Assembly: GCA_903872185.1 (NCBI GenBank)
Contig: CAIQJL010000375.1
Span: 1 to 61,359 of the forward strand
Direction: 5' to 3'
Length of the DNA stretch: 61,359 bases
From: an uncultured Bacteroidota bacterium
GTDB taxonomy: Bacteria; Bacteroidota; Bacteroidia; Bacteroidales; GWA2-32-17
Shown: positions 1 through 61,359 of the stretch, in pieces
Layout of the letters: each line of letters opens with the position of its first letter
How positions within the stretch are numbered: position 1 is the first letter of the stretch
The notes under the pieces: generated by a model
Seen by the model: the letters and a program-made list of their open reading frames with translations, nothing else
Told to the model about the DNA's origin: nothing
Databases searched by the model: none
Program-made: the position numbers and the translations under genes

Positions 1-16
1 AAATTTCTAAAGCCAT
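1..16 (-). CDS. 5' end (MALEI...) of a gene running off the window, possibly a RelE/ParE-type toxin
   Basis: ATG at 16 overlaps the last codons of the upstream 80-aa ORF (ATGGCTTTAG). Only 5 codons are visible; the identity is inferred from layout. Confidence 0.35.
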
Positions 17-249
17 TTTTTATGCTTTTTTGAAACTTCTGAATGTTTGATTAAGTTTTCGTCATTATGGCTTTCTTTTTCAATAAGAATTAATTCTTCT
101 TGTTCTTCTTTAGTCAACCTAGACCACAATTGATTATTTTTAGCTTCTTTTGCCTTTAAAAGCAATTCATAAAATTTATATAAAACGCTCTCGTTGTTGA
201 AAGTATCTATTAATTTATGAAAATTAGTTTTTAGTTCTATCGTGCTCAT
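7..249 (-). CDS. Small charged helical protein, putative type II antitoxin
   Basis: 80 aa with a ...LTKEEQEEL...HSEV..KW pattern like Bacteroidota addiction-module antitoxins. It has its own TAAATTTG promoter and is coupled to a downstream ATG. Confidence 0.5.
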   Translation of the reverse strand: MSTIELKTNFHKLIDTFNNESVLYKFYELLLKAKEAKNNQLWSRLTKEEQEELILIEKESHNDENLIKHSEVSKKHKKWL

Positions 250-264
250 AATAGTTATTTTTTA

Positions 265-272
265 CAAATTTA
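265..272 (-). promoter_or_regulatory. Bacteroidota sigma-A -7 element (TAAATTTG)
   Basis: Matches TAnnTTTG, 15 nt upstream of the ATG at 249. Confidence 0.5.
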
Positions 273-392
273 ATGAATTTAATAGCTTTTTGCAATTATT
301 TTTTAAGTGTCAAAATGAAAGTACTTTAATGAAGGTTTTCTTTCCCACTTATATTTGCTAACTAGTAACTATGTATAATTACATCATCAAAA

Positions 393-1004
393 TTACTTTA
401 TCAAAAAATCCATCATTTTTTTATCTTCAATAAAAGCTTGAAGTCTGTCGCCAATTTTAACCGGACCAACACCAGAAGGAGTTCCTGTATAAATTAGATC
501 ACCTGTTTTTAATGTAACAAATTGCGATATATATTCAATTACAGAGTCTATATGAAAAATCATATCTGAAGTATTTCCTTTTTGCACTACCTCATCATTT
601 TTTAATAACGAAAAATTCAAATTTTCTAAATTTTTAATATCTGCTTTAGGAATAAAACGAGATATGGCTGCAGAATTATCAAATGCTTTACTTATTTCCC
701 AAGGCAAACCTTTGGTTCTGCATTTTTCTTGCAGGTCGCGGGCAGTAAAATCGATTCCAATAGCAATACTATCGTAATATCTATGAGCAAACTTTTTAGA
801 TATTGATTTTCCAACTTTATTAATTTTAAAAACTATTTCGACTTCGTAATGTAAGTTTTTAGAAAAAGAAGGGATAAAAAAAGGCTTGTTGTTACGTAAC
901 AATGCACAATCGGGCTTAAAAAATATTATAGGCTCAGTTGGAACTTCATTCTTAAGTTCTTTGGCATGTTCGGTGTAATTACGACCTACACAAATAATTT
1001 TCAT
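393..1004 (-). CDS. Fumarylacetoacetate hydrolase family protein
   Basis: KIICVGRNY..H, HYEVE, DFTARDLQ, W..SKAFD, TLKTGDLIYTGTPSGVG motifs. Confidence 0.93.
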   Translation of the reverse strand: MKIICVGRNYTEHAKELKNEVPTEPIIFFKPDCALLRNNKPFFIPSFSKNLHYEVEIVFKINKVGKSISKKFAHRYYDSIAIGIDFTARDLQEKCRTKGLPWEISKAFDNSAAISRFIPKADIKNLENLNFSLLKNDEVVQKGNTSDMIFHIDSVIEYISQFVTLKTGDLIYTGTPSGVGPVKIGDRLQAFIEDKKMMDFLIK

Positions 1005-1008
1005 AGTA

Positions 1009-1776
1009 TTATTTACTTTTCATTCTTAATTTAATCTCTGTTAAAACCTTTTTTGTATAAAGGGGAAACTGACTATTTAACATCCAGCTATAATAACCCG
1101 GATCTTTAACAAAAACATCTTCTACAGCCATGCCTTTGTACTTTCCAAAATTAAAAACTTCAACATCTTTATCGTTATAAATAATTTGTCCTGCCAAATC
1201 AACAGTTCTGTTTTGCGATGAAAACTCGCTAAGTTCAGGAATAGTTTTAGGCATATCAGGATACACGTCAAACTGAGCTTTTAGAATCTCATATGTAGCA
1301 AGAGTGTCTGCCTTTGAGCTATGGGCGTCAATCAATTCTTTTTTGCAATAGAACTTATATGCAGCAGCTAAATTTCGTTGTTCCATTTTATGAAAAATAA
1401 CTTGGACATCAACAAATTTTCTATTACGCATATCAAAATCAACTTCCGCACGAAGGAATTCTTCAGCCAACAATGGGATATCAAATTTATTAGAATTAAA
1501 TCCAGCTATATCAGCACCTTCAAAAACCGAAGCCACATTTTTTGCAATTTCTTTAAACGTTGGCTTATCTTTTACATCTTCATCAGATATACCATGAATA
1601 TCTGAAGCAAACTTAGGAATTGGGATTGTTGGATTAACAAGAAATGTTTTTTCAGTTTCTTTTCCATTAGTTTCAATTCTAATAAGTGTTAATTCAACTA
1701 TTCTATCCGTTGTTATATTTATGCCAGTGGTTTCCAAATCGAAAATAACCATTGGACGTTTTAAACTTAATTCCAT
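1009..1776 (-). CDS. DEDDh 3'-5' exonuclease (DNA polymerase III epsilon-like)
   Basis: FDLETTG, GFNSNKFD, AHSSKAD, C-terminal FNFGKYKG. Confidence 0.9.
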   Translation of the reverse strand: MELSLKRPMVIFDLETTGINITTDRIVELTLIRIETNGKETEKTFLVNPTIPIPKFASDIHGISDEDVKDKPTFKEIAKNVASVFEGADIAGFNSNKFDIPLLAEEFLRAEVDFDMRNRKFVDVQVIFHKMEQRNLAAAYKFYCKKELIDAHSSKADTLATYEILKAQFDVYPDMPKTIPELSEFSSQNRTVDLAGQIIYNDKDVEVFNFGKYKGMAVEDVFVKDPGYYSWMLNSQFPLYTKKVLTEIKLRMKSK

Positions 1777-1784
1777 TAAATTCT

Positions 1785-3347
1785 TTATTTTTTCTTAAGG
1801 TAAATATTTCTGGGCACTAAAACTTGCAAAGGTTGTTCATCTCTAATAAGTATCTCTTTTTCATATTTAATATACGCCTTACCAACAATTTCTAAATTCC
1901 AGTCCCCTGGCGGTAAAGCTATAGTATATTTGCCATTTCTGCTAGGTTGGTAAGTTGCAAAAACATCATTATTTTTCTCTTTGTTATAAACCTTAATAGT
2001 TAAAATAGAATCTACTTTATTAAATGGAACAGCGGTTAATGAATCTCCTACAAATATTTTTCCAGTGTAAATAATATTTGTTTTTGGGATATCATTAAAT
2101 ATTACTCTGTAAATATCAAGCCCACCTAATCCAGTTGCCTCTAATTTACTAATATAACCATACCTTGCATTTGATGTTAAAGCAAGATTAAAGTTGTCAT
2201 ATGTATCATTAATTGGATACCCTAAATTTTTAGGCTCTGCCCATTTGTCTTCAATTAATCGACTTCTAAAAACATCATACCCACCCATTGAGTTATGGCC
2301 AGTTGAAGAAAAATATAATGTTGTTCCTTCTGCAGTTATATATGGGTAATTTTCGTCATTTACAGAATTAACTGGTTCGCCAAGATTAAAAGGAATACCC
2401 CAAGTTCCATCAGGTAATTTAATTGAGTAATAAATATCAAAACCACCTAAGCCACCTGGTCTATCGCTTGAAAAAAATAAAGTATCACCTGTTTGCGAAA
2501 CTGACGCACCAGCTTCTCCGAATTTTGAGTTAATATTTTTTCCAATATCGGCCAGCTCGTTATAACTTCCAGATTTATTTTTTTGAGAAAAATAAATTTC
2601 ATTTGGAGCGCTTAACCTATCAACATGAGCTAATATAAGAGAACCATCTTTATTTATACCTACAGCCTCAGCATTTTCATCAGTATTAATTTTAGAGCTA
2701 ATTGATTTTGCTTTTTGCCAAGAACCATCAATTTTATTACTTGTGTATACACCACGAATAAACTGCTGATATTCGTTATTGTATTTTCGTGCTGATGAAA
2801 AAACCATGAATGTTTCATCCTCAGTTATAAATGGGATATAATCATCTTGTGGAGAATTAACAGCCTCACCTAAATTAACAAAAGTTACTTTAAGTGGTTT
2901 TGAAACTAATGCTTTTGCATTACTACACATTTCCATAAACCTATCTAACTGGGCTAATTGTTCTGAATTTCTTGACTTTAAACCTAAATATTTTTTCGCA
3001 AATTCATTTGCTTTATCAAAATCATGACGATAGAAATATGCCTGTGCTAAATCGAATTGAATCGATTCAAAACTTGAACCTTTTGCACTATCAGCAAACA
3101 AAAGATAAGGAAGAGCATTTACTTTAGCATAATTTGTTTTAAGATAACAAAATCCAACTCTATAATTAACTTTTGGATCATCCTTATACTTTTTTATTAT
3201 TTTGAGATACTGCTTAAGTGCAACTTCATAATTTTCATCTTCAAAATTAGAATCAGCATCACCTAATACTTCTGCTTGTGAATATGAGGAAAAACTCATG
3301 ACTAGTATAAAAAATAATGTTGAGAAGAAGTAAATAATTCGTTTCAT
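1785..3347 (-). CDS. Secreted TPR + PD40 (WD40-like) repeat protein, PorE-like but without OmpA domain
   Basis: Signal peptide; N-terminal TPR helices; repeated NLG..VNS..D..P / LYFSS.GHNSMGGYD motifs; C-terminal beta-sandwich. Confidence 0.8.
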   Translation of the reverse strand: MKRIIYFFSTLFFILVMSFSSYSQAEVLGDADSNFEDENYEVALKQYLKIIKKYKDDPKVNYRVGFCYLKTNYAKVNALPYLLFADSAKGSSFESIQFDLAQAYFYRHDFDKANEFAKKYLGLKSRNSEQLAQLDRFMEMCSNAKALVSKPLKVTFVNLGEAVNSPQDDYIPFITEDETFMVFSSARKYNNEYQQFIRGVYTSNKIDGSWQKAKSISSKINTDENAEAVGINKDGSLILAHVDRLSAPNEIYFSQKNKSGSYNELADIGKNINSKFGEAGASVSQTGDTLFFSSDRPGGLGGFDIYYSIKLPDGTWGIPFNLGEPVNSVNDENYPYITAEGTTLYFSSTGHNSMGGYDVFRSRLIEDKWAEPKNLGYPINDTYDNFNLALTSNARYGYISKLEATGLGGLDIYRVIFNDIPKTNIIYTGKIFVGDSLTAVPFNKVDSILTIKVYNKEKNNDVFATYQPSRNGKYTIALPPGDWNLEIVGKAYIKYEKEILIRDEQPLQVLVPRNIYLKKK

Positions 3348-3371
3348 ATTTTTAAATTATTTAGCAATTTA

Positions 3372-4943
3372 CTATTTTTTTAAAGAAAGAGAAAATATTT
3401 TTTCGGTTTCTGGTTGATACAAATCACGGTCCAAAATTATAATATTTCCATTATATTCATTGTATCCGTGAGCTTGTATTATTAATTTATACTCTCCTAA
3501 AGGTAAGGCAGCAATAAAACGACCGAGACGGTTATTGTAAATATATTTACCAAATAGATTTTGCTTTAAATCATAAACTGAAATATCCAATTCTGCATTT
3601 TCTGAATTCCAATCTTCATTACCTTTTTCAGTTGCAACAACAATTTTACCTTTAACAACAGTCAATAATTCATCATTATCTTTAAATGTAACTCTGTATA
3701 TATCCTGACCACCCATACCTTCTTTTCTTATTGAAGAAACATATCCATAACGCCTATTTGATGAAAAGGAAATAGTTAAATCATCACCTGGTGTATTTAT
3801 TGGATACCCAAGATTTGTTGGCTTAGTCCATTCGCCAGTAATTTCATTTAAAAAAGTCACGAATAAATCATACCCACCCATACTATTGTGCCCTTTACTT
3901 GCAAAATATAAAGTTTTACCATCAGGAGAAATATTTGGGCAAGTTTCATCGTAAATCGTATTAATAACATCTCCTAAATTTTTTAAAGGACCCCATGTTC
4001 CATTTGGTAATTTTTTAACAACATAAATATCACTTTTACCTTTTCCTTCTTTATTTTCCTGAGAAATATACACAGTGTTATTATCTGATGAAATACATGC
4101 ACCATTAGATGATTTTATGGCTATTGGATGAAACCAATCATTAGCAGTTTCAAACTTAAATAATTTACTTTTTAGCAATGCCATATCTACTTCGCTATAC
4201 GATTTCTGAAAACTACCGCAAACAAAAAGTTTTTTACCATCATTACTTAAACCAACTGTTCTTTCGTTATCATTTGTATTAATGTATTGTAAAGGTTTTG
4301 AGAAGCTCCAGCTGTTTTTTTCAGGGTAACTTATATAAATATTCTGATCAAACATTTTTGTTCCTTCATCAAACTTTTTATCTGAAGTATAAACCAAAAA
4401 CTCTTCATTTTTTGGCACAAAAGGATTATAATCATTAGATGAAGAATTAATATTTGGGCCTAAATTATCAAAAGAAACGTTTACTGGTTTATTCATTAGC
4501 ACGATTGCAGACTCACACATCTCAACGTATCTCTTAGATTCTGTAATTTGTTCTTGTTTTAAATCAGGTGTTGTAATAAAAGTATTAAACATATCTATGG
4601 CATCCGTAAAAAGATATTGAGACATATATGTCATAGCAATCCAATAACTTACATCAGTTGGTGCTTTAGAATTTCCCATTAATGGTTCAAGTGCTTTTAA
4701 GGACTTAGTATTATCTAATCCAGCCATATAATTAGCAACGCCAAATCTATAACAATATACAGCATTATTTGGCATTAGGTTAATTAACCTTTCATATGAA
4801 GCTGCTGCTAATTTATAATTATTATTCTGCCAATCTTTTTCCGCTTGTTTATCTAAATCAGTACCTACTAAAACATTTGGCTGAGTATTTCCAACAAAAG
4901 TTAAAATAACAAGACCAAATAATAACAAGATAGTTGATTTCAT
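3372..4943 (-). CDS. Secreted TPR + PD40 repeat protein, tandem paralog of 1785-3347, no OmpA domain
   Basis: Same architecture; shares GHNSMGGYD and NLGYPIN motifs with its neighbour. Confidence 0.8.
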   Translation of the reverse strand: MKSTILLLFGLVILTFVGNTQPNVLVGTDLDKQAEKDWQNNNYKLAAASYERLINLMPNNAVYCYRFGVANYMAGLDNTKSLKALEPLMGNSKAPTDVSYWIAMTYMSQYLFTDAIDMFNTFITTPDLKQEQITESKRYVEMCESAIVLMNKPVNVSFDNLGPNINSSSNDYNPFVPKNEEFLVYTSDKKFDEGTKMFDQNIYISYPEKNSWSFSKPLQYINTNDNERTVGLSNDGKKLFVCGSFQKSYSEVDMALLKSKLFKFETANDWFHPIAIKSSNGACISSDNNTVYISQENKEGKGKSDIYVVKKLPNGTWGPLKNLGDVINTIYDETCPNISPDGKTLYFASKGHNSMGGYDLFVTFLNEITGEWTKPTNLGYPINTPGDDLTISFSSNRRYGYVSSIRKEGMGGQDIYRVTFKDNDELLTVVKGKIVVATEKGNEDWNSENAELDISVYDLKQNLFGKYIYNNRLGRFIAALPLGEYKLIIQAHGYNEYNGNIIILDRDLYQPETEKIFSLSLKK

Positions 4944-4955
4944 AGTCTTAATATT

Positions 4956-4986
4956 AAAAAAAAAGGAAACCTTAACGGTTTCCTTT
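4956..4986 (-). terminator. Rho-independent terminator after dnaN
   Basis: AAAGGAAACC-ttaac-GGTTTCCTTT hairpin followed by a T run on the - strand. Confidence 0.75.
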
Positions 4987-5005
4987 AATATATTTAAAAT
5001 TCAGA

Positions 5006-6142
5006 TTAAATACTTTCATTTAACATCATTGGCATAAGCAACATTAAAACCTCTTCATCTTTATTATCAACTTCTGATGGAAGAATAATTCCTGCACGAG
5101 TAGGATCGGATAATTCAAATCGAACTTCATTTGCAGAAAGATTTAACAATATTTCCATTAGAAATACCGATTTAAAACCAATTTCCATTGTATCACCTTC
5201 AAAATTACAAGAAATTCTTTCTACAGCTGAAATTGCAAAATCAATATCCTGAGCAGAAATAGTAAGCTGATTACCTGTAATTTGCAATCTAACTAAATTT
5301 GTAGCCTGATTTGAAAAAACGCTTACACGTTTTAAACTGTTGATTAACTCAACTCTATCTACAGTTAATTTATTAGGATTATCAACTGGAATAACAGAAT
5401 TATATGCAGGATAATTACCATCAACAAGACGACAGATTAATTTATTTGTACCGATAGTAAAGAATGCATTTTTATCATCAAACTCTAAAACTATATCGTT
5501 AGTTCCTTTAATTAATAAATTTTTAAGTAATGAAGCTGGTTTTTTAGGAAGAATAAAAGATGAAGCAACATCAGTTTTAACATCAAATCTTTTATATCTA
5601 ACTAATTTATGAGCATCAGATGCAACAAAGCGCATTTCCTCAGCAGAGATTTCAATAAAAACACCATTCATTACAGGACGCAACTCATCATCAGCTGTAG
5701 CAAACAAAGTTTTATTTATTCCATTTAAAACCAAATCAGTTTTTAAGGTAATTTCTGACCCTTTTGCTTTCTTAAACGTTGGCAACTTTGGGAAATCATT
5801 ACCATCCTGACCAATTAACGAAAACTTACCATTTTGTGATAAAACATCTACATTAAAAGTTTCAGTATTAATATTAAATGTAAGTGGCTGTTCTGCAAAT
5901 TCTTTTAATATGTCAAGTAAACGTTTTGCTTCAATTGCAATAACTCCTTCTCCTTCAACATTTGACAATTCCAAACCAGTTATTAGCGTTGATTCAAGAT
6001 CAGATGCAGTAACTTTTAAGTTTTTACCATCAACATTAAACAAAAAATTATCAAGAATAGGCAAAGAATTTTTTGAACTAATAACTTGCTTAATCGACTG
6101 CAAATGAGCAAATAACTCCGAACTAGATATTACAAAATTCAT
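5006..6142 (-). CDS. dnaN: DNA polymerase III beta sliding clamp
   Basis: LPILDNFLF, ASDLE, DELRPVMNG, ASDAHKL, C-terminal LLMPM. Confidence 0.97.
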   Translation of the reverse strand: MNFVISSSELFAHLQSIKQVISSKNSLPILDNFLFNVDGKNLKVTASDLESTLITGLELSNVEGEGVIAIEAKRLLDILKEFAEQPLTFNINTETFNVDVLSQNGKFSLIGQDGNDFPKLPTFKKAKGSEITLKTDLVLNGINKTLFATADDELRPVMNGVFIEISAEEMRFVASDAHKLVRYKRFDVKTDVASSFILPKKPASLLKNLLIKGTNDIVLEFDDKNAFFTIGTNKLICRLVDGNYPAYNSVIPVDNPNKLTVDRVELINSLKRVSVFSNQATNLVRLQITGNQLTISAQDIDFAISAVERISCNFEGDTMEIGFKSVFLMEILLNLSANEVRFELSDPTRAGIILPSEVDNKDEEVLMLLMPMMLNESI

Positions 6143-6243
6143 TTCTTTTTATTTTATTTTAATTGTACCAAAATTAATAATTGTAAAGATAACAAAGGCT
6201 ATAATTGCCATTAAATATTAACATTGAATTTATTTTATCAACA

Positions 6244-7254
6244 TTAAGACGGTGATTTTTGGAAAAAATAAGATATTTCTTTCATTAATGGATCAAACAC
6301 AAAATACTGACAAACTACAACTTGCTTGTCACCTTTTAAAACTCCATACATTGCATTTGGATCGTTAGGAATTGTTTTTCCATCCTCACCTACTGATCTC
6401 GAAAAATTTGGTCGGGTATATAATTTCAATGTATTAACCTCACCATTTCTGTCAGTAATAGAGATAACTGCTAATGGTTTTACCCTTATTAAAGAATCTA
6501 AACGACTCTGTGAGAAAAAATTACTTACATAAGATTCACATCTAACTTTTTTAAAACTTCCTATAAATTCCTTAACAACTAACGGGTTAAATGCAGAAAT
6601 CTCTTTTTTGTTAATATCTTGTATTCTAAAAACATTATCACCATCATTATAAACGGTAAATGCCTTGTCAGGTGCGACTTGTAAATTAACTGATATAGAT
6701 GCTATATTTTTAAATGAATACAAAAATATTGAATTATCGCGCCATAAACTTTCATCAACAAAATACCTTGTAGAAAGATAGCCAACGAAACCAGATTTAT
6801 GAGTAATAAAAGGCATTGAAGATTTATCTAAAATCATATAAGTTCCTGCCTGATCAGAAGTAGATTCTCCAACGTAATAGACTTTAGCCAAAGTTTCTCC
6901 TTTATATATTTCAACCTTTACTGACTTTGTAGCTAATCGCTTAATAACATTATCAAACGCTTTTTTAGACACATAATTTTTAACCTCAACACTTGCAATT
7001 GTTTCGAGTAAAAGTCCTATTGCATCTGGGCGGGCAATATACTTATTATTTAGTTTCCAATAACCATTTTCGCGAGTAAGAAGAACTTGATTATTTTTTT
7101 TATCAACCATAAATATTTTAGTAACCGAAGCAGTATCTTTTACTGCAAAATCACTTAACTCCTTTTTAACCGTTCCGTTATCTCTTGTAAAATAGACTAT
7201 TGCAGCAACTATTACAAAAATTAATAATATAATTAACACTAACTTGTTCTTCAT
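6244..7254 (-). CDS. Membrane-anchored DUF4340-like protein associated with Gld ABC genes
   Basis: Single N-terminal TM; L....GYW.LN motif; directly downstream of gldG. Confidence 0.6.
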   Translation of the reverse strand: MKNKLVLIILLIFVIVAAIVYFTRDNGTVKKELSDFAVKDTASVTKIFMVDKKNNQVLLTRENGYWKLNNKYIARPDAIGLLLETIASVEVKNYVSKKAFDNVIKRLATKSVKVEIYKGETLAKVYYVGESTSDQAGTYMILDKSSMPFITHKSGFVGYLSTRYFVDESLWRDNSIFLYSFKNIASISVNLQVAPDKAFTVYNDGDNVFRIQDINKKEISAFNPLVVKEFIGSFKKVRCESYVSNFFSQSRLDSLIRVKPLAVISITDRNGEVNTLKLYTRPNFSRSVGEDGKTIPNDPNAMYGVLKGDKQVVVCQYFVFDPLMKEISYFFQKSPS

Positions 7255-7256
7255 TA

Positions 7257-9017
7257 TTATGCGGTAGTTTTTGTGTATTTACGTTTTCTTAATATAGTAA
7301 TAACAACACCTAAAATTATAATTAAAATTATTGGGAATATTGTATTAACAACTTGCCATAATGTGCGATCATCTTCAATTTTAGTTTTATTTAATAATCT
7401 TAATTTAATCTCACGAGTTCGAAGATTCATAAATCCTGATTCATCAAGCATGTAATTAATAACATTAAGCATGAATTCTTTATTTCCAAAAGTATCGCCA
7501 GTGTAACGATCAAACCCCAAAGGATATGGATTAGAGGTAAATCCGATTTTTTTAACCTGATTTCTAATCAAATCACCATCACCGATAACTGCCATTTTTG
7601 TAGGAATTCCCTGATTTTTAAATACCATTTCGCGACTATCGGTAATTTCAGGTGCAAGTCTGTTATTAAAGACACTAGAAAATTTTCCTTCTAACAAAAC
7701 AGCAACTGGTAAAAACGATTTGGCAAAATCGGCTGGATTAAGCTTTACCCTTACTAATTCCCATCCAATACGAACAGGAGCGTTCATAACTCTTGAATAT
7801 TGTGACGATGTTAATAAAACTGTTTTTTTAACAGTGGGATCTTCACCAACAAAATCTACAGTATTAACAAATAATCCTTTAACAAGATTAATATTTCTTC
7901 CGATAGGATGTGAAGATTGAGGTTGAAGTAGAGGAAAATAAATCCATGGTTTTGGATCAAACTTAGGCTTAGCCCCAGCAACTGCAGTATTAAGTGGGAT
8001 TACAGCAGATTGCACATCTTGAATTAAATTCGGATTTACACGAACTCCATAATGAAATAGTTGGTCATTTATATTTAATTCTCTAATGGTAGCTAAATAT
8101 GGAAGGCTATCAATTTCGGCATTTACCTGATCAAGCATCCAAATAACTTTACCTCCTAACATTATAAATTGATCGATTAAATATTTATCCTGTTCTTTAA
8201 AAACTGAATCAGGCTTTGCTATAATAATCATATCAAATTTGTTATGAACACGAACTCCAGAAGAATCTTCAATACGTTCTGACAATGCATTTACTTTTCC
8301 ATCAATCTTAACTCTATCAACAGTATAATATTCTGATAAAGATGTTGAAATATCTTCAACTTCGGGAGCTTCAAGTTCTCCATGTCCATATATAAATGCT
8401 ATTTTTTGCCCAAACTCATTTTTTAGTTTTCTGACAGCACTCATAATCGAAAACTCAATTTCTTCTATAGATCCATTTATATTTTGTTCTTCGCTTTGAT
8501 TAAGACTTCCCGTTAAAAAATTTACAGGTGCTTCAACATTTTTATATGAAACTAATGCGCCTGGGAAAATAACTTTTTGTGATTCGGTACCTTCTTTGTC
8601 CTTTTCCTGCAAGTTTATTGGCGTTAATCTTTTGTTATAAAGTTCACGATAAACTTCATTTCTATCTTTCACATCAGAGTTATCAGAAGGATTAATAAAC
8701 TCATATTGCACATTATCGCCACCATATACTCTAAATTCATCAAGCATTTCTTTAACACCGTTCTGAAGTCTTTTATATCCTATTGGTAAATCACCTGTTA
8801 AATATACCTTAACATAAATTACATCTTCGAGTTCTTTAAGCATTTTAACAGAAGATGGAGCAAGAGTATAACGCTTTTCAGTAGTTAAATCGAGGCGGGT
8901 AAAGAAAAATGATGAAATATAATTAGCCAAAACAATAATGACTATAATCATTGCCAAATCAGTAAAAGTCTTCCTTTTAAAAGATTTTCTGTTTTTATTT
9001 TTTCCTGTTACTTCCAT
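7257..9017 (-). CDS. gldG: Gliding motility-associated ABC transporter auxiliary protein GldG
   Basis: RLDLTTEKRYTL, GHGEL, IDQFIMLGGK, GDGD, NKEFMLNVINYM; N- and C-terminal TMs; follows gldF. Confidence 0.93.
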   Translation of the reverse strand: MEVTGKNKNRKSFKRKTFTDLAMIIVIIVLANYISSFFFTRLDLTTEKRYTLAPSSVKMLKELEDVIYVKVYLTGDLPIGYKRLQNGVKEMLDEFRVYGGDNVQYEFINPSDNSDVKDRNEVYRELYNKRLTPINLQEKDKEGTESQKVIFPGALVSYKNVEAPVNFLTGSLNQSEEQNINGSIEEIEFSIMSAVRKLKNEFGQKIAFIYGHGELEAPEVEDISTSLSEYYTVDRVKIDGKVNALSERIEDSSGVRVHNKFDMIIIAKPDSVFKEQDKYLIDQFIMLGGKVIWMLDQVNAEIDSLPYLATIRELNINDQLFHYGVRVNPNLIQDVQSAVIPLNTAVAGAKPKFDPKPWIYFPLLQPQSSHPIGRNINLVKGLFVNTVDFVGEDPTVKKTVLLTSSQYSRVMNAPVRIGWELVRVKLNPADFAKSFLPVAVLLEGKFSSVFNNRLAPEITDSREMVFKNQGIPTKMAVIGDGDLIRNQVKKIGFTSNPYPLGFDRYTGDTFGNKEFMLNVINYMLDESGFMNLRTREIKLRLLNKTKIEDDRTLWQVVNTIFPIILIIILGVVITILRKRKYTKTTA

Positions 9018-9742
9018 TTTCTGCTTGTTAAAACGGTTTTTGAAAAGAACAAGAAAACTGCAATAATACTGATGAAATAAACAATATCCCGCGAATCAAC
9101 AACACCACGACTAATTGAACGATAATGATCATTGATACCAAGACTGACAACTATTGAATCAAAGCTTTTTAAAATAGGAAGAGATGAAATCGCATCAAAA
9201 CCGAAATAAAAAATAAAACAGAAAACCATGGATAATATAAATGCCACTATTTGATTATCAGTAATTGATGAAGCCAATAAACCTATTGAAACATAAATAC
9301 CTGCGAGAAAAAACAATCCAATATAAGATCCCATTATGCCACCTGAATCTAAATTCCCAATTGGGCTTCCTAAAAGATAAACGCTTATGTAATAAGTTAC
9401 TGTAGGTAACAAAGAAAGAAAAACAAGAAAAAGGCCAGAAAGAAATTTTGCAAAAACGATAGTAAAATCAGATAATGGTCTTGTTAGAAGTAATTCCATA
9501 GTACCTGTTTTCTTTTCTTCACTAAATAGTCGCATTGTTACAGCAGGTACAAGAAATAAAAACACCCATGGAGAAATAACAAATAATGTATCAAGGTTTG
9601 CATATCCCCCATCAAGAATATTAAATCCACCAGGGAATATCCACATAAACATGCTATTTATCAGCAAAAAAACAACAATTACAATATATCCGGTAATTGA
9701 TGAAAAAAAGTTTCCTATTTCTTTCCTGAAGAGTACAATCAC
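9008..9742 (-). CDS. gldF: Gliding motility-associated ABC transporter permease GldF (GTG start)
   Basis: PAVTMRLFSEEKKTGTMELLLTRP, DNQIVAF, RGVVDSRDIVYF. Confidence 0.95.
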   Translation of the reverse strand: MIVLFRKEIGNFFSSITGYIVIVVFLLINSMFMWIFPGGFNILDGGYANLDTLFVISPWVFLFLVPAVTMRLFSEEKKTGTMELLLTRPLSDFTIVFAKFLSGLFLVFLSLLPTVTYYISVYLLGSPIGNLDSGGIMGSYIGLFFLAGIYVSIGLLASSITDNQIVAFILSMVFCFIFYFGFDAISSLPILKSFDSIVVSLGINDHYRSISRGVVDSRDIVYFISIIAVFLFFSKTVLTSRKWK

Positions 9743-10166
9743 AACAATAAATATTTATTAAAACGTGTAAAAATAATGCAATTTTTTGCCAATGCGAAAC
9801 ATCAAAATTCTTATTTATTACTTACAAAAAGCGACCTATTCGTAACCACAGCAGTTCAATCAGTTACGTTAATTAAACAAAATTCAATAGCTGTTAAAGA
9901 AAGTTAAGTGGTTTAAAATTTTGAATATAGAACCAGTTTTAATTAAATCAAACAATAAGTAATAATACCTATATATAAATACTAATTAGTACTGTTTTAA
10001 AAAATATCACTATATAGTATTTTTGCTTTTTAAAAGCAAATGCTAAAAAGCTATACTAACCAGTCATTATTAAATTGCATTTTAAGTTTATTTCCTTATT
10101 AAATGACATTAACATTTACCAACTCATTATTTATATTTTATATATAGTATAAATTTATAGTATAGT

Positions 10167-10964
10167 ATGACAATAAAATATTCTATTTGCTTCTTGCTTT
10201 TTTTATTATGCACATTTACCTCAAATGCACAATTATTACTTAGAACAAATTCTACTTTTGATTTTTCTGCAATATCAACAAATTCAAATTCTAATAATTT
10301 AAATTATGCCGAAAAGTGGAATCTAGAAGAATCGTTTTACTATAGAAAAAGATATAATTATGAGAGTAAAGAAAAAACTGTTTATAGTATCTTTTCCATT
10401 TATAAGAAAAATTCAGTAATTGGTTTTTGTCCGTATGGCATTGATTTAGACATAATGAGCGAACGTTTTAACAAAAACAAAACAAATACTTTTAGATATT
10501 GGAATAAAATTAGAATGGGGCTTAAATTTGTCATAGAAAAAAACATAAATGATACAGGAAAATTTTCATTGGACGCACTTATTCCCGAGCTATATCTCTC
10601 ATATCTTCACATACCACAATCAGCAAGAGGCGATCAAACTACAAAAGCAAGAAAAGGCTCTTTTATGATATTTTTTATGATTACACCATTAAAAAGATCT
10701 CTTTCTTATATTAAATTCAATATTGGTTCGATATGGATAAAGCCATATTTCAAACAAGAACAGATTAATATTAGAGAAATGGAAAATTTTTCGGGAATAT
10801 ATGCCGAAGTTGAAATAAACAGAAATGGTTACAATCATAGTATTGTTGAATCTTCAAAAGATGTGTACAGAGGAATAACTTTATTTGGTGGACCCGAATA
10901 CAGTTTTACTAATAAGAAATTTTTCATGAATCTTGGGGTTTTGATAACCACAGAAAATCATTAA
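10167..10964 (+). CDS. Hypothetical secreted protein, possibly outer-membrane beta-strand rich
   Basis: 265-aa ORF with signal peptide (…SNAQ) and alternating aromatic strands; no recognised family. Confidence 0.6.
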   Translation: MTIKYSICFLLFLLCTFTSNAQLLLRTNSTFDFSAISTNSNSNNLNYAEKWNLEESFYYRKRYNYESKEKTVYSIFSIYKKNSVIGFCPYGIDLDIMSERFNKNKTNTFRYWNKIRMGLKFVIEKNINDTGKFSLDALIPELYLSYLHIPQSARGDQTTKARKGSFMIFFMITPLKRSLSYIKFNIGSIWIKPYFKQEQINIREMENFSGIYAEVEINRNGYNHSIVESSKDVYRGITLFGGPEYSFTNKKFFMNLGVLITTENH

Positions 10965-11065
10965 ATATTAATATTAGTATCTTACCTTGGGAGATTTACA
11001 TTTTAAAATCTGAAGATAAATCGCATAACATAATATCAAAACGATTTATTAAAGAGTAGGGAAAA

Positions 11066-11116
11066 CATTCCCGAAATGTAGACGAAGTATAGATTATTCA
11101 CTGCGTTCAGAATGAC
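11066..11116. repeat. REP-like palindromic element (decayed left unit + right unit)
   Basis: TAGATTATTCACTGCGTTCAGAATGACA is near-identical to 55738-55765 TAGATTCTTCACTACGTTCAGAATGACA. Confidence 0.7.
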
Positions 11117-11124
11117 AAAAACAG

Positions 11125-12342
11125 TTAAACTGCAGCCTGCAATTTTTTAAGTGTAGATTTATCAAGTTTGCTTTTGCAATAATCTTCTGTAATATTCAAA
11201 GATTTTATTTTTGATGTTGGCGCATCAAACATTGCATCGAGCATAATAGTTTCGCAAATAGAACGAAGTCCTCGGGCACCTAATTTAAATTCAATTGCTT
11301 TGTCAACAACATACTCTAAAGCGTTATCATCAAATGTTAATTTAATACCATCAATATCAAAAAGTTTCATATATTGCTTTGTTAAAGCATTTTTAGGATC
11401 AGTAAGAATTTGCCTTAATGCAGCACGATCAAGAGGATGTAAATATGTTAACAATGGTAAACGTCCAATAATTTCAGGAATTAGACCAAATGCTCTCAAA
11501 TCCTGAGGAGCAATATATTTTATTAAATTATCACGATCAATCTGGTCTTTATCGCGACTGGCGTGATATCCAACAACTAGAGTATTTAATCGTTTGCTTA
11601 TTTTTTTCTGAATACCATCAAATGCACCACCGCAAATAAAAAGAATATTTTTTGTATCAACTTCTATAAATCGTTGTTCAGGATGTTTACGACCACCTTG
11701 TGGCGGTACATTTACAACAGAACCTTCAAGAAGTTTTAATAAACCTTGTTGAACACCTTCACCTGAAACATCACGTGTAATTGAAGGATTGTCGCCTTTA
11801 CGAGCAATTTTATCTATTTCGTCTATGAAAACGATTCCCATTTGAGCACGTTTAACATCATAATCTGCAGCTTGTAAAAGTCGTGACAAAAGACTTTCAA
11901 CATCTTCGCCAACATAGCCAGCTTCCGTTAACACAGTGGCATCAACAATGGTAAAAGGAACATCTAACATTTTAGCAATAGTACGAGCTAATAGAGTTTT
12001 TCCCGTACCTGTTTCGCCAACTAGAATAATATTTGATTTTTCTATTTCAACCTCATTATCGGTATCTTCCTGAAAAATTCTTTTGTAATGATTATAAACA
12101 GCAACTGAAAGAGACCGTTTTGCATCTTCCTGTCCAATTACATATTGATTAAGAAATTCGAAAATCTGAACAGGTTTCAGTAACTTTTGTTTTGGTGTAG
12201 TTTTTTTTGTAGATCTATGGCTTTCTTCGGTTAAAATCTGTTTCGCCTGGTCAACACAGCTATCGCAGATGTGCCCCGACATTCCTTCAATTAACATACC
12301 TGCTTCTTTACGACTACGGCCGCAGAACGAACATTTATCCAT
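11125..12342 (-). CDS. clpX: ATP-dependent Clp protease ATP-binding subunit
   Basis: CSFCG...ICDSC zinc domain, GETGTGKT Walker [26 protein letters not shown]. Confidence 0.98.
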
Positions 12343-12377
12343 TAGTAAATAAAATTTGAAACTATTTTTAAATTATA

Positions 12378-12426
12378 CCCTTCGACTTTCCTTCGACTAC
12401 GCTCAGGACAAGCTACTCAGGGTGGC
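12378..12426. repeat. Nested REP-like element
   Basis: Outer CCCTTCGACT...CTCAGGGTGGC encloses inner CCTTCGACTACGCTCAGGACAAG (12390-12412). Confidence 0.7.
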
Positions 12427-12437
12427 TATCTAAAAAA

Positions 12438-13121
12438 TTATTTTTTCTTTTTATCGCGAACTAAAACCTCATCAATTAAGCCATAAGCTTTAGCTTCTGT
12501 TGCTGTCATCCAATAATCACGATCGCTATCTTTTTCGATTTTCGCAAAAGGATTTCCAGAATGAATAGCAAGAATATCATATAATTCTTTTTTCAATTTT
12601 AGAATTTCGCGAGCTGTTATTTCTATATCACTTGCTTGTCCTTCTGCACCACCCATTGGTTGGTGAATCATAACGCGACTATGTGTTAAAGCAGAGCGTT
12701 TACCTTTTGCACCAGCAGTTAATAAAATTGCCCCCATTGAAGCAGCCATTCCTGTACATATTGTTGCAACATCAGATCCAATATATTGCATAGTATCATA
12801 GATTCCTAATCCAGCATATACTGAACCACCAGGGGTATTGAAATAAATCTGAATATCTTTATTTGGGTCGCTGCTTTCTAAGAAAAGTAATTGTGCCTGA
12901 ATAATATTTGCAACATCATCATCAATAGGTGCACCTAAAAATATTATACGATCCATCATTAATCTTGAAAAAACGTCCATTGTTGCAATGTTTAACTGAC
13001 GCTCTTCAATAATTGTTGGTGAGATATAGCTATTTGTTACAGATTTATAACCATCAAAAATAGAACTACTAATTCCTTTGTGCTTAATTGCATATTTTCT
13101 GAATTCGCTATTATCTTTCAT
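12438..13121 (-). CDS. clpP: ATP-dependent Clp protease proteolytic subunit
   Basis: [21 protein letters not shown] (Ser), MIHQPMGG (His), DRDYWM (Asp). Confidence 0.98.
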
Positions 13122-13142
13122 AGTTTAAATTTTAATTAGTTT

Positions 13143-14489
13143 TTACAATTTGCGAAACTCTTCTGGAGTAATTTCTTTTATTTCCAAATTTATCGATTCT
13201 TTCACAAATTCTAACACTTTATCTTCAACTTTTTTCTCTTCGATACGTTTTTTCTCTTTTTCGTTTGATAAAATTCTTTTTGCCATTTCATCAAGATACT
13301 CTTCAGGAACATTGTTCATTCCATATTGGCGGAACTGAGCCATTGCCACCTGTTTAGCTAACTCGTTTACTTCTTCTTCGCTTATTCTTAAGTCGTTTTC
13401 TTTTATGAATTTTTCCTTAACAAGCTGCCATTTAATGTCTTCCTGAAATGCAGGATATTCTTTTTCAAGAACATCATCTGTTAATTCTTTCTCGCTTGTT
13501 TTCTTTAACCATTTCTTTAAGAAGTCGTTTGGAAGTTCAAAAGTAGCCTGTGCCATCAATTGAGCACGAATATCAGCTTTAAGTTTATAATCACTTTCTG
13601 CTTTATAGCTTTCTGAAATTTCAGAAGTTATTTTTTCTAAAAATTGTTCTTCTGATGTTACTACATCTTTACCGTATATTTTATCCCAAAGTTCCTGATT
13701 AATTTCTGCATCAATGAATGAAGTCACTTCTTTTACCGTGAAACTGAAGTTATTAGTAGTTAATACCAAATCTTGTTTCTTTTGATTTAATAAACCGGCT
13801 ATTTCGTCATCATTAGGAAATGCTTTTTTAATATCAAAACTAACATACTGATTAACTGTTAAGCCAATAAACTGTTTTTTTATTTCTTCATCTTTAATTA
13901 CAGAAACAAGCATTTTTGATTCTTCATTAACAATACCACCTTCTGTTTCTTTGCCATCATCATTTAATTGAGTCATACAACCTTTAAGCATAGATTTCTC
14001 TTCGCTTTGATCAGCAGGCATATACGAGCCATAATTTCTGGTATAATATGTTTTGAAATTATCAATTGATTCCTGATCAACAGTTAAACTATATAGAGGA
14101 AGCTTAACTTTTTTATCAATTTTAATATCTATTTCAGGAGAAAGTCCTATTTCAAATGAAAATTCAAAAGTAGGCTCACTATCAAGATCAATTTTATCTA
14201 AATTATTTTCAGTAGCTAAAGGTTCTCCTAAAATACTTACTTTATTTTCTACTACATAATTCCACAAAGAATCAGATAAAACTTTATTTACTTCGTCGAT
14301 TAAAACATTCTTACCATACATTTTTTTTACTAATCCTGCTGGCACCATGCCAGGGCGAAACCCTTTAATACTAGCTTTTTTTCGAAGGTCTTTCATTGCT
14401 TTTTCAACTTTTTCTTCGTAATCAGCTTTCTCAATTTTAACATTTAAAATTGCATTTAATGCGTCAAGGTCAGTCTTTGTAATGTTCAT
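13143..14489 (-). CDS. tig: Trigger factor (start reassigned to MNITK at 14489)
   Basis: KGFRPGMVP ribosome-binding signature; tig-clpP-clpX order; the longer start at 14555 lies upstream of the promoter. Confidence 0.95.
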   Translation of the reverse strand: MNITKTDLDALNAILNVKIEKADYEEKVEKAMKDLRKKASIKGFRPGMVPAGLVKKMYGKNVLIDEVNKVLSDSLWNYVVENKVSILGEPLATENNLDKIDLDSEPTFEFSFEIGLSPEIDIKIDKKVKLPLYSLTVDQESIDNFKTYYTRNYGSYMPADQSEEKSMLKGCMTQLNDDGKETEGGIVNEESKMLVSVIKDEEIKKQFIGLTVNQYVSFDIKKAFPNDDEIAGLLNQKKQDLVLTTNNFSFTVKEVTSFIDAEINQELWDKIYGKDVVTSEEQFLEKITSEISESYKAESDYKLKADIRAQLMAQATFELPNDFLKKWLKKTSEKELTDDVLEKEYPAFQEDIKWQLVKEKFIKENDLRISEEEVNELAKQVAMAQFRQYGMNNVPEEYLDEMAKRILSNEKEKKRIEEKKVEDKVLEFVKESINLEIKEITPEEFRKL

Positions 14490-14521
14490 TTTAAATCTAA
14501 ATTTTAATTTTAAAACCGCCA

Positions 14522-14529
14522 CAAATATA
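14522..14529 (-). promoter_or_regulatory. -7 element (TATATTTG) for the tig-clpP-clpX operon
   Basis: TAnnTTTG match about 30 nt upstream of the tig ATG, inside an imperfect hairpin that may also end the tRNA transcript. Confidence 0.5.
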
Positions 14530-14565
14530 ATATTTGCAGCGGTTTCATTTTTCACTTCTTATAAG

Positions 14566-14647
14566 TACGGGTGAAGGGACTCGAACCCCCACACCTTGCG
14601 GCACCAGATCCTAAGTCTGGAGCGTCTACCAATTCCGCCACACCCGC
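14566..14647 (-). tRNA. tRNA-Leu (anticodon TAG), CCA not encoded
   Basis: GCGGGTG/CACCCGT acceptor stem, TGGCGGAATTGGTAGACGC D arm, CCAGA-CTTAGGA-TCTGG anticodon arm, long variable arm, GGTTCGAGTCC T arm. Confidence 0.97.
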
Positions 14648-14659
14648 AAAAAACGGTTG

Positions 14660-14667
14660 CAAAGTTA
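14660..14667 (-). promoter_or_regulatory. -7 element (TAACTTTG) of the tRNA-Leu gene
   Basis: TAnnTTTG match 12 nt upstream of the tRNA 5' end. Confidence 0.6.
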
Positions 14668-14789
14668 AAGGTTTTTATTTATAAATTATAATTTTTCACT
14701 AACTTTTCAAAAAAAAGTGCTCTAATTTTGTAAATTGAAAGAAGTTGTGTTAATTTGTTCCAATTAATATTTCGAAACAACAAACAGCT

Positions 14790-16928
14790 ATGAGATTAAT
14801 CCTTAGTTTTTTACTTATTACTTTTGCGTCTTTAAACCTTATTGCGCAAACTGATGTTGAAGTTATTAATCAAACAAATAAGAATGCACTTGACAGTAAT
14901 CAGGTTAAGTGGCAGGCTGCTTTAATTAAAGACTCCTTACTGCAAATAAATAAAAACAAGATAGTTAACGTAAGGTGGGCTTCAAAAGTTGTTGATTTTT
15001 CTACACAATTTTCCAAAAAAGAAAAAGCTGCTTATCAAGTTTTAGGAAGACCAAACGTACTTCCAATTGGTGGTGATGCAAAAACAGCATGGAGTGTAAA
15101 AGAAAAAGATGGTAAAGAGTCAGATAACGACGCATTCATAAGAGTAGGCTACGATAACCCATCTAGGGTTCAACAAATTGCCATTGCAGAAAGCTTTAAT
15201 CCTGGATCAATTACAAAAGTAACGGTATTTGGTGTAAAAGGTGAACAACAAGTTGTTTACGAAAAACCAGCACAAAATTTAGGTATTAAAAGCAGAATGA
15301 TGAACATTATACTTCCTCAGGCAACAGAGTTTTATGTTTCTGAAGTAGAAGTCAGGCTTGACCCTACTGCAATTATTGGAAGCAATCAAATTGACGCCAT
15401 TGGTGTTTCGGAAAATAAAGATTCAGTTACATGGAGTATTAATTTAATTCCTATGGTTGAATTTCCAAGCGCTGCTGAAAACTTAGGCGAAGCAATTAAT
15501 TCTATATATGATGAAGTTGCTCCAATGATTTCTCCTGATGGAAAAACTGTATATTTCTGTCGTAAATTACATCCAGAAAATGCTGGTGGGTTTAATGATG
15601 AAGATGATATCTGGTATTCGAAAAAAGATGACAACGGAAAATGGATTGCTGCTAAAAACATTGGTGCACCATTAAATAATAAATTCAACAATTTTGTTCA
15701 ATCTATTACTCCTGACGGAAACTCATTATTAGTTGGTAATTTATATAATAAAGACGGAACTACTGGTGCAGGCGTTTCTTTAACTTACAAAACAAAACAG
15801 GGATGGGCATTACCAGAGAAACAAACTATTGATGATTTTTTAAATCTTAATCAATTTGCAAATTATTTTTTATCAAATGATGGAAAATATTTACTTATGG
15901 CTATTGAAAAAGGTGATTCATATGGTGAACTCGATATTTATGTAAGTTTTAGAAAAGGCGATAACCGCTGGTCTAAACCTACTAATTTAGGGCCAATGAT
16001 TAATTCATGTGTAAACGATTACAGTCCTTTCTTAGCTGCTGACGGAGTAACACTTTACTTTTCAACCGCAGGTATTTCAGGTTATGGACTAGAAGACATT
16101 TTTGTTACTACTCGTTTAGATGATACTTGGACAAATTGGAGCGAACCACAAAATTTAGGTTCAAAATTAAACAGTGCATCTTCTGATTCAAAATATAATA
16201 TTCCTGCCTCTGGTGAGTTTGCATTTTTCTCAACTACAAATAAATCTATAGGAAAGAATGACATTTTCAAAATTAAACTTCCAACTAAAATAAAACCAAA
16301 TCCAGTAGTATTAATTTCAGGTAAGGTTATTAACGAAAGAACAAATCAACCTGTTGATGCAAGAATTATTGTTGAAGAATTACCTAGCGGAAGAGAAGCT
16401 GCTATTGCTCGTACCGACCCAAATACAGGCGAGTTTAAAATTATTCTTCCAGCTGGAAAAAAATACGGATTCCGTGCAATTGGTTTAGGATTTTTTGAGG
16501 TTAATAAAAATATCGACTTAAGCGATGTTAAAGAATACACTGAAATAGAAGACGAAATGTTGCGTATGGCACCTATAGAAGTAGGTTCTATTGTAAGACT
16601 TAACAATATTTTCTTTGAATTTGCTAAAGCAACTTTATTACCAGAATCATTTCCAGAACTTGACAGAACAGCTGATTTCTTAAAAACAAATTCAAATATT
16701 ACAATTGAAATTGGCGGTCATACTGATGATGTTGGATCTGATGTTACAAATCAAAAACTTTCAGAAAAAAGAGCTCAGTCAGTTGCTACCTATTTAATTT
16801 CAAAAGGCCTAGACACAAAACGTGTTACTGTTGTAGGTTATGGCGAAAGTCGCCCTGTTGCATTCAATACCGACGAAGAAGGTCGTGCAATGAACCGTAG
16901 AGTTGAATTTAAAATCATGAAAAAATAA
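14790..16928 (+). CDS. OmpA-family protein with PD40 repeats and an extra N-terminal beta domain
   Basis: Signal peptide; PD40 repeats; C-terminal OmpA motifs NIFFE..KA, IEIGGHTD..G, NQKLSEKRA, GYGESRP, NRRVEF. Confidence 0.9.
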   Translation: MRLILSFLLITFASLNLIAQTDVEVINQTNKNALDSNQVKWQAALIKDSLLQINKNKIVNVRWASKVVDFSTQFSKKEKAAYQVLGRPNVLPIGGDAKTAWSVKEKDGKESDNDAFIRVGYDNPSRVQQIAIAESFNPGSITKVTVFGVKGEQQVVYEKPAQNLGIKSRMMNIILPQATEFYVSEVEVRLDPTAIIGSNQIDAIGVSENKDSVTWSINLIPMVEFPSAAENLGEAINSIYDEVAPMISPDGKTVYFCRKLHPENAGGFNDEDDIWYSKKDDNGKWIAAKNIGAPLNNKFNNFVQSITPDGNSLLVGNLYNKDGTTGAGVSLTYKTKQGWALPEKQTIDDFLNLNQFANYFLSNDGKYLLMAIEKGDSYGELDIYVSFRKGDNRWSKPTNLGPMINSCVNDYSPFLAADGVTLYFSTAGISGYGLEDIFVTTRLDDTWTNWSEPQNLGSKLNSASSDSKYNIPASGEFAFFSTTNKSIGKNDIFKIKLPTKIKPNPVVLISGKVINERTNQPVDARIIVEELPSGREAAIARTDPNTGEFKIILPAGKKYGFRAIGLGFFEVNKNIDLSDVKEYTEIEDEMLRMAPIEVGSIVRLNNIFFEFAKATLLPESFPELDRTADFLKTNSNITIEIGGHTDDVGSDVTNQKLSEKRAQSVATYLISKGLDTKRVTVVGYGESRPVAFNTDEEGRAMNRRVEFKIMKK

Positions 16929-16946
16929 TCCTCAAATATTTTTATT

Positions 16947-17306
16947 ATGAAATATTTCAAACAAAACGAAACACTAAATGGTGACTCATGTGTAAATTTA
17001 TACAGTGGAATTTCTCAGGATGATATGAATAATGAAGTAGATAAACTTTTTAAATCATCTGGCTATAAAATAAAAGAAGGAAAACCGGGAAATGCTACAT
17101 ACGAAAAAGGAAGTAAAACAATGAGAATTTTGTTTGGTGCATTTTCTAAACATTTTGTTTTTCAAATTAAAACATACGCTAACGAACCTGATACTGTAAA
17201 AGTAACGGTTGTTAAGGGAACAAATGGTATAGCTGGTGGTTTGGTTGGAATGAAACAAGTAAAAAATGAATTAACAAGAATTTCTCAAGTTCTTCAAACT
17301 ATTTAA
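16947..17306 (+). CDS. Hypothetical protein (119 aa)
   Basis: ATG 18 nt after the OmpA gene, plausible composition; its stop abuts the convergent gamma-CA stop. Confidence 0.65.
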   Translation: MKYFKQNETLNGDSCVNLYSGISQDDMNNEVDKLFKSSGYKIKEGKPGNATYEKGSKTMRILFGAFSKHFVFQIKTYANEPDTVKVTVVKGTNGIAGGLVGMKQVKNELTRISQVLQTI

Positions 17307-17822
17307 TTATTCTTTATACCAACTTGCATACATAGTATAACTATTTGCAATTCTTTCAATTTGCCCAACAACTAATGAGGGGTCTACATTTTTAATTTTT
17401 TTAGCTGGTATACCTGCATAAACTGAGCCTTCTTCTATTATTGTATTTTCTGACACAACTGCTCCAGCAGCAATAACACAATTGCTATGTATTATAACAC
17501 CATCCATAATAATAGCACCCATTCCAATTAACACATTATCATGAATTGTACATCCATGAACTATTGCATTATGAGCAATTGACACATTATTACCAATAAC
17601 AGTTGGTGCTTTTTTATAAGTTACGTGCACAATTGCACCATCTTGAATATTAACTTTATTTCCAATTCTTATTGTATTTACATCGCCCCTAACAACTGCA
17701 TTAAACCAGACACTACATTCGTTTCCCATAACAACATCTCCAACAATAGTAGAATTTTCTGCAAAAAAACAATTCTCACCAAATATTGGTTTAATACCTC
17801 TCAATTCAATAATCAACGCCAT
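17307..17822 (-). CDS. Gamma carbonic anhydrase family hexapeptide-repeat protein
   Basis: SVWFNAVVRGDVN, NIQDGAIVH, SIAHNAIVHGC (three Zn-binding His). Confidence 0.93.
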   Translation of the reverse strand: MALIIELRGIKPIFGENCFFAENSTIVGDVVMGNECSVWFNAVVRGDVNTIRIGNKVNIQDGAIVHVTYKKAPTVIGNNVSIAHNAIVHGCTIHDNVLIGMGAIIMDGVIIHSNCVIAAGAVVSENTIIEEGSVYAGIPAKKIKNVDPSLVVGQIERIANSYTMYASWYKE

Positions 17823-17859
17823 AACATTTAGAAATTTAATAAAATTAGAACTCTAAAGA

Positions 17860-20331
17860 TTAAATAGAAATTTCCTTTTTTAAAAGTACAATTATCTTAC
17901 TTAGTAACTGCTCTGATAAAACTACAAGTGGTTGAATTTTTTCAACTTCTTTATGTTCTTTTGCTAAACGTTGGATTTCGTTTATTTTATTTTCTAAAAG
18001 TTTCATCCCTAAATAAGCTAGGGCTGGTTTCATTTTATGTGCAATATTTGTAATATCCGACCAATTATGATTTTCAGTTGCAATTTTAATCTGAGACATT
18101 TCTTCTAGAGTTTTCTCGATAAAAACGGTCAACATTTTATCAACTGTTTCCTTGCTTCCTTTTGAAATACCTTTAAGTACAGAAAGATCAAACAAATTCT
18201 CATCTCTAGAAACAAGTAAAACATCGTTATCGTGAAAGCGCTCGTTGCTATGATAAAAATTCGCATTTGCCATACCTAGTGAATTTGCAATTTTATGAAA
18301 TAACACCTGAGATTTAAAAGGTTTTGAAATCGTATCATTCATTCCTACCTCAATATATTTTCTATGGTCTTCGCTATAGGCATTTGCAGTAATTGCAATA
18401 ATTGGAGTTTCGCAAACAGGCTTTTTAAATCCTGTTCTTATTTGTTTTGTTGCTTCAACACCATCCATAACTGGCATTTGAATATCCATTAGAACAACAT
18501 CATAACGAGTTGTCTTCATTTTATCTAAAACTTCTTGCCCATTTTCAACTATATCAATCTCGAATCCCCAATCTTCTACCATTGACTGCACAACCATTTG
18601 ATTAAACACCTGGTCTTCCGCTAACAATATTCTAATTTTATCTATAGAATGTAAATTTGATTCTTGATTAGCATCTTCTTCAAGAAATAATTCATTCTCC
18701 ATTCCAATTGGGAATTTAATATTGAATGAGAATATTGATCCTCTTTCTGGCTCGCTAGTTATTTCGAGTTTCCCTCCCATTAATTCAATTAACTTATTAG
18801 AAATAACAAGACCTAATCCAGAACCACCTGTAGATTCTGTTGAAATTGGACGGTTGTTAGAAAAACTTCCAATAATTTCTTTCATTCTATCAGCAGTTAT
18901 ACCAGCGCCTGTATCTGAAACTTCAAAATAAAACGAACAAAATTCTGTACAACCTAATTTCTTTGATATTTTTATTTCAACTTTCCCTTTTTCGGTATAT
19001 TTAATTGCATTTTCAACTAAATTTAATAATATTTGATTTAATCTTGCAGAATCGCCTTTTAAGTAATAATCATCGCCATACACTACATAATCAGACAATA
19101 ACTCTATACCTTTTGAACGCACATTATAAAACTGATTATTAATTACTGATGATATAACATCTTTAAGACTAAAGGTTTTATGTTGTAATGAAATTTCCCC
19201 AGACTCAATTTTTGAAATATCTAATAAATCGTTAACAATAACCATTAAATTCTCAGCTGACTTTATAATAACATTTAAAAAGTTAAATTGTTTTTTTGTA
19301 AGATCTGTTTTTAATAGAAGTTCAGACATTCCAATTATTGAATTCATTGGAATTCTAAAAGCATGACTCATATTAGCAAGAAAAACCGTTTTTGCTTTGT
19401 TAGCTTCTTCTGCTCTTTTGCGTTCAATTGTAATTTCTTCTTGCGCAGCTTTTCGTTCACGCAAATCACGAATTACTAAAAAAAGCATGTCTTTTCCGTC
19501 CCATTTACCAGGAGAATAAGTCGTTTCCGAAGGAATCATTTCACCAGTAGCAGAAATTAAAGGAAAAAATGAAAGCATTGCTTTGCCTTTTAAAGCTTTC
19601 TCTACAGTGTTTTTTATATCAAAAGAAAGTTCAGAAGGATGAATCTGATTAATATACATATTAGAAAGTTCTTCATCTAAATATCCTAATTTTTGTGCTG
19701 AAATTGGATTAAAATGAATTATTCTTCCTTCTGTATTTATTATAAACAACATGTCATTTATGCCAGTGAACAAACTTTCGAAATTTGTTTGATGTTCACG
19801 AAGTAAATTCTCAGAGTCTAATCGACCAATTACACCTCCTATTTTTGCACTTACTGCTTCCACTGTTTCAGTTACAATAACAGACGGAGCTTTATTTTTA
19901 TCAGAAATTAAAACTAAAAGAGCTACAACTTCACGATTAAGTTTTACAGGTAAAGTAATAAAATATGTGGCCTCACGAATACTGTCAAAAATTAAAAACT
20001 CATCACGATTCTCTGATTTATTAATTATGCATAACTGTTCATTTAATGCAAGTTCTACTTCAGGTGAAGATGATTTAAAATTATTTGCTGAAGATTTAAA
20101 AGAAGTTGGTAATCCTACTTCATATTCAAAACACAAATCATTTTTTTGAGATAGAATATAAACAGCTCCTCCCATAAAACAATCTATTCTTAAAAGATGC
20201 TCAAGTAAAATATGAACAGCCTCACGAAGGCTTAATGTAATACTTAATTCAATAGCAATTTCTTTTTGAAGAGTTATAAGAAATTCTGCATCAGAACCGT
20301 GTGTATTATTTATCTCTTTAGTTTTATTCAT
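17860..20331 (-). CDS. Cytoplasmic hybrid sensor kinase-like protein (GAF-PAS-HisKA-HATPase-REC-HPt) with atypical H-box
   Basis: FLANMSHAFRIP, NQILLNLVENAIKYT, DTGAG, GSGLGL, REC LMDIQMP/KPF, HPt AHKMKP; start taken at ATG 20331 (TTG 20355 possible). Confidence 0.88.
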   Translation of the reverse strand: MNKTKEINNTHGSDAEFLITLQKEIAIELSITLSLREAVHILLEHLLRIDCFMGGAVYILSQKNDLCFEYEVGLPTSFKSSANNFKSSSPEVELALNEQLCIINKSENRDEFLIFDSIREATYFITLPVKLNREVVALLVLISDKNKAPSVIVTETVEAVSAKIGGVIGRLDSENLLREHQTNFESLFTGINDMLFIINTEGRIIHFNPISAQKLGYLDEELSNMYINQIHPSELSFDIKNTVEKALKGKAMLSFFPLISATGEMIPSETTYSPGKWDGKDMLFLVIRDLRERKAAQEEITIERKRAEEANKAKTVFLANMSHAFRIPMNSIIGMSELLLKTDLTKKQFNFLNVIIKSAENLMVIVNDLLDISKIESGEISLQHKTFSLKDVISSVINNQFYNVRSKGIELLSDYVVYGDDYYLKGDSARLNQILLNLVENAIKYTEKGKVEIKISKKLGCTEFCSFYFEVSDTGAGITADRMKEIIGSFSNNRPISTESTGGSGLGLVISNKLIELMGGKLEITSEPERGSIFSFNIKFPIGMENELFLEEDANQESNLHSIDKIRILLAEDQVFNQMVVQSMVEDWGFEIDIVENGQEVLDKMKTTRYDVVLMDIQMPVMDGVEATKQIRTGFKKPVCETPIIAITANAYSEDHRKYIEVGMNDTISKPFKSQVLFHKIANSLGMANANFYHSNERFHDNDVLLVSRDENLFDLSVLKGISKGSKETVDKMLTVFIEKTLEEMSQIKIATENHNWSDITNIAHKMKPALAYLGMKLLENKINEIQRLAKEHKEVEKIQPLVVLSEQLLSKIIVLLKKEISI

Positions 20332-20509
20332 GACCAGATACTTTGTTAGCAACAATAAAATATTTTAAATTTTCATCAAACGAATATCATAATTAAGGCA
20401 TTACAATATATGAAAATTCCATATAATAATAAAAAATATATGTCAATATATATAATTAATTGGTAAAGATTAATTCTTTACAATCACAATTTTAACTTAA
20501 AAATTACAT

Positions 20510-22345
20510 TTATGATTTTAAACCTTTACCTGACGTATTATTCAGGTATATATTCAACGCAGCTTCTGCTTCTTTTAGCTGTGTAATATCCATTACATTA
20601 CCAATGATATAAGAATCTTGTCCGTTTTCATCACTAACTACTTTATATTTATCACTTACCCAGCGATAATCCCCTTTTTTATGGCTAATTCTATATTCAA
20701 TAATAAATTCGGTTTGCAATTGAGGAATTGCTTTTACCATTTTAGCAATTATATTTTCGGCTTTACCTATATCATCAGGATGAAGCAATGCCATAATTTC
20801 AGATGCTTTCATAGCATAAAATTCCTCAGGAGTAAAACCTAGAAGTTGAGCTAATGCCGAGCTTATATATTCGTAGTTCCCGGTTTTAACATTAAGCTTA
20901 TAAAGAATTTGTCGTGCATTATCTAGAATTTCGCGGAAATTAACCTCGTTAATCCTACTTTTTTCTATAATAAATGTATTATCGGTAAGTTCATGAATAA
21001 TACAGAAGCCTCCAGTAACCTGGTTTTCATCATTATATACCGGTGTCATTATACCATTAAGATATAAAGACTGATTTTTATTTATAAAATAATTTCCAGT
21101 AAAAGTCACCTTTTCTCCTAACAAACAAGTTTTTATAGCTTCTTTAAAATCTATATTGTAGCCTGTTTCCAATAAATTGTAACCAATTATTTCATTTTTT
21201 GAAAGTAAAATAATATTCTCATATTTTTCATTACAATCACTTATTTTTCCATCATTTGAGAAATAGAATAAGCCAAAAGGACTATTATCAAATATTAAAT
21301 GGTAGCTTTTCTCTTGTTCAATAATTGCTTTTTCAATTATTTTTCTTTGTGTAATATCTCTTACAACTGCTAATACATAATCTTCTTTATTAAAAGAAAA
21401 TTTATTTAGAGTAACTTCAGTGTCAAATGGTTCATCTCCTCCTCTGACATGAATCCATTCAAAAAACTGAGGAATTCCATCTAATGCAAGATCAATTTTT
21501 TCGCGAGCAAATTCACGAGACGAGCGACCATTTGCCTGAAATGTTGGAGAAAAACGATAATGATATGGAGTATGCATTATTAATTCCTCGAGACTTGATT
21601 TAAAAATATCAACACTTCTTTGATTGCAATCAATAAATTTATCGTCTTTAATAATTAAGTATGCATCATTAGCTGATTCAAAAAGAGTATGATATTTATT
21701 TTCTCTTTCAATAAGTTCATTTTCAGCACGGCGATAACGAGTAATATTTCTGGCTATACCTTCAATAGCAATTAACTCGCCTTCTTCATTCTTTACAGGT
21801 ATTTCTTTTATTTCTAAAAAGCTTACTGAGCCATTAATGTTTTTCACTTCAACCTCAAACGGGGGCTGTTTTAAATCATTGTATGCTAGCTGATTATGCC
21901 TATTAAAACAATCGTCATAAAGCTTCGCAGCACCTAATTTCTTAAATGAATCAATAAAATCCACTTTTGAAAAGCCTAAAACATTTGTTATGGAAGAGCT
22001 TAAATATTTAAATGGATTGTTTTTTTCGTGCCTATAAAAGAAATAATCATCTTTTAAATTATCAACTACCAGTCTATAATTTTTACGACTTACAATTAAA
22101 GATTCATTTAATTCAATGTATTTACTAAAGGGCTTTCGAAGTAGAAAATATAGCAGAACTGAAAGTACTATAAGTATAAAAAACCACCTATATGTTTGAA
22201 CCAGATTCCAAATTACTGTATTTTGAATTGCAATTTCTAGAAAATAATCTGAGAATAAAAAGAGAACAATAAAAGATGAAGCAAAGAAAATTCCGGTAAC
22301 TTTTAGTTTCCAATTATTCTTTAAATTTATTTTCATGTTTAACAT
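20510..22345 (-). CDS. Membrane-anchored multi-PAS protein with no output domain
   Basis: Two N-terminal TMs and about four PAS/PAC units (ends GIARNIT, VVRDIT, GNVMDIT); stops about 20 aa after the last DIT motif. Confidence 0.82.
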   Translation of the reverse strand: MLNMKINLKNNWKLKVTGIFFASSFIVLFLFSDYFLEIAIQNTVIWNLVQTYRWFFILIVLSVLLYFLLRKPFSKYIELNESLIVSRKNYRLVVDNLKDDYFFYRHEKNNPFKYLSSSITNVLGFSKVDFIDSFKKLGAAKLYDDCFNRHNQLAYNDLKQPPFEVEVKNINGSVSFLEIKEIPVKNEEGELIAIEGIARNITRYRRAENELIERENKYHTLFESANDAYLIIKDDKFIDCNQRSVDIFKSSLEELIMHTPYHYRFSPTFQANGRSSREFAREKIDLALDGIPQFFEWIHVRGGDEPFDTEVTLNKFSFNKEDYVLAVVRDITQRKIIEKAIIEQEKSYHLIFDNSPFGLFYFSNDGKISDCNEKYENIILLSKNEIIGYNLLETGYNIDFKEAIKTCLLGEKVTFTGNYFINKNQSLYLNGIMTPVYNDENQVTGGFCIIHELTDNTFIIEKSRINEVNFREILDNARQILYKLNVKTGNYEYISSALAQLLGFTPEEFYAMKASEIMALLHPDDIGKAENIIAKMVKAIPQLQTEFIIEYRISHKKGDYRWVSDKYKVVSDENGQDSYIIGNVMDITQLKEAEAALNIYLNNTSGKGLKS

Positions 22346-22350
22346 AAATT

Positions 22351-22809
22351 TTATCTGATTCGATCAATTGACCGAATCAATTTTTCATCTTTTTTTATTG
22401 ACCTAAAAGCAAGATAAGTAAATATAGCTGATAATAAAGGAAAAGCCATTACAACTTTATAATTTGTTAAAACATTTTCTACTTGGCCAGCATCCCATAT
22501 AAAAAAGAATAATAGCAATTGGAAAAAAACAAGTAAAATTATATTAATAAAACATGATTTCATTTGCAAAGTTCTGTTTTTATATAAGAAAACAATCACA
22601 AATAACATTAATTCATTAAATATAAATAACAGTAAAATAAAGAAAGAAAATGATTCAAGGTTTAATATTGAATCCGACTGTAATCCAGAAATAACAAATT
22701 CAATAATTTTTTTATCTGGTAAAACAAAAGAAGCAACTGGTATAAAAACCATTGCTAGCTGAAAAGCAAAAGCAAATATCAAAAATACGGTTTGAATTCT
22801 TTGTATCAT
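22351..22809 (-). CDS. DUF4293 family membrane protein
   Basis: MIQRIQT start, YKNR.LQ, LA.R.IKKDEKLIRS.DRIR end. Confidence 0.88.
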   Translation of the reverse strand: MIQRIQTVFLIFAFAFQLAMVFIPVASFVLPDKKIIEFVISGLQSDSILNLESFSFFILLLFIFNELMLFVIVFLYKNRTLQMKSCFINIILLVFFQLLLFFFIWDAGQVENVLTNYKVVMAFPLLSAIFTYLAFRSIKKDEKLIRSIDRIR

Positions 22810-22978
22810 AAAACGATAAACTTTAATACAAACCTAATAAAAAAAGAGACATATTCGCAACAATTTTCTTCGAAATTATAAAGTGATTTAATTTCAAATC
22901 TCGACTAAACATTGGGGATTTCTAAATTTTAAGCTACTTTCGCATTATTGATTTTAAAATAAACGTCCTTAATTTAAG

Positions 22979-24766
22979 ATGATTAACATCTACTCTAATA
23001 TTCAAAACTTTATAAACAGATTATTAATTTGGCGATTAAAGCACGTTAACGATAAATATTTTATAATTTTTCTTTCTGTAATTGTTGGAGCTCTTGCTGG
23101 ACTAACAGCTGTGCTTATCAAAAACACAGTTCATTTTATTAGCTTTTTACTAACCTATAACTTTTCAGACAAGTACCAAAATTTCTTTTACTTAGCATAC
23201 CCTGCAATTGGTATTCTAATAGTAATTGTGCTACTAAAATTCATATTAAAGAAAAAACCAAAACCCGAAATCCCAAATGTTTTATATGCAATTTCTAGAT
23301 TAGAAGGCAAACTAAAAGCTTCAAATATTTACACAACTATTTTAGCAAGTACAATAACTGTAGGTTTTGGAGGATCGGTTGGATTAGAAGGACCATCCGT
23401 AACAACAGGTGCATCAGTTGGTTCCTCTCTTGCCCAATTACTCCGATTAAGTTACAAACAAACAATTTTACTAATTGGATGTGCAGGTGCAGCAGCTATA
23501 GCTTCACTTTTTAAAGCCCCAGTTACAGGAATTGTTTTTGCCCTTGAAATATTTATGCTCGATTTAACAATGGCATCAATTTTACCATTGCTTATTTCTT
23601 CTGTTACTGGAGCATTGGCATCATATCTTTTTTTTGGGCAAGATGTTATTTACGATTTTCAATTAATTAGCAAATTCAATATTAAAGAAATTCCATATTA
23701 TTTAATTTTAGGGCTTTTAACTGGATTTTTTGCAGTATATTTTACTGCCATTCAAATAAGTATAAAGAAACTTTTTAAAAAAATATCTTCATGGATTGTA
23801 AGGCTTGCAATTGGAGGTACAATTCTAGGTATTCTCATATTTTTTATGCCTTCTTTGTTTGGAGAAGGTTATCAAACTGTTAATTCTAGCTTACATGGCG
23901 ACTATTCATACTTATTTGAACATAGTCAGTTTTATGAATATAAGGACAGTATTTACTCGGTAATTTTAATGTTCTTAGCTCTTGTAATTTTTAAATCTAT
24001 AGCAACCGCAGTAACTTTTGGTGCAGGAGGAGTTGGTGGAATATTTGCACCAATTTTATTTCTTGGAGCAAATCTTGGATTTTTAATCGCTAAACTTTTC
24101 GAGGTTATTGGAATTAGAGTTCAGGCAAGTAACTATGCCTTAGTTGGCATGGCTGGTTTACTCTCAGGTGTAATGTATGCACCTTTAACAGGAATCTTTC
24201 TTATTGCAGAAATAACAAATGGATACGAACTTATTTTTCCGTTAATGTTGGTATCAACAATATCTTATGCCATTGCTAGAGGCTTTAATCCACATTCAAT
24301 TTATACAAGAAAACTAGCTAAAGATGGAAACCTAATTACTCACAACAAAGATAAAGCTGTTCTTTCAATGATGAAGGTTGAAAAACATATTGAAACAAAT
24401 TTCAGATCTGTTAAACCTAATGATACATTAAGAAAACTAATTGAAATAATATCTAAGTCAAATAGAAACTTGTATCCTATAATTGATGAAGAAAATAATT
24501 TTCTTGGAATTGTCTTTTTAGACCATATTAAACACATTATTTTTAAACCCGAATTTTACGATACCATTGTTGTAAAAGATTTAGGATTTATTCCGCAGGC
24601 TTTGGTTAAACCTGACGATACAATGGAAGAAGTTGTAAAGAAATTTCAAGAGACTGGCAACTTTAATATGCCCGTAGTTAAAGATGGTAAATATTTGGGG
24701 TTTGTTTCCAGAGCAAATATTTTTTCGGCTTACCGCAAAAAACTGAATTATTTTTCTGAAGAATAA
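22979..24766 (+). CDS. ClC family chloride channel/transporter with two CBS domains
   Basis: GGSVGLEGP, FKAPVTG, GGVGGIFAP, C-terminal CBS pair. Confidence 0.93.
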   Translation: MINIYSNIQNFINRLLIWRLKHVNDKYFIIFLSVIVGALAGLTAVLIKNTVHFISFLLTYNFSDKYQNFFYLAYPAIGILIVIVLLKFILKKKPKPEIPNVLYAISRLEGKLKASNIYTTILASTITVGFGGSVGLEGPSVTTGASVGSSLAQLLRLSYKQTILLIGCAGAAAIASLFKAPVTGIVFALEIFMLDLTMASILPLLISSVTGALASYLFFGQDVIYDFQLISKFNIKEIPYYLILGLLTGFFAVYFTAIQISIKKLFKKISSWIVRLAIGGTILGILIFFMPSLFGEGYQTVNSSLHGDYSYLFEHSQFYEYKDSIYSVILMFLALVIFKSIATAVTFGAGGVGGIFAPILFLGANLGFLIAKLFEVIGIRVQASNYALVGMAGLLSGVMYAPLTGIFLIAEITNGYELIFPLMLVSTISYAIARGFNPHSIYTRKLAKDGNLITHNKDKAVLSMMKVEKHIETNFRSVKPNDTLRKLIEIISKSNRNLYPIIDEENNFLGIVFLDHIKHIIFKPEFYDTIVVKDLGFIPQALVKPDDTMEEVVKKFQETGNFNMPVVKDGKYLGFVSRANIFSAYRKKLNYFSEE

Positions 24767-24812
24767 AGAAATACTTATTTCAAATCTCTTTAACTCTTCA
24801 AGGCATCCGCTC

Positions 24813-24885
24813 TTTCAGGCGAGGACTCCTAAAAATATTTTAATATTGTAAACAGAATATTCCAGGCGAGGACGCCTGGAATATT
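24813..24885. repeat. Two copies of a CAGGCGAGGACGCCTG palindrome (one decayed, one perfect)
   Basis: 24856-24885 AATATTCCAGGCG-agga-CGCCTGGAATATT; 24813-24839 TTTCAGGCGAGGACTCCTAAAAATATT. Confidence 0.65.
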
Positions 24886-24900
24886 ATACTTGAAAGACAC

Positions 24901-24938
24901 AAAAAAAAAGAGCTGCCAAAATTTTGGCAGCTCTTTTT
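24901..24938. terminator. Bidirectional intrinsic terminator
   Basis: A9-GAGCTGCCAAA/TTTGGCAGCTC-T5 between convergent genes. Confidence 0.85.
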
Positions 24939-24955
24939 AAAATAATTTTTTAATA

Positions 24956-25348
24956 TTATTGAATACTATCGTTTAATTGTTGCATAGCATTATTTAAATC
25001 GCCACCAAAGTCATTTAGTGTATTTTCAAAAGAAGGAACTTGACTTACTGAATACATAAAATATCCTAAAAGTAAAACAACAACAACGTTAATAATTAAA
25101 CCTGTCATTGCTAGTCCTTTTCCGCCACCTGTTGCGCCTAGTTTCTTCATTCCCATAAAGCTTAATAGTAAACCAACAATAGCTATTACTAAGCATACAA
25201 TAAGTGAAATGTAACCGTTTAATCCAGCAGCTTGAGCTATAGCAGCAGCTGCCCAAACGAACCAAATACTAACGATCATCAATAATGAAATAACAAATCC
25301 AACGATTGCTAAGCCCTTACCCTGAGGTTTTTGTGTAGTTTCTTCCAT
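24956..25348 (-). CDS. Small membrane protein (DUF4190-like repeats)
   Basis: GKGLAIVGF / GKGLAMTGL repeated; 3 TM segments. Confidence 0.7.
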   Translation of the reverse strand: MEETTQKPQGKGLAIVGFVISLLMIVSIWFVWAAAAIAQAAGLNGYISLIVCLVIAIVGLLLSFMGMKKLGATGGGKGLAMTGLIINVVVVLLLGYFMYSVSQVPSFENTLNDFGGDLNNAMQQLNDSIQ

Positions 25349-25496
25349 AATTTAAAAGTTTTAGATTAATTAATAAGTTTACGGAGGCTAAAGTATAACA
25401 TCTTTTTTTGACAGCCAAACTAATATTATATTTTTTATCCACACCCATATTTTAAATATTTTTAACCTTATTTGTTTTGTGTGTATAGTAAAATCT

Positions 25497-25504
25497 TAAC
25501 TTTG
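25497..25504 (+). promoter_or_regulatory. -7 element (TAACTTTG) of glyA, with TTTG -33 candidates upstream
   Basis: Bacteroidota promoter consensus about 37 nt upstream of the ATG. Confidence 0.55.
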
Positions 25505-25541
25505 GCCGTGTTTCATTTTTTTACATAAATATTTATTCACA

Positions 25542-26822
25542 ATGGAAAAAGATTTAAAAATATTTGGCCTTATTGAAGAAGAGCACAACAGACAGCTCCA
25601 AGGTATAGAACTTATCGCATCTGAGAACTTTGTTAGCCAACAAGTGCTTCAAGCTATGGGTTCTGTTTTAACAAATAAATATGCCGAAGGTTATCCTGGC
25701 AAACGTTACTATGGTGGATGCGAAGTTGTTGACAAGACTGAACAGCTTGCTATTGATAGAATTAAAGAACTTTTTGGTGCAGAATATGCAAATGTACAAC
25801 CTCATTCTGGTGCTCAAGCAAATGCAGCAGTAATGCTTGCAGTATTAAAACCTGGCGATAAATTTATGGGGCTAGATCTTTCTCATGGTGGACATTTAAC
25901 TCATGGTTCACTTGTAAATTATTCTGGCATACTATATCAACCTTTTGCATATAGAGTTAAAGAAGATACTGGGTTGATAGATTATGACGAGATGGAAAAA
26001 CTAGCCATGGAACATAAACCAAAAATGATTATTGCTGGAGCTTCAGCATATAGCCGCGATTGGGATTATGCTCGCATGCGATTTATTGCAGATAAAATTG
26101 GTGCATTACTAATGGCCGACATTTCACATCCTGCGGGATTAATTGCTGCTAAAGAATTAAACAACCCTTTCCCTCATTGTCACATTGTTACATCTACAAC
26201 ACACAAAACTCTAAGAGGTCCTCGCGGTGGCATAATTTTAATAGGTATCGATTTTCCTAATCCCTGGGGATTAACTACACCAAAAGGTGAAATAAAAATG
26301 ATGTCAACTTTAATTGACTCTGCTGTTTTTCCTGGCATTCAAGGTGGACCACTTGAACATGTAATTGCATCTAAAGCTGTTGCCTTTGGCGAGGCACTTA
26401 GTCCATCATATACAGAATACATCAAACAGGTTAGAAAAAATGCTGTTAGAATGGCAACAGAATTTGTAAATAAAGGATATAAAGTAATTTCTGGAGGAAC
26501 TGATAATCACCTAATGCTTATCGACCTTCGCACAAAATTTCCTGAAATTACTGGTAAACAAGTTGAAAATACTTTGGTAAAAGCACATATTACTATCAAT
26601 AAAAATATGGTTCCATTCGATACACGTTCACCATTTCAGGCATCTGGTATCCGCATTGGAACACCTGCAATAACAACACGTGGAATGAAAGAAGAACACA
26701 TGCCAGTAATTGTTGATTTAGTAGATAGAGTAATTTCAAATATCACAAACGAAGACATCATAAACAAAACAGGAAAAGAAGTAAACGAAATGATGAAACA
26801 ATTTAAATTGTTTGCTTACTAA
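25542..26822 (+). CDS. glyA: Serine hydroxymethyltransferase
   Basis: [37 protein letters not shown] (PLP Lys), [13 protein letters not shown]. Confidence 0.98.
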
Positions 26823-26905
26823 TATTAAATCACAAATAATAATATTTGTCAATTGTGCTTTGGCATTTATTTGAAATTTGTTTTTGACGTTTGGCTTTTA
26901 AACTT

Positions 26906-27667
26906 ATGGAATGGTATTTATACGTTTTAGTAGTCTCCGCTGGGCTTTTAGTAGGTTTCATTAACACACTTGCTGGGAGTGGTTCGCTAATTTCATTGCC
27001 ATTACTAATGTTTATGGGATTGCCTGCGAATGTAGCAAATGGAACTAATAGAATTGGAATATTTTTGCAATCTGTTGTGGCTGCATTAAGTTTCAGAAAA
27101 CAAAAGATTTTTAAATGGAACGAAGCATTCTATATTACAATTCCAGCAGTTATTGGTGCTTTTCCAGGAGCAGTAATAGCAGCTAACATTCCAAAAGAAT
27201 TTCTAAACTATGCAATAGGCATCCTTTTAATATTTATGTTTTTTATTGTTTGGCTAAAGCCAGAACAATGGGTAAAAGGTAAAGCCGGAAAAATAAAAGC
27301 ACGACCTGGAATACTTCAAATTATCATTTATTTTTTGATTGGAGTTTATGGGGGATTTATTCAAGCAGGTATTGGGTTTTTCTTGCTTTCAGCACTTGTG
27401 CTAAGCTCTGGTTATGATCTTGTAAAAGCAAATGCATTAAAAGTTTTTATTACAGGTGCATTTACTCTAATTGTATTACCTGTATTTATTTATTACGATC
27501 AGATAAATTATTTACTTGGAGGGCTACTTGCAGCTGGAAGTATGGTGGGTGCTTGGATAGCAACAAAAGTTGCCATAAAAAAAGGACCTGTTTTTATAAG
27601 ATATTTTCTTCTTGTAATAATATTAGCATCATCAATCAAGTTATTAATAATTGATGTGTTTTTTTAA
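26906..27667 (+). CDS. TauE/SafE family sulfite exporter
   Basis: GFINTLAGSGS, ANGTNR, GVYGGFIQAGIG, ANALK; about 8 TM; TTG at 26891 is an alternative start. Confidence 0.88.
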   Translation: MEWYLYVLVVSAGLLVGFINTLAGSGSLISLPLLMFMGLPANVANGTNRIGIFLQSVVAALSFRKQKIFKWNEAFYITIPAVIGAFPGAVIAANIPKEFLNYAIGILLIFMFFIVWLKPEQWVKGKAGKIKARPGILQIIIYFLIGVYGGFIQAGIGFFLLSALVLSSGYDLVKANALKVFITGAFTLIVLPVFIYYDQINYLLGGLLAAGSMVGAWIATKVAIKKGPVFIRYFLLVIILASSIKLLIIDVFF

Positions 27668-27678
27668 ATATCAAGAAT

Positions 27679-28563
27679 ATGAAAACAATCTTTTTTCCTT
27701 TTTTATTGCTTTTAGCGATAATCGTGTTTTCAAGTCTTTCTTCGGACAAAAAAGTTGAAGTAAAAAAGCTTGGAATTGAAGATGCTATTAATAAAGGTTT
27801 AATAAGAGCCGTAGTTAAAGGCAAAGGTGGTCATGGCGGAGAATGCATAAACCTTAACATTATAAGTATTGCTTCTGTTGATACAACTATTTATGTTGAA
27901 GCTGGAAGAAGGTTAAACTCAGAAGATTCAACCATACAGGACATTTTGGTAGTAAAAGAAATTCCAATTTTTGTAAAAGCTGGTGAAGAAAAGAATATTA
28001 ATATTTATGGATTTTGTTGTCAGGCATCTAATCACTCTCCTTCTACCAATGAAAAATTTGACATAGGCCATATGGCTGATAGCGGACTTGTTAAACTTGC
28101 ACAATTTTTAAGTAAAAATCCATTTGAAGACGGTATTATGCAAAATGCAGTATGGGTTATTTCAGACAATCACCCATTATCTTCTGTTGGTTCATCTGAT
28201 GCAAGTAAAAGAAAAGAATTACGTAAACTTCATAATATACTTGCCACAATAAAACATTTACCAATAGATTTTTCATGGTATTCTCTTACTTTTAAATCAG
28301 ATACTGCAAGATTATTTTCTGGTGTTCCCGATTCATTGTATGGAGACATAGAATATAGTATATGGAAAAACAGTAGTGTGTCTCTAACACTTAGCGATTC
28401 TATTGGGCACGTTGTGAAAAGATTTTTTTCAAATAAACCTCAGAACCCTGAGAAGTACACATACGAAATTAAAACTTCTGTTTTTGGATACCCAAAAGGT
28501 AAATATTTTGTTAGGTTGTTTGCAAATGATCAAATGAAGCTGGAGAAAACTGTAGAACTTTAA
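27679..28563 (+). CDS. Hypothetical secreted protein with YGFCC motif and Ig-like C-terminus
   Basis: Signal peptide; C-terminus YPKGKYFVRL...KTVEL resembles FlgD-Ig/T9SS-CTD-like tails. Confidence 0.6.
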   Translation: MKTIFFPFLLLLAIIVFSSLSSDKKVEVKKLGIEDAINKGLIRAVVKGKGGHGGECINLNIISIASVDTTIYVEAGRRLNSEDSTIQDILVVKEIPIFVKAGEEKNINIYGFCCQASNHSPSTNEKFDIGHMADSGLVKLAQFLSKNPFEDGIMQNAVWVISDNHPLSSVGSSDASKRKELRKLHNILATIKHLPIDFSWYSLTFKSDTARLFSGVPDSLYGDIEYSIWKNSSVSLTLSDSIGHVVKRFFSNKPQNPEKYTYEIKTSVFGYPKGKYFVRLFANDQMKLEKTVEL

Positions 28564-28689
28564 TTTCCATTTTATTCATTTATTTCCTCTTTATCTATAC
28601 CCTATCAATGTCTTTAATGCAATAAAGAATGTAAAAATACCTTATTTTTACATTCTAAACTATAATTACAATATTAGTAAACTTATAAT

Positions 28690-31600
28690 ATGACTGACAA
28701 ATTTTCCATAATTGAGATCAACAGATTATATCAAATAATTGAAAAAGATTTTAGCGAGAGAAAAGAGATATTTGGAATTCCTGAAGAACTTTTTTTCAGA
28801 CCATCAAAAAACGATAATTTTAAAATCTCACGTTATGGGCAAATTATAGAATCACCTATTGGAGTGGCTGCTGGTCCACATTCTCAAATGGCACAAAATA
28901 TAATCTCCGCCTGGCTTTGTGGTGCAAGATATATCGAATTAAAAACGATTCAGACTCTTGATGAAATTAATGTTTCAAAACCCTGTATTGACATGCAGGA
29001 TGAGGGCTATAATTGTGAATGGTCACAGGAACTTAGAATTCATGAAACATTTGAAGAATATTTAAAAGCATGGATACTAATTCATATCTTAAAACACAAA
29101 TTAAACTTTGAAAAAAGCGAAGATATTGGTGTTATTTTTAACATGAGTGCAGGTTACAATATGGAAGGGTTGTTAAAAGAAAATGTACAATGGTTCTTTA
29201 GTAAAATGGAGAATTGTAAACAAGAAAAAGAAAAATATATTGAATTACTAAAACCACTTTATCCGGAAATTGCAAACATTGAAATTCCAAATAGAATTAC
29301 TGACAACATTACTTTATCTACAATGCACGGCTGTCCACCAGAAGAAATTGAAAATATTGGACTATATCTTATTAACGAAAAGAAACTCAACACTACAATT
29401 AAACTAAATCCTACACTACTTGGATCAAAAGAATTAAGAGAAATTTTAAACGCAAAACTTGGTTTTAAAACTGAAGTACCTGATATTGCTTTCGATCACG
29501 ATTTAAAATATGCTGACGCTTTAAAACTTATTAACTCGCTACAGCAAGCTGCTGATAAAAACAACGTTCAGTTTAATCTTAAACTTACTAATACTTTAGA
29601 AAGCATAAATAACAAAAATATCTTCTCTGCCGATGAGAAAATGATGTACATGAGTGGTCGTGCTCTACACCCTATAAGCATAAACCTTGCTAAGAAATTA
29701 CAAAATGAATTTAATGGTAAATTAGATATTTCTTTTTGTGCAGGAGCCGATTGCTTTAACATTTCTGACATTCTAAATTGTGGTCTTCAACCAATAACAA
29801 TTTGTTCGGATATTTTAAAACCTGGTGGATATGGCCGACTTATACAATATATTGAGAATATCAGAGAAAATAAAACTGTAACAAATAAACTTGAATTTCT
29901 TAACAAATATGCAGATGAAGTTATTTCTGAAAAAGCATATATCCGTGACTCATTCCACACACCTGATATTAAAACAAACAGAGAATTAAATTATTTTGAT
30001 TGCATTCACCCTCCTTGTGTCGATACCTGCCCAACAAATCAAGACATACCCGATTATTTATACTTAACCTCAATTGGCGAATTCGAAAAAGCATTTGAAG
30101 TAATACTTAAAAAAAATCCTTTTCCAGCATCTTTAGGAATGGTTTGCGACCATCTTTGTCAATCTAAATGCACAAGAATAAACTATGATGACAGCATACA
30201 AATAAGAGAAGTAAAACGATTTATTGCAGATTATGGGAGCAACGAGAATTTCTTAAAGCCAGCAAAAGAAAACGAATTTAAAGTTTCTATAATTGGTGCA
30301 GGTCCATCAGGTCTAGCTTGTGCATATTTCTTAAGACTAGCTGGATTTAAAGTTAATGTTTACGAGACTAAAAATATTGCAGGCGGAATGGTTGCAGATG
30401 CTATTCCGGCATTCCGCCTTAGAAAACAATCTATAGAAAAAGATATAGAAAGAATTAAAAACCTTGGAGTAAATATTCATTATTCAAACAAAATTGATTC
30501 TTCATTTTTTGAAAATATCCAGAAAGAAAGCGATTTCATTTATCTTGCTACTGGCGCGCAAAAATTTAAAAAACTTGACATTGAAGGCGAAAGTTCAATT
30601 GGTGTTTTAGATGCTTTTAATTTTCTGTATTCTGTTAAAAACGACAAACACATTGAACTCGGAAAAAATGTTATAATAATTGGCGGTGGAAATACTGCAA
30701 TGGATGTTGCACGTACTGCAAACAGACTCATTCATACAAATGGAAAAGTAACTGTTGTATACAGAAGAACGATACACGAAATGCCTGCCGATGCTGAAGA
30801 AATTGCAGCATTAATTGATGAAGGAATAGAAATAATAGAACTATCTGCACCGGAAAAAATAGTTTCAGAGAACGGAAAAACAACAGCATTAATTTGCTCA
30901 AAAATGAAACTAGGAGAACCAGATTCTTCAGGTAGAGCAAAACCAATAAAAATTGAAAACTCAGAATTTACTATTAATGTAGATTCAATTATTCCTGCAT
31001 TAGGACAAGATGTAGACATTGATTTTATAAAACCTGAATTGCTAAAAACAAATCCTAATAGCTACGAAACACAAATTAAAAATATTTTCATTGGTGGCGA
31101 TGCAATGCGAGGTGCTGCAACAATAGTAAAAGCTGTTGGTGATGGTAGAAAGGTAGCTTCTGAAATATTAAATCGTACTGGCATAAATTATAATTTTGAA
31201 CCCGAAAAAGTAAATCGTGGTTTAAAACACAAAGATTATATTATTAAAAAATCTACTCGCAATAAATCAGAACAACTTACAGAATCTGCAATTGAAAACA
31301 GAAAGAATTTTAATATAGTAATTTCTCCACTAACGAAAGAGCAAGCGGTTACTGAAGCCAAACGTTGCTTACTTTGCGATGATGTTTGCAATATATGCGT
31401 AACAGTTTGCCCAAATCGTGCAAATTATAGTTACTTTATTGAACCAAAAAACATAATTATATATAAAGCAATAAAAAGTTGCGAAACAATAAATATTGAA
31501 AAAGCAGGAATATTAAACCTTTCACAAAATACTCAGGTTTTAAATATTGGCGACTTTTGCAACGAATGTGGCAATTGCACAACATTTTGCCCAACAAATG

Positions 31601-31911
31601 GAAAACCATTTAAAGATAAACCTAAATTTTACCTGAGCGAAAAAAGTTTTAAAGAAATTGAAAATGGATTTACTATTAACAAAACACTAAACAATACAGT
31701 TTTATTTCATAAAACATACAATGAAACAAGCTGTCTGTGCTTAGTTGACAATGAATTTGTTTATGAGTCAAAACATGTAAAAGCAACATTTAACAAATCC
31801 GATTTCACAATTAAAAATGTTGAATTCTTAAATGACAATATTGAAGAATTCGAATTCACAGACGCTGCTAATATGTTTGCTTTATTTGATGCTGCAAAAA
31901 ATCTATATTAA
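28690..31911 (+). CDS. ygfK: YgfK-family flavin/Fe-S oxidoreductase (often annotated putative selenate reductase subunit)
   Basis: GVAAGPHSQMAQNI, KPCID..DEGYNCEWSQEL, STMHGCPPEEIE, MYMSGRAL, GltD-like GAGPSG/GGGNTAMD, C-terminal CNICVTVCPNRAN and CNECGNCTTFCP. Confidence 0.92.
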   Translation: MTDKFSIIEINRLYQIIEKDFSERKEIFGIPEELFFRPSKNDNFKISRYGQIIESPIGVAAGPHSQMAQNIISAWLCGARYIELKTIQTLDEINVSKPCIDMQDEGYNCEWSQELRIHETFEEYLKAWILIHILKHKLNFEKSEDIGVIFNMSAGYNMEGLLKENVQWFFSKMENCKQEKEKYIELLKPLYPEIANIEIPNRITDNITLSTMHGCPPEEIENIGLYLINEKKLNTTIKLNPTLLGSKELREILNAKLGFKTEVPDIAFDHDLKYADALKLINSLQQAADKNNVQFNLKLTNTLESINNKNIFSADEKMMYMSGRALHPISINLAKKLQNEFNGKLDISFCAGADCFNISDILNCGLQPITICSDILKPGGYGRLIQYIENIRENKTVTNKLEFLNKYADEVISEKAYIRDSFHTPDIKTNRELNYFDCIHPPCVDTCPTNQDIPDYLYLTSIGEFEKAFEVILKKNPFPASLGMVCDHLCQSKCTRINYDDSIQIREVKRFIADYGSNENFLKPAKENEFKVSIIGAGPSGLACAYFLRLAGFKVNVYETKNIAGGMVADAIPAFRLRKQSIEKDIERIKNLGVNIHYSNKIDSSFFENIQKESDFIYLATGAQKFKKLDIEGESSIGVLDAFNFLYSVKNDKHIELGKNVIIIGGGNTAMDVARTANRLIHTNGKVTVVYRRTIHEMPADAEEIAALIDEGIEIIELSAPEKIVSENGKTTALICSKMKLGEPDSSGRAKPIKIENSEFTINVDSIIPALGQDVDIDFIKPELLKTNPNSYETQIKNIFIGGDAMRGAATIVKAVGDGRKVASEILNRTGINYNFEPEKVNRGLKHKDYIIKKSTRNKSEQLTESAIENRKNFNIVISPLTKEQAVTEAKRCLLCDDVCNICVTVCPNRANYSYFIEPKNIIIYKAIKSCETINIEKAGILNLSQNTQVLNIGDFCNECGNCTTFCPTNGKPFKDKPKFYLSEKSFKEIENGFTINKTLNNTVLFHKTYNETSCLCLVDNEFVYESKHVKATFNKSDFTIKNVEFLNDNIEEFEFTDAANMFALFDAAKNLY

Positions 31912-31914
31912 TAT

Positions 31915-31943
31915 TCTAATCGTAGTTTGAAACTACGATTAGA
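31915..31943. repeat. Perfect 13-bp inverted repeat just after the ygfK stop (terminator or REP-like)
   Basis: TCTAATCGTAGTT-tga-AACTACGATTAGA; no U-tract. Confidence 0.55.
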
Positions 31944-31978
31944 TATTAGACTTTAAAATATTTAGATTATCAATCTTT

Positions 31979-32041
31979 GCTTGTCGAAGGACTCGAAAAC
32001 TGAGGTTCTATAAGTCACCCTTTGAGTGCCTCAGGGTGACA
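31979..32041. repeat. Truncated nested REP-like element
   Basis: GCTTGTCGAAGGA (reverse complement of inner unit TCCTTCGACAAGC) joined to CTCGAAAAC; right unit CCCTTTGAGTGCCTCAGGGTGACA. Confidence 0.65.
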
Positions 32042-32053
32042 GCAAAAAGTTTA

Positions 32054-33973
32054 TCACAATTTAACAAATCTCTCACTTAAATTAATCTCGTTACCAACAA
32101 TAGTAATCCCATAAACACCTTTTTCTAAAGCGCTAACATTAACAACTGTTTCATTTTGGCTTGATGTCATTCTTTTTAATAAAACACCTTGCATATTGTA
32201 AATTAATATTTCTGTAGATGAAGAAACTTTTGAAAGTATTTTAATATTTAAATCATTTGTTACAGGATTGGGATAAATATCAATTTTATGTAAATCTGCA
32301 TTTAAATTCTCAGAACTTACAGGATATCTAACAAAAACAGATATTGTAGTATCGTAAGTACAACCGAAATCATCTGTTGCAGAAAAAGTATATGCAACAT
32401 CACCAGTTACTGTTGGGGTTGCAGTTCCTATACCATTTTCCTGAGAAATAATTCCATTTCCTGACCATGAATAATTTAGTGAATCATAACTATTTCCAAA
32501 AGACCATAATGGTGGAACAATTAAAGGATTAAAATTTAACATCCAGTAAAAAAGATAACCATCATCAGCACCAAGATGATCGGTAATATGAATCGTCCAG
32601 TCACCATTTAATGGACAACCTATTAAATTTGTAAATGGAGTTTCGGGCGCATAATTTCCAGCGGGAATAAAATATGCTCCGGTAATAACATTCCCTTCCA
32701 GATCAGTAAAATTATGCTGGGTTGTACTTGCAACGCCAGGCAGAGTAATTGTATCAACTGGTGTCCAATTATAAGTATAACCTATTCCTGGGCTTGTAGC
32801 TGGTGTTATATCACATGGCTCACCTAAATGAGTCATACCTGCAGAAGGATAGCCAACAGGAGGAGTACAAGTGGTACATGTCCAATTATAATGACCAATC
32901 AAATTTACCGCTTGCCCATTCGGGCATGTTAGCCAAACTTCTAAATCACCTAAATATGAATGCTCAATATTCATTGTTAAAGATTGCAAATCAGAAACAC
33001 CAGTATATACTTGCCCCGGAGCAAATATTGTTTGTGTTAAAGTAGTAGTATATGTTACACCACTACCATCAGGAATTAACACTAAACTGGAAACTACTGT
33101 TGGAATTGGTTGAGTCCATGTATTTGTTGTTGCCTCCCCAATTAAATTTACAGATTGCCAAAATGTTATTGTATCCTGAACTATTGTAGCACCTGCAAAT
33201 ATTGGTGTGGTTGAAATCATTACCATATTTCGTGAGTAATTTGAATTATGACAACCACCTATATCAATACCAGAAACAGTCGTATAAAAACCACCACCAT
33301 TAGGAAACACATGGGTTACATTTGAAAGCCCTGCTCCAGTCTGCACAGGTGATCCATCACCAAAATCCCAGGTAAAAACAATATTTGTATCTGATTGATG
33401 ATAATATAAATCATTATTTGTATAGGTACCAGCAGCATTAAAGGTTATAGACTGATTTTGGCATGCTCGTATTGTATCACCATTAAAATAGGGCATATTG
33501 GCACCAGTAATGTTTACATCAAAAGCCTGACAAGGATATGTACAAGAAATTGTAGCTTCCCATCCAGCCATGGAAACAGACCCATCTGAAGTAAAAACTA
33601 AGGTCAAACAACCACTTCCCTGAGATGTAATAGCTTGTCCTAGTAAAGCGGTTGCAGTTCCAGTTGCAGTTAAAATTATTAACCCTGCCGCTGAACTACC
33701 TTCATGAATTACTAAATTGTCAAAATTATTTTCAAGAACAAATTGTGTGAAGATCAATGACACCTGAGCACCAGGCAATGCAGCACAAATTGTTAAAGTT
33801 AAATTTTCACTAGCTTGATATGTTCCAACTGCTCCACCTGAATCATAAAAAGTACCACCGCAAAGACTAACTGAAGTATCATGCATAAGCACAACCTGCG
33901 CTTTTAAATTTAAACTATGTAAACTTATAATAACAATAATTACACAGCTACAAAATATTTTAAATAAATTCAT
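32054..33973 (-). CDS. T9SS-secreted protein (CUB-like, PKD, proprotein-convertase P-like domains, type A CTD)
   Basis: Signal peptide; FYDSGG..G.Y, LVFTSDGS...GWEA.ISC; WDFGDG; IEHSYLGDL...LTCPNG; IYPNP...YNMQG...KGVY...RFVK. Confidence 0.88.
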   Translation of the reverse strand: MNLFKIFCSCVIIVIISLHSLNLKAQVVLMHDTSVSLCGGTFYDSGGAVGTYQASENLTLTICAALPGAQVSLIFTQFVLENNFDNLVIHEGSSAAGLIILTATGTATALLGQAITSQGSGCLTLVFTSDGSVSMAGWEATISCTYPCQAFDVNITGANMPYFNGDTIRACQNQSITFNAAGTYTNNDLYYHQSDTNIVFTWDFGDGSPVQTGAGLSNVTHVFPNGGGFYTTVSGIDIGGCHNSNYSRNMVMISTTPIFAGATIVQDTITFWQSVNLIGEATTNTWTQPIPTVVSSLVLIPDGSGVTYTTTLTQTIFAPGQVYTGVSDLQSLTMNIEHSYLGDLEVWLTCPNGQAVNLIGHYNWTCTTCTPPVGYPSAGMTHLGEPCDITPATSPGIGYTYNWTPVDTITLPGVASTTQHNFTDLEGNVITGAYFIPAGNYAPETPFTNLIGCPLNGDWTIHITDHLGADDGYLFYWMLNFNPLIVPPLWSFGNSYDSLNYSWSGNGIISQENGIGTATPTVTGDVAYTFSATDDFGCTYDTTISVFVRYPVSSENLNADLHKIDIYPNPVTNDLNIKILSKVSSSTEILIYNMQGVLLKRMTSSQNETVVNVSALEKGVYGITIVGNEINLSERFVKL

Positions 33974-34236
33974 ATTAAATAGTTTTTACCTTAGTAAGAC
34001 AAATAACTCTCTTAATCGTTGCCCCAAAATTATATGTTACACAACAATAAAAATACAATTTAATAGATTAAAAAGCAAGAATGTACCTCCTAACAAAACA
34101 TTTGAGTTTATTAACAACGTGTATTACCCAATTAAGTATTACTAAATTTATAATTTAACTTTATAAACTTTTTGCTTTCAACTGTAGGGATGTTCAAAAA
34201 AACAATATTTTTATTTATTCATGCCTTATAATTACT

Positions 34237-34244
34237 TACTTTTG
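34237..34244 (+). promoter_or_regulatory. -7 element (TACTTTTG) of the PLP-enzyme/xdh/ssnA operon
   Basis: TAnnTTTG match 33 nt upstream of ATG 34278. Confidence 0.55.
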
Positions 34245-34277
34245 TATTCTTAATTCGATTATTAAAATTTTTTATAT

Positions 34278-35756
34278 ATGATAAAGATTGAAAACAAGAT
34301 CGTTAACCACGATATAAGAAAGAAAGCAATTGAGCGTTTACGCGAAAAAGGTATTGTACTTCCTACTTATGCTCAAATGAGAGATCCTCAATTAATTCCT
34401 GAAAAGATTAAAGACAAATTAAAAAATATTGGATTATGGGAACTTAATCCACTTAACCTTTTCCGCATTAACTGGCACAACGAGCCAAAAGAAACAGGTG
34501 GTTTATTTGGTGGCGTAAATTATATTGAAATCCCAAAAGAAATAACAGGAATTGACACGCGCATTGTTCTTATTGTAGGCAAATGGTTTCCTACAGGTGC
34601 ACATAAAGTTGGGGCTGCATATGGTTGCTTAGCTCCAAGAATTATTTCAGGCCAATTTGATCCTACTTATAATAAAGCTGTTTGGCCATCAACAGGAAAT
34701 TATTGTCGTGGTGGTGCTTTCGACTCATATTTAATGGGTTGTACTGCTGTTGCTATTCTACCTGAAGAAATGAGTAAAGAACGTTTTGCTTGGTTAAAAG
34801 ATATTGGTGCTGAAGTAATTGCTACCCATGGCTGCGAATCAAATGTAAAAGAGATTTATGACGCATGCTGGGATATTAGAAAAAACAGAAAAGATTGTAT
34901 TATTTTTAATCAATTCGACGAATTCGGAAATCCTTGCTGGCATTATAATGTAACAGGTTATGCATTAGAGGAAGTTTATAATAAAATTAAAACTCCAAAA
35001 TCAAAATTTGCCGGATATATTTCAGCTACAGGATCTGCAGGAACTATTTCAGCAGGTGATTTCTTAAGAACAAAACATCCACACATTAAAGTTGCTGCAT
35101 CTGAAGCATTACAATGCCCAACTCTTTTAATGAATGGTTTTGGCGGACATAGAATTGAAGGTATTGGCGACAAACATGTTCCATGGGTACATAATGTTAA
35201 GAATACTGATGCAGTTGTTGCTATTGATGATGAAGATTGCATGAGAATTTTCAGACTTTTTAATGAAAAAGAAGGAAAACAATATTTAAAATCAATTGGA
35301 ATTAGTCAAGAAAATATTGATTCACTAGAATTATTGGGCATTTCAGGAATTTCAAACATGCTATCTGCAATTAAAACTGCAAAACATTTTGAAATGACTT
35401 CTGATGATGTTATTATGACAATTGCAACAGATTCAGCAGTTATGTATCAGTCACGTCTTGAAGAATTGGCAGCTGATAAAGGCGCATATTCAAATATTCA
35501 AGCTGTAAAAGATTATGAAAAATGCCTTTTAGGAACAAAGGCTGATTATATAAAAGAGTTGACATATAACGACCGTAAAATGATTCATAATCTGAAATAT
35601 TTTACATGGGTAGAACAACAGGCAAAAGATGTAGAAGATTTAAATCAGTTATGGTACGACAGAGAAATCTGGGATCAAATATTCCATCAGGATGTTAAAC
35701 TTGATGAAATGATAAATGAATTTAACGAAGAAACCGGAGTTCTTAAGAATTTATAA
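34278..35756 (+). CDS. Fold-type II PLP-dependent enzyme (cysteine synthase/TrpB superfamily, extended), function unassigned
   Basis: FPTGAHKVGA (PLP Lys), PSTGNY, NQF, SATGSAGT phosphate loop, HRIEGIGD. Confidence 0.85.
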   Translation: MIKIENKIVNHDIRKKAIERLREKGIVLPTYAQMRDPQLIPEKIKDKLKNIGLWELNPLNLFRINWHNEPKETGGLFGGVNYIEIPKEITGIDTRIVLIVGKWFPTGAHKVGAAYGCLAPRIISGQFDPTYNKAVWPSTGNYCRGGAFDSYLMGCTAVAILPEEMSKERFAWLKDIGAEVIATHGCESNVKEIYDACWDIRKNRKDCIIFNQFDEFGNPCWHYNVTGYALEEVYNKIKTPKSKFAGYISATGSAGTISAGDFLRTKHPHIKVAASEALQCPTLLMNGFGGHRIEGIGDKHVPWVHNVKNTDAVVAIDDEDCMRIFRLFNEKEGKQYLKSIGISQENIDSLELLGISGISNMLSAIKTAKHFEMTSDDVIMTIATDSAVMYQSRLEELAADKGAYSNIQAVKDYEKCLLGTKADYIKELTYNDRKMIHNLKYFTWVEQQAKDVEDLNQLWYDREIWDQIFHQDVKLDEMINEFNEETGVLKNL

Positions 35757-35782
35757 TTTGGCTATCTTATAACCATTTAGCG

Positions 35783-37027
35783 ATGAACAATAAATTCCAT
35801 TTCTTATGTGTTGATTGTGGTAAAATTATAAATTCAACGAAGGTTGAATATTTATGCAATGACTGCGAAAGCAATAATAGCGTATCACAACCACCACAAG
35901 GAGTTTTAAAAACAGAATATAATTTCTCCGAAATTAAATCAAGATTACATGAAGGTATTTTTAACAAATTAGAAAACACAGGCTTTATTGACATATTACC
36001 AATTAAATCAATTAATAGCCTACCTTATTTAAAAGTTGGAAATACACCGTTATATAATGTTACAGAATTAAACAAAACTGAATTAAATTTTAGTTTATTA
36101 CTTAAAGACGATTCTCAGAATCCAACTTTTTCATTTAAAGACAGAGCTTCAGCTATCGTCTCAGCGTATGCAAAAGAAAATAATATTGATACAATTGTTG
36201 CGGCATCAACTGGTAATGCGGGTTCTTCTTTAGCAGGAATTTGTGCTGCGCAAAAACAAAGAGCAATAATTTTTGTTCCGGCGAATGCACCAAAAGCAAA
36301 GCTTACTCAAATAATGATGTATGGAGCTCAAATTGTGCCGGTAAATGGAAATTACGATACAGCTTTTGACTTAAGTATTGAAATTACAAAGAAATACGGT
36401 TGGTATAATCGTAATACTGCATTCAATCCATTAACTATTGAAGGCAAGAAAACTGTTTCTTATGAATTATATTCACAGTTAAATCAATCTTTGCCTGATA
36501 GAATATTTGTACCTGTCGGCGATGGAGTAATAATTTCGGGAGTATACAAAGGCTTTGAAGACTTATTAAAACTTGGAATAATAAAAAAGATACCTACCAT
36601 TGTCGCAGTTCAGGCATTTGGGAGTAGTAATATAATAAACAACCTTAATCGTCAAGAGTTCATTTCAACTCCAAGTAAAACAGTTGCAGATTCAATTTCT
36701 GTTAATATTCCAAGAAATTTCAGAATGTCCAAAAAATATTTGCAAACTTTTGAAGGCGAAAACATATTGGTTAATGATGATGAAATAATTGCAGCCTCAA
36801 AAGTATTAAGTAGCAATACAGGCATTTTTACTGAACCAGCTGCAGCTACAGCATTCGCAGGATTCCTGAGTTATTACAACAATAACAGATTGAAGAAAGA
36901 AAGTAAAAATGTAGTTATACTAACAGGTAGCGGACTAAAAGACTTAAATGCAGTTCAATCAATAATAAATATTCCAAACCCAGTAAATCCGACTATTTCT
37001 GATGTCGAAAGATTTCTAAATTTATAA
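35783..37027 (+). CDS. Threonine synthase-like PLP enzyme with N-terminal Zn ribbon
   Basis: CVDC...CNDC, GNTPL, NPTFSFKDRAS, ASTGNAG, EGKKT, VPVGDG, EPAAA, LTGSGLKD. Confidence 0.87.
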   Translation: MNNKFHFLCVDCGKIINSTKVEYLCNDCESNNSVSQPPQGVLKTEYNFSEIKSRLHEGIFNKLENTGFIDILPIKSINSLPYLKVGNTPLYNVTELNKTELNFSLLLKDDSQNPTFSFKDRASAIVSAYAKENNIDTIVAASTGNAGSSLAGICAAQKQRAIIFVPANAPKAKLTQIMMYGAQIVPVNGNYDTAFDLSIEITKKYGWYNRNTAFNPLTIEGKKTVSYELYSQLNQSLPDRIFVPVGDGVIISGVYKGFEDLLKLGIIKKIPTIVAVQAFGSSNIINNLNRQEFISTPSKTVADSISVNIPRNFRMSKKYLQTFEGENILVNDDEIIAASKVLSSNTGIFTEPAAATAFAGFLSYYNNNRLKKESKNVVILTGSGLKDLNAVQSIINIPNPVNPTISDVERFLNL

Positions 37028-37044
37028 TACATAATGTTAATATT

Positions 37045-39612
37045 ATGATTAATTTCATTCTTAACAAAGAGAATATTAATTACAACGGTAATCCTGAATT
37101 AACGTTGTTAAAGTATTTACGAAATGAATTAGAAATTACTTCTGTAAAAGATGGTTGCTCTGGACAAGCTGCTTGTGGTGCTTGCATGGTTGAAATAAAC
37201 GGAGAAGCAAAACTTTCATGCATTACTCCAATGAATAAAATTCAAGGAACAGAAGTTACAACTATGGAAGGTGTGCCTGAACCCATAAAACAAGTTTTAG
37301 GAAAAGCATTTGTTGAAAAGGGTGCCGTTCAATGCGGATTTTGCACACCAGGATTCTTGATGAGGACAAAAGTTCTTCTTCAGAAAAACCCAACTCCCAC
37401 AAAAGAAGAAATAAAACAGGCACTAACTTTAAATCTTTGTCGTTGTACCGGATACGTCAAAATTATTGAAGCAATTGAAGAAGCAGCAAAATCTTTAACA
37501 AATGGTAAAGGAATTGAATACTCAGACATCTCAGGAAAAGTAGGAACTTCATATCCTAAATATCAGGCATACGAAACTGCAATTGGCAAAAGAGCTTTTG
37601 TTAATGATTTGCATTTTGAAGGAATGCTACATGGTGCTTTAAAATTCAGTGATTATCCTCGCGCAAAAGTTTTAAAAATAGACATTTCGGTAGCATCAAA
37701 AATTAAAGGTGTATTAAAAATATTTACTTCAAAAGATATTCCCGGAGATAAATTTATCGGACTAATATATCAGGATTGGCCTTTAATGATTGGCGAAGGA
37801 GAAATCACAAGATATATTGGTGATGTAATAGCAGGAGTAGTTGCAGAAACTGAAGAAATAGCAAGAGAAGCAGCAAAGAAAATAAATATAAGCTACGAGA
37901 TTCTTGAACCAGTTACAGATCCATACGGAGCATTAAAAGCGAACTCTCCACAAGTTCAACCGAATCATGATAATTTATTAGATAACTGCAAAGTCTATCG
38001 TGGAGGAAATGCAGAAGAAGTATTGAGAAAATCAGATTATATTTCAAATGGAACTTACAATACCCAGCGTATTGAGCACGCATTTTTAGAGACTGAAGGT
38101 GCAGTAGGATTACCAAAAGAAAATGGAATAACATTATACACTAACGGCCAAGGAATATATGTTGACAGAAAGCAAATTTCAAAAATACTAGCACTTCCTG
38201 AAGAAAAAATAAATGTAATACTTATTCCAACAGGTGGTGGCTTTGGGGGTAAAGAAGACATGACAGTTCAAGGTCATACTGCATTATTTACATGGCTACT
38301 AAAAAAACCTGTAAAATTAATTCTTTCAAGAGAAGAGTCATTCAGAATGCATCCTAAACGACATCCTGTTTTTATGGATATTGAAATGGGTTGCGATAAA
38401 AACGGAATGTTAACTGCCGTAAAACTTATGGCCGTTGGTGATTCTGGAGCTTATGCTTCTGTTGGAACAAAAGTCATGGAAAGAGTTGCTGGTCATGCTA
38501 CCGGAGGTTATCATTTCCCATGCGTAAATCTTGAAGCAAAAACTGTATACACTAACAATATCCCAAGCGGTGCTATGCGTGGGTTTGGCGCTAATCAGGT
38601 TTGTTTTGCATTAGAAGGATGTATTGATGAACTTTGTAAACAAGGTGGTTTTGATCGTTGGAAATTTAGATATGATAATGCTTTAACAGAAGACAGAATG
38701 ACCGCTACAGGTCATATATTGAAATCAGGAGTTGGAATTAGAGCAACACTTGATGCACTCAAACCATATTATGATAAAGCAAAATTCAAAGGCTTAGCTT
38801 GCGGAATAAAAAATTCAGGCGTTGGAAATGGCATGGAAGATTCAAGTGATGTTATAATTGAAATAATTTCAGAACAACAAGTAAACATACAACATGGCTG
38901 GACTGAAATGGGGCAAGGCATTCACAATATGGCGATTCAGACGTTACATGAAGAAACAGGAATAAATCCGGAAATAATTGAAGTAGTTGTTGATTCAGCA
39001 GCAGGAATAACAACGGGCATGACAACATCATCTCGTGCAACCGCTTTACTTGGAAATGCAATTATTGATGCTTCAAAACAAATTATAGAAGATCTTAAAT
39101 CAAATAAACTCTCCGAATTAAAAGGTAAAACCTATAAAGGAAATTATACTTGCAACTGGACAACAAAACCAGGTGCAGATGTAAAAGAAATAATAACACA
39201 CTACTCATATGGATACGCATCACAGCTTGTTGTTTTAAATGATAAAGGAGAAATAGACACTGTCTTTGCAGCACATGATGCCGGTAAAATAATGAATCCA
39301 ATAATGTTTGAAGGCCAAATTGAAGGCGCTGTTCATATGGGTGTTGGATATGCTTTGACGGAAGACTTACCAATGAAAGATGGATTTCTTGTATCTACAA
39401 AAATGAGAGATTTAGGAATTTTATCTGCTAAAGAAACACCAAAAATAAAAGTAATTGGTGTTGAAGTTAAAGATTCTGTTGGTCCTTATGGTGCAAAAGG
39501 ACTAGGTGAAATTGGATTAGTACCTACAGCAGCAGCTGTAGCCAATGCACTTTGCGATTTTGACGGGGTTAGAAGATATTCTTTACCAATGAAACGAAAA
39601 AAGAAATGTTAA
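37045..39612 (+). CDS. xdh: Single-chain selenium-dependent xanthine dehydrogenase-type molybdenum hydroxylase (2x[2Fe-2S] + Moco, no FAD domain)
   Basis: KDGCSGQAACGAC, QCGFCTPG, NLCRCTGY, EHAFLE, GGGFGGKED, GAMRGFG, GAKGLGEIG; 855-aa fused layout like clostridial/enterococcal Se-XDH. Se dependence is inferred from family. Confidence 0.88.
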   Translation: MINFILNKENINYNGNPELTLLKYLRNELEITSVKDGCSGQAACGACMVEINGEAKLSCITPMNKIQGTEVTTMEGVPEPIKQVLGKAFVEKGAVQCGFCTPGFLMRTKVLLQKNPTPTKEEIKQALTLNLCRCTGYVKIIEAIEEAAKSLTNGKGIEYSDISGKVGTSYPKYQAYETAIGKRAFVNDLHFEGMLHGALKFSDYPRAKVLKIDISVASKIKGVLKIFTSKDIPGDKFIGLIYQDWPLMIGEGEITRYIGDVIAGVVAETEEIAREAAKKINISYEILEPVTDPYGALKANSPQVQPNHDNLLDNCKVYRGGNAEEVLRKSDYISNGTYNTQRIEHAFLETEGAVGLPKENGITLYTNGQGIYVDRKQISKILALPEEKINVILIPTGGGFGGKEDMTVQGHTALFTWLLKKPVKLILSREESFRMHPKRHPVFMDIEMGCDKNGMLTAVKLMAVGDSGAYASVGTKVMERVAGHATGGYHFPCVNLEAKTVYTNNIPSGAMRGFGANQVCFALEGCIDELCKQGGFDRWKFRYDNALTEDRMTATGHILKSGVGIRATLDALKPYYDKAKFKGLACGIKNSGVGNGMEDSSDVIIEIISEQQVNIQHGWTEMGQGIHNMAIQTLHEETGINPEIIEVVVDSAAGITTGMTTSSRATALLGNAIIDASKQIIEDLKSNKLSELKGKTYKGNYTCNWTTKPGADVKEIITHYSYGYASQLVVLNDKGEIDTVFAAHDAGKIMNPIMFEGQIEGAVHMGVGYALTEDLPMKDGFLVSTKMRDLGILSAKETPKIKVIGVEVKDSVGPYGAKGLGEIGLVPTAAAVANALCDFDGVRRYSLPMKRKKKC

Positions 39613-39627
39613 ATACCACAACACTCA

Positions 39628-39711
39628 GTCATCCTGAGGCACTCGATGGATTGACCCATATTCCACCACACATGGCTCGATCCTTCGACAAGCTCAGGAC
39701 TAAACATGACC
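39628..39711. repeat. REP-like dimer with nested inner unit
   Basis: Colinear with the reverse complement of 57072-57141, but TCCTTCGACAAGCTCAGGACT (39681-39701) occupies the loop. Confidence 0.78.
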
Positions 39712-39761
39712 CTTACCATTTTGCACTATATTATATTATTTTACATTAAATATTAACTTTA

Positions 39762-41030
39762 ATGGCTATTTATTTAAAAAACGCAACATTTATTGATTGG
39801 CAAACTTTAGAATTTAAAACCTCTAATATTAAAGTTAATTCAGGAATTAATAATGGTTTTGAATTCATAAATGAAATACCAATTAATCTTAATCAAGAAT
39901 TAATTGATTGCACAGGCAAATATGTTACAAAATCTTTTGTATGCGGACATCATCACATATATTCAGCACTTGCAAGAGGAATGAGTGCGCCTAAAAAGAA
40001 TCCCGAAAATTTTTATGAAATTTTGCAATATGTTTGGTGGACACTAGATAAATGTCTGGATAAAGACATGATTGAAGCGAGTGCATTAACAACTGCAATT
40101 GCTTGTGCAAAAAGCGGAACAACTTTCGTAATTGACCACCATGCTTCACCTTTTGCAGTTGAAGGTTCATTAGAGATTATTGCAAAAGCTTTTGAAAAAG
40201 TTGGTCTCTCCCATTTGTTATGTTACGAAATATCGGATAGAGACGAATTAGAGATTGCAGAAAAAGGACTTTCTGAAACTGAGAATTATTTAAAATATAA
40301 TCAAGGATTAGTAGGTCTTCACGCATCATTCACAGTTTCTGACGATACACTAAAAAAGGCAATTTCAATTGCAGATAAATACAAATCTGGTTTGCATATT
40401 CATGTTGCAGAAGACAAATACGATCAAGAACATTGTGTAAATAATTATAAACAAAGAGTTGTTGAACGATTAAATAATTCAGGAGGATTAAGTTCGTCAA
40501 AAACAATTCTAGGGCATTGTCTTCATTTAAGTGATAACGAAAAAACAATAATTAGAAACTCAAATGCCTGGGTTGTACAAAATAGTGAAAGTAATTTAAA
40601 TAATAACGTTGGTTATTTTGATTCAAGAGGTTTAGGAGAAAATATTATGCTTGGAACAGATGGAATGCATAGTGATATGTTGCGTTCTGCTAAATCAGCA
40701 TTCTATGTTGGACAAGGATTCGATAGCATTGATTATTCAGGTGTTTATAAACGTTTTAGAAATGCTCATAACTATTTAAGTACGAATAATTTTTCAGGAG
40801 ATGGCGACAATAATCTTGTCATTTTAGATTACGACTCTCCAACTGAATTTAATCAGAATAATTTCTTAGGCCATTTTCTTTTTGGTATAGAATCAAAACA
40901 TGTGCAACATGTTATTTCAAATGGGAAATTGATAGTAAAAGACAGATTCATTCAAACAGTCAATGAAAATGACATTTTAAATTCTTCAAAAGAACTTTCA
41001 AAATTACTATGGAAAAAAATGAGTAAATAA
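39762..41030 (+). CDS. ssnA: SsnA-family amidohydrolase
   Basis: CGHHHIYSALARG, F.EIL...WW.LD, IDHHASP, GLHASFT, HIHVAED, GTDG. Confidence 0.88.
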   Translation: MAIYLKNATFIDWQTLEFKTSNIKVNSGINNGFEFINEIPINLNQELIDCTGKYVTKSFVCGHHHIYSALARGMSAPKKNPENFYEILQYVWWTLDKCLDKDMIEASALTTAIACAKSGTTFVIDHHASPFAVEGSLEIIAKAFEKVGLSHLLCYEISDRDELEIAEKGLSETENYLKYNQGLVGLHASFTVSDDTLKKAISIADKYKSGLHIHVAEDKYDQEHCVNNYKQRVVERLNNSGGLSSSKTILGHCLHLSDNEKTIIRNSNAWVVQNSESNLNNNVGYFDSRGLGENIMLGTDGMHSDMLRSAKSAFYVGQGFDSIDYSGVYKRFRNAHNYLSTNNFSGDGDNNLVILDYDSPTEFNQNNFLGHFLFGIESKHVQHVISNGKLIVKDRFIQTVNENDILNSSKELSKLLWKKMSK

Positions 41031-41057
41031 TTTTTCCTAAAAACACAGCTCAAAAGA

Positions 41058-41561
41058 ATGAATAAAATAGAGAATGTAATAAAAGCATTAGATTTAATGC
41101 CGCATCCGGAAGGTGGATACTTCAAAGAGACTTATAGAAGTACCGGAGAAATAAAACAAGAAAATCTCAGCTCTGATTTTAACGGAAATAGAAATTATTC
41201 AACTTGTATATACTTTTTGCTAACATCAGATACGTTTTCTGCATTTCATAGAATTAAACAAGATGAAATATGGCATTTTTATGATGGTTCTCCAATAAAT
41301 CTTCATACCATTAGCTCAGAAGGGAAATACTCATTAATTGTAATTGGTAAAGAAATTGAAAAAGGACAGATTCCTCAATATGTAGTACCTGCAGGTGTTT
41401 GGTTTGCAGCAAAAGTTTTAAATAAAAACGATTACAGCTTGTTAGGATGCACTGTTTCACCTGGATTTAATTTTAATGACTTTGAACTTCCTAACAGAAT
41501 TGATTTAATTAACAAATTTCCACAACACACTAATATTATTACAGAATTAACATGGAAATAA
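41058..41561 (+). CDS. Cupin_5 (DUF985/YML079w-like) protein
   Basis: L.PHPEGGYFKETYRS, IYFLL, SAFHRI..DEIWHFY.G, VPAGVWFAA, GCTVSPGF.F.DFEL. Confidence 0.9.
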   Translation: MNKIENVIKALDLMPHPEGGYFKETYRSTGEIKQENLSSDFNGNRNYSTCIYFLLTSDTFSAFHRIKQDEIWHFYDGSPINLHTISSEGKYSLIVIGKEIEKGQIPQYVVPAGVWFAAKVLNKNDYSLLGCTVSPGFNFNDFELPNRIDLINKFPQHTNIITELTWK

Positions 41562-42175
41562 CAATTTTACAAATTATTGGGTACGCAGCTTCAATTATCA
41601 TTGCTGCCTCAATGACAATGAATTCAATAGTAAAATTCAGATGGATAAATCTAGTTGGGGCATCAACTTTCTCAGTTTATGGATTTGTTATTGGAGCATT
41701 CCCTGTGGGCATTTTAAATGGTTTTATTGTTTGCGTTGATATTTACTACTTATATAACATTTATTCAAAAAAAGAAGTTTTCGAAACTCTTGAATTAAGA
41801 CCTGAAAACAGATATCTTATTAGATTTTTAGAATTTCACAATGATGAGATTCAAAAGAATTTTCCAGGGTTTACATATAAACCAGAAATGAATACCATAA
41901 GTTTCTTCACATTAAGAAATATGTCGGTTGCAGGTGTTTTTCTTGCTCATCGAGAAGATGACAACATACTAAAAGTTGGCCTTGACTATGTTATTCCTGA
42001 GTACAGAGATTTTAAAAACGGCAAATACATTTATAGTCGCGTTAAGAATCGCTTTATTGGAGCAGGTTTTGCGAAAGTAATAGCACCTCCATCAAGTGAT
42101 AAGTATGTAAAATATTTGAAAAAACTTAATTTTACAGAAAATGCTGATGGGTTGTATGAAATTAAACTTAAATAG
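41552..42175 (+). CDS. YgjV-like 3-TM membrane domain fused to a soluble, possibly GNAT-like domain
   Basis: IGY.AS....S.TM....FRWINLVG...F..YG; C-terminal LDYVIPEYRDFKNG and YLKKL.F; 10-nt overlap with the cupin gene. Confidence 0.65.
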   Translation: MEITILQIIGYAASIIIAASMTMNSIVKFRWINLVGASTFSVYGFVIGAFPVGILNGFIVCVDIYYLYNIYSKKEVFETLELRPENRYLIRFLEFHNDEIQKNFPGFTYKPEMNTISFFTLRNMSVAGVFLAHREDDNILKVGLDYVIPEYRDFKNGKYIYSRVKNRFIGAGFAKVIAPPSSDKYVKYLKKLNFTENADGLYEIKLK

Positions 42176-42184
42176 AAACAGCAA

Positions 42185-42252
42185 TGTCATGCTGAGCGCA
42201 GTCGAAGCATCTACTTGACACGAATTAGATTCTTCATTTCATTCAGAATGAC
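42185..42252. repeat. REP-like dimer (simple, un-nested form)
   Basis: TGTCATGCTGAGCGCAGTCGAAGCATCT...AGATTCTTCATTTCATTCAGAATGACA. Confidence 0.78.
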
Positions 42253-42265
42253 AAAACCATAATAT

Positions 42266-43636
42266 ATGAGTATACTAATAAAAAACGGAACAGTTGTAAC
42301 TTCAAATAAAACAGAAGTTACAGATATTTTAATTACCGAAAACACAATTGAAGCTATTGGAAATAATCTTACAATAACAGATAGCACAACAATAATTGAT
42401 GCAACCAATAAATTTATTTTTCCTGGTGGCGTTGATGCTCATGTTCATCTTGACTTACCAACTCCTTACGGACCATCATCTGACAATTTTAAAACAGGTA
42501 GTATTGCAGCCATTTATGGTGGAACAACCTCAATAATTGATTTTGTAACACCTTCCAAAAATGAATCATTAATTTCTGCTATTAATAACAGATTAAAAGA
42601 TGCAAAAAACTCCTATATAGATTACGGCTTTCATATGGGAATTACTTCCTGGAATAAAGAAACAGCAAAAGAAATTGAAATATGTTTAATAGATTATGGC
42701 ATAACATCCTTTAAAACATACATGGCCTACAAAGGGACTATTGGCATAAATGCAGAAGAATTACGCAATATAATGCAAGTAGCAGCTGCACATGAATTAA
42801 TAATTACTGTTCATTGTGAAATGGGAGATGAAATAATAAAATTGCAAAAAAAATATATAGACGAATGTAACATTTCACCAAAATACCACGCATTGTCACG
42901 ACCTGCTAGTGTTGAAGCAGAATCGGTAAAACAAGTTGTACAAATAGCCAAAGAAACAGGATGTACAGTATACATAGTTCACACTTCTGCAAAAGAATCT
43001 GTGGAAATTATTGAACAGGCACAAATCAGTGGACAAAAAGTATTTTCTGAAACCTGTCCACAATACCTATTACTAGATGATACTGTATATGACAAAAAAC
43101 TACCTGTTTCATTAAAGTATGTTATCAGTCCACCTATACGATCTATACAAGACCAAACAAGACTGTGGGATGCAATAAACAATAACACTATTCAGTTTTT
43201 AGCAACCGATCATTGTCCATTTAATACAAAAGGTCAAAAAGATAAAGGCAAAAATGATTTTACAAAAATTCCAAATGGAGCTGGCGGAATAGAACACCGC
43301 ATTGAATTACTCTATACATACGGAGTTTTAGAGAATAAAATAACAAGAAATAAATTAGTAGAAATAACATCTACAAATCCTGCAAAGATTTTTGGCATTT
43401 ACCCACAAAAAGGTGAAATTGCAGTTGGCTCAGATGCTGATATAGTTATCTGGAATCCTAAAACTGAAAATATAATATCTGCAAAAACACATCATCAAAA
43501 TTGTGATTCCAACATATACGAAGGATTTAAAATCAAAGGAAAAGCAGAAACAGTAATAGTAAACGGAGAAATAGTATTAGAAAAAGGAAAAATAAAAAAC
43601 AAAATAAAAAAGGGAAAATATTTAAGAAGAAACTAA
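42266..43636 (+). CDS. hydA: Dihydropyrimidinase/hydantoinase (HyuA-like)
   Basis: PGGVDAHVH, GGTTSIIDF, SFKTYMAY (carbamylated Lys), VHCE, ETCPQYL, ATDHCPF, IPNG. Confidence 0.93.
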   Translation: MSILIKNGTVVTSNKTEVTDILITENTIEAIGNNLTITDSTTIIDATNKFIFPGGVDAHVHLDLPTPYGPSSDNFKTGSIAAIYGGTTSIIDFVTPSKNESLISAINNRLKDAKNSYIDYGFHMGITSWNKETAKEIEICLIDYGITSFKTYMAYKGTIGINAEELRNIMQVAAAHELIITVHCEMGDEIIKLQKKYIDECNISPKYHALSRPASVEAESVKQVVQIAKETGCTVYIVHTSAKESVEIIEQAQISGQKVFSETCPQYLLLDDTVYDKKLPVSLKYVISPPIRSIQDQTRLWDAINNNTIQFLATDHCPFNTKGQKDKGKNDFTKIPNGAGGIEHRIELLYTYGVLENKITRNKLVEITSTNPAKIFGIYPQKGEIAVGSDADIVIWNPKTENIISAKTHHQNCDSNIYEGFKIKGKAETVIVNGEIVLEKGKIKNKIKKGKYLRRN

Positions 43637-43648
43637 TTACTCAAAATA

Positions 43649-44944
43649 TTAATAACTTAAACGATACACTAGTCTTTTTAATTCTATCTCAGAAACTTTA
43701 GCAGCATATTGAAGATTAATTAGCATATATCCGGCATTCTCAAAGCTTGCTTGAGCAGTTTTAACATCTATAATAGTTGCCTGATTTAATTGAAATCTCT
43801 GTAATACAAGACTAACTAATTTTGCTGCATTCTTATAATTTGCTTCTTGTGAATTTATTTGATCTAAAATACTTTCATATGACTGAAATGTTTTAGAAGC
43901 ATTTGCTTTTATAGAAGATAACAAACTTTCTTTTTGCAATTCGGCATTTTTAACATTATACAAAGCAACATTTTTTTGTGTATTATAAATATTTCCGTTA
44001 AAAATTGGGATTAACAATGTTGCTCCAACAAATGGACCGAAATTTTGGGTTAACAAATTTAAACCAGCAGAGCTTGAATTGTATGTGTAATTATAACCAG
44101 TGTTCAGCTTCAATGAAGGATACCTCTGTGAATTTAGCTCTTTTACAATTTGTTCATTAACTTTAATTTGTTGTTCAGCTGAAAGGTATTTAGGATTATT
44201 TTCCAAAAAGTTTAATATTGAATCTTTTGAAATATCTTTATCTATTACAATTGTATCATTAATTATTATATCCGAAAATTGTTTAGATCCAATTATCTCC
44301 AATAAATTAATTTTAGTCTGATTAATCACTAATTTCTGACTTTTAAAATTCTGTTCGGCTAAATTAAAATCCATTTCGGCTTGCAATAAATCAGCTTCAT
44401 TTGCCATTCCTACATTTTTTCTCTCTTTTAAAATATCAAACTTTTTGGAGGAAACATCCAAAGAACTATTAATAATGTTAAGATAACTCTGCTGCCTAAC
44501 AATATCAAAATATGTGACCATAACAGCAGAAATTGTATTCTGAATTTGCTGATTTAATTCTAATTCAGATTGTTTTTGCAAACAATTTAATTTTTCTTTT
44601 GTTGCTAAAACTTTAAATCCATTAAACAAAACAATACCTGCACTTAGACCAGCATTTATTGAACTATTTGTAACATTTGATTTATTAATTTCCTGGCCTG
44701 TACTAAGTTTCTGATTAAGATTGTACATTGAATTATTATCACCTGCAGAAGCATTTATAGAAGGCAATCCACCAGCCACACCAAATTTATTGTTGATTTT
44801 TGATATTTCTGTATTATTCTTTGCAATCTGAATATCAAAATTATTTTTCAAAGCGGTATCTATTGCATTCTTTAAATTAAAAGCTTGCTGAGCCAGTATA
44901 TTCAACGGAAGAAATAATGCAAAATATATTAAATACTTTTTCAT
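43649..44944 (-). CDS. TolC family outer membrane protein
   Basis: Signal peptide, LKNAI..AL.NN, LPSIN / YPSL repeats; end of RND operon. Confidence 0.9.
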   Translation of the reverse strand: MKKYLIYFALFLPLNILAQQAFNLKNAIDTALKNNFDIQIAKNNTEISKINNKFGVAGGLPSINASAGDNNSMYNLNQKLSTGQEINKSNVTNSSINAGLSAGIVLFNGFKVLATKEKLNCLQKQSELELNQQIQNTISAVMVTYFDIVRQQSYLNIINSSLDVSSKKFDILKERKNVGMANEADLLQAEMDFNLAEQNFKSQKLVINQTKINLLEIIGSKQFSDIIINDTIVIDKDISKDSILNFLENNPKYLSAEQQIKVNEQIVKELNSQRYPSLKLNTGYNYTYNSSSAGLNLLTQNFGPFVGATLLIPIFNGNIYNTQKNVALYNVKNAELQKESLLSSIKANASKTFQSYESILDQINSQEANYKNAAKLVSLVLQRFQLNQATIIDVKTAQASFENAGYMLINLQYAAKVSEIELKRLVYRLSY

Positions 44945-44947
44945 TTG

Positions 44948-47900
44948 TTAATCTTTTAAATTTTGCAATTCAGTGTTTTCCATTTTAACTCTTCGTTTAC
45001 TTGAGATATAGGTATATACTCCAGGTATAACAAATAACGTAAGTATTAGTGAAAACAAAAGACCACCAACCACAACAGTACCTAAAGGCATTCTACTTGT
45101 GGCGGCAGAACCTAAACTCAGAGCAATTGGTAAAGCACCTAAAGAAGTTGCAAGACTTGTCATTAAAATTGGGCGTAACCTTTGCGTGGCAGCTTCAATA
45201 ACGGCCTGTTTAATAGGAATTCCCTGATCCCTTTTCTTATTTGCAAACTCTACTATAAGAATTCCATTCTTTGTGACCAGACCAATAAGCATAATCATTC
45301 CAATTTCAGAAAATATATTTATTGTCTGACCAAATATCCATAAACATAGAAATGCTCCTGCAATGGCCAAAGGAACAGTTAGCATAATTGTAAGAGGATC
45401 TTTAAAACTTTCAAACTGGGCAGCTAACACAAGGTAAATAAGAACCAATGCTAACATAAATGCAAAAGCAGTATTTGAAGAACTCTCGGAATAATCACGT
45501 GAAGGACCATTTAATGATGTTTGGAAACTATCATCTAACATAGTGTCAGCAATTGCCTGCATTGCACTTACTCCATCACCAATGGTTTTGCCCTCAGCAA
45601 GAGATGCGGAAAAAGTAGCAGATTTATATCTGTTAAAATGAAATAGAGTAGGCGGATTAGCATTCATAACAATATTCAATACTGATGCCAGCGAAATATT
45701 TACACCCTTATTATTTCTAACATAAAGTCTTAAAATATCATTTGGAGCTTGTCTGTCTTTTAATTTAACCTGTGAAATTACCTGATATTGTTTTCCATTC
45801 ATTATAAAATAATCCAATCTTCGTCCGCTAAATGCACTTTGTAAAACATCAGCAATATCAGAAACGGTAAGCCCTAACTCACGTGCCTTAATTCTATCAA
45901 TAAAAATATCTGCTTCAGGTTTATTAAATTTTAAATTAACATCAACATTCTGAAAAGTTTTATCATTTTTAGCAGCATCTAGGAATTTAGGAATAATTGC
46001 TTTTAGTTTTTCAAAATCTAAATTCTGTATTACAAATTGAACAGGCTGAGAACCTTTTGAACTAAGACCAACAGAAATCGTTTGTTCTTCGACCGGGAAT
46101 ATTTTAACATTATTAAAACGCATAACCTTTTTAGTCAAATCCTCAGAGATTTGACTTTGACTCCTGTTTCTTTCAGATTTTGGAACTAACCCTAATCTTC
46201 CCATTGCACTATTTAAACCGGTACTACTATATCCAGGAACTGAGAAAAATGAAAATTCACCTTCAGGTACCGAATCTAACAAATAATTACCAAGTTCTTC
46301 AGTGGCCTTAGTCATATAAGAATAACTTGCACCCTCAGGTCCAGTGATCTGAAAACGCATCTGACTTTTATCTTCGAGAGGTGCTAATTCAGATTGCAAA
46401 GAACTTCCAATAAAATAAACGATTCCAATACATATTGTTACAATTACCCATGCTAACCAACGTCTATTAATAAATTTATGTAAAAGATTTTTGTATTTAT
46501 CTTCCATTCCCTGAAAGAATGGTTCTGTTTTATTGTAGAGTTTGCCATGTTGAGCATTTTTTTTATTCAACAAAACATTTAATACCGGAGTAACAGTTAA
46601 TGAAACAAATGCAGAGACTAACACAGCTCCAGCCAGCACAATTCCAAATTCACGAAATAAACTGCCTACAAATCCCTGTAAAAAAACAACTGGCAAAAAT
46701 ACAATTGCGAGTGTTACAGAAGTAGAAAGTACAACAAAAAATATTTCTTTACTTCCTTCAAGAGCTGCCTGCTTAATCGGCATTCCTCTTTCAAATTTCC
46801 TGAAAATATTTTCTGTAACAACAATTCCATCATCTACCACTAATCCGGTTGCTAGAACAATAGCAAGAAGTGTAAGAATATTTATTGAAAACCCAGCAAG
46901 ATACATTATAAAGAAAGTAGCAATTAATGAAATAGGAATATCAATTAATGGGCGAATTGCAATCTGCCAACTCCTAAAAAAGAAAAATATTACCAGAATA
47001 ACTAACAATAATGCTATTGCTAAAGTTTCTTTTACTTCTGTTAATGATTTTCTAACGTTTTTAGTATTATCTATTAATGTTGTAAAAATAACACCACCAT
47101 CTTTTTGAGATTTCTGAACTTCTTCAAGTCTTTTGTTAAATTCATCTGATATTTTCACATAATTAGCTCCAGGTTGGGGAATAATAGTAATACCTACAGC
47201 ACTAACTCCATTCAAACGCCAGCTTTGTTCATATTGCTCGGGACCAAGTTCAACTTTTGCAACATCACTTAACCGAACAATTCCATTCTTATTTTCTCTT
47301 ATTATTAAATCCTGAAAATCTTTTTCTGTGCTTAACCTACCTAATGCTCTAATTGTTAATTCAGTTTTGTTACCATAAATTTTTCCAGATGGCACCTCAA
47401 CATTTTCACTTTTCAGAATAGTTGTAATATCGTTAAATGCTACATTGTATGAATTCATTTTATCGGGATCAACCCAAATACGCATTGAAGGACGCTTCTG
47501 CCCAATAATATTTACCGAACTAACTTCAGGGATAGTCTGGAATTTATTTTGCAAAGTATTTTCTGCAAAATCGCTTAATTCCATTAATCCCATAGTAGAA
47601 CTTTGAACAGCCATTAAAATAATAAAATCACCATTAGCGTCAGACTTTGAAACTACAGGAGGAGCATCAATATCTTGCGGCAAATTCCTAACAGCCTGAC
47701 TAACTTTATCGCGAACATCATTTGCTGCAGTTTCAAGATCAGATTTAAGATCAAATTCTACAGTTATATTGCTACTTCCTACTGAACTCGACGATGATAT
47801 TGTACGAATACCAGGTATTCCGTTTATTGCTTTTTCAAGTGGTTCAGTTATCTGGCTTTCTATAATATCTGAATTAGCTCCAATGTAAGATGTTTTTACC

Positions 47901-48037
47901 GTCACCATTGGCGGATCAATAGCAGGATACTCTCTAACTCCTAAATAATAATAACCTATAACACCAAACAGAATAATGAATAAATTCATTACCGTTGCAA
48001 GTATAGGTCTTTTTAACGATAATTCTGAAATATTCAT
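44948..48037 (-). CDS. RND efflux permease (AcrB/AcrD/AcrF family)
   Basis: GLVVDDGIVVTENI, QFES..DP, GLVTKNGIL, RLRPILMT. Confidence 0.95.
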   Translation of the reverse strand: MNISELSLKRPILATVMNLFIILFGVIGYYYLGVREYPAIDPPMVTVKTSYIGANSDIIESQITEPLEKAINGIPGIRTISSSSSVGSSNITVEFDLKSDLETAANDVRDKVSQAVRNLPQDIDAPPVVSKSDANGDFIILMAVQSSTMGLMELSDFAENTLQNKFQTIPEVSSVNIIGQKRPSMRIWVDPDKMNSYNVAFNDITTILKSENVEVPSGKIYGNKTELTIRALGRLSTEKDFQDLIIRENKNGIVRLSDVAKVELGPEQYEQSWRLNGVSAVGITIIPQPGANYVKISDEFNKRLEEVQKSQKDGGVIFTTLIDNTKNVRKSLTEVKETLAIALLLVILVIFFFFRSWQIAIRPLIDIPISLIATFFIMYLAGFSINILTLLAIVLATGLVVDDGIVVTENIFRKFERGMPIKQAALEGSKEIFFVVLSTSVTLAIVFLPVVFLQGFVGSLFREFGIVLAGAVLVSAFVSLTVTPVLNVLLNKKNAQHGKLYNKTEPFFQGMEDKYKNLLHKFINRRWLAWVIVTICIGIVYFIGSSLQSELAPLEDKSQMRFQITGPEGASYSYMTKATEELGNYLLDSVPEGEFSFFSVPGYSSTGLNSAMGRLGLVPKSERNRSQSQISEDLTKKVMRFNNVKIFPVEEQTISVGLSSKGSQPVQFVIQNLDFEKLKAIIPKFLDAAKNDKTFQNVDVNLKFNKPEADIFIDRIKARELGLTVSDIADVLQSAFSGRRLDYFIMNGKQYQVISQVKLKDRQAPNDILRLYVRNNKGVNISLASVLNIVMNANPPTLFHFNRYKSATFSASLAEGKTIGDGVSAMQAIADTMLDDSFQTSLNGPSRDYSESSSNTAFAFMLALVLIYLVLAAQFESFKDPLTIMLTVPLAIAGAFLCLWIFGQTINIFSEIGMIMLIGLVTKNGILIVEFANKKRDQGIPIKQAVIEAATQRLRPILMTSLATSLGALPIALSLGSAATSRMPLGTVVVGGLLFSLILTLFVIPGVYTYISSKRRVKMENTELQNLKD

Positions 48038-49095
48038 TTTACAATTGGTTTAGCATCCTGAATATTTCCATCTACAAGTTTCTTGACTTTTCTAATTTTA
48101 ACATCTCCCTTTGGCCTTACAAACAGAACTCCGCTAACAACAACAGTATCTCCAGGATTTATTCCCTTTAAAATTTCAACATTGTCGGCAGTTCTTATTC
48201 CAGTTTCAACATCAGTAAAAACAGCTTTCTTATTTTTTATTAGAATAACTTTATTTGAACTTGCGTCAGGTATTATAACATTTGATGGAATAATAATACA
48301 TTCTTCTTTCTTATCTAGTATAACCTTAACAAAAGACCCAGGACTAACATTTCCATTATTCAATTTTGCTCTAACTTTAATATTTCTTGTATCAAGATTA
48401 ATTTGAGGCTCAACAGCAGTTATTGTAGCTACTTGCTTTTCATCAATTCCAATTAATTGAACATTTATTTTATTTCCAACAGAAATAAGATTTGAATAAG
48501 TTTCGGGAACGGTAAAATCTATCTTTATTTTATCTACTTGTTGCAAAGTTCCTATTAATGTTTGAGTATTAACAAAAGCTCCAACACTTACTAGCCGCAA
48601 ACCTAGCTTACCACTAAAAGGAGCTTTTATCATGGTTTTTTCAATTTGCGCATTTAATACTTTTATATTGGCATTTATCGAATTAAGTTGATTTAACGCT
48701 ATATCATACTCTGATTGATTTACACCATTAACAGAGAGTAAAGTCTTTAAGCGCTGTTCAGTTTTAACAGCAAGATCTAACTGTGCATTTTGTTGTTCTA
48801 ACTGTGCCTGTAATTCAGCATCATTAATTTTTGCAAGTAAAGTCCCAGCAGTTACAAATGCACCATCAGGAATATTCAGATATATTAATCGGCCACTTAT
48901 CTCAGGAAATAATTCAACCATTTCTTCAGAAAGAGCATAACCATTAACCTCAGTAAATGATGAAAAAGCTATCTTTTCAGCAATAACTACATCAACAGAT
49001 GCTGGTGGTTTTTCTTTAGATTTATTTGTTTTATTTTCGCAAGAATACGATAAAATAACAACAAATATAAAAATTACAAAATGTACAATTTTCAT
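48034..49095 (-). CDS. RND periplasmic adaptor (MFP) lipoprotein
   Basis: Lipobox SYSC, lipoyl halves, IKAPFSG, DF.VPE, TR.IKVRA. Confidence 0.92.
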   Translation of the reverse strand: MKIVHFVIFIFVVILSYSCENKTNKSKEKPPASVDVVIAEKIAFSSFTEVNGYALSEEMVELFPEISGRLIYLNIPDGAFVTAGTLLAKINDAELQAQLEQQNAQLDLAVKTEQRLKTLLSVNGVNQSEYDIALNQLNSINANIKVLNAQIEKTMIKAPFSGKLGLRLVSVGAFVNTQTLIGTLQQVDKIKIDFTVPETYSNLISVGNKINVQLIGIDEKQVATITAVEPQINLDTRNIKVRAKLNNGNVSPGSFVKVILDKKEECIIIPSNVIIPDASSNKVILIKNKKAVFTDVETGIRTADNVEILKGINPGDTVVVSGVLFVRPKGDVKIRKVKKLVDGNIQDAKPIVK

Positions 49096-49109
49096 ATATT
49101 CAGTTTCTT

Positions 49110-50045
49110 CTATTTATTTGCAATTAATACTTTTAAAACACTTTCAATAACAAATGCCATTCTTTTAATATCTAAGTTCTCAATTGTATCATGTTTTGTA
49201 TGATAATTAAAATTACGATAAAATGCGGTATCTGTTATCATTAAAGCACTGTATCCAAATATCCAATAATTTAAATGATCAGAGAAATCAACACCAGGAA
49301 GGACTTTAGGTCCTGAAAATGTCTTGGTTTTAATTAAATCTAATTGTTTAAAGTTACGATTAAATTTCCTGGTAAATGAACCACTACAAAATTTCCTGAC
49401 AATCGTTATATAATCACCCTTTACGCCATAAAATAACTTTAAAAGCCCTATGGGATATTTTTGGGATTTCTTTTTATCAGAGAAATATCCTATCATTTCA
49501 AGACAAATCATTCCTTTTACATTTACATTATTTTTGAAAAGCGACTGTGCATGAATAAAACTCCCCATCGATTCTGTTTTAAAAAATGGAGGTTCTTCCA
49601 ATGAATAAGCAACAAGATCAATCCTGTTTTTTAACTCAACATCTTTTAAATTACGTGCAATTTCTAATAACCCAACAATTCCTGTTGCATTATCGTCGGC
49701 GCCTTTTTGATTACCACAAACATCATAATGTGCTCCAACAATTATTCTAGGTGCATTCTCAGGTCCAAATGAGCAAATAATATTTTTATAAGTTCTATTT
49801 TCTACTTTAAATTCCTAAACTTCAATTTTATTTGACGATTTAGCAAATTCTGTTTTTATAAATTCAGCTACCTGGTTTAAAATTTCAATGTTAACATAAT
49901 TCCTGGCTTCTTTGGTTTCTACTATTACCTTAAGATCATTAAGAATTCTTAATGTATCAATGTTTCCGGCAAAAGAAAAATTACAAATACAAATATATAC
50001 AAATAAAAAAGTTATTGCTTTTATTAAAGAGCAGAATATGTTCAT
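49110..50045 (-). pseudogene. M28 family peptidase interrupted by one in-frame TAG at 49815-49817
   Basis: The frame continues through the stop: ...KIEV*EFKVENRTYKNII...IVGAHYD...GADDNATG...SLEEPP...CLEMIG...SDH...YH. Confidence 0.85.
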
Positions 50046-50212
50046 ATTAACACACTTAAGAACAATCAATAAATTAAATAATAGTTAACAAATATAAAAA
50101 ATACTTTTACAATAATTGGTTTGTAATTAAATGTTTAATTACATATATTTGAATATTATTGATTATTATCAATGATTTAGATTTTAACAACGTGAAATTA
50201 ATTTAAACACAC

Positions 50213-50767
50213 ATGAAAAATATTTTAATGTTTTTATTACTAATATCGATTATTGCTTGTGGACAAATAACCACAAAAAATTCTGAGGCTAAAAACACAG
50301 AAACCAATGAAGAATGGAAAACTTTTGACCAATCAAAATACTCTATTAAGTACCCTTCAAGTTGGGAATTAAATCAAAGTTCAGAAACTGGTGCTAATTT
50401 CATGCTTTTCTCACCACAGGAATCAGAACAAGATAATTTCAAAGAAAATATCAATCTATTAATTCAAGATTTTACCGGACAAAATGTTACCCTTGACACA
50501 TACATACAGAATACTGAAGATCAAATTAAAACAATGTTACCAAATTCAACATTAATTGAAAACAAAAGAAATAAAAATAAAAATGGTGAATATCAAAAAC
50601 TAGTTTATTCAGGCGATCAAGAAAGTTTTCATTTAACATTTGTGCAATATGTTTGGATTATTAATGAAAAAGCATATCTAATAACATTTACAAGCGAACA
50701 AAATAAATATGCCGATTTTAAAGCAATTGGAGAAAAAATAATGGATTCGTTTTGTATTAAAAAATAA
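50213..50767 (+). CDS. PsbP/DcrB-like lipoprotein
   Basis: Lipobox IIAC; YSIKYPSSW, F.ENIN, AYLITF, IMDSF. Confidence 0.75.
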   Translation: MKNILMFLLLISIIACGQITTKNSEAKNTETNEEWKTFDQSKYSIKYPSSWELNQSSETGANFMLFSPQESEQDNFKENINLLIQDFTGQNVTLDTYIQNTEDQIKTMLPNSTLIENKRNKNKNGEYQKLVYSGDQESFHLTFVQYVWIINEKAYLITFTSEQNKYADFKAIGEKIMDSFCIKK

Positions 50768-50815
50768 ACTTAACAATATTCAATTTTCATTATAGAGTGC
50801 TTCTGAAAAAAGAAA

Positions 50816-51391
50816 ATGAGAATAATATATTTAATATTATCGCTTTGTATTTTAGCAATACTAATTAATAGTTGCAAAACAAATATTAGTTTAAATAATA
50901 ACAGGCAAAATAATTGGGCAAAGAAAGAAGAACTAAAAGGCCTCTATAATTTATATAAAATTGATGCTAACTTATACCGTTCAGAACAGCCAGACAAAGT
51001 TGATATGACAACTTTAAAGCAATATGGCATTAATACAATTATTAATTTAAGACATACCAGAACTGACAAACATGAAGCAAAAAACGTAAAACTTAATTTG
51101 GTACACATACCAATAAATACATGGACAATCTCATATGATGAGATAGTTAATAGTATAGTTGCTATTAACATTGCTAAAAAACCTGTATTAATTCATTGTC
51201 TGCACGGATCAGATAGAACTGGGTGTATTGCTGCCGCATACAGAATGACAAATTGCGGCTGGACAAAAGAAGAAGCAATAAAAGAATTTTTAGAAGGAGG
51301 ATTTGGTTACCATGAAAAATGGTTTCCTAATATACTAGAATTAATTAATAGTATCGACGTTGAAAAACTAAAACAAGATATTAAAAAGTAA
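50816..51391 (+). CDS. Dual-specificity/tyrosine phosphatase-fold lipoprotein
   Basis: Lipobox INSC; LYRSEQP, IINLR, PVLIHCLHGSDRTG (CX5R). Confidence 0.88.
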   Translation: MRIIYLILSLCILAILINSCKTNISLNNNRQNNWAKKEELKGLYNLYKIDANLYRSEQPDKVDMTTLKQYGINTIINLRHTRTDKHEAKNVKLNLVHIPINTWTISYDEIVNSIVAINIAKKPVLIHCLHGSDRTGCIAAAYRMTNCGWTKEEAIKEFLEGGFGYHEKWFPNILELINSIDVEKLKQDIKK

Positions 51392-51401
51392 TATTTGGCA
51401 T

Positions 51402-51632
51402 TTGTTACCGACTATAAAATTTATATCCTATAAGAAATTAATTGTTCTTGTTGCAAACTAGATAGCAATTCTATTAGTAATGCTTATATGGTCTAATTTT
51501 AATGTAAATAAAAACGAAATTGATTCATACCTGTTTTTATCATTATGGGCATTTGTTGCTTACTATGAATTTTCTAAACTTATACTGGTTCCTTCAATAT
51601 TAATTATTGAAAAATGGACTATAAATTTTTAA
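51402..51632 (+). pseudogene. Possible remnant of a membrane-protein gene (or 50-aa ORF 51480-51632)
   Basis: Hydrophobic frame LLPT...VAN*IAILLVMLIW...INF with an internal TAG at 51459-51461. Confidence 0.25.
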
Positions 51633-51798
51633 AAATGAAAACATAAATATTTTCATTTCAAACTTTATTTTTTACTATCGCCTTAGGTGAAACACCTAAC
51701 AAAAAATCGTTAAATAACAGATTAAACTCTTCTTATATTTGACAAAAGTTTTATTAAAAAAAGTTCACAAAATAAATGTTACTATTTAATATTCCTTT

Positions 51799-53952
51799 AT
51801 GGAAAATAAAAAAATAAAACTTCGTAAAAAAGCAGAAGAAAAACATGAACAGGAATCTAGCATTCCTGATAAAAGCATTGTAGACGCTAATGCACTTAAG
51901 TTTTACCATGAACTTGAGGTGCATAAAATTGAACTTGAACTACAAAATGTAGAGCTAAAACTTGCAAAAGAAAATGCTGATATACTTGCAGAAAAATATT
52001 CAGAATTATATGATTTTGCACCTTCTGGTTATGTTACACTTTCTAGCGAAAGAATAATTATTGAACTTAATCTTTTAGCATCAACTTATCTAGGAAAAAA
52101 TAGGGGAGAATTATTAAATAAAAGTTTTTTACTCTTATTAAATGAAGAATCAAAATATATTTTTGATGTATTTATAAAAAAAATATTAACGTCAAATAAA
52201 AATGAATCTTGTGAAGTAATAATTACTCAGAATCGAAATTCGCCTTTACACATTCTTTTATCTGGTATTGTGAAACAAAATGAGAATAATTACTATATAT
52301 CTTTAACAGATATAACATATCGAAAACAGATAGAAAACGTTCAATTATTTTTGCTGCAGAATAAAAGATATGATGATTATAGTAATTTTTTTGAATCTAT
52401 AACAAAGTATCTCTCGCAAACATTAGGTATGGAATACGTTTGTATAGAAAAATTGGAAGATGATGGATATACAACACAAACATTAGCTGTTTGCGATGGT
52501 AAAAATAACTTTTCACATGTATCATTAAATTTAAAAGAAACTCCTTTTGATTTTTTTATTGGAAAAACAAGTTGTTATTTTCAAGATAGTGTAAGCGAAA
52601 TATTTCCTAAAAATACATTATTTAAATATTTAAAGGCAAAAAGTTTTATTGGTGTAACAATATATAGTTTTATTAATAAGCCTATCGGATTTATTGCAGT
52701 TATTGGGAAAAAACCTATAGATAACCCTGCTTTAGTTGAAACAATATTGAAATTAGTTAGCATGCGTGTTGCAAGAGAGCTGGAAATAATTCATACTCAT
52801 AACATTTTAATAAAAGCAAAAGAAAAAGCTGAAGAAAGTGACCGTTTAAAATCGGCATTTCTGGCAAATATGAGCCACGAAATTAGAACTCCTATCAGTG
52901 GAATTTTAGGGTTTGCATACTTTCTTAAAAATCAAGAACTTTCTTTTGAAACGCAAAAAGAATATATTTCTATAATAGAAAAAAGCGGACTGCGTATGCT
53001 GAATATTATTAATGATATTATAGTTATATCAAAAATTGATGTTGGTATTTATGACATTGATATTACTGCTACTAATATAAACGAGCAAATTGAATTTATT
53101 TATTCTTTTTTTAAGCCTGAAGCAGAATTAAAAGGATTAAAATTTAAATTAAATAACAATATAACAAAAGAAGGAATTGTTTTAAATACAGACAAAGAAA
53201 AGATATACTCAATTCTTACTAACATTATTAAAAATGCTATTAAATTTACCAATAAAGGAGTTATTGAATTTGGTTACAACATAAAAGATGATTTTCTAGA
53301 GTTTTATATAAAAGATACAGGAATTGGCATTAACATTGTTCAGCAAAAAATTATTTTTGAAAGGTTCAGACAAGGTAGCGAGTCATATTCAAGAGAATAC
53401 GAAGGGTCGGGTTTAGGATTATCTATATCAAAAGCTTATGTTGAATTATTAGGTGGTAAAATATGGGTAGAAAGTGAACGAGGCATAGGATCTACCTTTT
53501 ATTTTACTTTGCCTTATGATAAAGTTTCTGCAAATAATCTTAGCATAATAAATGACACAGAAAATTTTGAAGAAAATAAAGTTTTAAGAAGTTTAAAAAT
53601 ACTCATAGTTGAAGATGATAACATAATAGAAAAAATAATAACATTAAAAGTAGAAAAATACAGTAAAGAAATTTTAAGAGCAAATAATGGACTTGATGCG
53701 CTTAGAATTTGCAAAAATAATTTAGATATAGATTTAATTTTAATGGATATTAAATTACCTATTATGGACGGATACGACTCTATACGTCAAATACGAAAAT
53801 TTAATGCAGGTGTAATTATTTTTGCGCAAACAGCCTATACTTTTGATAACGACAGACAAAAAGCATTCGATGCCGGATGTAACGAATTTATTACAAAGCC
53901 TTATGAAAGAGATATAATAGAAAAATTAATTGAAGAATATTTTAAAAAATAA
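51799..53952 (+). CDS. Cytoplasmic hybrid histidine kinase (PAS-GAF-HisKA-HATPase-REC)
   Basis: ELEVHKIELELQN..L, YDFAP.GY, FLANMSHEIRTP, NAIKFT, DTGIG, GSGLGL, LMDIKLP, KP. Confidence 0.92.
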   Translation: MENKKIKLRKKAEEKHEQESSIPDKSIVDANALKFYHELEVHKIELELQNVELKLAKENADILAEKYSELYDFAPSGYVTLSSERIIIELNLLASTYLGKNRGELLNKSFLLLLNEESKYIFDVFIKKILTSNKNESCEVIITQNRNSPLHILLSGIVKQNENNYYISLTDITYRKQIENVQLFLLQNKRYDDYSNFFESITKYLSQTLGMEYVCIEKLEDDGYTTQTLAVCDGKNNFSHVSLNLKETPFDFFIGKTSCYFQDSVSEIFPKNTLFKYLKAKSFIGVTIYSFINKPIGFIAVIGKKPIDNPALVETILKLVSMRVARELEIIHTHNILIKAKEKAEESDRLKSAFLANMSHEIRTPISGILGFAYFLKNQELSFETQKEYISIIEKSGLRMLNIINDIIVISKIDVGIYDIDITATNINEQIEFIYSFFKPEAELKGLKFKLNNNITKEGIVLNTDKEKIYSILTNIIKNAIKFTNKGVIEFGYNIKDDFLEFYIKDTGIGINIVQQKIIFERFRQGSESYSREYEGSGLGLSISKAYVELLGGKIWVESERGIGSTFYFTLPYDKVSANNLSIINDTENFEENKVLRSLKILIVEDDNIIEKIITLKVEKYSKEILRANNGLDALRICKNNLDIDLILMDIKLPIMDGYDSIRQIRKFNAGVIIFAQTAYTFDNDRQKAFDAGCNEFITKPYERDIIEKLIEEYFKK

Positions 53953-53964
53953 ATTATCTTTTAT

Positions 53965-54328
53965 TGTCATGGCGTACGCCTCGGCGAATTGATCCGCCAT
54001 CTTTTTATAGGATAAGTTGCATTGAGCTTTATGTTATGTAATTATACAAAAACTTCCTGTAGTTCTCGATTAAACTCGAACAAGCATTGTAGGTATCTCG
54101 ATTCAAATTCTATATGCTACTTCGTCCGCCGTGGCAAATGCGAAGCGTATCAAGAAGTAAATAAGTTAAAATTTGAAATAAAAAAGACGTACAAATTGTA
54201 CGGCTTTTTTATTAGTAAAATTCTTTCACTCACCACTCCATTCGACATGGTGAGCGTCCGCCACGGCGGATCGAACCATGGACCCTTCGATGGAGTTTAT
54301 CCTGACGAAGGAAGGGCTCAGGGTAAAT
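53965..54328. repeat. Dense cluster of nested palindromic repeats
   Basis: GC-rich hairpins at 53965-54002, 54062-54081, 54112-54150 and 54235-54328; three copies of a TCCGCCnnGGCGGA unit. Confidence 0.72.
54181..54210. terminator. Probable bidirectional terminator
   Basis: AAAAAGACGTACAA/TTGTACGGCTTTTTT between the convergent kinase and ygeW genes. Confidence 0.6.
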
Positions 54329-54340
54329 ACGGATGCTTTG

Positions 54341-55531
54341 TTATAATATTATTCTTTCTCTTTTTTGATTATATAACTTTTCTAAAATAGCACCAGCATT
54401 TTTAAATTTGTTATTTAGAATCATTGAAGCAATAATATAAGGTTTAAAACCAGCCTCTTTATAAGTTTCAATACGGTATCTTTCAAAAACGGTGTCGGCT
54501 ACTTCGCCCTCTTTGCATGAAACATTAGAGATATCAGCAGGTAAACAATGCATATATAAAGCTTTACCATCTTTGGTAAGTTTCATTTTTTCTTCGGTGC
54601 ATTCCCAATTTTTAAATTTCGCATTATTAGCAAGACATTCCTGCTCAAGCGATTTTAATCCTGCACTATCGTTATTCTGTAAAAGTACAGTTCTGCGTTC
54701 CATAACTTTATATGGTGCCCAGCTCTTTGGATAAACAATATCAGCATTTTTAAATGCATCATCCATTGAGTTTACAACATTAAATTTACCACCTGAATGT
54801 GCCGCATTTTTCTTAGCAATTTCAACAACTTCAGGTATTAGTTCGTAGCCTTCAGGATAAGCTAAATCAACTTCCATTCCCATACGGGTCATTAAACCAA
54901 TAATGCCCTGAGGTACTGATAAAGGTTTGCCATAACTAGGAGAATAAGCCCAGGTCATTGCAATTTTTTTGCCTTTTAAATTCTCAAGTGAACCGAAATA
55001 ATTTTTAAGGTGTAACAAATCAGCCATTGATTGTGTTGGGTGATCAATATCACATTGTAAATTCACAATACCAGGGCGCGAAGGAAGTACACCATTTTTA
55101 AATCCATCATCTAGAGCTTCGCCAACTTCAACCATGTAAGTGTGACCAGCGCCTAAATACATATCATCTCGAATTCCAATAACATCAGTCAAAAATGAAA
55201 TCATATTTGCAGTTTCGCGAACAGTTTCACCATGTGCAATTTGTGATTTACCTTCATCCAAATCCTGAACTTCTAACCCTAAAAGATTACAAGCTGACGC
55301 AAACGAAAACCTAGTTCTTGTTGAGTTATCACGGAAATTAGAAATTGCCAAACCCGAATCAAAACATTTTGCAGAAATATTATTATCACGAAGATGTTTT
55401 AATGCTTCAGCAACTAATAAAGTCTGCTTTAATTCTGCTTCTGTTTTGTCCCATGTTAAAAGAAAATCTTTTTCAAAAAGTCCGGTGTTAAGATTTTTAA
55501 TCTCTGAAATTAATTTGTTGAATTCTGACAT
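54341..55531 (-). CDS. ygeW: Knotted carbamoyltransferase YgeW
   Basis: FRDNSTRTRFSF, HGETVRETANMISF, DHPTQ, WAYSPSYGKPLSVPQG, YPKSW, MHCLPAD. Confidence 0.96.
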   Translation of the reverse strand: MSEFNKLISEIKNLNTGLFEKDFLLTWDKTEAELKQTLLVAEALKHLRDNNISAKCFDSGLAISNFRDNSTRTRFSFASACNLLGLEVQDLDEGKSQIAHGETVRETANMISFLTDVIGIRDDMYLGAGHTYMVEVGEALDDGFKNGVLPSRPGIVNLQCDIDHPTQSMADLLHLKNYFGSLENLKGKKIAMTWAYSPSYGKPLSVPQGIIGLMTRMGMEVDLAYPEGYELIPEVVEIAKKNAAHSGGKFNVVNSMDDAFKNADIVYPKSWAPYKVMERRTVLLQNNDSAGLKSLEQECLANNAKFKNWECTEEKMKLTKDGKALYMHCLPADISNVSCKEGEVADTVFERYRIETYKEAGFKPYIIASMILNNKFKNAGAILEKLYNQKRERIIL

Positions 55532-55576
55532 AATATTTTGGTTTAATTATACTTCTAATTTCAATCTTTCATGTTG

Positions 55577-55584
55577 CAAAAATA
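55577..55584 (-). promoter_or_regulatory. -7 element (TATTTTTG) upstream of ygeW
   Basis: TAnnTTTG match about 45 nt upstream of the ATG. Confidence 0.4.
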
Positions 55585-55603
55585 AGATTTTTTATTATTT
55601 TTT

Positions 55604-55765
55604 TGTCATGTTGAGTGTAACGAAACATCTAACTCTAGAATTATAGATTCTGCACTACGTTCAGAATGACAAAACAGTATTGTCATCCAGAATGAAGTGT
55701 AACGGAATGAAGGATCTAGATACGTATCATTCGTGTCTAGATTCTTCACTACGTTCAGAATGACA
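55604..55765. repeat. Two tandem REP-like dimers (55604-55671, 55681-55765)
   Basis: Each runs TGTCAT...ATCT-spacer-AGATTCT(G/T)CACTACGTTCAGAATGACA. Confidence 0.82.
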
Positions 55766-55773
55766 TTTAGAGT

Positions 55774-56961
55774 TTAAATCATATACGCATAAGCTGCATA
55801 GAATGCTGAAGCAGCAACAAGATCGCTAACTGGAACCTTTTCATTTGGAGCATGAGCAAGAACTTCATTACCTGGCCCAAAACCAATTGTTGGAATTTTA
55901 TACATTCCATTTGTTGCTATTCCATTAGTAGAAAATGTCCATTTATCAATAAAAGGCTTTTTGTTAAATAAACCTTCAAAAGCCTGAACTCCCGCCTGAA
56001 CAACATGCTCACCTTCTTCAATTTTCCATGTAGGATAATATTTTTCCATTCCGTATTTTAAACCGGTATACGCAAGTTCCTCGTAATACAAAATCTCGAC
56101 TGTTGCATCCATACCTTTTACTATTGCTTCAATTTCAGAAACAGCAGATTCTTTAGTCTCTCCCCATGTTAAACGTCTGTCCAAATGAAACTGAGCATAA
56201 TCAGCAACAGCGCATAACGAAGGACTTCCAGATTTTATTTCGGATATTGTTACAGAACCTTTTCCTAAAAATGGATCGGTTCCTAATCTTTCATTTAATT
56301 TTTCAATTTCAAGTGCAGCACGGGCAGCCATATATATTGCATTTTTTCCTCTTTCTGGTGCACTACCATGACATGAAACACCACGGAATTTTACAACAAT
56401 TTCCATTCTTCCTCTGTGCCCACGATAAATATTGAGGTTAGTTGGTTCTGTACTTATTACAAAATCTGGACGTAATTTTTCTTCCTCTACAATATATTTC
56501 CAGCAAAGGCCATCGCAATCTTCTTCCATAACACTACCCACAACATAAACTGTAAGGTCTTTATCAAAACCAAGTTCTTTTAATATTTTTCCAGATGTTA
56601 CAGCAGCAGCTGGTCCACCTTCCTGATCAACGGTTCCACGACCATGCACAAAACCATCTTTTATTTCCCCTGAAAAAGGATCGAAACTCCAGTTATCAAT
56701 ATTCCCAACATCAACAGTGTCCATGTGTCCGTCAATAGCAAGTATACGTTTTCCATTTCCAATTCTCCCAATTACATTTCCAAGACCATCAATTCGCACC
56801 TCGTCAAAGCCAGCTTCTTCCATCTGTCGTTTAAGTTCCAACTGAACATCTTTCTCGTTCATACTGGTTGATTTTATCTTTATCAGCTTTGATAAATTAT
56901 TGGCAGTATAGTCTTTATACTTTTCTGCAAGTGCATTTATTTTACTAAAAATTTCGTTCAT
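55774..56961 (-). CDS. ygeY: YgeY family M20 metallo-amidohydrolase
   Basis: DGHMDTV, GRGTVDQEG, MEEDCDG, STEPT, RGHRGRME, SCHGSAPERG, WTFSTNG, AHAPNE. Confidence 0.94.
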   Translation of the reverse strand: MNEIFSKINALAEKYKDYTANNLSKLIKIKSTSMNEKDVQLELKRQMEEAGFDEVRIDGLGNVIGRIGNGKRILAIDGHMDTVDVGNIDNWSFDPFSGEIKDGFVHGRGTVDQEGGPAAAVTSGKILKELGFDKDLTVYVVGSVMEEDCDGLCWKYIVEEEKLRPDFVISTEPTNLNIYRGHRGRMEIVVKFRGVSCHGSAPERGKNAIYMAARAALEIEKLNERLGTDPFLGKGSVTISEIKSGSPSLCAVADYAQFHLDRRLTWGETKESAVSEIEAIVKGMDATVEILYYEELAYTGLKYGMEKYYPTWKIEEGEHVVQAGVQAFEGLFNKKPFIDKWTFSTNGIATNGMYKIPTIGFGPGNEVLAHAPNEKVPVSDLVAASAFYAAYAYMI

Positions 56962-56983
56962 TTCTTTTTATTTAAATGGGTCG

Positions 56984-56991
56984 CAAATTTA
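56984..56991 (-). promoter_or_regulatory. -7 element (TAAATTTG) of ygeY
   Basis: TAnnTTTG match 22 nt upstream of the ATG. Confidence 0.55.
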
Positions 56992-57071
56992 TGATATTGT
57001 TTTAAAATAAAGTCAAAATTAATGTAATATTGATATATACTTAAATAAGAACTGCAAATAACTAATAATAT

Positions 57072-57141
57072 GGTCATGTTGAGGCTCTCGAAACATGTGT
57101 GAAGAGAAGTGGGCAAATCCTTCGAGTACCTCAGGATGACT
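57072..57141. repeat. REP-like dimer (un-nested reference copy)
   Basis: GGTCATGTTGAGGCTCTCGAAACATG...TCCTTCGAGTACCTCAGGATGACT. Confidence 0.8.
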
Positions 57142-57166
57142 GGGTATTGAGAGTAAGTACATATTT

Positions 57167-59494
57167 TTAATTTCTCAATTTGTTTCTTATTTTTTCAGAC
57201 GAAAGCAATATTACCTCATATGTTGCAGGCAAAGTAAAATCAGGCTCAATAGCATGATTTCCAACTGCTGAAATAGCATCTTTTATAGCCAACCATACAG
57301 AAAATGCAAGCATAAACGGTGGTTCACCAACTGCTTTACTTTTTAAAATTGTTCCTGAATTTGGTGCATTTTTTAATAATTCAACTCTGAAATCTTTTGG
57401 TATATCATTTACAGTTGGAATTTTATAAGTATCGGGAGAATGAGTTGTAAGATTTCCATTTTTATCCCATTTCAACTCTTCATTTGTAACCCAACCTACA
57501 CCTTGAATAAATGCCCCTTCAACTTGTCCGATGTCTATTCCCTCATTTATTGAATTACCAACATCATTAAGAATGTCAGTTCGTAACAATTTATATTGTC
57601 CAGTTAAAGAATCTATTTCAACTTCAGAAACTGACATTCCATATGAAAAATAATAGAACGGATTCCCTTGCCCTTTTTCTCTGTCAAAATAAATTCCAGG
57701 TGTTTTGTAATAACCTGTAGAACTTAAGCTGACTTGTTTGATATATGCAGTTTTAATTATTTCGTTAAAAGAGATTTTATTTTGTGGAAATAATTTATCG
57801 AAAATAAAATTATTCTCAAAAATTACATTTTCTTTAAGTATTTTGTTATGAGTAAATTTTCTTTCAAATTCAGAAACGACAACTTCTAGAAGTCTAGATT
57901 TAATAATATCTATGGCATTCTTTACAGCCATCCCGTTTATATCACTTCCCGAAGAAGCTGCAGTTGGTGAAGTATTAGGAACCTTTGAGGTATTTGTTGC
58001 ATTTACTTTTATTCTATCTGGCGAAATACCTAATTCAACAGAAGCTACCTGCAACATTTTAGTATGAAGCCCCTGCCCCATTTCTGTTCCACCATGATTA
58101 ACCAAAACTGTTCCGTCTGTATAAATATTAACCAATGCACCGGCCTGATTTAAAAATGAAGTAGTAAACGAAATACCAAACTTAACAGGAGTAATGGCCA
58201 AACCTTTTTTTACAAATTCGTTCTCGTTGTTATATTTATCAATTTCATTTCTTCGTTTAGAATATTCCGAAGATTTTATAAGTTGGTCATACAATACAAA
58301 TAATCTGTTATTATCTATCTTCTGACCATAAGGAGTAAAATTATTTTTATAAATGTTATAAAAATTCAAAAGTCTGATTTCTGCACTATCTTTTTTCAAG
58401 TAACGTGCAATCATATCAATACAATTTTCAATAACTGCCATTCCCTGTGGTCCACCAAAACCACGATATGCTGTGTTTGATGGAAGATTAGTTTTCCATG
58501 CTCTGCCAATAATCTGAACATCTGGAATAAAATATGAACTGTCTGCATGCAACATTGCCCTTTCAAGTATTGCCATTGAAAGATCTGTTGCAGCGCCAGC
58601 ATCAGTATTTATTTCAACTTTATATGCAAGAATTTTGCCTGAATCATCAAAACCTATTTCGTATTTTGAAAGACAACGATGACGTTTACCTGTCATAATT
58701 TGGTCATCATCTCTGAATAAATGAATTTTCACAGGTCGTTTTGTTGCATTGGCAAGTAATGCAGCCCATGCAGCAACATGATTTCCCTGAGTTTCTTTTC
58801 CACCAAAGCCACCACCCATGCGCTTAACTTCAACCTCAACTTCATTTTTAGAAATGCCTAAAACTTCGGCAACAATAGCCTGTGTTTCGGTAGGGTTCTG
58901 GCTTGAAGCATGAACCATCATTTCTTTTCCCTCACCCGGAACAGCAAGTGCAGTTTGAGTCTCGAGATACCAATGTTCTTGTCCATTTGTTTTTAATTCC
59001 CCTTTAAATGTATGCTGTGAATTTTTTAAAACGACATCAACATTTCCCCTTTCAATCTTTCTTTGAGGAGCTAAAATATTATTTTTTGCAATTGAAGTTT
59101 CAATATCTAAAATTGCATCAAGAGTTTCGTATTCAACTTCGATTAGCTTTTCTGCTTCAATTAATGCTTCTTTATTTTCTGCTGCGATTAAAGCAATTGC
59201 TTGTCCAATAAAATTCACAACTTTCTCAGCAAGACATGGTTCATCATGAACTACAGGTCCCATCTGATTTTCACCAGGAATATCTTTTGCAATTATAACA
59301 GCGTGTACACCTTTTACCTTTAATGCTTTCTTTATATTAATTTTCTTAATTTTTGCGCGGGCATACTTGCTAAATACAACTTTACCTAACAAAAGTTGAC
59401 TACTCATCAGCATATCGTTAATGTATACCGATTCACCGGTTACATGCTTTATTGCGCTATCGTGATGTATCTGATCTGACATCTCTAATTTCAT
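57167..59494 (-). CDS. xdhB: Xanthine dehydrogenase molybdopterin-binding subunit (start at ATG 59494 or 59482)
   Basis: HDSAIKHVTG, GQEHWYLE, RMGGGFGGKETQ, TAYRGFGGPQG, FGISFT..LNQAGAL, GGTEMGQG, SPTAASSGSD, KAVGEPP. Confidence 0.95.
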   Translation of the reverse strand: MKLEMSDQIHHDSAIKHVTGESVYINDMLMSSQLLLGKVVFSKYARAKIKKINIKKALKVKGVHAVIIAKDIPGENQMGPVVHDEPCLAEKVVNFIGQAIALIAAENKEALIEAEKLIEVEYETLDAILDIETSIAKNNILAPQRKIERGNVDVVLKNSQHTFKGELKTNGQEHWYLETQTALAVPGEGKEMMVHASSQNPTETQAIVAEVLGISKNEVEVEVKRMGGGFGGKETQGNHVAAWAALLANATKRPVKIHLFRDDDQIMTGKRHRCLSKYEIGFDDSGKILAYKVEINTDAGAATDLSMAILERAMLHADSSYFIPDVQIIGRAWKTNLPSNTAYRGFGGPQGMAVIENCIDMIARYLKKDSAEIRLLNFYNIYKNNFTPYGQKIDNNRLFVLYDQLIKSSEYSKRRNEIDKYNNENEFVKKGLAITPVKFGISFTTSFLNQAGALVNIYTDGTVLVNHGGTEMGQGLHTKMLQVASVELGISPDRIKVNATNTSKVPNTSPTAASSGSDINGMAVKNAIDIIKSRLLEVVVSEFERKFTHNKILKENVIFENNFIFDKLFPQNKISFNEIIKTAYIKQVSLSSTGYYKTPGIYFDREKGQGNPFYYFSYGMSVSEVEIDSLTGQYKLLRTDILNDVGNSINEGIDIGQVEGAFIQGVGWVTNEELKWDKNGNLTTHSPDTYKIPTVNDIPKDFRVELLKNAPNSGTILKSKAVGEPPFMLAFSVWLAIKDAISAVGNHAIEPDFTLPATYEVILLSSEKIRNKLRN

Positions 59495-59501
59495 TAAATT
59501 C

Positions 59502-60953
59502 TTAATTCTGTTTTGTTTCAAGATAAAACTTGAGCAATAGATTTTTTGCTGCTGTGCTTCTGAACTCAGCTTCTGAACGTGCATCCGATAATGGAGTAAA
59601 TTCTTTTTCCAAAGTTTTCATGGCTGTTTCAACATTTTCGCGATTCCATTTCTTGCCAGTCAGCAATTTTTCAGTTTCTTTAGCACGCTTTGTTACGGCA
59701 GCCATTCCACCAAATGCGAGTATTATTTCATCAACATTTTCCCCATTCAATTTCAACTTAAATGCTCCACTAACAGTGGAAATATCCATATCTTTTCTTT
59801 TCGAAATCTTATATGAATTAACTAAATAGGTTTTTTCTGATTTCGGAATTATAACTTCTGTTATTAATTCGTCATTTATTAAATCAGTTTGACGATAACC
59901 TTTAATAAAATCTTCAATTTCAACAATTCTTTCCGAATTTTCTGATTGCAACTTAATTTTAGCACAATGTGCAAATAAAACCGGAAGTGTATCGCCAATT
60001 GGAGATGCAGAGCCAACATTACCACCAATAGTTGCAACATTCCGAATTTGTAAAGAACCAAAAACGTTTAATATTTTATTCAATGCTGGAAATTTTTCTA
60101 TTGAATAATTTCTTACCTGTTCTATTGTTATTCCGGCACCAAAAACAATATTATTATTTTCTTCTTTAATGCATTTTAATTCAGGCACACTTGACAAATC
60201 AAGTATTTCAGTAAACAATTCATTTTTCTTTGTCTGGCGCAAAGCAATATCAGTAGAACCATTTATAATTATAGCATTTGGATTTTCTTTTCTTAATCTT
60301 AATGCTTCTGATAATGTAAATGGTTTAAAATACTGCTGCAATTTGTTTTTTAAAATTAATGTATCAGTATTTGAATTTATCTTTTTCAATAAATCAATTA
60401 CCTCTATCTCATTTTTAGAAAAATGATCATCACCATTAGTTACACATGCCTTTTGTGCTGCTTCAATAATAGGCTTATATCCTGTGCAACGGCATAAATT
60501 TCCGGTTAATGCATCTTCTATAACTTCTCTAGTTGGATTTTGATGGTTCTTATAAATCCCAAATAATGACATTACAATACCTGGAGTACAATATCCACAT
60601 TGGCTGCCATTAGTCTCAACCATTAATTGCTGAACAGCATGAAGTGATTTTTCGTTATTTTCAATTACTGCTATATTTTCAACAGTAATTAATTGCTTTC
60701 CATGAATCATAGGCAAAAAAACAAGGCAGGAATCAAGAGTTTTATAAACCAATCTTTCATTTTCACCGATTTCTGCAATTACAATCGTACATGCGCCACA
60801 ATCGCCCTCTGCACAACCTTCTTTTACACCTTTGTGTTCAGGAAATGAACGCAAATAATTTAAAACAGTTGTAGTTGGTTTTAGTTCATGGTATTTTGAA
60901 AAATCAACTTCTCTGATCTTACCATCTAAAACAAAACGAACAGTATTTTTCAT
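59502..60953 (-). CDS. xdhA: Xanthine dehydrogenase small subunit (2x[2Fe-2S] + FAD)
   Basis: KEGCAEGDCGAC, SQCGYCTPG, GNLCRCTGY, GSTD, QIRNVATIGGN..ASPIGD, YKISKR..DIS. Confidence 0.95.
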   Translation of the reverse strand: MKNTVRFVLDGKIREVDFSKYHELKPTTTVLNYLRSFPEHKGVKEGCAEGDCGACTIVIAEIGENERLVYKTLDSCLVFLPMIHGKQLITVENIAVIENNEKSLHAVQQLMVETNGSQCGYCTPGIVMSLFGIYKNHQNPTREVIEDALTGNLCRCTGYKPIIEAAQKACVTNGDDHFSKNEIEVIDLLKKINSNTDTLILKNKLQQYFKPFTLSEALRLRKENPNAIIINGSTDIALRQTKKNELFTEILDLSSVPELKCIKEENNNIVFGAGITIEQVRNYSIEKFPALNKILNVFGSLQIRNVATIGGNVGSASPIGDTLPVLFAHCAKIKLQSENSERIVEIEDFIKGYRQTDLINDELITEVIIPKSEKTYLVNSYKISKRKDMDISTVSGAFKLKLNGENVDEIILAFGGMAAVTKRAKETEKLLTGKKWNRENVETAMKTLEKEFTPLSDARSEAEFRSTAAKNLLLKFYLETKQN

Positions 60954-60980
60954 AAATAATTTAAATAGTTAGCCCCCTTT

Positions 60981-61061
60981 TGCCATACTGAACTCCGCTG
61001 CATTGGAGTGAAGTCTCTATAGTGTTAAATGACCAGATTCTTCGCTGCACTCTGAATGACA
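60981..61061. repeat. REP-like dimer in the xdhA leader
   Basis: TGCCATACTGAA-CTCCGCTGCATTGGAG-TGAAGTCTCT...AGATTCTTCGCTGCACTCTGAATGACA. Confidence 0.72.
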
Positions 61062-61108
61062 AAATAAAATATTATTAAATATTAGAGATAACTCTAACAT
61101 TCGCAATG

Positions 61109-61116
61109 CAAAAATA
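61109..61116 (-). promoter_or_regulatory. Candidate -7 element (TATTTTTG) for xdhAB
   Basis: TAnnTTTG match between the upstream terminator and the REP. Confidence 0.4.
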
Positions 61117-61200
61117 CAACATTTTCTATGCTTTTATCTTACAGAAAATTATTCGTTAAACATGTATTTTAGAAAAATTGAACTCTCTTTGTTTTTATAC

Positions 61201-61231
61201 AAAAAAAGGCTGCTCATAACGAGCAGCCTTT
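61201..61231 (-). terminator. Rho-independent terminator
   Basis: AAAGGCTGCTC-ataac-GAGCAGCCTTT with a T7 run on the - strand. Confidence 0.85.
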
Positions 61232-61253
61232 CCATTTTAATTTATTTGACGTA

Positions 61254-61359
61254 TTATTTTACAACCAATTTTTGTGTTGTAACACCAGTAGTCGAATTAA
61301 TTTTTACAATGTAAATTCCTTTATTGTAGTTTTCAACATTTAATAAAGTGTTTTGTGAG
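61254..61359 (-). CDS. 3' end of a T9SS type A sorting-domain protein (partial)
   Basis: Translates ...SQNTLLNVENYNKGIYIVKINSTTGVTTQKLVVK*, with the G.Y.V and K.V CTD pattern. Confidence 0.8.
   Translation of the reverse strand, partial: SQNTLLNVENYNKGIYIVKINSTTGVTTQKLVVK

Follow-up and report, generated by a model that had tools for sequence, protein, structure and literature searches.

How does a short palindromic repeat come to lie within the hairpin loop of another repeat of its own kind? The question is raised by a 61,359-nucleotide stretch of DNA from an uncultured Bacteroidota bacterium, referred to here as the window. On its plus strand, 39628-39711 reads GTCATCCTGAGGCACTCGATGGAT, a spacer, and then ATGGCTCGA[TCCTTCGACAAGCTCAGGACTA]AACATGAC, and 57072-57141, once reverse-complemented, gives GTCATCCTGAGGTACTCGAAGGAT, a spacer, and then ATGTTTCGA[GAGCCTC]AACATGAC. 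As an initial annotation had claimed, the two correspond except in one loop, where a 22-nt inner unit (39681-39702) stands in place of the 7 nt of the canonical copy. The related inner units that it had listed elsewhere were also recovered, at 12390, at 31979 (truncated) and at 54300 (reversed and looser). The loci concerned are the following:

39628..39651, plus strand: left REP unit of a REPIN-like doublet (GTCATCCT-GAGGCACTCGA-TGGAT)
39672..39710, plus strand: right REP unit, the host (ATGGC-TCGA...AACAT-GAC), with the inner unit inside
39681..39702, plus strand: 22-nt inner unit TCCTTCGACAAGCTCAGGACTA, in place of the GAGCCTC of the canonical copy
57072..57141, minus strand: REPIN-like doublet of the 39628-39711 family, canonical and un-nested
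12377..12423, plus strand: two-level unit, host ACCCT-TCGAC...CTC-AGGGT, with a weak predicted hairpin (z 0.06)
12390..12409, plus strand: inner unit CCTTCGACTACGCTCAGGAC, 4 nt past the outer TCGA; with its tail it reaches 12415
31979..31996, minus strand: truncated remnant of a filled unit, TCGAGT and then CCTTCGACAAGC on the minus strand
32014..32040, plus strand: plain REP unit, its loop slightly decayed (GTCACCCT-TTGAGTGCCTC-AGGGTGAC)
54246..54280, minus strand: unit with a different inner hairpin in its loop (TCGATCCGCCGTGGCGGACGCTC, minus strand)
54282..54324, plus strand: host ACCCT-TCGA...CTC-AGGGT with a reversed, shortened core at 54300-54312

Nested units in the window

All copies in the window are intergenic and lie directly downstream of gene ends. 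At 31979-31990, GCTTGTCGAAGG followed by ACTCGA is what remains, at the 3' end, of a minus-strand filled unit, and it lies 2 nt from TCGA. The inner unit at 54300-54312, TCCTGACGAAGGA, is oriented opposite to its host, lies 9 nt from TCGA and is without the central part of the core; the variant is genuine, if looser than the others. About six units like that at 54246-54280 are found in the genome, which also contains, at G000 C135:11137, a composite near-identical to the 12390 unit. A scan of the window against Rfam at the gathering level gave a single match, a tRNA.

A Logan contig of run X1 spans 38000-41759 and a second X1 contig spans 53484-55258, each with 0 differences, an agreement that amounts to a second assembler and not a second sample, X1 possibly being the source sample. 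An X5 contig, which represents either the orthologous locus or a paralogous doublet, is shorter by 15 nt at 39681-39703, corresponding to the 7-nt canonical loop, and was left out of the evidence. The runs compared consist entirely of contigs, in which rare alleles would not show. MAFFT alignment of the 39628 doublet has an alternative with equal gaps, in which the inner unit falls opposite the canonical arm, leaving the outer half-arms as surplus sequence; as the alignments read, insertion and wrapping are indistinguishable from this locus by itself. Folded as DNA, the doublet is predicted to pair the inner CTCAGGA with the left-arm TCCTGAG (−14.3 kcal/mol, z −3.8), and where both arms of a doublet are filled, the prediction pairs one insert with the other (−23.3 kcal/mol, z −3.8). 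For some nested forms the fold is no better than that of shuffled sequences (12378-12427, z 0.06).

Distribution in the genome, the genus and other phyla

In the genome (G000; 4.3 Mb, 31% GC, Bacteroidota-like), plain units (stem-TCGAGNNCCTC-stem) number about 77, and those with an inner unit about 13. The plain host loop TCGAGNNCCTCA has 77 genome matches compared with 6 for its control, and the core pattern CTTCGNC-N2-4-GCTCAGNNC has 13 compared with none for the reversed-pattern control; TCGA lies 1-5 nt upstream of the core in 8 of these 13 matches (control, 0). The nested core is beyond chance expectation. A stem of 6 bp or more together with an 11-nt loop is seen in 58 units. Units of the family begin with GTCA and finish with TGAC, with no GTAG/CGTC tag. 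The doublets include 12 canonical members of the 39628 family, and generic doublets are arranged head-to-head in 25 cases versus tail-to-tail in 4. A putative second REP family (GTAGTT..AACTAC) was discarded, as it showed no enrichment (18 matches versus 18 in the reversed control). A half-site token grammar and a loose regular expression were too degenerate to serve as unit detectors.

Across eight genomes of the genus, 25 of 86 distinct core contexts parse as nested within a TCGA..CTC host of the same orientation; two or three of the parses, including that of 39683 in the window, are doubtful. The insert is 24 nt long in 15 of the 25. Its hosts have unrelated stems, and it is present in type-1, type-2 and other hairpins. 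Three-level nested forms occur (L080 and L083), and one REPIN family includes plain copies as well as copies nested in one arm, in the other or in both. The abundances of core and host vary independently among the eight congeners. Nesting is real and recurrent. The element of ~20-25 nt suspected in the initial annotation is a discrete module of 22-24 nt, with the consensus CCTTCGNC-ANG-CTCAGGNC-ANGCY, that recurs in apical loops of its own superfamily. Among these REP-like hairpins, all of the form stem-TCGA...CTC-stem, it is the smallest. Its site in the host, in the genus, is the 3-nt apex of an 11-12-nt loop, its orientation is nearly always that of the host, and there is no target duplication. 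The insertion point is non-random, as had been predicted, falling always inside the 3-nt apex between TCGAG and CTC.

Beyond the genus, an exact 19-mer of the inner unit (39682-39700) occurs in at least 120 places in many phyla, and the inner core is not restricted to one lineage. Stems flanking the cross-phylum 19-mer are weakly enriched (10 of 127, versus 6 in a flank-swapped control). Within the phylum, 16 of 301 genomes contain nested forms.

Filled and empty alleles in sister genomes

Seventeen loci were compared with sister genomes, every genome involved being a draft assembly, and polarity was judged from the nucleotide identity of the flanks. Aligning filled against empty alleles across related genomes, as the initial annotation had suggested, yielded six clean pairs between G000 and its closest relative, G007, three filled in each. 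In every pair the host unit is conserved, the difference is exactly 24 or 22 nt in the 3-nt loop apex, the junction is ambiguous by 0-2 nt and there is no target duplication. In pair (a), on contig C77, the ATCCT arm reads TCGAGTAC^CTC in G000 and TCGAGAAC[24 nt]CTC in G007; an adjacent base also differs (T versus A), and a filled paralogue in G007, L104, has the matching base. Pair (b), on C227, has 22 additional nt in the CATGTT arm in G007. The other C227 arm is filled in both genomes, with inserts that differ at ~7 of 28 positions amid 40 and 32 identical flanking bases. In pair (c), at ~16.6 kb on C159, G000 is empty and both G007 and the more distant G003 are filled (+22 nt). The reverse holds for pair (f), on C229, in which G000 is filled (+22 nt) and G007 and G005 are empty with the same loop. 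At pair (i), on C69, G007 has an exact 24-nt gap between 11 and 40 identical flanking bases, and at pair (j), C159:13859, G000 has 22 nt more. A further candidate, pair (d) (C52 versus L099), was set aside as ambiguous, since it could be a deletion between two neighboring units; a search of G007 gave no further copy of the L099 insert.

The junctions are of two classes. In class I, pairs (a) and (i), the junction after CTGAG^ is exact; the exact junction GAG^...^G on one strand, with the host triplet kept, is seen in these two pairs and in the ambiguous (d). In class II, comprising four of the six clean pairs, 25 nt stand in place of the apex triplet, which is not split, so that a cut would have no definable place. 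Because the module is present or absent at otherwise conserved orthologous host units of sister species, it must be gained and lost precisely and repeatedly. Comparison with outgroups points to gain in one case and loss in another. In pair (f), the shared empty loop of G007 and G005 points to gain in G000.

At the 12377 site of the window, G005 has the same outer stem around other loop content (TAGATCTGCCGCGGCGGACGCTC); in G007 the site holds a plain unit, homologous to the inner one. The truncated arrangement at 31979 is conserved in G005 and absent in G007. The 39628 site had no clean allele among these genomes: G007 carries the doublet with a different, degenerate right arm, and G005 and G006 are without the element. 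At L019, L023, L033, L038, L047 and C364 the variation is solely presence or absence of the whole element.

Carriers and transposase genes

One nested unit rides in a ~230-nt element with terminal inverted repeats (TIRs), present in 4-5 copies of 74-81% identity. Composites are thus also amplified passively inside larger MITE-like carriers; the 22-24-nt unit itself has neither the terminal inverted repeats nor the target duplication of a MITE. The six pairs, the two junction classes and the REPIN family that is un-nested, filled in either arm or filled in both bear out the earlier proposal of repeated, independent events. The opposing possibility considered there, one fixed junction in a single spreading composite, fails as to the junction, of which there are two classes, and holds in that composites, too, have spread or been inherited (the TIR element; the 31979 form in G005).

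A link between nesting and HUH/RAYT enzymes, which the initial annotation had suggested checking, found no backing in G000 or the genus apart from one place. In G000, no family unit comes within 1.2 kb of any of the five Y1 genes, and among 31 Y1 loci in the genus a unit lies within ~1.5 kb at a single place (G002:C6, two overlapping loci). Among the ten genomes richest in cores, two lack a Y1_Tnp match and two more have weak or partial ones; no such match was found in G056 (34 cores) or G156 (15 cores).

Mechanism of gain and loss

The most likely mechanism, to which we assign a probability of roughly 45%, is templated copying between paralogous units. Copying could proceed by short-patch gene conversion or by replication template switching, and would be primed by the loop-closing motifs TCGAG.. 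and ..CTCAG, common to all family members, and by the stems where these are shared; motif-primed copying of this kind would let filled and empty states interconvert without a dedicated enzyme. Templated copying is favored because the apex triplet is replaced in the class II pairs, and the base shared by pair (a) with the filled paralogue L104 suggests co-conversion. The divergence of the C227 inserts within identical flanks and the pairing of inserts in doubly filled arms also favor it. Several observations argue against it. Host-donor homology is ~5-11 nt where the two are unrelated, which is short for conversion, and for the L099 insert, albeit from an ambiguous pair, no other copy was found in G007 from which it might have been drawn. 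The exact junctions with kept triplets in (a), (i) and (d) are what site-specific insertion would produce, and the occurrence of the 19-nt core in many phyla argues for a conserved trans-acting factor, superfluous under templated copying. The first entry of the core into a non-homologous hairpin and the reversed unit at 54300 are not explained by copying either.

The initial annotation had invoked structure-guided insertion or template switching, and an enzyme. With the triplet replaced in four of six pairs and a neighboring polymorphism traveling along in one, the data fit templated copying at least equally well, and we regard the enzymatic route as possible but somewhat unlikely. Here, a structure-specific enzyme, of HUH/Y1 type or other, would cut 3' of CTGAG in an apical loop and paste or excise the 22-24-nt hairpin as single-stranded DNA, in the manner of IS200/IS605. 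Peel-and-paste transposition in that family requires a Y1 transposase and two subterminal hairpins. The likenesses are the absence of target duplication, precise excision, a dependence on hairpins and, in the class I pairs, a short fixed 5' sequence on one strand. Such transposition would accommodate precise gain as well as loss, the fixed orientation, the exact GAG^/^G junction of class I, entry into unrelated stems, the recurrence of nesting across the phylum, the retention of the core across phyla and the independent abundances of core and host; the unit, moreover, bears its own CTGAG, and three-level forms exist. However, the element is one hairpin and not two end hairpins, no Y1 gene is flanked by family units, some of the core-richest genomes lack a Y1_Tnp match, and the replaced triplet of class II does not fit. 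A bolder version would make the hairpin the smallest mobile DNA unit on record and have it moved in and out of apical hairpin loops, its own family's included, by a widely conserved structure-specific enzyme other than Y1/RAYT that recognizes TCGA/CTCAG; this version is doubtful. If true, such recognition would explain the persistence of the 19-nt core in many phyla.

It is improbable that nesting arose once or a few times and spread whole, the empty alleles being precise secondary deletions by replication slippage. The TIR element, the 31979 remnant inherited in G005 and pair (c), filled also in the more distant G003, would agree with this, and the 0-2-nt ambiguity at some junctions could serve slippage. 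Yet there are about 77 un-nested units to about 13 nested ones, each deletion would need to rebuild the canonical 11-nt loop, pair (f) points to a gain in G000, and nesting within one REPIN family affects either arm or both. Very improbable, in our estimation, is an immobile module in which stacked stems and TCGA/CTC internal loops form an RNA or DNA signal (e.g., 3'-end protection or a protein binding site) and nesting is kept or rebuilt by selection. The position of the window copies downstream of gene ends, the conservation of the core across phyla and the filing of a related doublet in Rfam as an expressed sRNA (RF02901, matched below threshold at 30.9 bits versus 97) are in its favor, but point mutation cannot yield exact 22-24-nt indels, some nested forms fold no better than shuffles, and copies decay (31979; the empty C159 unit).

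Relation to known repeats and significance

The units resemble REP/REPIN/BIME repeats and their RAYTs in being short, GC-rich, extragenic, imperfect palindromes of high copy number, found in inverted doublets just after genes. They differ in lacking a cognate Y1 gene flanked by units and in having conserved loop motifs and variable stems, and their GTCA...TGAC ends contrast with the GTAG/CGTC tags that the available text of PMC3733652 gives for REPs. Excision of REPINs is known, according to the accessible part of PMC3337134, and in that of bioRxiv 10.1101/2022.05.22.493013 they are described as lineage-specific and vertically inherited, whereas the core here is common to many phyla. Di Nocera et al. 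2013 (PMC3733652) report that a single family can combine short loops with variants as long as 27 nt whose inner regions pair, and that some REPs lie inside other palindromes ("target palindromes"); the text available there concerns another sequence family and has no filled and empty orthologous alleles and no insert from the family itself. REP hairpins are specific insertion targets for IS1397, ISPpu9 and others, as seen in portions of PMC1525189, PMC8450116 and PMC12288879, but those elements are kilobase-sized with their own transposase, and here the unit is a 24-nt non-coding member of its target's own family. The yeast mitochondrial GC clusters (GC42), in the sections of PMC4478555 at hand, are GC-rich palindromes in AT-rich spacers that undergo merger and shuffling by an unknown mechanism; there, too, a homologous position holds a stand-alone or a merged cluster, although the setting is a eukaryotic organelle and the sequence differs.

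Within Rfam, the consensus of RF02901 (AaHKsRNA41, Aggregatibacter sRNA 41) has an inverted doublet of the same core (..GCUGAgCUUGcCGAAGC.. / ..UUCGgCAAGcUCAgC..). Membership in RF02901 was rejected, the best score being 30.9 bits (L216), with 19.2 bits at the genus locus L104, against a gathering score of 97. In open-access text, where sequences printed in figures are not searchable, sequence strings matched only unrelated primers and miRNAs, and keywords retrieved the comparators above but no account of this repeat family or of nested REPs.

REP-type repeats are usually taken as lineage-specific and moved by their own RAYT. Here, by contrast, the loop and not the stem is conserved, the core extends across phyla, and a 24-nt member is precisely gained and lost within others. 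As a practical warning, self-similar repeats of this kind yield spurious ORFs and "sRNA" calls in many genomes. With dozens of dated sites at which sister species differ in being filled or empty, the family offers a tractable natural system for the movement of tiny palindromes, for which templated copying and a single-strand enzyme are the candidates.

Hairpin Family of the Source Genome

The source genome (G000; 4.30 Mb in 407 contigs, 30.8% GC) harbors hairpins with the plan stem-TCGA...CTC-stem, the host loop of which was matched 77 times compared with 6 times in the reversed control; 58 family copies show perfect stems, 6 bp or longer. The most frequent form is GTCAnnCT-TCGAG[AT][AG]CCTC-AGnnTGAC, in which variation of the stem dinucleotide (nn) is compensated across the stem, and the remaining loop types are TCGACT[ACT]CGCTC, TCGATCCGCCGTGGCGGACGCTC and nested forms, in which a small hairpin module (the inner unit, or core) sits inside the loop of a larger REP-like unit (the host). 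The core pattern, CTTCGNC-N2-4-GCTCAGNNC, occurs 13 times in the genome and 0 times in the control, and in 8 of these occurrences it lies 1–5 nt downstream of TCGA. The copies in the window, together with units in which a second filling, the palindrome TCCGCC..GGCGGA, directly follows TCGA on its 3' side, are as follows.

Nested and filled units
39628-39711 (+): two-armed doublet, GTCATCCTGAGGCACTCGATGGAT, 20-nt spacer, ATGGCTCGA[TCCTTCGACAAGCTCAGGACTA]AACATGAC
12390-12409: inner unit within an ACCCT-TCGA...CTC-AGGGT host
31979-31990 (-): truncated inner-unit remnant
54300-54312: shortened core, in orientation opposite to its own host
54246-54280, and elsewhere in G000 C159:24129, C152:772, C218:16468, C264:4099 and C393:439: TCCGCC..GGCGGA-filled units

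The initial annotation described 39628-39711 as a nested version of the plain doublet at 57072-57141 (-), and rereading bears this out: read as its reverse complement, 57072-57141 gives the same element but has GAGCCTC where the nested doublet carries the bracketed 22 nt, TCCTTCGACAAGCTCAGGACTA. This doublet has 12 copies in the genome. Among the other inner units proposed there, the one at 12390 is nested in a host, that at 31979 is truncated, and that at 54300 is a shortened core reversed relative to its host. An alternative MAFFT alignment of the two window doublets renders the outer half-arms as the extra parts, and therefore the window alone does not decide between an insert and a wrap.

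All window copies are intergenic and lie directly past gene ends. The adjoining genes are ordinary, encoding molybdopterin oxidoreductase subunits, an amidohydrolase, ClpX, ClpP, an ornithine/aspartate carbamoyltransferase and a protein whose Por_Secre_tail sorting domain indicates Bacteroidota. Contigs from a second assembler showed zero differences across 38000-41759 and 53484-55258. At 39681-39703, one contig of sequencing run X5, from a different lake study, is 15 nt shorter, giving the canonical 7-nt loop; it may come from a paralogous doublet or be the empty allele of a related strain. Elsewhere, the window holds a tRNA gene at 14566-14647 (-; Rfam, 55.4 bits), and contig depth at 52322-52972 is 5–10x higher in 4 of 4 runs, with many loose ends. 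The latter segment is the conserved histidine-kinase core of a 717-aa sensor protein and draws contigs of other organisms.

Presence and Absence of the Inner Unit at Orthologous Sites

We compared 17 loci of the source genome with its congeners, the flanks being 76–91% identical to the sister species G007 and G005 and less so to the others. Aligning filled and empty alleles across relatives, as the initial annotation had proposed, gave clean pairs at 6 of the 17 loci, in which host unit and flanks are conserved and the inner unit is the sole difference.

Clean pairs of filled and empty alleles
(a) C77: G000 TCGAGTAC^CTC (empty); G007 TCGAGAAC[ACTTCGTCAGGCTCAGTGCAAGCT]CTC
(b) C227, CATGTT arm: G000 empty; G007 +22
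(c) C159, about 16.6 kb: G000 empty; G007 and G003 +22
(f) C229: G000 +22; G007 canonical TCGAGAACCTC; G005 doublet inverted and empty
(i) C69: G000 GTCATCCTGAG[24 nt]GCACTCGAAGGATGAC; exact gap in G007, flanks identical
(j) C159:13859: G000 +22; G007 empty

Every junction falls within the 3-nt loop apex, without target duplication beyond 0–2 ambiguous bases, and the random placement relative to the loop that would have spoken against loop targeting was not seen. In pairs (a) and (i), here class I, the apex triplet is retained, with an exact junction (GAG^...^G, other strand); pairs (b), (c), (f) and (j) carry 25 nt in place of the triplet. As a discrete module, the inner unit occupies a single place in conserved hosts, where it is precisely present or precisely absent, and the difference runs both ways between sister species. 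As to polarity, judged from nucleotide identity of the flanks, pair (f) suggests a gain in G000 and pair (c) a loss in G000 or else two separate gains.

Other loci differ in other ways. One site at C227 is filled in both genomes, with inserts that differ at ~7 of 28 positions between flanks sharing 72 identical bases. The nested units of G000 at window 12378 and on C135 are matched at the orthologous sites by a CCGCC..GGCGG inner hairpin, in G005 and G007, respectively. At six compared loci the entire element constitutes the difference. At the window 39628 site, one arm is degenerate in G007 and the element is absent from G005 and G006; the 31979 remnant is also present in G005. Pair (d), C52 against L099, was set aside as ambiguous, for it may reflect a deletion between two adjacent units. 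A REP doublet shared at one site by G005 (L131), G007 (L130) and G000 (L116) is inverted in G005, through a flip or else a separate insertion.

Anatomy and Breadth of Nesting

The eight genomes of the genus yielded 86 distinct core contexts, 25 of which parse as nested in the same orientation, two or three of them doubtfully, window 39683 included. The insert is 24 nt long in 15 of the 25. The host loop stays whole around it, as TCGAG[AT][AG]C^[24 nt]^CTC (C52, C364, L099 and L041) or TCGACTNC^[23-25 nt]^GCTC (L097, L095 and L019); a second nested class consists of TCGAG[CT], 24 nt with a CC end, and CTC. The other 61 contexts are diverse, and include GATGCTGC...AAGTTCAGCATGAC wrapped round the core, cores within A/T-rich terminator-like stems, three-level forms (L080 and L083) and inverted core pairs (L037). 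The consensus of RF02901, the Rfam sRNA family AaHKsRNA41, holds an inverted doublet of the core, though matches here were far under threshold. One REPIN family, identified by its spacer, is found both un-nested and nested: the ATCCT arm is nested at C227, L041 and L047, the CATGTT arm at window 39683 and L104, and both arms at L104.

Nested units also spread as composites, inside larger elements. The unit TCGAG.GC[ACTTCG.CAAGCTCAGTGCAGGCT]CTC sits within a MITE-like element of ~230 nt (four to five copies, 74–81% identity) that has terminal inverted repeats (GAAACTGTTTTGAATTTTA...). Its copies in G000, at C74:7429, C227:6313, C331:41189, C352:5471 and, degenerate, C338:17317, carry a REP doublet, in which the second unit is invariably nested. 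In addition, the canonical doublet itself forms the center of a ~170-nt insertion at C77:3800-4060 (compared with L106 of G005), with a stop codon on one side and an intrinsic-terminator hairpin on the other; this insertion is absent from four congeners (G005, G003, G001 and G002).

Across the phylum, the core pattern was found in 137 of 301 sampled genomes, with controls near zero, and the nested arrangement in 16 of the 301, among them G237 with 6 copies and G109 with 3. The exact 19-mer of the inner unit (window 39682-39700) occurs in at least 120 places. Among the matches listed, taxa as named in the records comprise Alpha-, Beta-, Gamma- and Deltaproteobacteria, Chloroflexota, Bacteroidota, Acidobacteriota, Planctomycetota, Actinomycetes, Nitrospirales, Verrucomicrobiae and others; 5 of these 127 instances are nested and 32 continue with GAACGG (loci L201-L320). 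Tandem arrays repeat the 3' half at L203 (Dehalococcoidia) and whole units at L225 and L264.

REP loops are already known as targets for IS elements. PMC3733652 describes families of REPs whose long loops are paired, as well as REPs that lie within palindromes, and PMC4478555 describes merged GC clusters in yeast mitochondria. Our literature search found no report of a 22–24-nt family member precisely gained and lost at the apex of other members' loops, no documentation of such events from orthologous alleles and no cross-phylum sharing of such a core.

Transposases and Possible Routes of Nesting

All eight congeners contain Y1_Tnp genes, of the HUH transposase class that includes RAYT, with 1–13 matches each. 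The suggested link of nesting to these enzymes did not emerge: among 31 Y1 loci read, a single place, G002:C6 (two overlapping loci), has family units within ~1.5 kb of the Y1 gene. G005 has 8 Y1_Tnp matches, 1 core and 28 host loops. Among the ten sampled genomes richest in cores, G056 and G156 gave no Y1_Tnp match, and G290 and G276 only weak or partial ones. Palindromes of the CTTCGACCCCTCTGGGGT type flank a Y1_Tnp gene on both sides in G007 (L157 of C167, 1368 and 2079), plausibly a true REP–RAYT pair of another family. The palindrome GTAGTTTGAAACTAC (window 31922-31936) resembles inverted repeats adjoining a Y1_Tnp gene on C86 (L005 1321-1381); as an enriched family, this type was rejected (18 compared with 18 in the reversed control).

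How, then, might the inner unit move? Single-strand transposition into loops, to which the exact class I junctions lend a site-specific look, is the strongest alternative to templated copying, though less likely. Spread of nested units as composites followed by deletion is improbable: composites do spread, yet the inner unit is absent or present at conserved hosts, with two junction types. Selection of the nested structure itself appears more improbable still.

The most economical reading, held tentatively (probability roughly 0.45), is templated copying between paralogous units, because it would yield precise gain and loss at fixed orientation and position without a new enzyme. Against it, homology between unrelated hosts is very short, the class I junctions resemble site-specific insertion, the first origins of nested units are left without an account, and cross-phylum conservation of the core suggests a core-reading protein. 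Templated copying would account for the replaced apex triplets, the co-varying neighbor base in pair (a) and the change of insert subtype at C227. Where both arms are filled, the two inserts are predicted to pair with each other, which fits one arm serving as template for the other.

Follow-up and report, generated by a model that had tools for sequence, protein, structure and literature searches.

A gene cluster in an uncultured member of the Bacteroidales probably encodes the form that the reductive (2,8-dioxopurine) pathway of purine and urate degradation takes in this order. Its gene content, its conservation among relatives and the co-occurrence of its members were established by genome comparison, and we infer its substrate, the roles of two PLP-dependent enzymes (PLP1 and PLP2) and the selenium independence of its molybdenum enzyme. 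The cluster lies in a window of 61,359 nt that represents an entire contig (G000:C375), such that its flanks can be checked only genome-wide, in an assembly of 407 contigs with an estimated completeness of 100%; single absences from this assembly carry less weight than counts at the level of the order. These counts refer to 151 genomes of the same order (the source genome, G000, plus 150 others), and a phylum-wide sample comprised 401 Bacteroidota genomes. Families were assigned by comparing profile scores with curated NCBIfam equivalog cut-offs, and Pfam domains were used as well.

Gene content and conservation of the cluster

The initial annotation had listed ygfK, a selenium-type molybdenum hydroxylase gene, ssnA, hyuA/hydA, ygeY and ygeW, each of which was recovered at its assigned place. 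Five of the six encoded enzymes exceed their cut-offs. These are YgfK (28690–31911, plus strand; 1073 aa), an FeS/FAD/FMN flavoenzyme of the 2,8-dioxopurine reductase type (TIGR03315, 921.4 bits versus 835.3); a fused [2Fe-2S] and molybdopterin hydroxylase of clostridial type (37045–39612, plus strand; 855 aa; TIGR03311, 885.3 versus 830.45); HyuA, of the D-hydantoinase/dihydropyrimidinase family (42266–43636, plus strand; 456 aa; TIGR02033, 540.7 versus 393.25); the knotted carbamoyltransferase YgeW (54341–55531, minus strand; 396 aa; NF005538, 733.9 versus 453); and the M20 amidohydrolase YgeY (55774–56961, minus strand; 395 aa; NF009555, 538.9 versus 321). The sixth, a divergent SsnA-family amidohydrolase (39762–41030, plus strand; 422 aa), falls below both relevant cut-offs (NF005540, 377.5 bits versus 444; TIGR03314, 336.3 versus 455.5), although NF005540 is by far its best family, with the next at 112.6 bits, and the protein is the sole match of E. 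coli SsnA in its genome (32% identity over the full length). Beside ygeY and ygeW, and absent from the earlier gene list, are the genes for the molybdopterin subunit XdhB (57167–59584, minus strand; 805 aa; TIGR02965, 1015.2 bits versus 849.5) and the FeS/FAD subunit XdhA (59502–60953, minus strand; 483 aa; TIGR02963, 549.1 versus 467) of a canonical xanthine dehydrogenase.

A contig scan of genomes returned 575 SsnA relatives, and the best 80 of these 575 derive almost entirely from Bacteroidota metagenome-assembled genomes. Across the 80 related Bacteroidota loci, the recurrent order is YgfK, PLP1, PLP2, molybdenum enzyme, SsnA, a 207-aa membrane protein and HyuA, together with YgeW–YgeY. 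The individual counts, which are bounded by contig ends and flank length, are 44 loci each for the molybdenum enzyme and HyuA, 38 for PLP2, 33 for PLP1, 23 for YgeW, and 20 each for YgeY and YgfK. The YgfK-PLP1-PLP2-molybdenum enzyme-SsnA-HyuA genes are contiguous in a closed genome (G074), and in relatives a convergent ygeW-ygeY pair directly follows hyuA. The cluster is thus a common form among uncultured relatives and no oddity. The earlier statement that such a set is not typical of Bacteroidota holds for the phylum, in which YgfK exceeds its cut-off in 14 of 401 genomes, but not for the order itself (33 of 151). Bacteroidota go unmentioned in the accessible parts of the main text of papers on the urate pathway, and an earlier screen of gut strains described urate consumption as "notably absent in Bacteroidetes".

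Two further parts of the window are local insertions. The gene for a T9SS-sorted PKD/P-domain protein (32054–33973, minus strand), with Por_Secre_tail and PKD domains, occurs at none of the 80 related loci, 16 of which carry an AsnC/Lrp regulator gene at this position. The second is the 10.7-kb segment that precedes ygeW (43649–54340), with genes for an RND efflux pump (outer-membrane protein, permease and adaptor), for a phosphatase and a hybrid histidine kinase, and for small proteins of unknown function. It too was found at none of the 80 loci. Of the extra genes described previously as embedded in the cluster, those for PLP1, PLP2 and the 207-aa protein are conserved in relatives, whereas the Cupin_5 (DUF985) gene (41058–41561, plus strand; PF06172, 186.6 bits) recurs at only 1 of 80 loci, that of the closest relative (L009).

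The 207-aa protein (41552–42175, plus strand), whose gene sits between ssnA and hyuA at 44 of the 80 loci, is predicted to contain three N-terminal transmembrane helices and, C-terminal to them, a GNAT-fold domain. It has no Pfam or NCBIfam match; a Foldseek search with its AF2 model (pLDDT 79) retrieved GNAT acetyltransferases (E 1.9e-5, TM(target) 0.70). The gene called a "YgjV-like fusion" is real, but that label derives solely from an Atlas cluster of look-alikes named "YgjV family", 16% of whose members carry PF10688, while Pfam finds no match in the protein itself.

Proposed pathway and its substrate

The E. coli K-12 uricolytic cluster, ygeW-ygeX-ygeY-hyuA-yqeA / yqeBC-mocA-ygfK-ssnA-ygfM-xdhD (Li et al. 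2025, PMC12507026), served as comparator. Homologues of its YgfK (36% identity over 1034 columns), SsnA, HyuA (36%), YgeW (73%) and YgeY (54%) are present in the window, and on this basis the same chemistry would be expected for the steps that lead from 2,8-dioxopurine to diureidopropionate and for those beyond. By homology with the E. coli and Clostridium enzymes, XdhAB would oxidize hypoxanthine and xanthine to urate, from which the fused FeS-molybdenum hydroxylase would remove the C6 oxygen to give 2,8-dioxopurine. Ring reduction by YgfK, opening of the pyrimidine ring by the SsnA-like amidohydrolase and opening of the hydantoin ring by HyuA would then yield 2,3-diureidopropionate, whose two carbamoyl groups would be removed by YgeW and YgeY. 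A carbamate kinase, whose gene lies elsewhere in the genome, would use the carbamoyl phosphate formed by YgeW to make ATP.

Alternatively, the same families might act on a different ring, such that the cluster degrades a related N-heterocycle, for example another oxopurine, a pterin or a pyrimidine-like compound. Such a substrate would accommodate the subthreshold scores of the SsnA-like protein, end enzymes that differ from those of the characterized pathway, and a molybdenum enzyme that shares merely 24% identity with E. coli XdhD and belongs to a family, TIGR03311, named for xanthine dehydrogenase and not specifically for 2,8-dioxopurine, which leaves its substrate unfixed. A urate/xanthine permease was likewise not found in the genome, where the search for purine permeases gave one marginal NCS2 match (27.7 bits) and no tblastn match to XanQ, UacT or GhxQ. 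We nevertheless give this alternative little probability, because YgfK exceeds an equivalog cut-off, YgeW and YgeY closely resemble E. coli enzymes that act late in the urate pathway, and the canonical, urate-making xanthine dehydrogenase adjoins the cluster not only in the window but also at three other loci (L012, L069 and L079), in each of which xdhB is adjacent to ygeY.

The window itself lacks ygeX, yqeB, yqeC, selD, mocA and genes for carbamate kinase and a purine permease, as had been claimed and was confirmed. Extended to the whole genome, the claim held for ygeX, yqeB and yqeC, whereas genes for carbamate kinase, SelD, an XdhC-family protein and a MocA-like protein reside elsewhere. 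The best match to the diaminopropionate ammonia-lyase (YgeX) model TIGR03528 in this genome scores 37 bits, and no uricase gene was found in it. Carbamate kinase, which is unlinked to the cluster, is encoded in all 33 YgfK-bearing genomes of the order versus 77 of the 118 others.

Given that the assembly comprises 407 contigs, that the window ends where its contig ends and that four of the genes sought did turn up on other contigs, one might suppose that the cluster is of the standard type and that ygeX, yqeB and yqeC are merely unassembled or located on neighboring contigs. We regard this as highly improbable. The search covered a genome estimated to be complete, neither YqeB nor YqeC turned up in any of the 151 genomes of the order, some of which are closed and contain the cluster, and only 3 of the 151 have a diaminopropionate ammonia-lyase match at E 1e-40 or better. 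The earlier interpretation of an uncharacterized variant of the reductive urate/2,8-dioxopurine-type set is thus upheld in its core, as a variant that is conserved in relatives and that lacks ygeX, yqeB and yqeC genome-wide, while several details of gene absence and membership required revision, the T9SS gene being outside the conserved set.

The molybdenum enzyme and selenium

Further differences from the E. coli cluster concern the genes around the molybdenum enzyme and the enzyme itself. In addition to YgeX, YqeB and YqeC, the window lacks permeases, guaD, YgfT/YgfS and a YgfM-type FAD subunit, no FAD subunit gene being adjacent to that of the molybdenum enzyme, and counterparts of YqeA and MocA are not adjacent either; genes added relative to E. 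coli are those for PLP1, PLP2 and the membrane protein with the GNAT-fold domain. The molybdenum enzyme is of the TIGR03311 subtype rather than TIGR03313 (215 bits versus a cut-off of 1101.9). As a fused FeS-molybdenum hydroxylase without an FAD subunit, it resembles C. difficile XdhD as that protein is described in the available part of the comparator study (Li et al. 2025, PMC12507026). We consider it a candidate urate/2,8-dioxopurine oxidoreductase.

The Clostridium sporogenes and C. difficile cluster, which includes a selenium-dependent DOPDH, has YgfK, SsnA, HyuA, YgeY and YgeW in common with the window, as far as the accessible descriptions extend. According to the accessible portion of one such study, DOPDH requires SelD, and YqeBC and SelD are present in all cluster-bearing strains of the library examined (Liu et al. 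2025, 10.1101/2025.04.24.650524). The Bacteroidales clusters differ in that YgeX is replaced, YqeB and YqeC were found in none of the 151 genomes of the order, and 14 of the 33 YgfK genomes lack SelD; a recheck of five of these 14 with a relaxed threshold, the closed genome G074 included, upheld the absence. SelD is encoded in the remaining 19 of 33 (58%), as well as in the source genome, compared with 44 of the 118 genomes without YgfK (37%). The cluster seems independent of the usual selenium helper genes, and its molybdenum enzyme may be selenium independent. Maturation of this enzyme would proceed without YqeB and YqeC, and in many relatives without selenophosphate as well, most likely through an XdhC-type chaperone and a sulfido rather than seleno form of the molybdenum cofactor. 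An XdhC-family gene lies downstream of the cluster at 9 of the 80 related loci. In the organism represented by the window, a link to selenium may exist, as SelD is present; its selD gene adjoins the selenouridine synthase gene mnmH.

Two PLP-dependent enzymes at the YgeX position

In characterized clusters, the pathway ends at pyruvate with YgeX/DpaL (NF006058, TIGR01747), a fold-type-II PLP enzyme. PLP1 (34278–35756, plus strand; 492 aa) and PLP2 (35783–37027, plus strand; 414 aa) have the same fold type and occupy an equivalent position, but they are CysK/CBS-like and ThrC-like, respectively, and neither matches the lyase models. PLP1 (PALP, 54.8 bits; cysK, 99.7 bits versus a cut-off of 350.95) consists of a CysK/CBS-like core with N- and C-terminal extensions that add about 170 residues at the two ends. 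It shares with the O-acetylserine sulfhydrylase, beta-cyanoalanine synthase and cystathionine beta-synthase family the fold, the PLP lysine (K110, in PTGAHKVG), the STGN substrate loop and the glycine-rich phosphate loop (GSAGT), although identity to that family is only 21–25% and its genomic context is purine catabolism. The best PDB folds for its AF2 model (pLDDT 94.9) are beta-cyanoalanine synthase (3vc3) and CysK, with a TM(target) of 0.86. PLP2 resembles threonine synthase (TIGR00260, 175 bits versus 167.1; NF006050, 214.7, below 303) and bears an N-terminal four-cysteine zinc ribbon; the residues C9, C12, C25 and C28 and the lysine of the SFKDR motif are all invariant. In the available part of Li et al. 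2025 (PMC12507026), "YgeX" is marked in genome neighborhoods by Pfam PF00291, a marker that cannot separate the YgeX/DpaL, CysK/CBS-like and ThrC-like families.

We propose that the last step of the pathway is altered, with PLP1, through CysK-like beta-elimination or replacement, and ThrC-like PLP2 together converting 2,3-diaminopropionate or ureido-alanine to pyruvate and ammonia; PLP1 is the candidate for the terminal beta-elimination. One or both enzymes might instead have no part in disposing of diaminopropionate and be co-located for regulation only, with the C3 product passing to another enzyme or being excreted. PLP1 could then be a biosynthetic enzyme akin to cysteine synthase, consistent with its retention of every CysK-type motif, or donate sulfur or selenium to the molybdenum cofactor. 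PLP2 could be a working threonine synthase, because it passes the ThrC cut-off and is the sole ThrC-family match, both in its own genome (over the cut-off) and in three near-complete relatives (G074, G106 and G057; at E 1e-20 or better). Canonical ThrC (at least 231 bits) is also less frequent where YgfK is present (8 of 33 genomes) than where it is not (61 of 118), and at one locus (L179) PLP1 lies 1.3 kb from a true diaminopropionate ammonia-lyase gene.

This alternative, though credible, appears unlikely, for PLP1 and PLP2 track YgfK almost perfectly: of the 33 genomes with YgfK, 31 have PLP1 and 31 have PLP2, versus 5 and 4, respectively, of the 118 others. Eight YgfK genomes have canonical ThrC alongside PLP2, and members of this order can often dispense with ThrC, as 53 of the 151 genomes lack any ThrC-family match that reaches E 1e-30. 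In the source genome, neither ThrB nor ThrC of E. coli has a tblastn match, and homoserine dehydrogenase is encoded with a methionine-pathway gene. Moreover, locus L088 carries a true diaminopropionate ammonia-lyase gene (NF006058, 437.6 bits versus 276) upstream of that for the molybdenum enzyme, at the position usually held by PLP1 and PLP2, and neither PLP gene occurs within its 20.8 kb. Genome G107 has the ammonia-lyase and PLP2 without PLP1. The separation of PLP1 from the ammonia-lyase is not absolute, as both are present in genome G063 as well as at L179.

Distant homologues of PLP1 also occur beyond Bacteroidota, on high-GC metagenome contigs, with 40–48% identity. Of the 45 such loci longer than 7 kb, 24 contain pathway genes, 19 of them two or more, with SsnA at 17, the molybdenum enzyme at 16, a YgeW-like protein at 11, carbamate kinase at 9 and HyuA at 8.

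Gene content and arrangement of the cluster

The genes from 28690 onward appear, from family assignments and from their arrangement in relatives, to form a conserved, lineage-typical variant of the known anaerobic urate pathway. The initial annotation had proposed an uncharacterised variant of this pathway in a Bacteroidota genome; the observation itself is confirmed and a conserved variant is what we find, while the interpretation as a whole is supported only in part. Its gene list for this region is backed by Pfam and NCBIfam, and did not name a canonical XdhB/XdhA pair that adjoins ygeY (1015 bits versus a cut-off of 849.5, and 549 versus 467). YgfK scores 921.4 bits with TIGR03315 (cut-off 835.3), as expected of a YgfK-type (or UacX-type) reductase. 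The fused [2Fe-2S]-molybdopterin hydroxylase (Mo enzyme; 37045-39612), the candidate urate or 2,8-dioxopurine oxidoreductase, scores 885.3 bits with TIGR03311 (cut-off 830.45), a family-level match from which the substrate is not readable. HyuA (TIGR02033, 541 bits versus 393), YgeW (54341-55531, minus strand; NF005538, 734 versus 453) and YgeY (NF009555, 539 versus 321) all exceed their equivalog cut-offs. The SsnA-family amidohydrolase falls under the cut-offs of both NF005540 (377.5 bits versus 444) and TIGR03314 (336.3 versus 455.5); the next-best family trails SsnA by more than 260 bits, and the gene is the sole match of E. coli SsnA in the genome.

Identities to the E. coli K-12 proteins are 73% for YgeW, 54% for YgeY, 36% for HyuA and for YgfK, 32% for SsnA and 24% for XdhD. 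The YgeW value, maintained across phyla and set against 32-54% for other pathway enzymes, would reflect either very strong constraint or a fairly recent transfer. Base composition gives no signal of recent horizontal transfer, with GC values of 0.323 and 0.334 for the cluster versus 0.308 for the genome (standard deviation 0.019 over 5-kb windows).

With the SsnA-like protein as query, 575 relatives were found in species-representative genomes, and the best 80 of these (65-91% identical) were taken as loci. Almost all of the best 80 are titled Bacteroidales, Bacteroidetes or Bacteroidota MAGs, the remaining titles being some Lentimicrobiaceae, Rikenellaceae, Draconibacterium, Saprospiraceae, Flavobacteriaceae, Lutibacter and 'Chlorobi'. 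The window's proteins were compared with these loci by tblastn (query coverage at least 50%), the counts being limited by contig ends and by the 10-kb flanks. The Mo enzyme, HyuA and a conserved 207-aa membrane protein (41552-42175) were each matched in 44 of the 80 loci, the threonine-synthase-like PLP2 in 38, the CysK/CBS-like PLP1 in 33, YgeW in 23, YgeY and YgfK in 20 each, and XdhA in 7. Among the genes that had been described as extras embedded in the set, the two PLP enzymes and the 207-aa protein are therefore recurrent, whereas the cupin has a match at a single locus. The T9SS gene, RND pump, kinase, SHMT and TauE were matched at none of the 80, and because of these counts (1, 0, 0 and 0 of 80) the cupin, SHMT, TauE and RND pump were considered and rejected as parts of the pathway.

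The order that recurs runs from YgfK through a divergent AsnC/Lrp regulator (in 16 of 80), PLP1, PLP2, Mo enzyme, SsnA, 207-aa protein and HyuA to a convergent YgeW-YgeY pair; in some loci an XdhC-family gene (9 of 80) or XdhB-XdhA comes next. The window departs from this order in three local respects only: the regulator is replaced by a T9SS gene, a cupin gene is added, and a 10.7-kb RND/kinase insert is present. This arrangement is the norm for the window's lineage. In contrast to one related locus (L012), the window has no xdhC after xdhA. At two loci from 'Chlorobi' MAGs (L055 and L060), a gene for an XdhA-like FeS/FAD subunit lies directly upstream of the genes for the fused Mo enzyme and SsnA, which suggests a sub-variant possessing an FAD subunit.

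Distribution among Bacteroidota

The initial annotation regarded the gene set as not typical of Bacteroidota. In a phylum-wide sample, YgfK above cut-off was present in only 14 of 401 genomes, and in none of those from the three most-sampled families (0 of 87, 0 of 28 and 0 of 21). In a sample of the window's order comprising its own genome and 150 others, about one per family, YgfK was above cut-off in 33 of 151. The statement thus holds for well-sampled groups and fails for the window's own order.

According to the parts of the literature available to us, the anaerobic route of urate breakdown was not elucidated until 2025, from work on E. coli and clostridia, and is reported as selenium-dependent and as ending with YgeX, the diaminopropionate ammonia-lyase. 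The main texts of Li et al. (2025; PMC12507026) and Liu et al. (2025; preprint 10.1101/2025.04.24.650524) contain no word beginning 'Bacteroid', and their supplementary tables may list MAG phyla. As far as its accessible text describes, the network of Li et al. is based on IPR017700 and employs the SsnA amidohydrolase as a marker, with SsnA placed in Pseudomonadota, Bacillota, Chloroflexota, Actinomycetota, Spirochaetota and Elusimicrobiota. Bacteroidota may have escaped this network, we infer, because their SsnA scores under the matching TIGR03314 cut-off. The accessible portion of a preprint on a gut strain library (Liu et al., 2022) describes urate consumption as 'notably absent in Bacteroidetes'. 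A preprint on uricolysis by Prevotella copri was set aside as unrelated to the cluster, since its accessible text reports no homologues of known genes.

The two PLP enzymes

The genes for PLP1 (34278-35756; 492 aa) and PLP2 (35783-37027; 414 aa) sit between ygfK and the Mo enzyme gene. PLP1 has more than 8000 database relatives, and the best 120 of these, all at least 73% identical, carry no more specific name than 'pyridoxal-phosphate dependent enzyme' or 'cysteine synthase'. It retains the PLP lysine K110 (PTGAHKVG), an STGN substrate loop and a GSAGT phosphate loop. The core of its AlphaFold model (pLDDT 94.9) aligns at TM(target) up to 0.87 with beta-cyanoalanine synthase, CysK and CBS, and about 170 terminal residues have no structural match. 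PLP1 has the fold and PLP motifs in common with CysK/CysM and scores well below that family's level (TIGR01139, 99.7 bits versus 350.95). A predicted complex of PLP1 with PLP2 scored 0.00 against a mark of 0.32, which speaks neither for nor against binding.

Within the order, PLP1 is present in 36 of 151 genomes, comprising 31 of the 33 with YgfK (the exceptions being G107 and G143) and 5 of the 118 others; four of these five have YgfK matches that are sub-cut-off or split. That the two PLP enzymes replace YgeX is favoured by their place between ygfK and the Mo enzyme gene, by one related locus (L088) in which a true ammonia-lyase occupies that place and neither PLP gene is found, and by G107, which has an ammonia-lyase together with PLP2 and lacks PLP1. 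A simple exchange is counted against by a locus (L179) in which an ammonia-lyase gene lies 1.3 kb from a PLP1 homologue, and by genome G063, in which PLP1 and an ammonia-lyase are both present.

PLP1 occurs beyond Bacteroidota. A search with a single 44%-identical homologue (P0130) as query yielded 80 metagenome loci with a median GC of 0.69. Among the 45 of these longer than 7 kb, at least one pathway gene was found in 24 and at least two in 19, namely SsnA (17 loci), the Mo enzyme (16), a YgeW-like protein (11), carbamate kinase (9) and HyuA (8), and a distant PLP2-like gene follows PLP1 directly in 8. On these unrelated high-GC contigs, too, PLP1 accompanies SsnA, Mo-enzyme, YgeW and carbamate-kinase genes. 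YgfK was found in 2 of the loci and YgeX in 1; YgeY, found in 2, is rare. Given the rarity of YgeY, one might speculate that PLP1 acts on ureido-alanine, releasing urea, instead of on free diaminopropionate. In the accessible text of Li et al. (2025; PMC12507026), the neighbourhood marker for 'YgeX' is Pfam PF00291, which would count PLP1 and PLP2 as well. PLP1 looks like an unrecognised component of the pathway.

PLP2 carries an invariant four-cysteine N-terminal ribbon and could double as threonine synthase or simply be that enzyme. It lies barely above the TIGR00260 cut-off (175 bits versus 167.1) and does not reach those of the other ThrC equivalog models (NF006050, 214.7 versus 303). In the window's own genome it is the only ThrC-family match above cut-off, and in three others (G074, G106 and G057) no second ThrC-family match reaches E 1e-20. 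With the E. coli proteins as the only queries, ThrB and ThrC have no match in the own genome, and the homoserine dehydrogenase gene there adjoins a methionine-pathway gene. Within the order, scores are 231-322 bits for canonical ThrC proteins and 148-198 for PLP2-type proteins; the canonical form is found in 69 of 151 genomes (8 of the 33 with YgfK, 61 of the 118 others). PLP2 is found in 35 of 151, including 31 of the 33 YgfK genomes and 4 of the 118 others; the exceptions among the former are G063, whose contig ends at that point, and G100, which is 77% complete. This almost complete co-occurrence with YgfK speaks for a role of PLP2 in the pathway. Separately, a ThrC-family match at E 1e-30 or better is lacking in 53 of the 151 genomes, which points to threonine auxotrophy being frequent or to an enzyme not yet recognised.

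Cofactor maturation and unlinked genes

In the portion of Liu et al. (2025; 10.1101/2025.04.24.650524) available, every cluster-bearing library strain had YqeBC and SelD, and the C. sporogenes enzyme was inactive in a selD mutant. The combination of YqeB and YqeC with SelD that marks selenium-dependent molybdenum hydroxylases was not found in the sample of the order, in which YqeB and YqeC are each present in 0 of 151 genomes. SelD is above cut-off in 63 of 151 (19 of 33 YgfK genomes, 44 of 118 others) and absent from 14 of the 33 YgfK genomes. These 14 include the single-contig genome G074, in which YgfK, PLP1, PLP2, the Mo enzyme, SsnA and HyuA are contiguous. When five of the 14 were searched again at the default threshold, only paralogues were matched, at 49-74 bits versus a cut-off of 125. 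We conclude from gene content that the Bacteroidales form would do without the known selenium-cofactor machinery. In the window's own genome, selD (contig C143; L008, 9614-11678) adjoins and overlaps mnmH, the tRNA 2-selenouridine synthase gene, which explains its presence without a link to the Mo enzyme; as a SelD carrier, this organism could still use selenium.

The Mo enzyme of the Bacteroidales form is probably matured by an XdhC-type chaperone. A third Mo hydroxylase operon in the own genome (contig C347; L096, 60-5184) encodes a MocA-like nucleotidyltransferase, an XdhC-family chaperone, an FAD subunit and an FeS-Mo subunit of 933 aa that most resembles 4-hydroxybenzoyl-CoA reductase alpha (817 bits, under the 994.55 cut-off). 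A fourth Mo hydroxylase lies on contig C86. Because the C347 operon holds the genome's only XdhC-family gene and only match to the MocA-like query, its maturation genes may serve all four Mo hydroxylases.

On two points the cluster would run counter to what is currently generalised about the pathway: its dependence on selenium and its ending with YgeX. Tentatively, and at somewhat less than even confidence, we propose that PLP1, usually with the ThrC-like PLP2, is an unrecognised 2,8-dioxopurine-pathway family in several phyla that converts ureido- or diamino-propionate intermediates to pyruvate, and that the Bacteroidales Mo enzyme is selenium-independent and XdhC-matured. The form conserved in environmental Bacteroidales lacks selenium-maturation genes and often selenophosphate synthetase, and has two other PLP enzymes for YgeX. 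If the proposal is true, anaerobic urate breakdown would not be bound to the selenium-cofactor trait, and would occur in about one in five family-level lineages sampled from an order scored non-uricolytic by gut screens. Confirmation would provide candidates that can be tested for a new terminal step, a key dehydroxylase that works without selenium and is relevant to engineered uricolytic strains, and a broader picture of purine-nitrogen recyclers in anoxic sediments and waters.

Several genes had been listed as missing from the window. Genome-wide searches likewise found no ygeX, yqeB, yqeC or credible purine permease, whereas carbamate kinase, selD, XdhC-family and MocA-like genes lie elsewhere in the genome. 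The best match to YgeX has 37 bits versus a cut-off of 532, and tblastn with E. coli YgeX gave only a 46-bit match, inside PLP2. Uricase was not found in the genome. The only NCS2 match reaches 27.7 bits; tblastn at 1e-5 with E. coli XanQ, UacT and GhxQ as queries gave no match in the genome. Since no purine permease was found, a putative transport or sensing role is conceivable for the 207-aa protein, which combines three transmembrane helices at the N-terminus with a GNAT-fold domain at the C-terminus.

Carbamate kinase is encoded on contig C127 (396.7 bits versus 358.25), adjoining an ornithine carbamoyltransferase gene and moaC/moaB. It is present at none of the 80 related loci, yet somewhere in all 33 YgfK genomes versus 77 of 118 others of the order, and its absence from the cluster is therefore a matter of linkage and not of pathway. 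Gene content would accordingly allow YgeW to be coupled to ATP by an unlinked kinase.

The window comprises one entire contig (C375), and its genome measures 4.30 Mb in 407 contigs, with 30.8% GC, completeness rated 100% and contamination 2.2%. The first 28 kb of the window encode housekeeping functions (dnaN, clpXP, trigger factor and GldF/GldG-like ABC parts). The GldG-like (ABC_transp_aux) and GldF-like (ABC-2) genes (7257-9742, minus strand), upstream of the cluster and unrelated to it, are consistent with the chromosome of a gliding member of the Bacteroidota. At the contig end (61254-61358, minus strand) lies the C-terminal tail of another gene, which by eye we take to resemble a T9SS sorting domain.

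Follow-up and report, generated by a model that had tools for sequence, protein, structure and literature searches.

The anaerobic breakdown of urate by way of 2,8-dioxopurine ends, in E. coli, with YgeX, a pyridoxal phosphate (PLP) enzyme of fold type II that acts as a diaminopropionate ammonia-lyase (DAPAL). This reductive pathway was not elucidated until 2025, and is under development for urate-lowering probiotics. The locus described here raises the question of how the pathway is completed when YgeX is missing. It lies on a contig of 61,359 nucleotides from an uncultured member of the Bacteroidales, the whole of which is called the window below, and which encodes YgfK, XdhD, SsnA, HyuA, YgeW and YgeY, lacks YgeX, and has two other PLP genes in front of the XdhD gene.

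A 2,8-dioxopurine cluster without YgeX

The features of the window are listed here, with bit scores and curated cut-offs where a profile was matched.

28690 to 31911, + strand: YgfK, flavo-Fe-S enzyme of the 2,8-dioxopurine reductase type (TIGR03315, 921.4 bits, cut-off 835.3)
34237 to 34244, + strand: TACTTTTG box, 34 nt before the ATG of the PLP492 gene, read from the sequence; fits the Bacteroidetes -7 consensus
34278 to 35756, + strand: PLP492 (P0001), CysK/CBS-like fold-type II PLP enzyme of 492 aa (from profiles, AF2 and Foldseek)
35783 to 37027, + strand: ThrC-like Zn-ribbon PLP enzyme (P0002) of 414 aa, proposed diaminopropionate ammonia-lyase in the place of YgeX
37045 to 39612, + strand: XdhD-type selenium-dependent Mo hydroxylase of 855 aa with N-terminal 2Fe-2S domains (TIGR03311, 885.3 bits, cut-off 830.45; Pfam MoCoBD_1/2, Fer2_2)
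39762 to 41030, + strand: SsnA-like amidohydrolase (top matches NF005540, 377.5 bits, cut-off 444, and TIGR03314, 336.3 bits, cut-off 455.5)
41058 to 41561, + strand: Cupin_5 (DUF985) protein (PF06172, 186.6 bits)
41552 to 42175, + strand: YgjV-like inner-membrane protein of 207 aa, possible transporter (ESM Atlas feature matches)
42266 to 43636, + strand: HyuA-type D-hydantoinase (TIGR02033, 540.7 bits, cut-off 393.25)
54341 to 55531, - strand: YgeW knotted carbamoyltransferase (TIGR03316, 671.5 bits, cut-off 500; Pfam OTCace_N, OTCace)
55774 to 56961, - strand: YgeY M20 hydrolase (TIGR03526, 510.4 bits, cut-off 321.5; Pfam Peptidase_M20)
57167 to 60953, - strand: second, conventional XDH, with a Mo subunit of 805 aa (57167 to 59584) and a FAD/2Fe-2S subunit of 483 aa (59502 to 60953); Pfam MoCoBD_1/2 and Ald_Xan_dh_C, and FAD_binding_5, CO_deh_flav_C and Fer2_2

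XdhD, YgfK, HyuA, YgeW and YgeY all exceed the cut-offs of their families. The SsnA homologue has this family as its top-scoring match and is syntenic, yet falls under both curated cut-offs. The gene content resembles that of the 2,8-dioxopurine clusters of E. coli, C. sporogenes and C. difficile, which share XdhD, YgfK, SsnA, HyuA, YgeW and YgeY with the window; it differs from the published clusters in lacking YgeX and in having two additional PLP genes, and a YgfM was not seen in the window either. The carbamate kinase of the source genome sits on a different contig.

The two PLP genes and the Mo hydroxylase gene follow each other with gaps of only 26 and 17 nt, and no thrA or thrB is found among the annotated open reading frames of the window, both as given in the preliminary description. 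The pairing is not due to chance, the same gene order being repeated in dozens of other genomes. That description had also held that neither PLP protein looks like a DAPAL, and the profile scores bear this out: the 414-aa protein reaches 37 bits on TIGR03528 (cut-off 532.25) and the 492-aa protein 15.8 bits on NF006058 (cut-off 276). The source genome is 100% complete by markers, and ygeX is missing from it, while ygeW, ygeY, hyuA, ssnA, ygfK and xdhD are all there. A search of this genome with TIGR03528 gave a top score of 37 bits, and when the DAPAL of a sister genome in this order was used as the tblastn query, nothing was returned but IlvA and one CysK-like gene, with identities of 25-27%.

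The ThrC-like protein

P0002 has a four-cysteine CxxC...CxxC ribbon at its N-terminus (C9, C12, C25 and C28) and the Schiff-base motif FSFKDR, and matches the Pfam PALP family with 227.7 bits. It passes the general thrC model TIGR00260 (175 bits, cut-off 167.1), and lies under the cut-offs of five more specific threonine synthase models (NF006050, 214.7 against 303; NF004170, 212.7 against 421; NF005035, 189.6 against 301; NF006205, 176.3 against 358; NF004996, 145.7 against 266). Its top sequence matches in the PDB are short-type threonine synthases (6cgq, 2zsj, 2d1f and 1uim; E 3.9e-50 to 9.9e-41), with which it shares the SFKDR motif and the STGN loop. It differs from them in having the added Zn ribbon and in being encoded in a purine-catabolic cluster that has no thrA or thrB.

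NPyRxEGQKT of ThrC has become NPLTIEGKKT, GNAGN has become GDGVI, STGNTSA has become STGNAGS, and AtAIrIgnP has become ADSISVDIP, all of them fixed changes that 119-120 of 120 orthologues share. In the same set the Schiff-base lysine K119, A146, the NT at 211-212 and all four ribbon cysteines are each kept in 120 of 120 sequences, and T218 and D247 in 119 each. Where P0002 has T218, D247, A146 and A213/T212, three aligned threonine synthases of solved structure carry R, N, T and S, respectively. The Thr of STGNT, the Ser of NS, the Arg of NPxR and the Asn of GNAGN are what we take, from the literature on T. thermophilus ThrC, to be the phosphate pocket for O-phosphohomoserine. If so, this pocket has been changed to A146, A213/T212, T218 and D247 in 119-120 of the 120 orthologues.

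P0002 and YgeX (E. coli; NF006058, TIGR03528, TIGR01747) are both PLP enzymes of fold type II, and orthologues of DAPAL in sister genomes fill the slot of P0002, after PLP492 and before xdhD. They are unlike in that P0002 has the N-terminal ribbon and an apparent descent from threonine synthases, and its activity on diaminopropionate is a prediction. Given that DAPAL is found in the same slot of sister loci, and that four residues shared by the solved threonine synthases have been lost, the ThrC-like enzyme is likely to be the replacement for YgeX.

PLP492

PLP492 carries the motif PTGAHKVG, and gives only a weak match to PALP (54.8 bits, residues 105-333). Among curated families it matches cysK best, with 99.7 bits where 350.95 would be required. 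All 24 of the aligned relatives keep the Schiff-base lysine, K110. The AF2 model has a pLDDT of 94.9, and a Foldseek search with it found, for the core only, β-cyanoalanine synthase, CysK and CBS as best matches, at about 22% identity and with TM-scores to the target of 0.79-0.88 (for 3vc3, E 8.9e-19 and TM to target 0.85), indicating a CysK-type fold. O-ureido-L-serine synthase (3x43, 3x44) is also among the matches. The core fold, the lysine in GAHKVG, and the STGN and GSAGT loops are common to PLP492 and this clade of enzymes. PLP492 differs in its size (492 against about 300 aa), having some 80 additional residues at the N-terminus and 105 at the C-terminus, and in having GIGDKHVPW where the aligned plant enzyme of CysK type has GIGAGFIP. 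The extra parts are helical (about 1-80 and about 387-492), and no structural match was obtained for either.

Grouped at 50% identity, the public members of the family form at least 330 clusters. The family is conserved across phyla, and a profile search of PLP492 and 13 relatives found no curated name for its members. No match to the OrtB (aminoketopentanoate thiolase) family was obtained for PLP492 to E 10, or for the 13 relatives to E 1e-25, the presence of this model in the profile library being uncertain. Some longer relatives appear to be fused to an ABC ATPase, HerA, a metallo-β-lactamase or CbiA; these partners are unrelated, and in one further case the beginning of another PALP domain is attached. 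All of these look like products of chimeric or read-through gene calling, and were set aside.

Alternation of the ThrC-like gene and DAPAL

Presence and absence were profiled in 401 genomes, all of the window's own order, of which 104 are SsnA-positive. Among these 104, 91 have only the ThrC-like gene, six have only DAPAL, one has both and six have neither. Over the whole set the ThrC-like gene is found in 95 genomes (92 of them SsnA-positive) and PLP492 in 101 (97 of them SsnA-positive). The preliminary description had proposed that both PLP enzymes stand in for YgeX, and that they should be anti-correlated with ygeX. This holds for the ThrC-like gene, which alternates with DAPAL in the counts just given and in the slot that it occupies; it does not hold for PLP492, which is present in five of the 11 DAPAL-positive genomes and lies beside DAPAL in a number of loci.

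Synteny was compared across 80 public loci, all containing PLP492, which include 50 with the ThrC-like gene, 48 with YgfK, 47 with XdhD and 35 with SsnA. YgfK is directly 5' of the PLP492 homologue in 39 of 69 evaluable loci. Of 63 evaluable loci, 39 have a ThrC-like gene immediately 3' of PLP492 and nine more have one at a distance of up to 2.5 kb; in four the gene immediately 3' is DAPAL. All six of the DAPAL-like reading frames tested are above the NF006058 cut-off (411-519 bits against 276), and in the sister loci DAPAL lies between PLP492 and XdhD or directly ahead of XdhD, which is the slot of the ThrC-like gene. The genomes concerned are kin: on a tree of PLP492 the ThrC-like or DAPAL label is explained by three changes, of which well-supported branches force one. 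In the five genomes inspected (three of the ThrC-like type and two of the DAPAL type) YgeY and YgeW are both above their cut-offs, and the two types differ in the last enzyme alone. The closest public records have titles that name Bacteroidales or Bacteroidetes. One locus (L083) is recorded under the name Draconibacterium orientale, its source being a MAG.

Both PLP genes are part of a variant form of the anaerobic 2,8-dioxopurine pathway that is found in the window's own order. At least six loci (L018, L020, L023, L036, L042 and L104) have PLP492 as the direct neighbour of a bona fide DAPAL, and in L035 the two are clustered, so that PLP492 also has a role in the presence of YgeX. It is an accessory enzyme in its own right, which travels with either terminal lyase of the pathway, and is not the replacement of YgeX. 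In L021 it is next to YgeY and YgeW, and in L042 its companions are DAPAL, a YgeY-like gene and a TRAP transporter, in both cases with XdhD out of reach; the idea that PLP492 serves the selenium or Mo cofactor was accordingly set aside.

It could be argued that the function of YgeX is supplied by the two proteins jointly, either with D- and L-diaminopropionate divided between them or with PLP492 racemising or preparing what a stereospecific ThrC-like lyase would then cleave. Of the 92 SsnA-positive genomes with the ThrC-like gene 89 also have PLP492, as against only four of the seven with DAPAL, which leaves room for such a two-enzyme function, and the two genes are adjacent in the 39 evaluable loci already mentioned. 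Furthermore, the published intermediate of the pathway is the R (D) form (10.1101/2025.04.24.650524), and E. coli YgeX accepts both isomers (PMC12507026). Against this, PLP492 stands beside DAPAL in the six loci named above and is clustered with it in L035. We also know of no racemase of the CysK type, and consider a joint function unlikely.

A less probable reading still is that PLP492 itself degrades diaminopropionate, or eliminates urea from 2-amino-3-ureidopropionate, while the ThrC-like enzyme does something else. PLP492 shows the tightest tracking of the pathway (97 of 104 SsnA-positive genomes); it is found with YgeY and YgeW in L021 and with YgeY-like and DAPAL genes in L042, away from XdhD; β-elimination and β-replacement are the chemistry of the CysK family; and there is the structural match to O-ureido-L-serine synthase. 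However, one would then expect many genomes with PLP492 and neither the ThrC-like gene nor DAPAL, and there are five of 101, three of them less than 90% complete. Nor would this reading explain why the ThrC-like gene and DAPAL alternate slot for slot, and YgeY is retained.

Threonine synthase activity

Public sources label the pair 'threonine synthase' and 'cysteine synthase', and the 414-aa protein does pass TIGR00260. P0002 is the sole thrC-type match in its own genome, as are the ThrC-like proteins of three complete relatives (G074, G106 and G260). Canonical ThrC (227 bits or more) is found alongside the ThrC-like gene in 13 of 46 genomes, and in 79 of 155 others, a lower frequency (Fisher p 0.007, uncorrected for kinship), so that the ThrC-like enzyme may have retained threonine synthase activity, or may have a dual activity. 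Conversely, threonine synthases are reported to act to some extent as β-eliminating deaminases, as a side activity (PMC12172450).

Searches for the two known types of homoserine kinase found neither in the source genome (TIGR00191, no match; TIGR02535, best 25 bits), nor in any of three complete, single-contig genomes of the ThrC-like type. This is weak evidence, since thrB is missing in 8% of prototrophs according to the GapMind 2026 report, and unknown kinases exist (PMC13759103).

That the two are simply the cell's threonine and cysteine synthases, merely lying beside xdh genes, is nevertheless very improbable, as 92 of 95 ThrC-like and 97 of 101 PLP492 cases are in SsnA-positive genomes with an order conserved within the cluster, canonical ThrC coexists with the ThrC-like gene in those 13 genomes, the known homoserine kinases were not found in the genomes searched, the presumed phosphate-pocket residues are replaced in nearly every orthologue, and a true CysK is encoded elsewhere in the genome (contig C229, 474.5 bits against the cut-off of 350.95 that PLP492 fails to approach).

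Proposed mechanism

Taken together, the comparisons above make it probable that the ThrC-like enzyme replaces YgeX and that PLP492 is an extra enzyme of the pathway. YgfK, XdhD, SsnA, HyuA, YgeW and YgeY would convert urate to 2,3-diaminopropionate by the published pathway. The ThrC-like enzyme would bind this as an external aldimine on Lys119 and β-eliminate its 3-amino group, leaving an aminoacrylate whose hydrolysis would give pyruvate and ammonia. The family would have descended from short-type threonine synthases, with the presumed phosphate pocket (Thr, Ser, Arg and Asn) altered to Ala146, Ala213/Thr212, Thr218 and Asp247, a set that would suit a cationic ammonium leaving group and not phosphate. 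More speculatively, PLP492 may carry out β-elimination or β-replacement on one of the 3-substituted alanines at the end of the pathway (diaminopropionate or 2-amino-3-ureidopropionate), and may handle an enantiomer or regio-isomer that the terminal lyase refuses.

A bolder version, which we put forward only tentatively, is that both enzymes are new: a ThrC descendant turned DAPAL by conversion of a phosphate pocket into an ammonium pocket, and PLP492 as an overlooked ninth enzyme of reductive urate breakdown. The step of PLP492 would then be dispensable in the reconstituted E. coli pathway, the candidates being β-elimination of urea from 2-amino-3-ureidopropionate or action on the other enantiomer or regio-isomer.

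Non-orthologous swaps have a precedent in this pathway, as C. difficile has UacX for YgfK and UacY for YgeW and YqeA (PMC12507026). The phylum of the present bacterium is not listed in the published SsnA network (PMC12507026), and in a strain screen gut isolates of that phylum reportedly did not consume urate (10.1101/2022.07.24.501321). No printed report of the YgeX-less variant was found in the literature searched.

Implications

The variant is widespread, about a quarter of the sampled genomes of the order (104 of 401) having SsnA, and surveys that require all of the published genes including YgeX could miss it or rank it down. The labels 'threonine synthase' and 'cysteine synthase' appear to be routinely wrong for the two genes, and can distort predictions of amino-acid prototrophy. 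If the proposal is true, the ThrC-like enzyme is a clean non-orthologous displacement with a readable active-site rationale. The PLP492 family is a testable candidate for an unrecognised step, and either of the reactions suggested for it above would, if true, bear directly on the disputed order and stereochemistry of ureido cleavage.

Other features of the window

The Bacteroidetes -7 promoter consensus is TAnnTTTG, which the TACTTTTG box ahead of the PLP492 gene fits. Scans for sigma-70 promoters (79 found, 80.1 expected) and for terminators (6 found, 6.9 expected) were at chance level, and an Rfam search found no riboswitch and only a tRNA-Leu. SHMT, TauE and a 294-aa reading frame upstream of ygfK were considered as members of the cluster and rejected, being present in none of the 80 public loci. 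The Cupin_5 gene accompanies the cluster in just one of the 80.

The 207-aa YgjV-like protein had no match in searches of Pfam and NCBIfam profiles. Its ESM Atlas features match clusters named 'inner membrane protein' and 'YgjV family' at 0.98-0.99, 16% of the members of that cluster carrying the Imp-YgjV Pfam family, and its gene lies between those for SsnA and HyuA in 18 of the 80 public loci.

Gene content of the cluster

The reductive 2,8-dioxopurine pathway was described in 2025 (PMC12507026; 10.1101/2025.04.24.650524; commentary PMC12990295). In these accounts XdhD converts urate to 2,8-dioxopurine, which is then reduced by YgfK; SsnA and HyuA open the rings, YgeW and YgeY remove the two ureido groups, and the resulting 2,3-diaminopropionate (DAP) is converted to pyruvate by YgeX, the diaminopropionate ammonia-lyase (DAPAL). 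Judged by profile matches, the genes of the window (G+C about 30%) are predicted to make up the enzyme set of this pathway, with carbamate kinase on another contig. The relevant features are listed below, with profile scores and cut-offs.

28690-31911, + strand: YgfK (921.4; cut-off 835.3)
32054-33973, - strand: T9SS-sorted PKD/P-domain surface protein, between ygfK and the PLP492 gene
34278-35756, + strand: ORF of 492 aa, the fold-II PLP protein PLP492 (P0001)
35783-37027, + strand: ORF of 414 aa, the ThrC-like protein (P0002)
37045-39612, + strand: XdhD, selenium-type xanthine dehydrogenase homologue, 855 aa (TIGR03311, 885.3; cut-off 830.45)
After XdhD, + strand: SsnA-like amidohydrolase (by best matches, yet under the curated cut-offs)
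After the SsnA-like gene, + strand: DUF985 cupin
41552-42175, + strand: membrane protein ORF of 207 aa, no match in Pfam or NCBIfam
After the 207-aa ORF, + strand: D-hydantoinase, HyuA type (540.7; cut-off 393.25)
Further on, - strand: YgeW (671.5; cut-off 500)
Further on, - strand: YgeY (510.4; cut-off 321.5)
57167-60953, - strand: conventional two-subunit xanthine dehydrogenase (XDH) adjoining ygeY and ygeW (Mo subunit 805 aa; FAD/2Fe-2S subunit 483 aa)

The PLP492 gene is separated from the ThrC-like gene by 26 nt, and this from xdhD by 17 nt. The preliminary description of the two PLP genes was right in every point checked, these being the ORFs, the gaps, the TGAHK and FSFKDR motifs, the ribbon and the Mo hydroxylase downstream.

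It had also put the two enzymes forward as a candidate non-orthologous replacement of YgeX, and no bona fide ygeX was found by TIGR03528 profile or tblastn in the genome to which the window belongs (100% complete by markers, in 407 contigs). The top profile matches reach only 37 bits and come from the ThrC-like protein and a gene on another contig (C352), which is IlvA. The best tblastn matches to the bona fide DAPAL of a sister genome are IlvA and a CysK-like gene, at 25-27% identity.

Gene order in other genomes

A locus scan for PLP492 relatives, with each species represented by a single genome, gave at least 590 stretches; the best 80, many of them short, were kept. In these best 80 the ThrC-like protein is encoded in 50, YgfK in 48, XdhD in 47, SsnA in 35, HyuA in 21, the 207-aa protein in 18, YgeW in 6 and YgeY in 4. 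The gene immediately downstream of the PLP492 gene encodes the ThrC-like protein in 39 of 63 evaluable loci, and in 9 more it lies at most 2.5 kb away. The T9SS surface-protein gene, wedged on the opposite strand ahead of the PLP492 gene, looks like a local insertion splitting the operon, because ygfK lies directly ahead of the PLP492 gene in 39 of the 69 loci that could be evaluated.

In four public loci (L018, L020, L023, L036) a DAPAL gene stands between the PLP492 gene and XdhD; it again follows the PLP492 gene in L104 (genome G279 of the same order), and in genomes G296 and G396 it directly precedes XdhD. All six DAPAL-like ORFs scored exceed the NF006058 cut-off (411-519 bits against 276), and none of the six reaches the stricter TIGR03528 cut-off. 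Outside the phylum, the order is DAPAL-XdhD-SsnA-PLP492 in L035 (Spirochaetota), YgeY-like / PLP492-DAPAL-TRAP transporter in L042 (Desulfobacteraceae), and YgeY-YgeW-PLP492 in L021.

Several smaller observations concern the neighbourhood. The 207-aa ORF shares 10 nt with the end of the cupin gene and recurs between SsnA and HyuA in its 18 of the best 80 loci; by its ESM Atlas features it groups with clusters named 'inner membrane protein' and 'YgjV family' (scores 0.98-0.99), and it may be the substrate transporter of the cluster. Homologues of the conventional XDH lie upstream of ygfK elsewhere (e.g. L019, L027, L030, L054, L081, L087), which suggests a feeder step from xanthine to urate. 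An SHMT, a TauE-type exporter and a family-less 294-aa ORF just upstream of ygfK (25542-28563, + strand) are conserved with the cluster in none of the 80 loci. In L104, a 491-aa ORF (8056-9528, + strand) directly follows DAPAL, where xdhD usually comes; it belongs to no family, and its sole match, to a capsid-protein model, is weak and under cut-off (E 1.4e-4). A more divergent cluster in L094 (G274, 1-19001) encodes HyuA-like, SsnA-like (35%), YgfK, YgeY, OTC-like, ThrC-like (41%) and MobA-like proteins, a three-subunit XDH, DUF364, XdhC, PLP492 (57%) and one more amidohydrolase, and may represent a second form of the pathway.

Distribution in the order

A sample of 401 genomes from the single order of the window was searched with each of four proteins. 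At E up to 1e-50, 101 genomes encode PLP492; 95 encode the ThrC-like protein (up to 1e-60), 11 DAPAL (up to 1e-40) and 123 SsnA (up to 1e-60). SsnA scores are bimodal (at least 275.8 bits against at most 253.5), and only the 104 genomes matching at 1e-80 or better were counted as having true SsnA; this leaves out 19, including G155 (235 bits, beside PLP492) and the truncated match of G357. PLP492 and the ThrC-like protein occur together in 91 of the 401 genomes, PLP492 without the ThrC-like protein in 10 (5 of these with DAPAL), and the reverse in 4.

The counts within the 104 SsnA genomes carry less weight because these genomes are kin: 91 have the ThrC-like protein only, 6 DAPAL only, 1 both (G107) and 6 neither; PLP492 is present in 97. 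The expected anti-correlation with YgeX thus appears for the ThrC-like protein, which is mostly exclusive with DAPAL, and does not extend to PLP492, which also stands beside DAPAL. In each of the five genomes inspected (three of the ThrC-like type, two of the DAPAL type) YgeY and YgeW exceed their cut-offs, and therefore the two cluster types differ in the last enzyme only. On the PLP492 sequence tree the ThrC-like/DAPAL label requires three changes, of which well-supported branches force only one. On the other side of the balance, both types occur within family f10, and again within f80.

As far as their available text goes, the three pathway sources make no mention of Bacteroid*, threonine synthase or cysteine synthase. 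The SsnA network covers six phyla without Bacteroidota and marks 'YgeX' by the generic domain PF00291 (PMC12507026), which would not separate DAPAL from the two PLP enzymes here. A 2022 preprint on gut isolates calls urate consumption 'notably absent in Bacteroidetes' (10.1101/2022.07.24.501321). Enzyme swaps are already known from C. difficile, with UacX for YgfK and UacY for YgeW and YqeA (PMC12507026). The cluster is therefore a novel version of an established pathway and no new kind of system.

The ThrC-like protein: lyase or threonine synthase

The ThrC-like protein has a four-cysteine ribbon (C9, C12, C25, C28), the motif FSFKDR and a strong PALP match (227.7 bits). In the PDB it is closest to threonine synthases of the short type (6cgq, 2zsj, 2d1f, 1uim; E 3.9e-50 to 9.9e-41). 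Three aligned structures of that type share the motifs STGNTSA, N-S, NPxRxEGQKT and GNAGN, whereas the ThrC-like family has STGNAGS, N-T-A, NPLTIEGKKT and GDGVI. In 120 orthologues A146 is found in 120, T218 in 119 and D247 in 119, and D303 and D308 are additional acidic residues gained by the family. In T. thermophilus ThrC the phosphate of O-phosphohomoserine is presumably held by the four residues replaced here (Thr, Ser, Arg and Asn). Loss of the arginine and gain of an aspartate would fit a leaving group that changes from anionic to cationic. A beta-eliminating deaminase side activity of threonine synthases, and a divergent ThrC acting as threonine deaminase, are reported in PMC12172450.

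We consider it very improbable that the ThrC-like protein is simply the threonine synthase of the cell and PLP492 a plain cysteine synthase. The ThrC-like protein does pass the general thrC model TIGR00260, barely (175 against a cut-off of 167.1), and scores under the cut-offs of the five narrower threonine-synthase models listed. Its own genome and the single-contig genomes G074, G106 and G260 have no other thrC-type match, and canonical ThrC (at least 227 bits on TIGR00260, a class well set apart by score) occurs in 13 of the 46 genomes that carry the ThrC-like gene, against 79 of the 155 that do not. However, those 13 genomes carry both, and 92 of the 95 ThrC-like carriers are SsnA-positive. 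The DAPAL users G296 and G396 have no thrC-type match either (E up to 1e-20), so that lack of ThrC is common in these lineages regardless of the ThrC-like gene. Moreover, homoserine kinase of either known type was not found in the window's own genome, G074, G106 or G260, although GapMind 2026 warns that a missing thrB is no proof of auxotrophy (PMC13759103).

It is worth adding that canonical threonine synthase, at the same threshold, was found in only 92 of the 201 sampled genomes G000-G200, and threonine auxotrophy, or else a route not yet recognised, is common in the order. G296 and G396, the DAPAL users with no thrC-type match, each show an odd pairing of a DapA-like aldolase with a homoserine kinase of the GHMP type that passes its cut-off (L115, 7206-9018, and L116, 7976-9765, respectively).

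PLP492: family, fold and place in the pathway

PLP492 carries the lysine motif PTGAHKVG, with a weak PALP match (54.8 bits); its best curated match, cysK, scores 99.7 bits, far under the cut-off of 350.95. The family is large and strongly conserved: identity is 73-100% for the best 120 public relatives, one of which comes from a different candidate phylum, and a 50%-identity library holds 330 cluster representatives (E up to 1e-30). No curated family covering PLP492 or its relatives was found, and the source names are only 'cysteine synthase' or 'PLP-dependent enzyme'. AlphaFold2 gives a confident model (pLDDT 94.9). Structural matches to its core, with identities of about 22%, are beta-cyanoalanine synthase, CysK, CBS and O-ureido-L-serine synthase; nothing matched the helical parts added at the N and C termini. 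Because the Schiff-base lysine and the PLP- and carboxylate-binding loops are kept, PLP492 is probably active and catalyses beta-elimination or beta-replacement.

The functional readings of both PLP enzymes draw on context, distribution and residues. PLP492 occurs with either terminal enzyme, DAPAL or the putative ThrC-like lyase, and also beside YgeY, YgeW and DAPAL without the redox genes, and we therefore place it in the last part of the pathway, around diaminopropionate. It is not indispensable, since G318 and G396 have SsnA and DAPAL without it. In G296 and G155 it lies away from the cluster yet among purine genes, with purE and a phosphoribosyltransferase in one, and an amidohydrolase and purine nucleoside phosphorylase in the other. 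Our best guess at the substrate is a 3-substituted alanine, either DAP or 2-amino-3-ureidopropionate, and PLP492 may take the isomer that the terminal lyase refuses.

A divergent full-length relative of PLP492 (P0271, 461 aa, 36% identity) has Gln at the position of the Schiff-base lysine ('GSYQVG'), and may be a non-catalytic paralogue.
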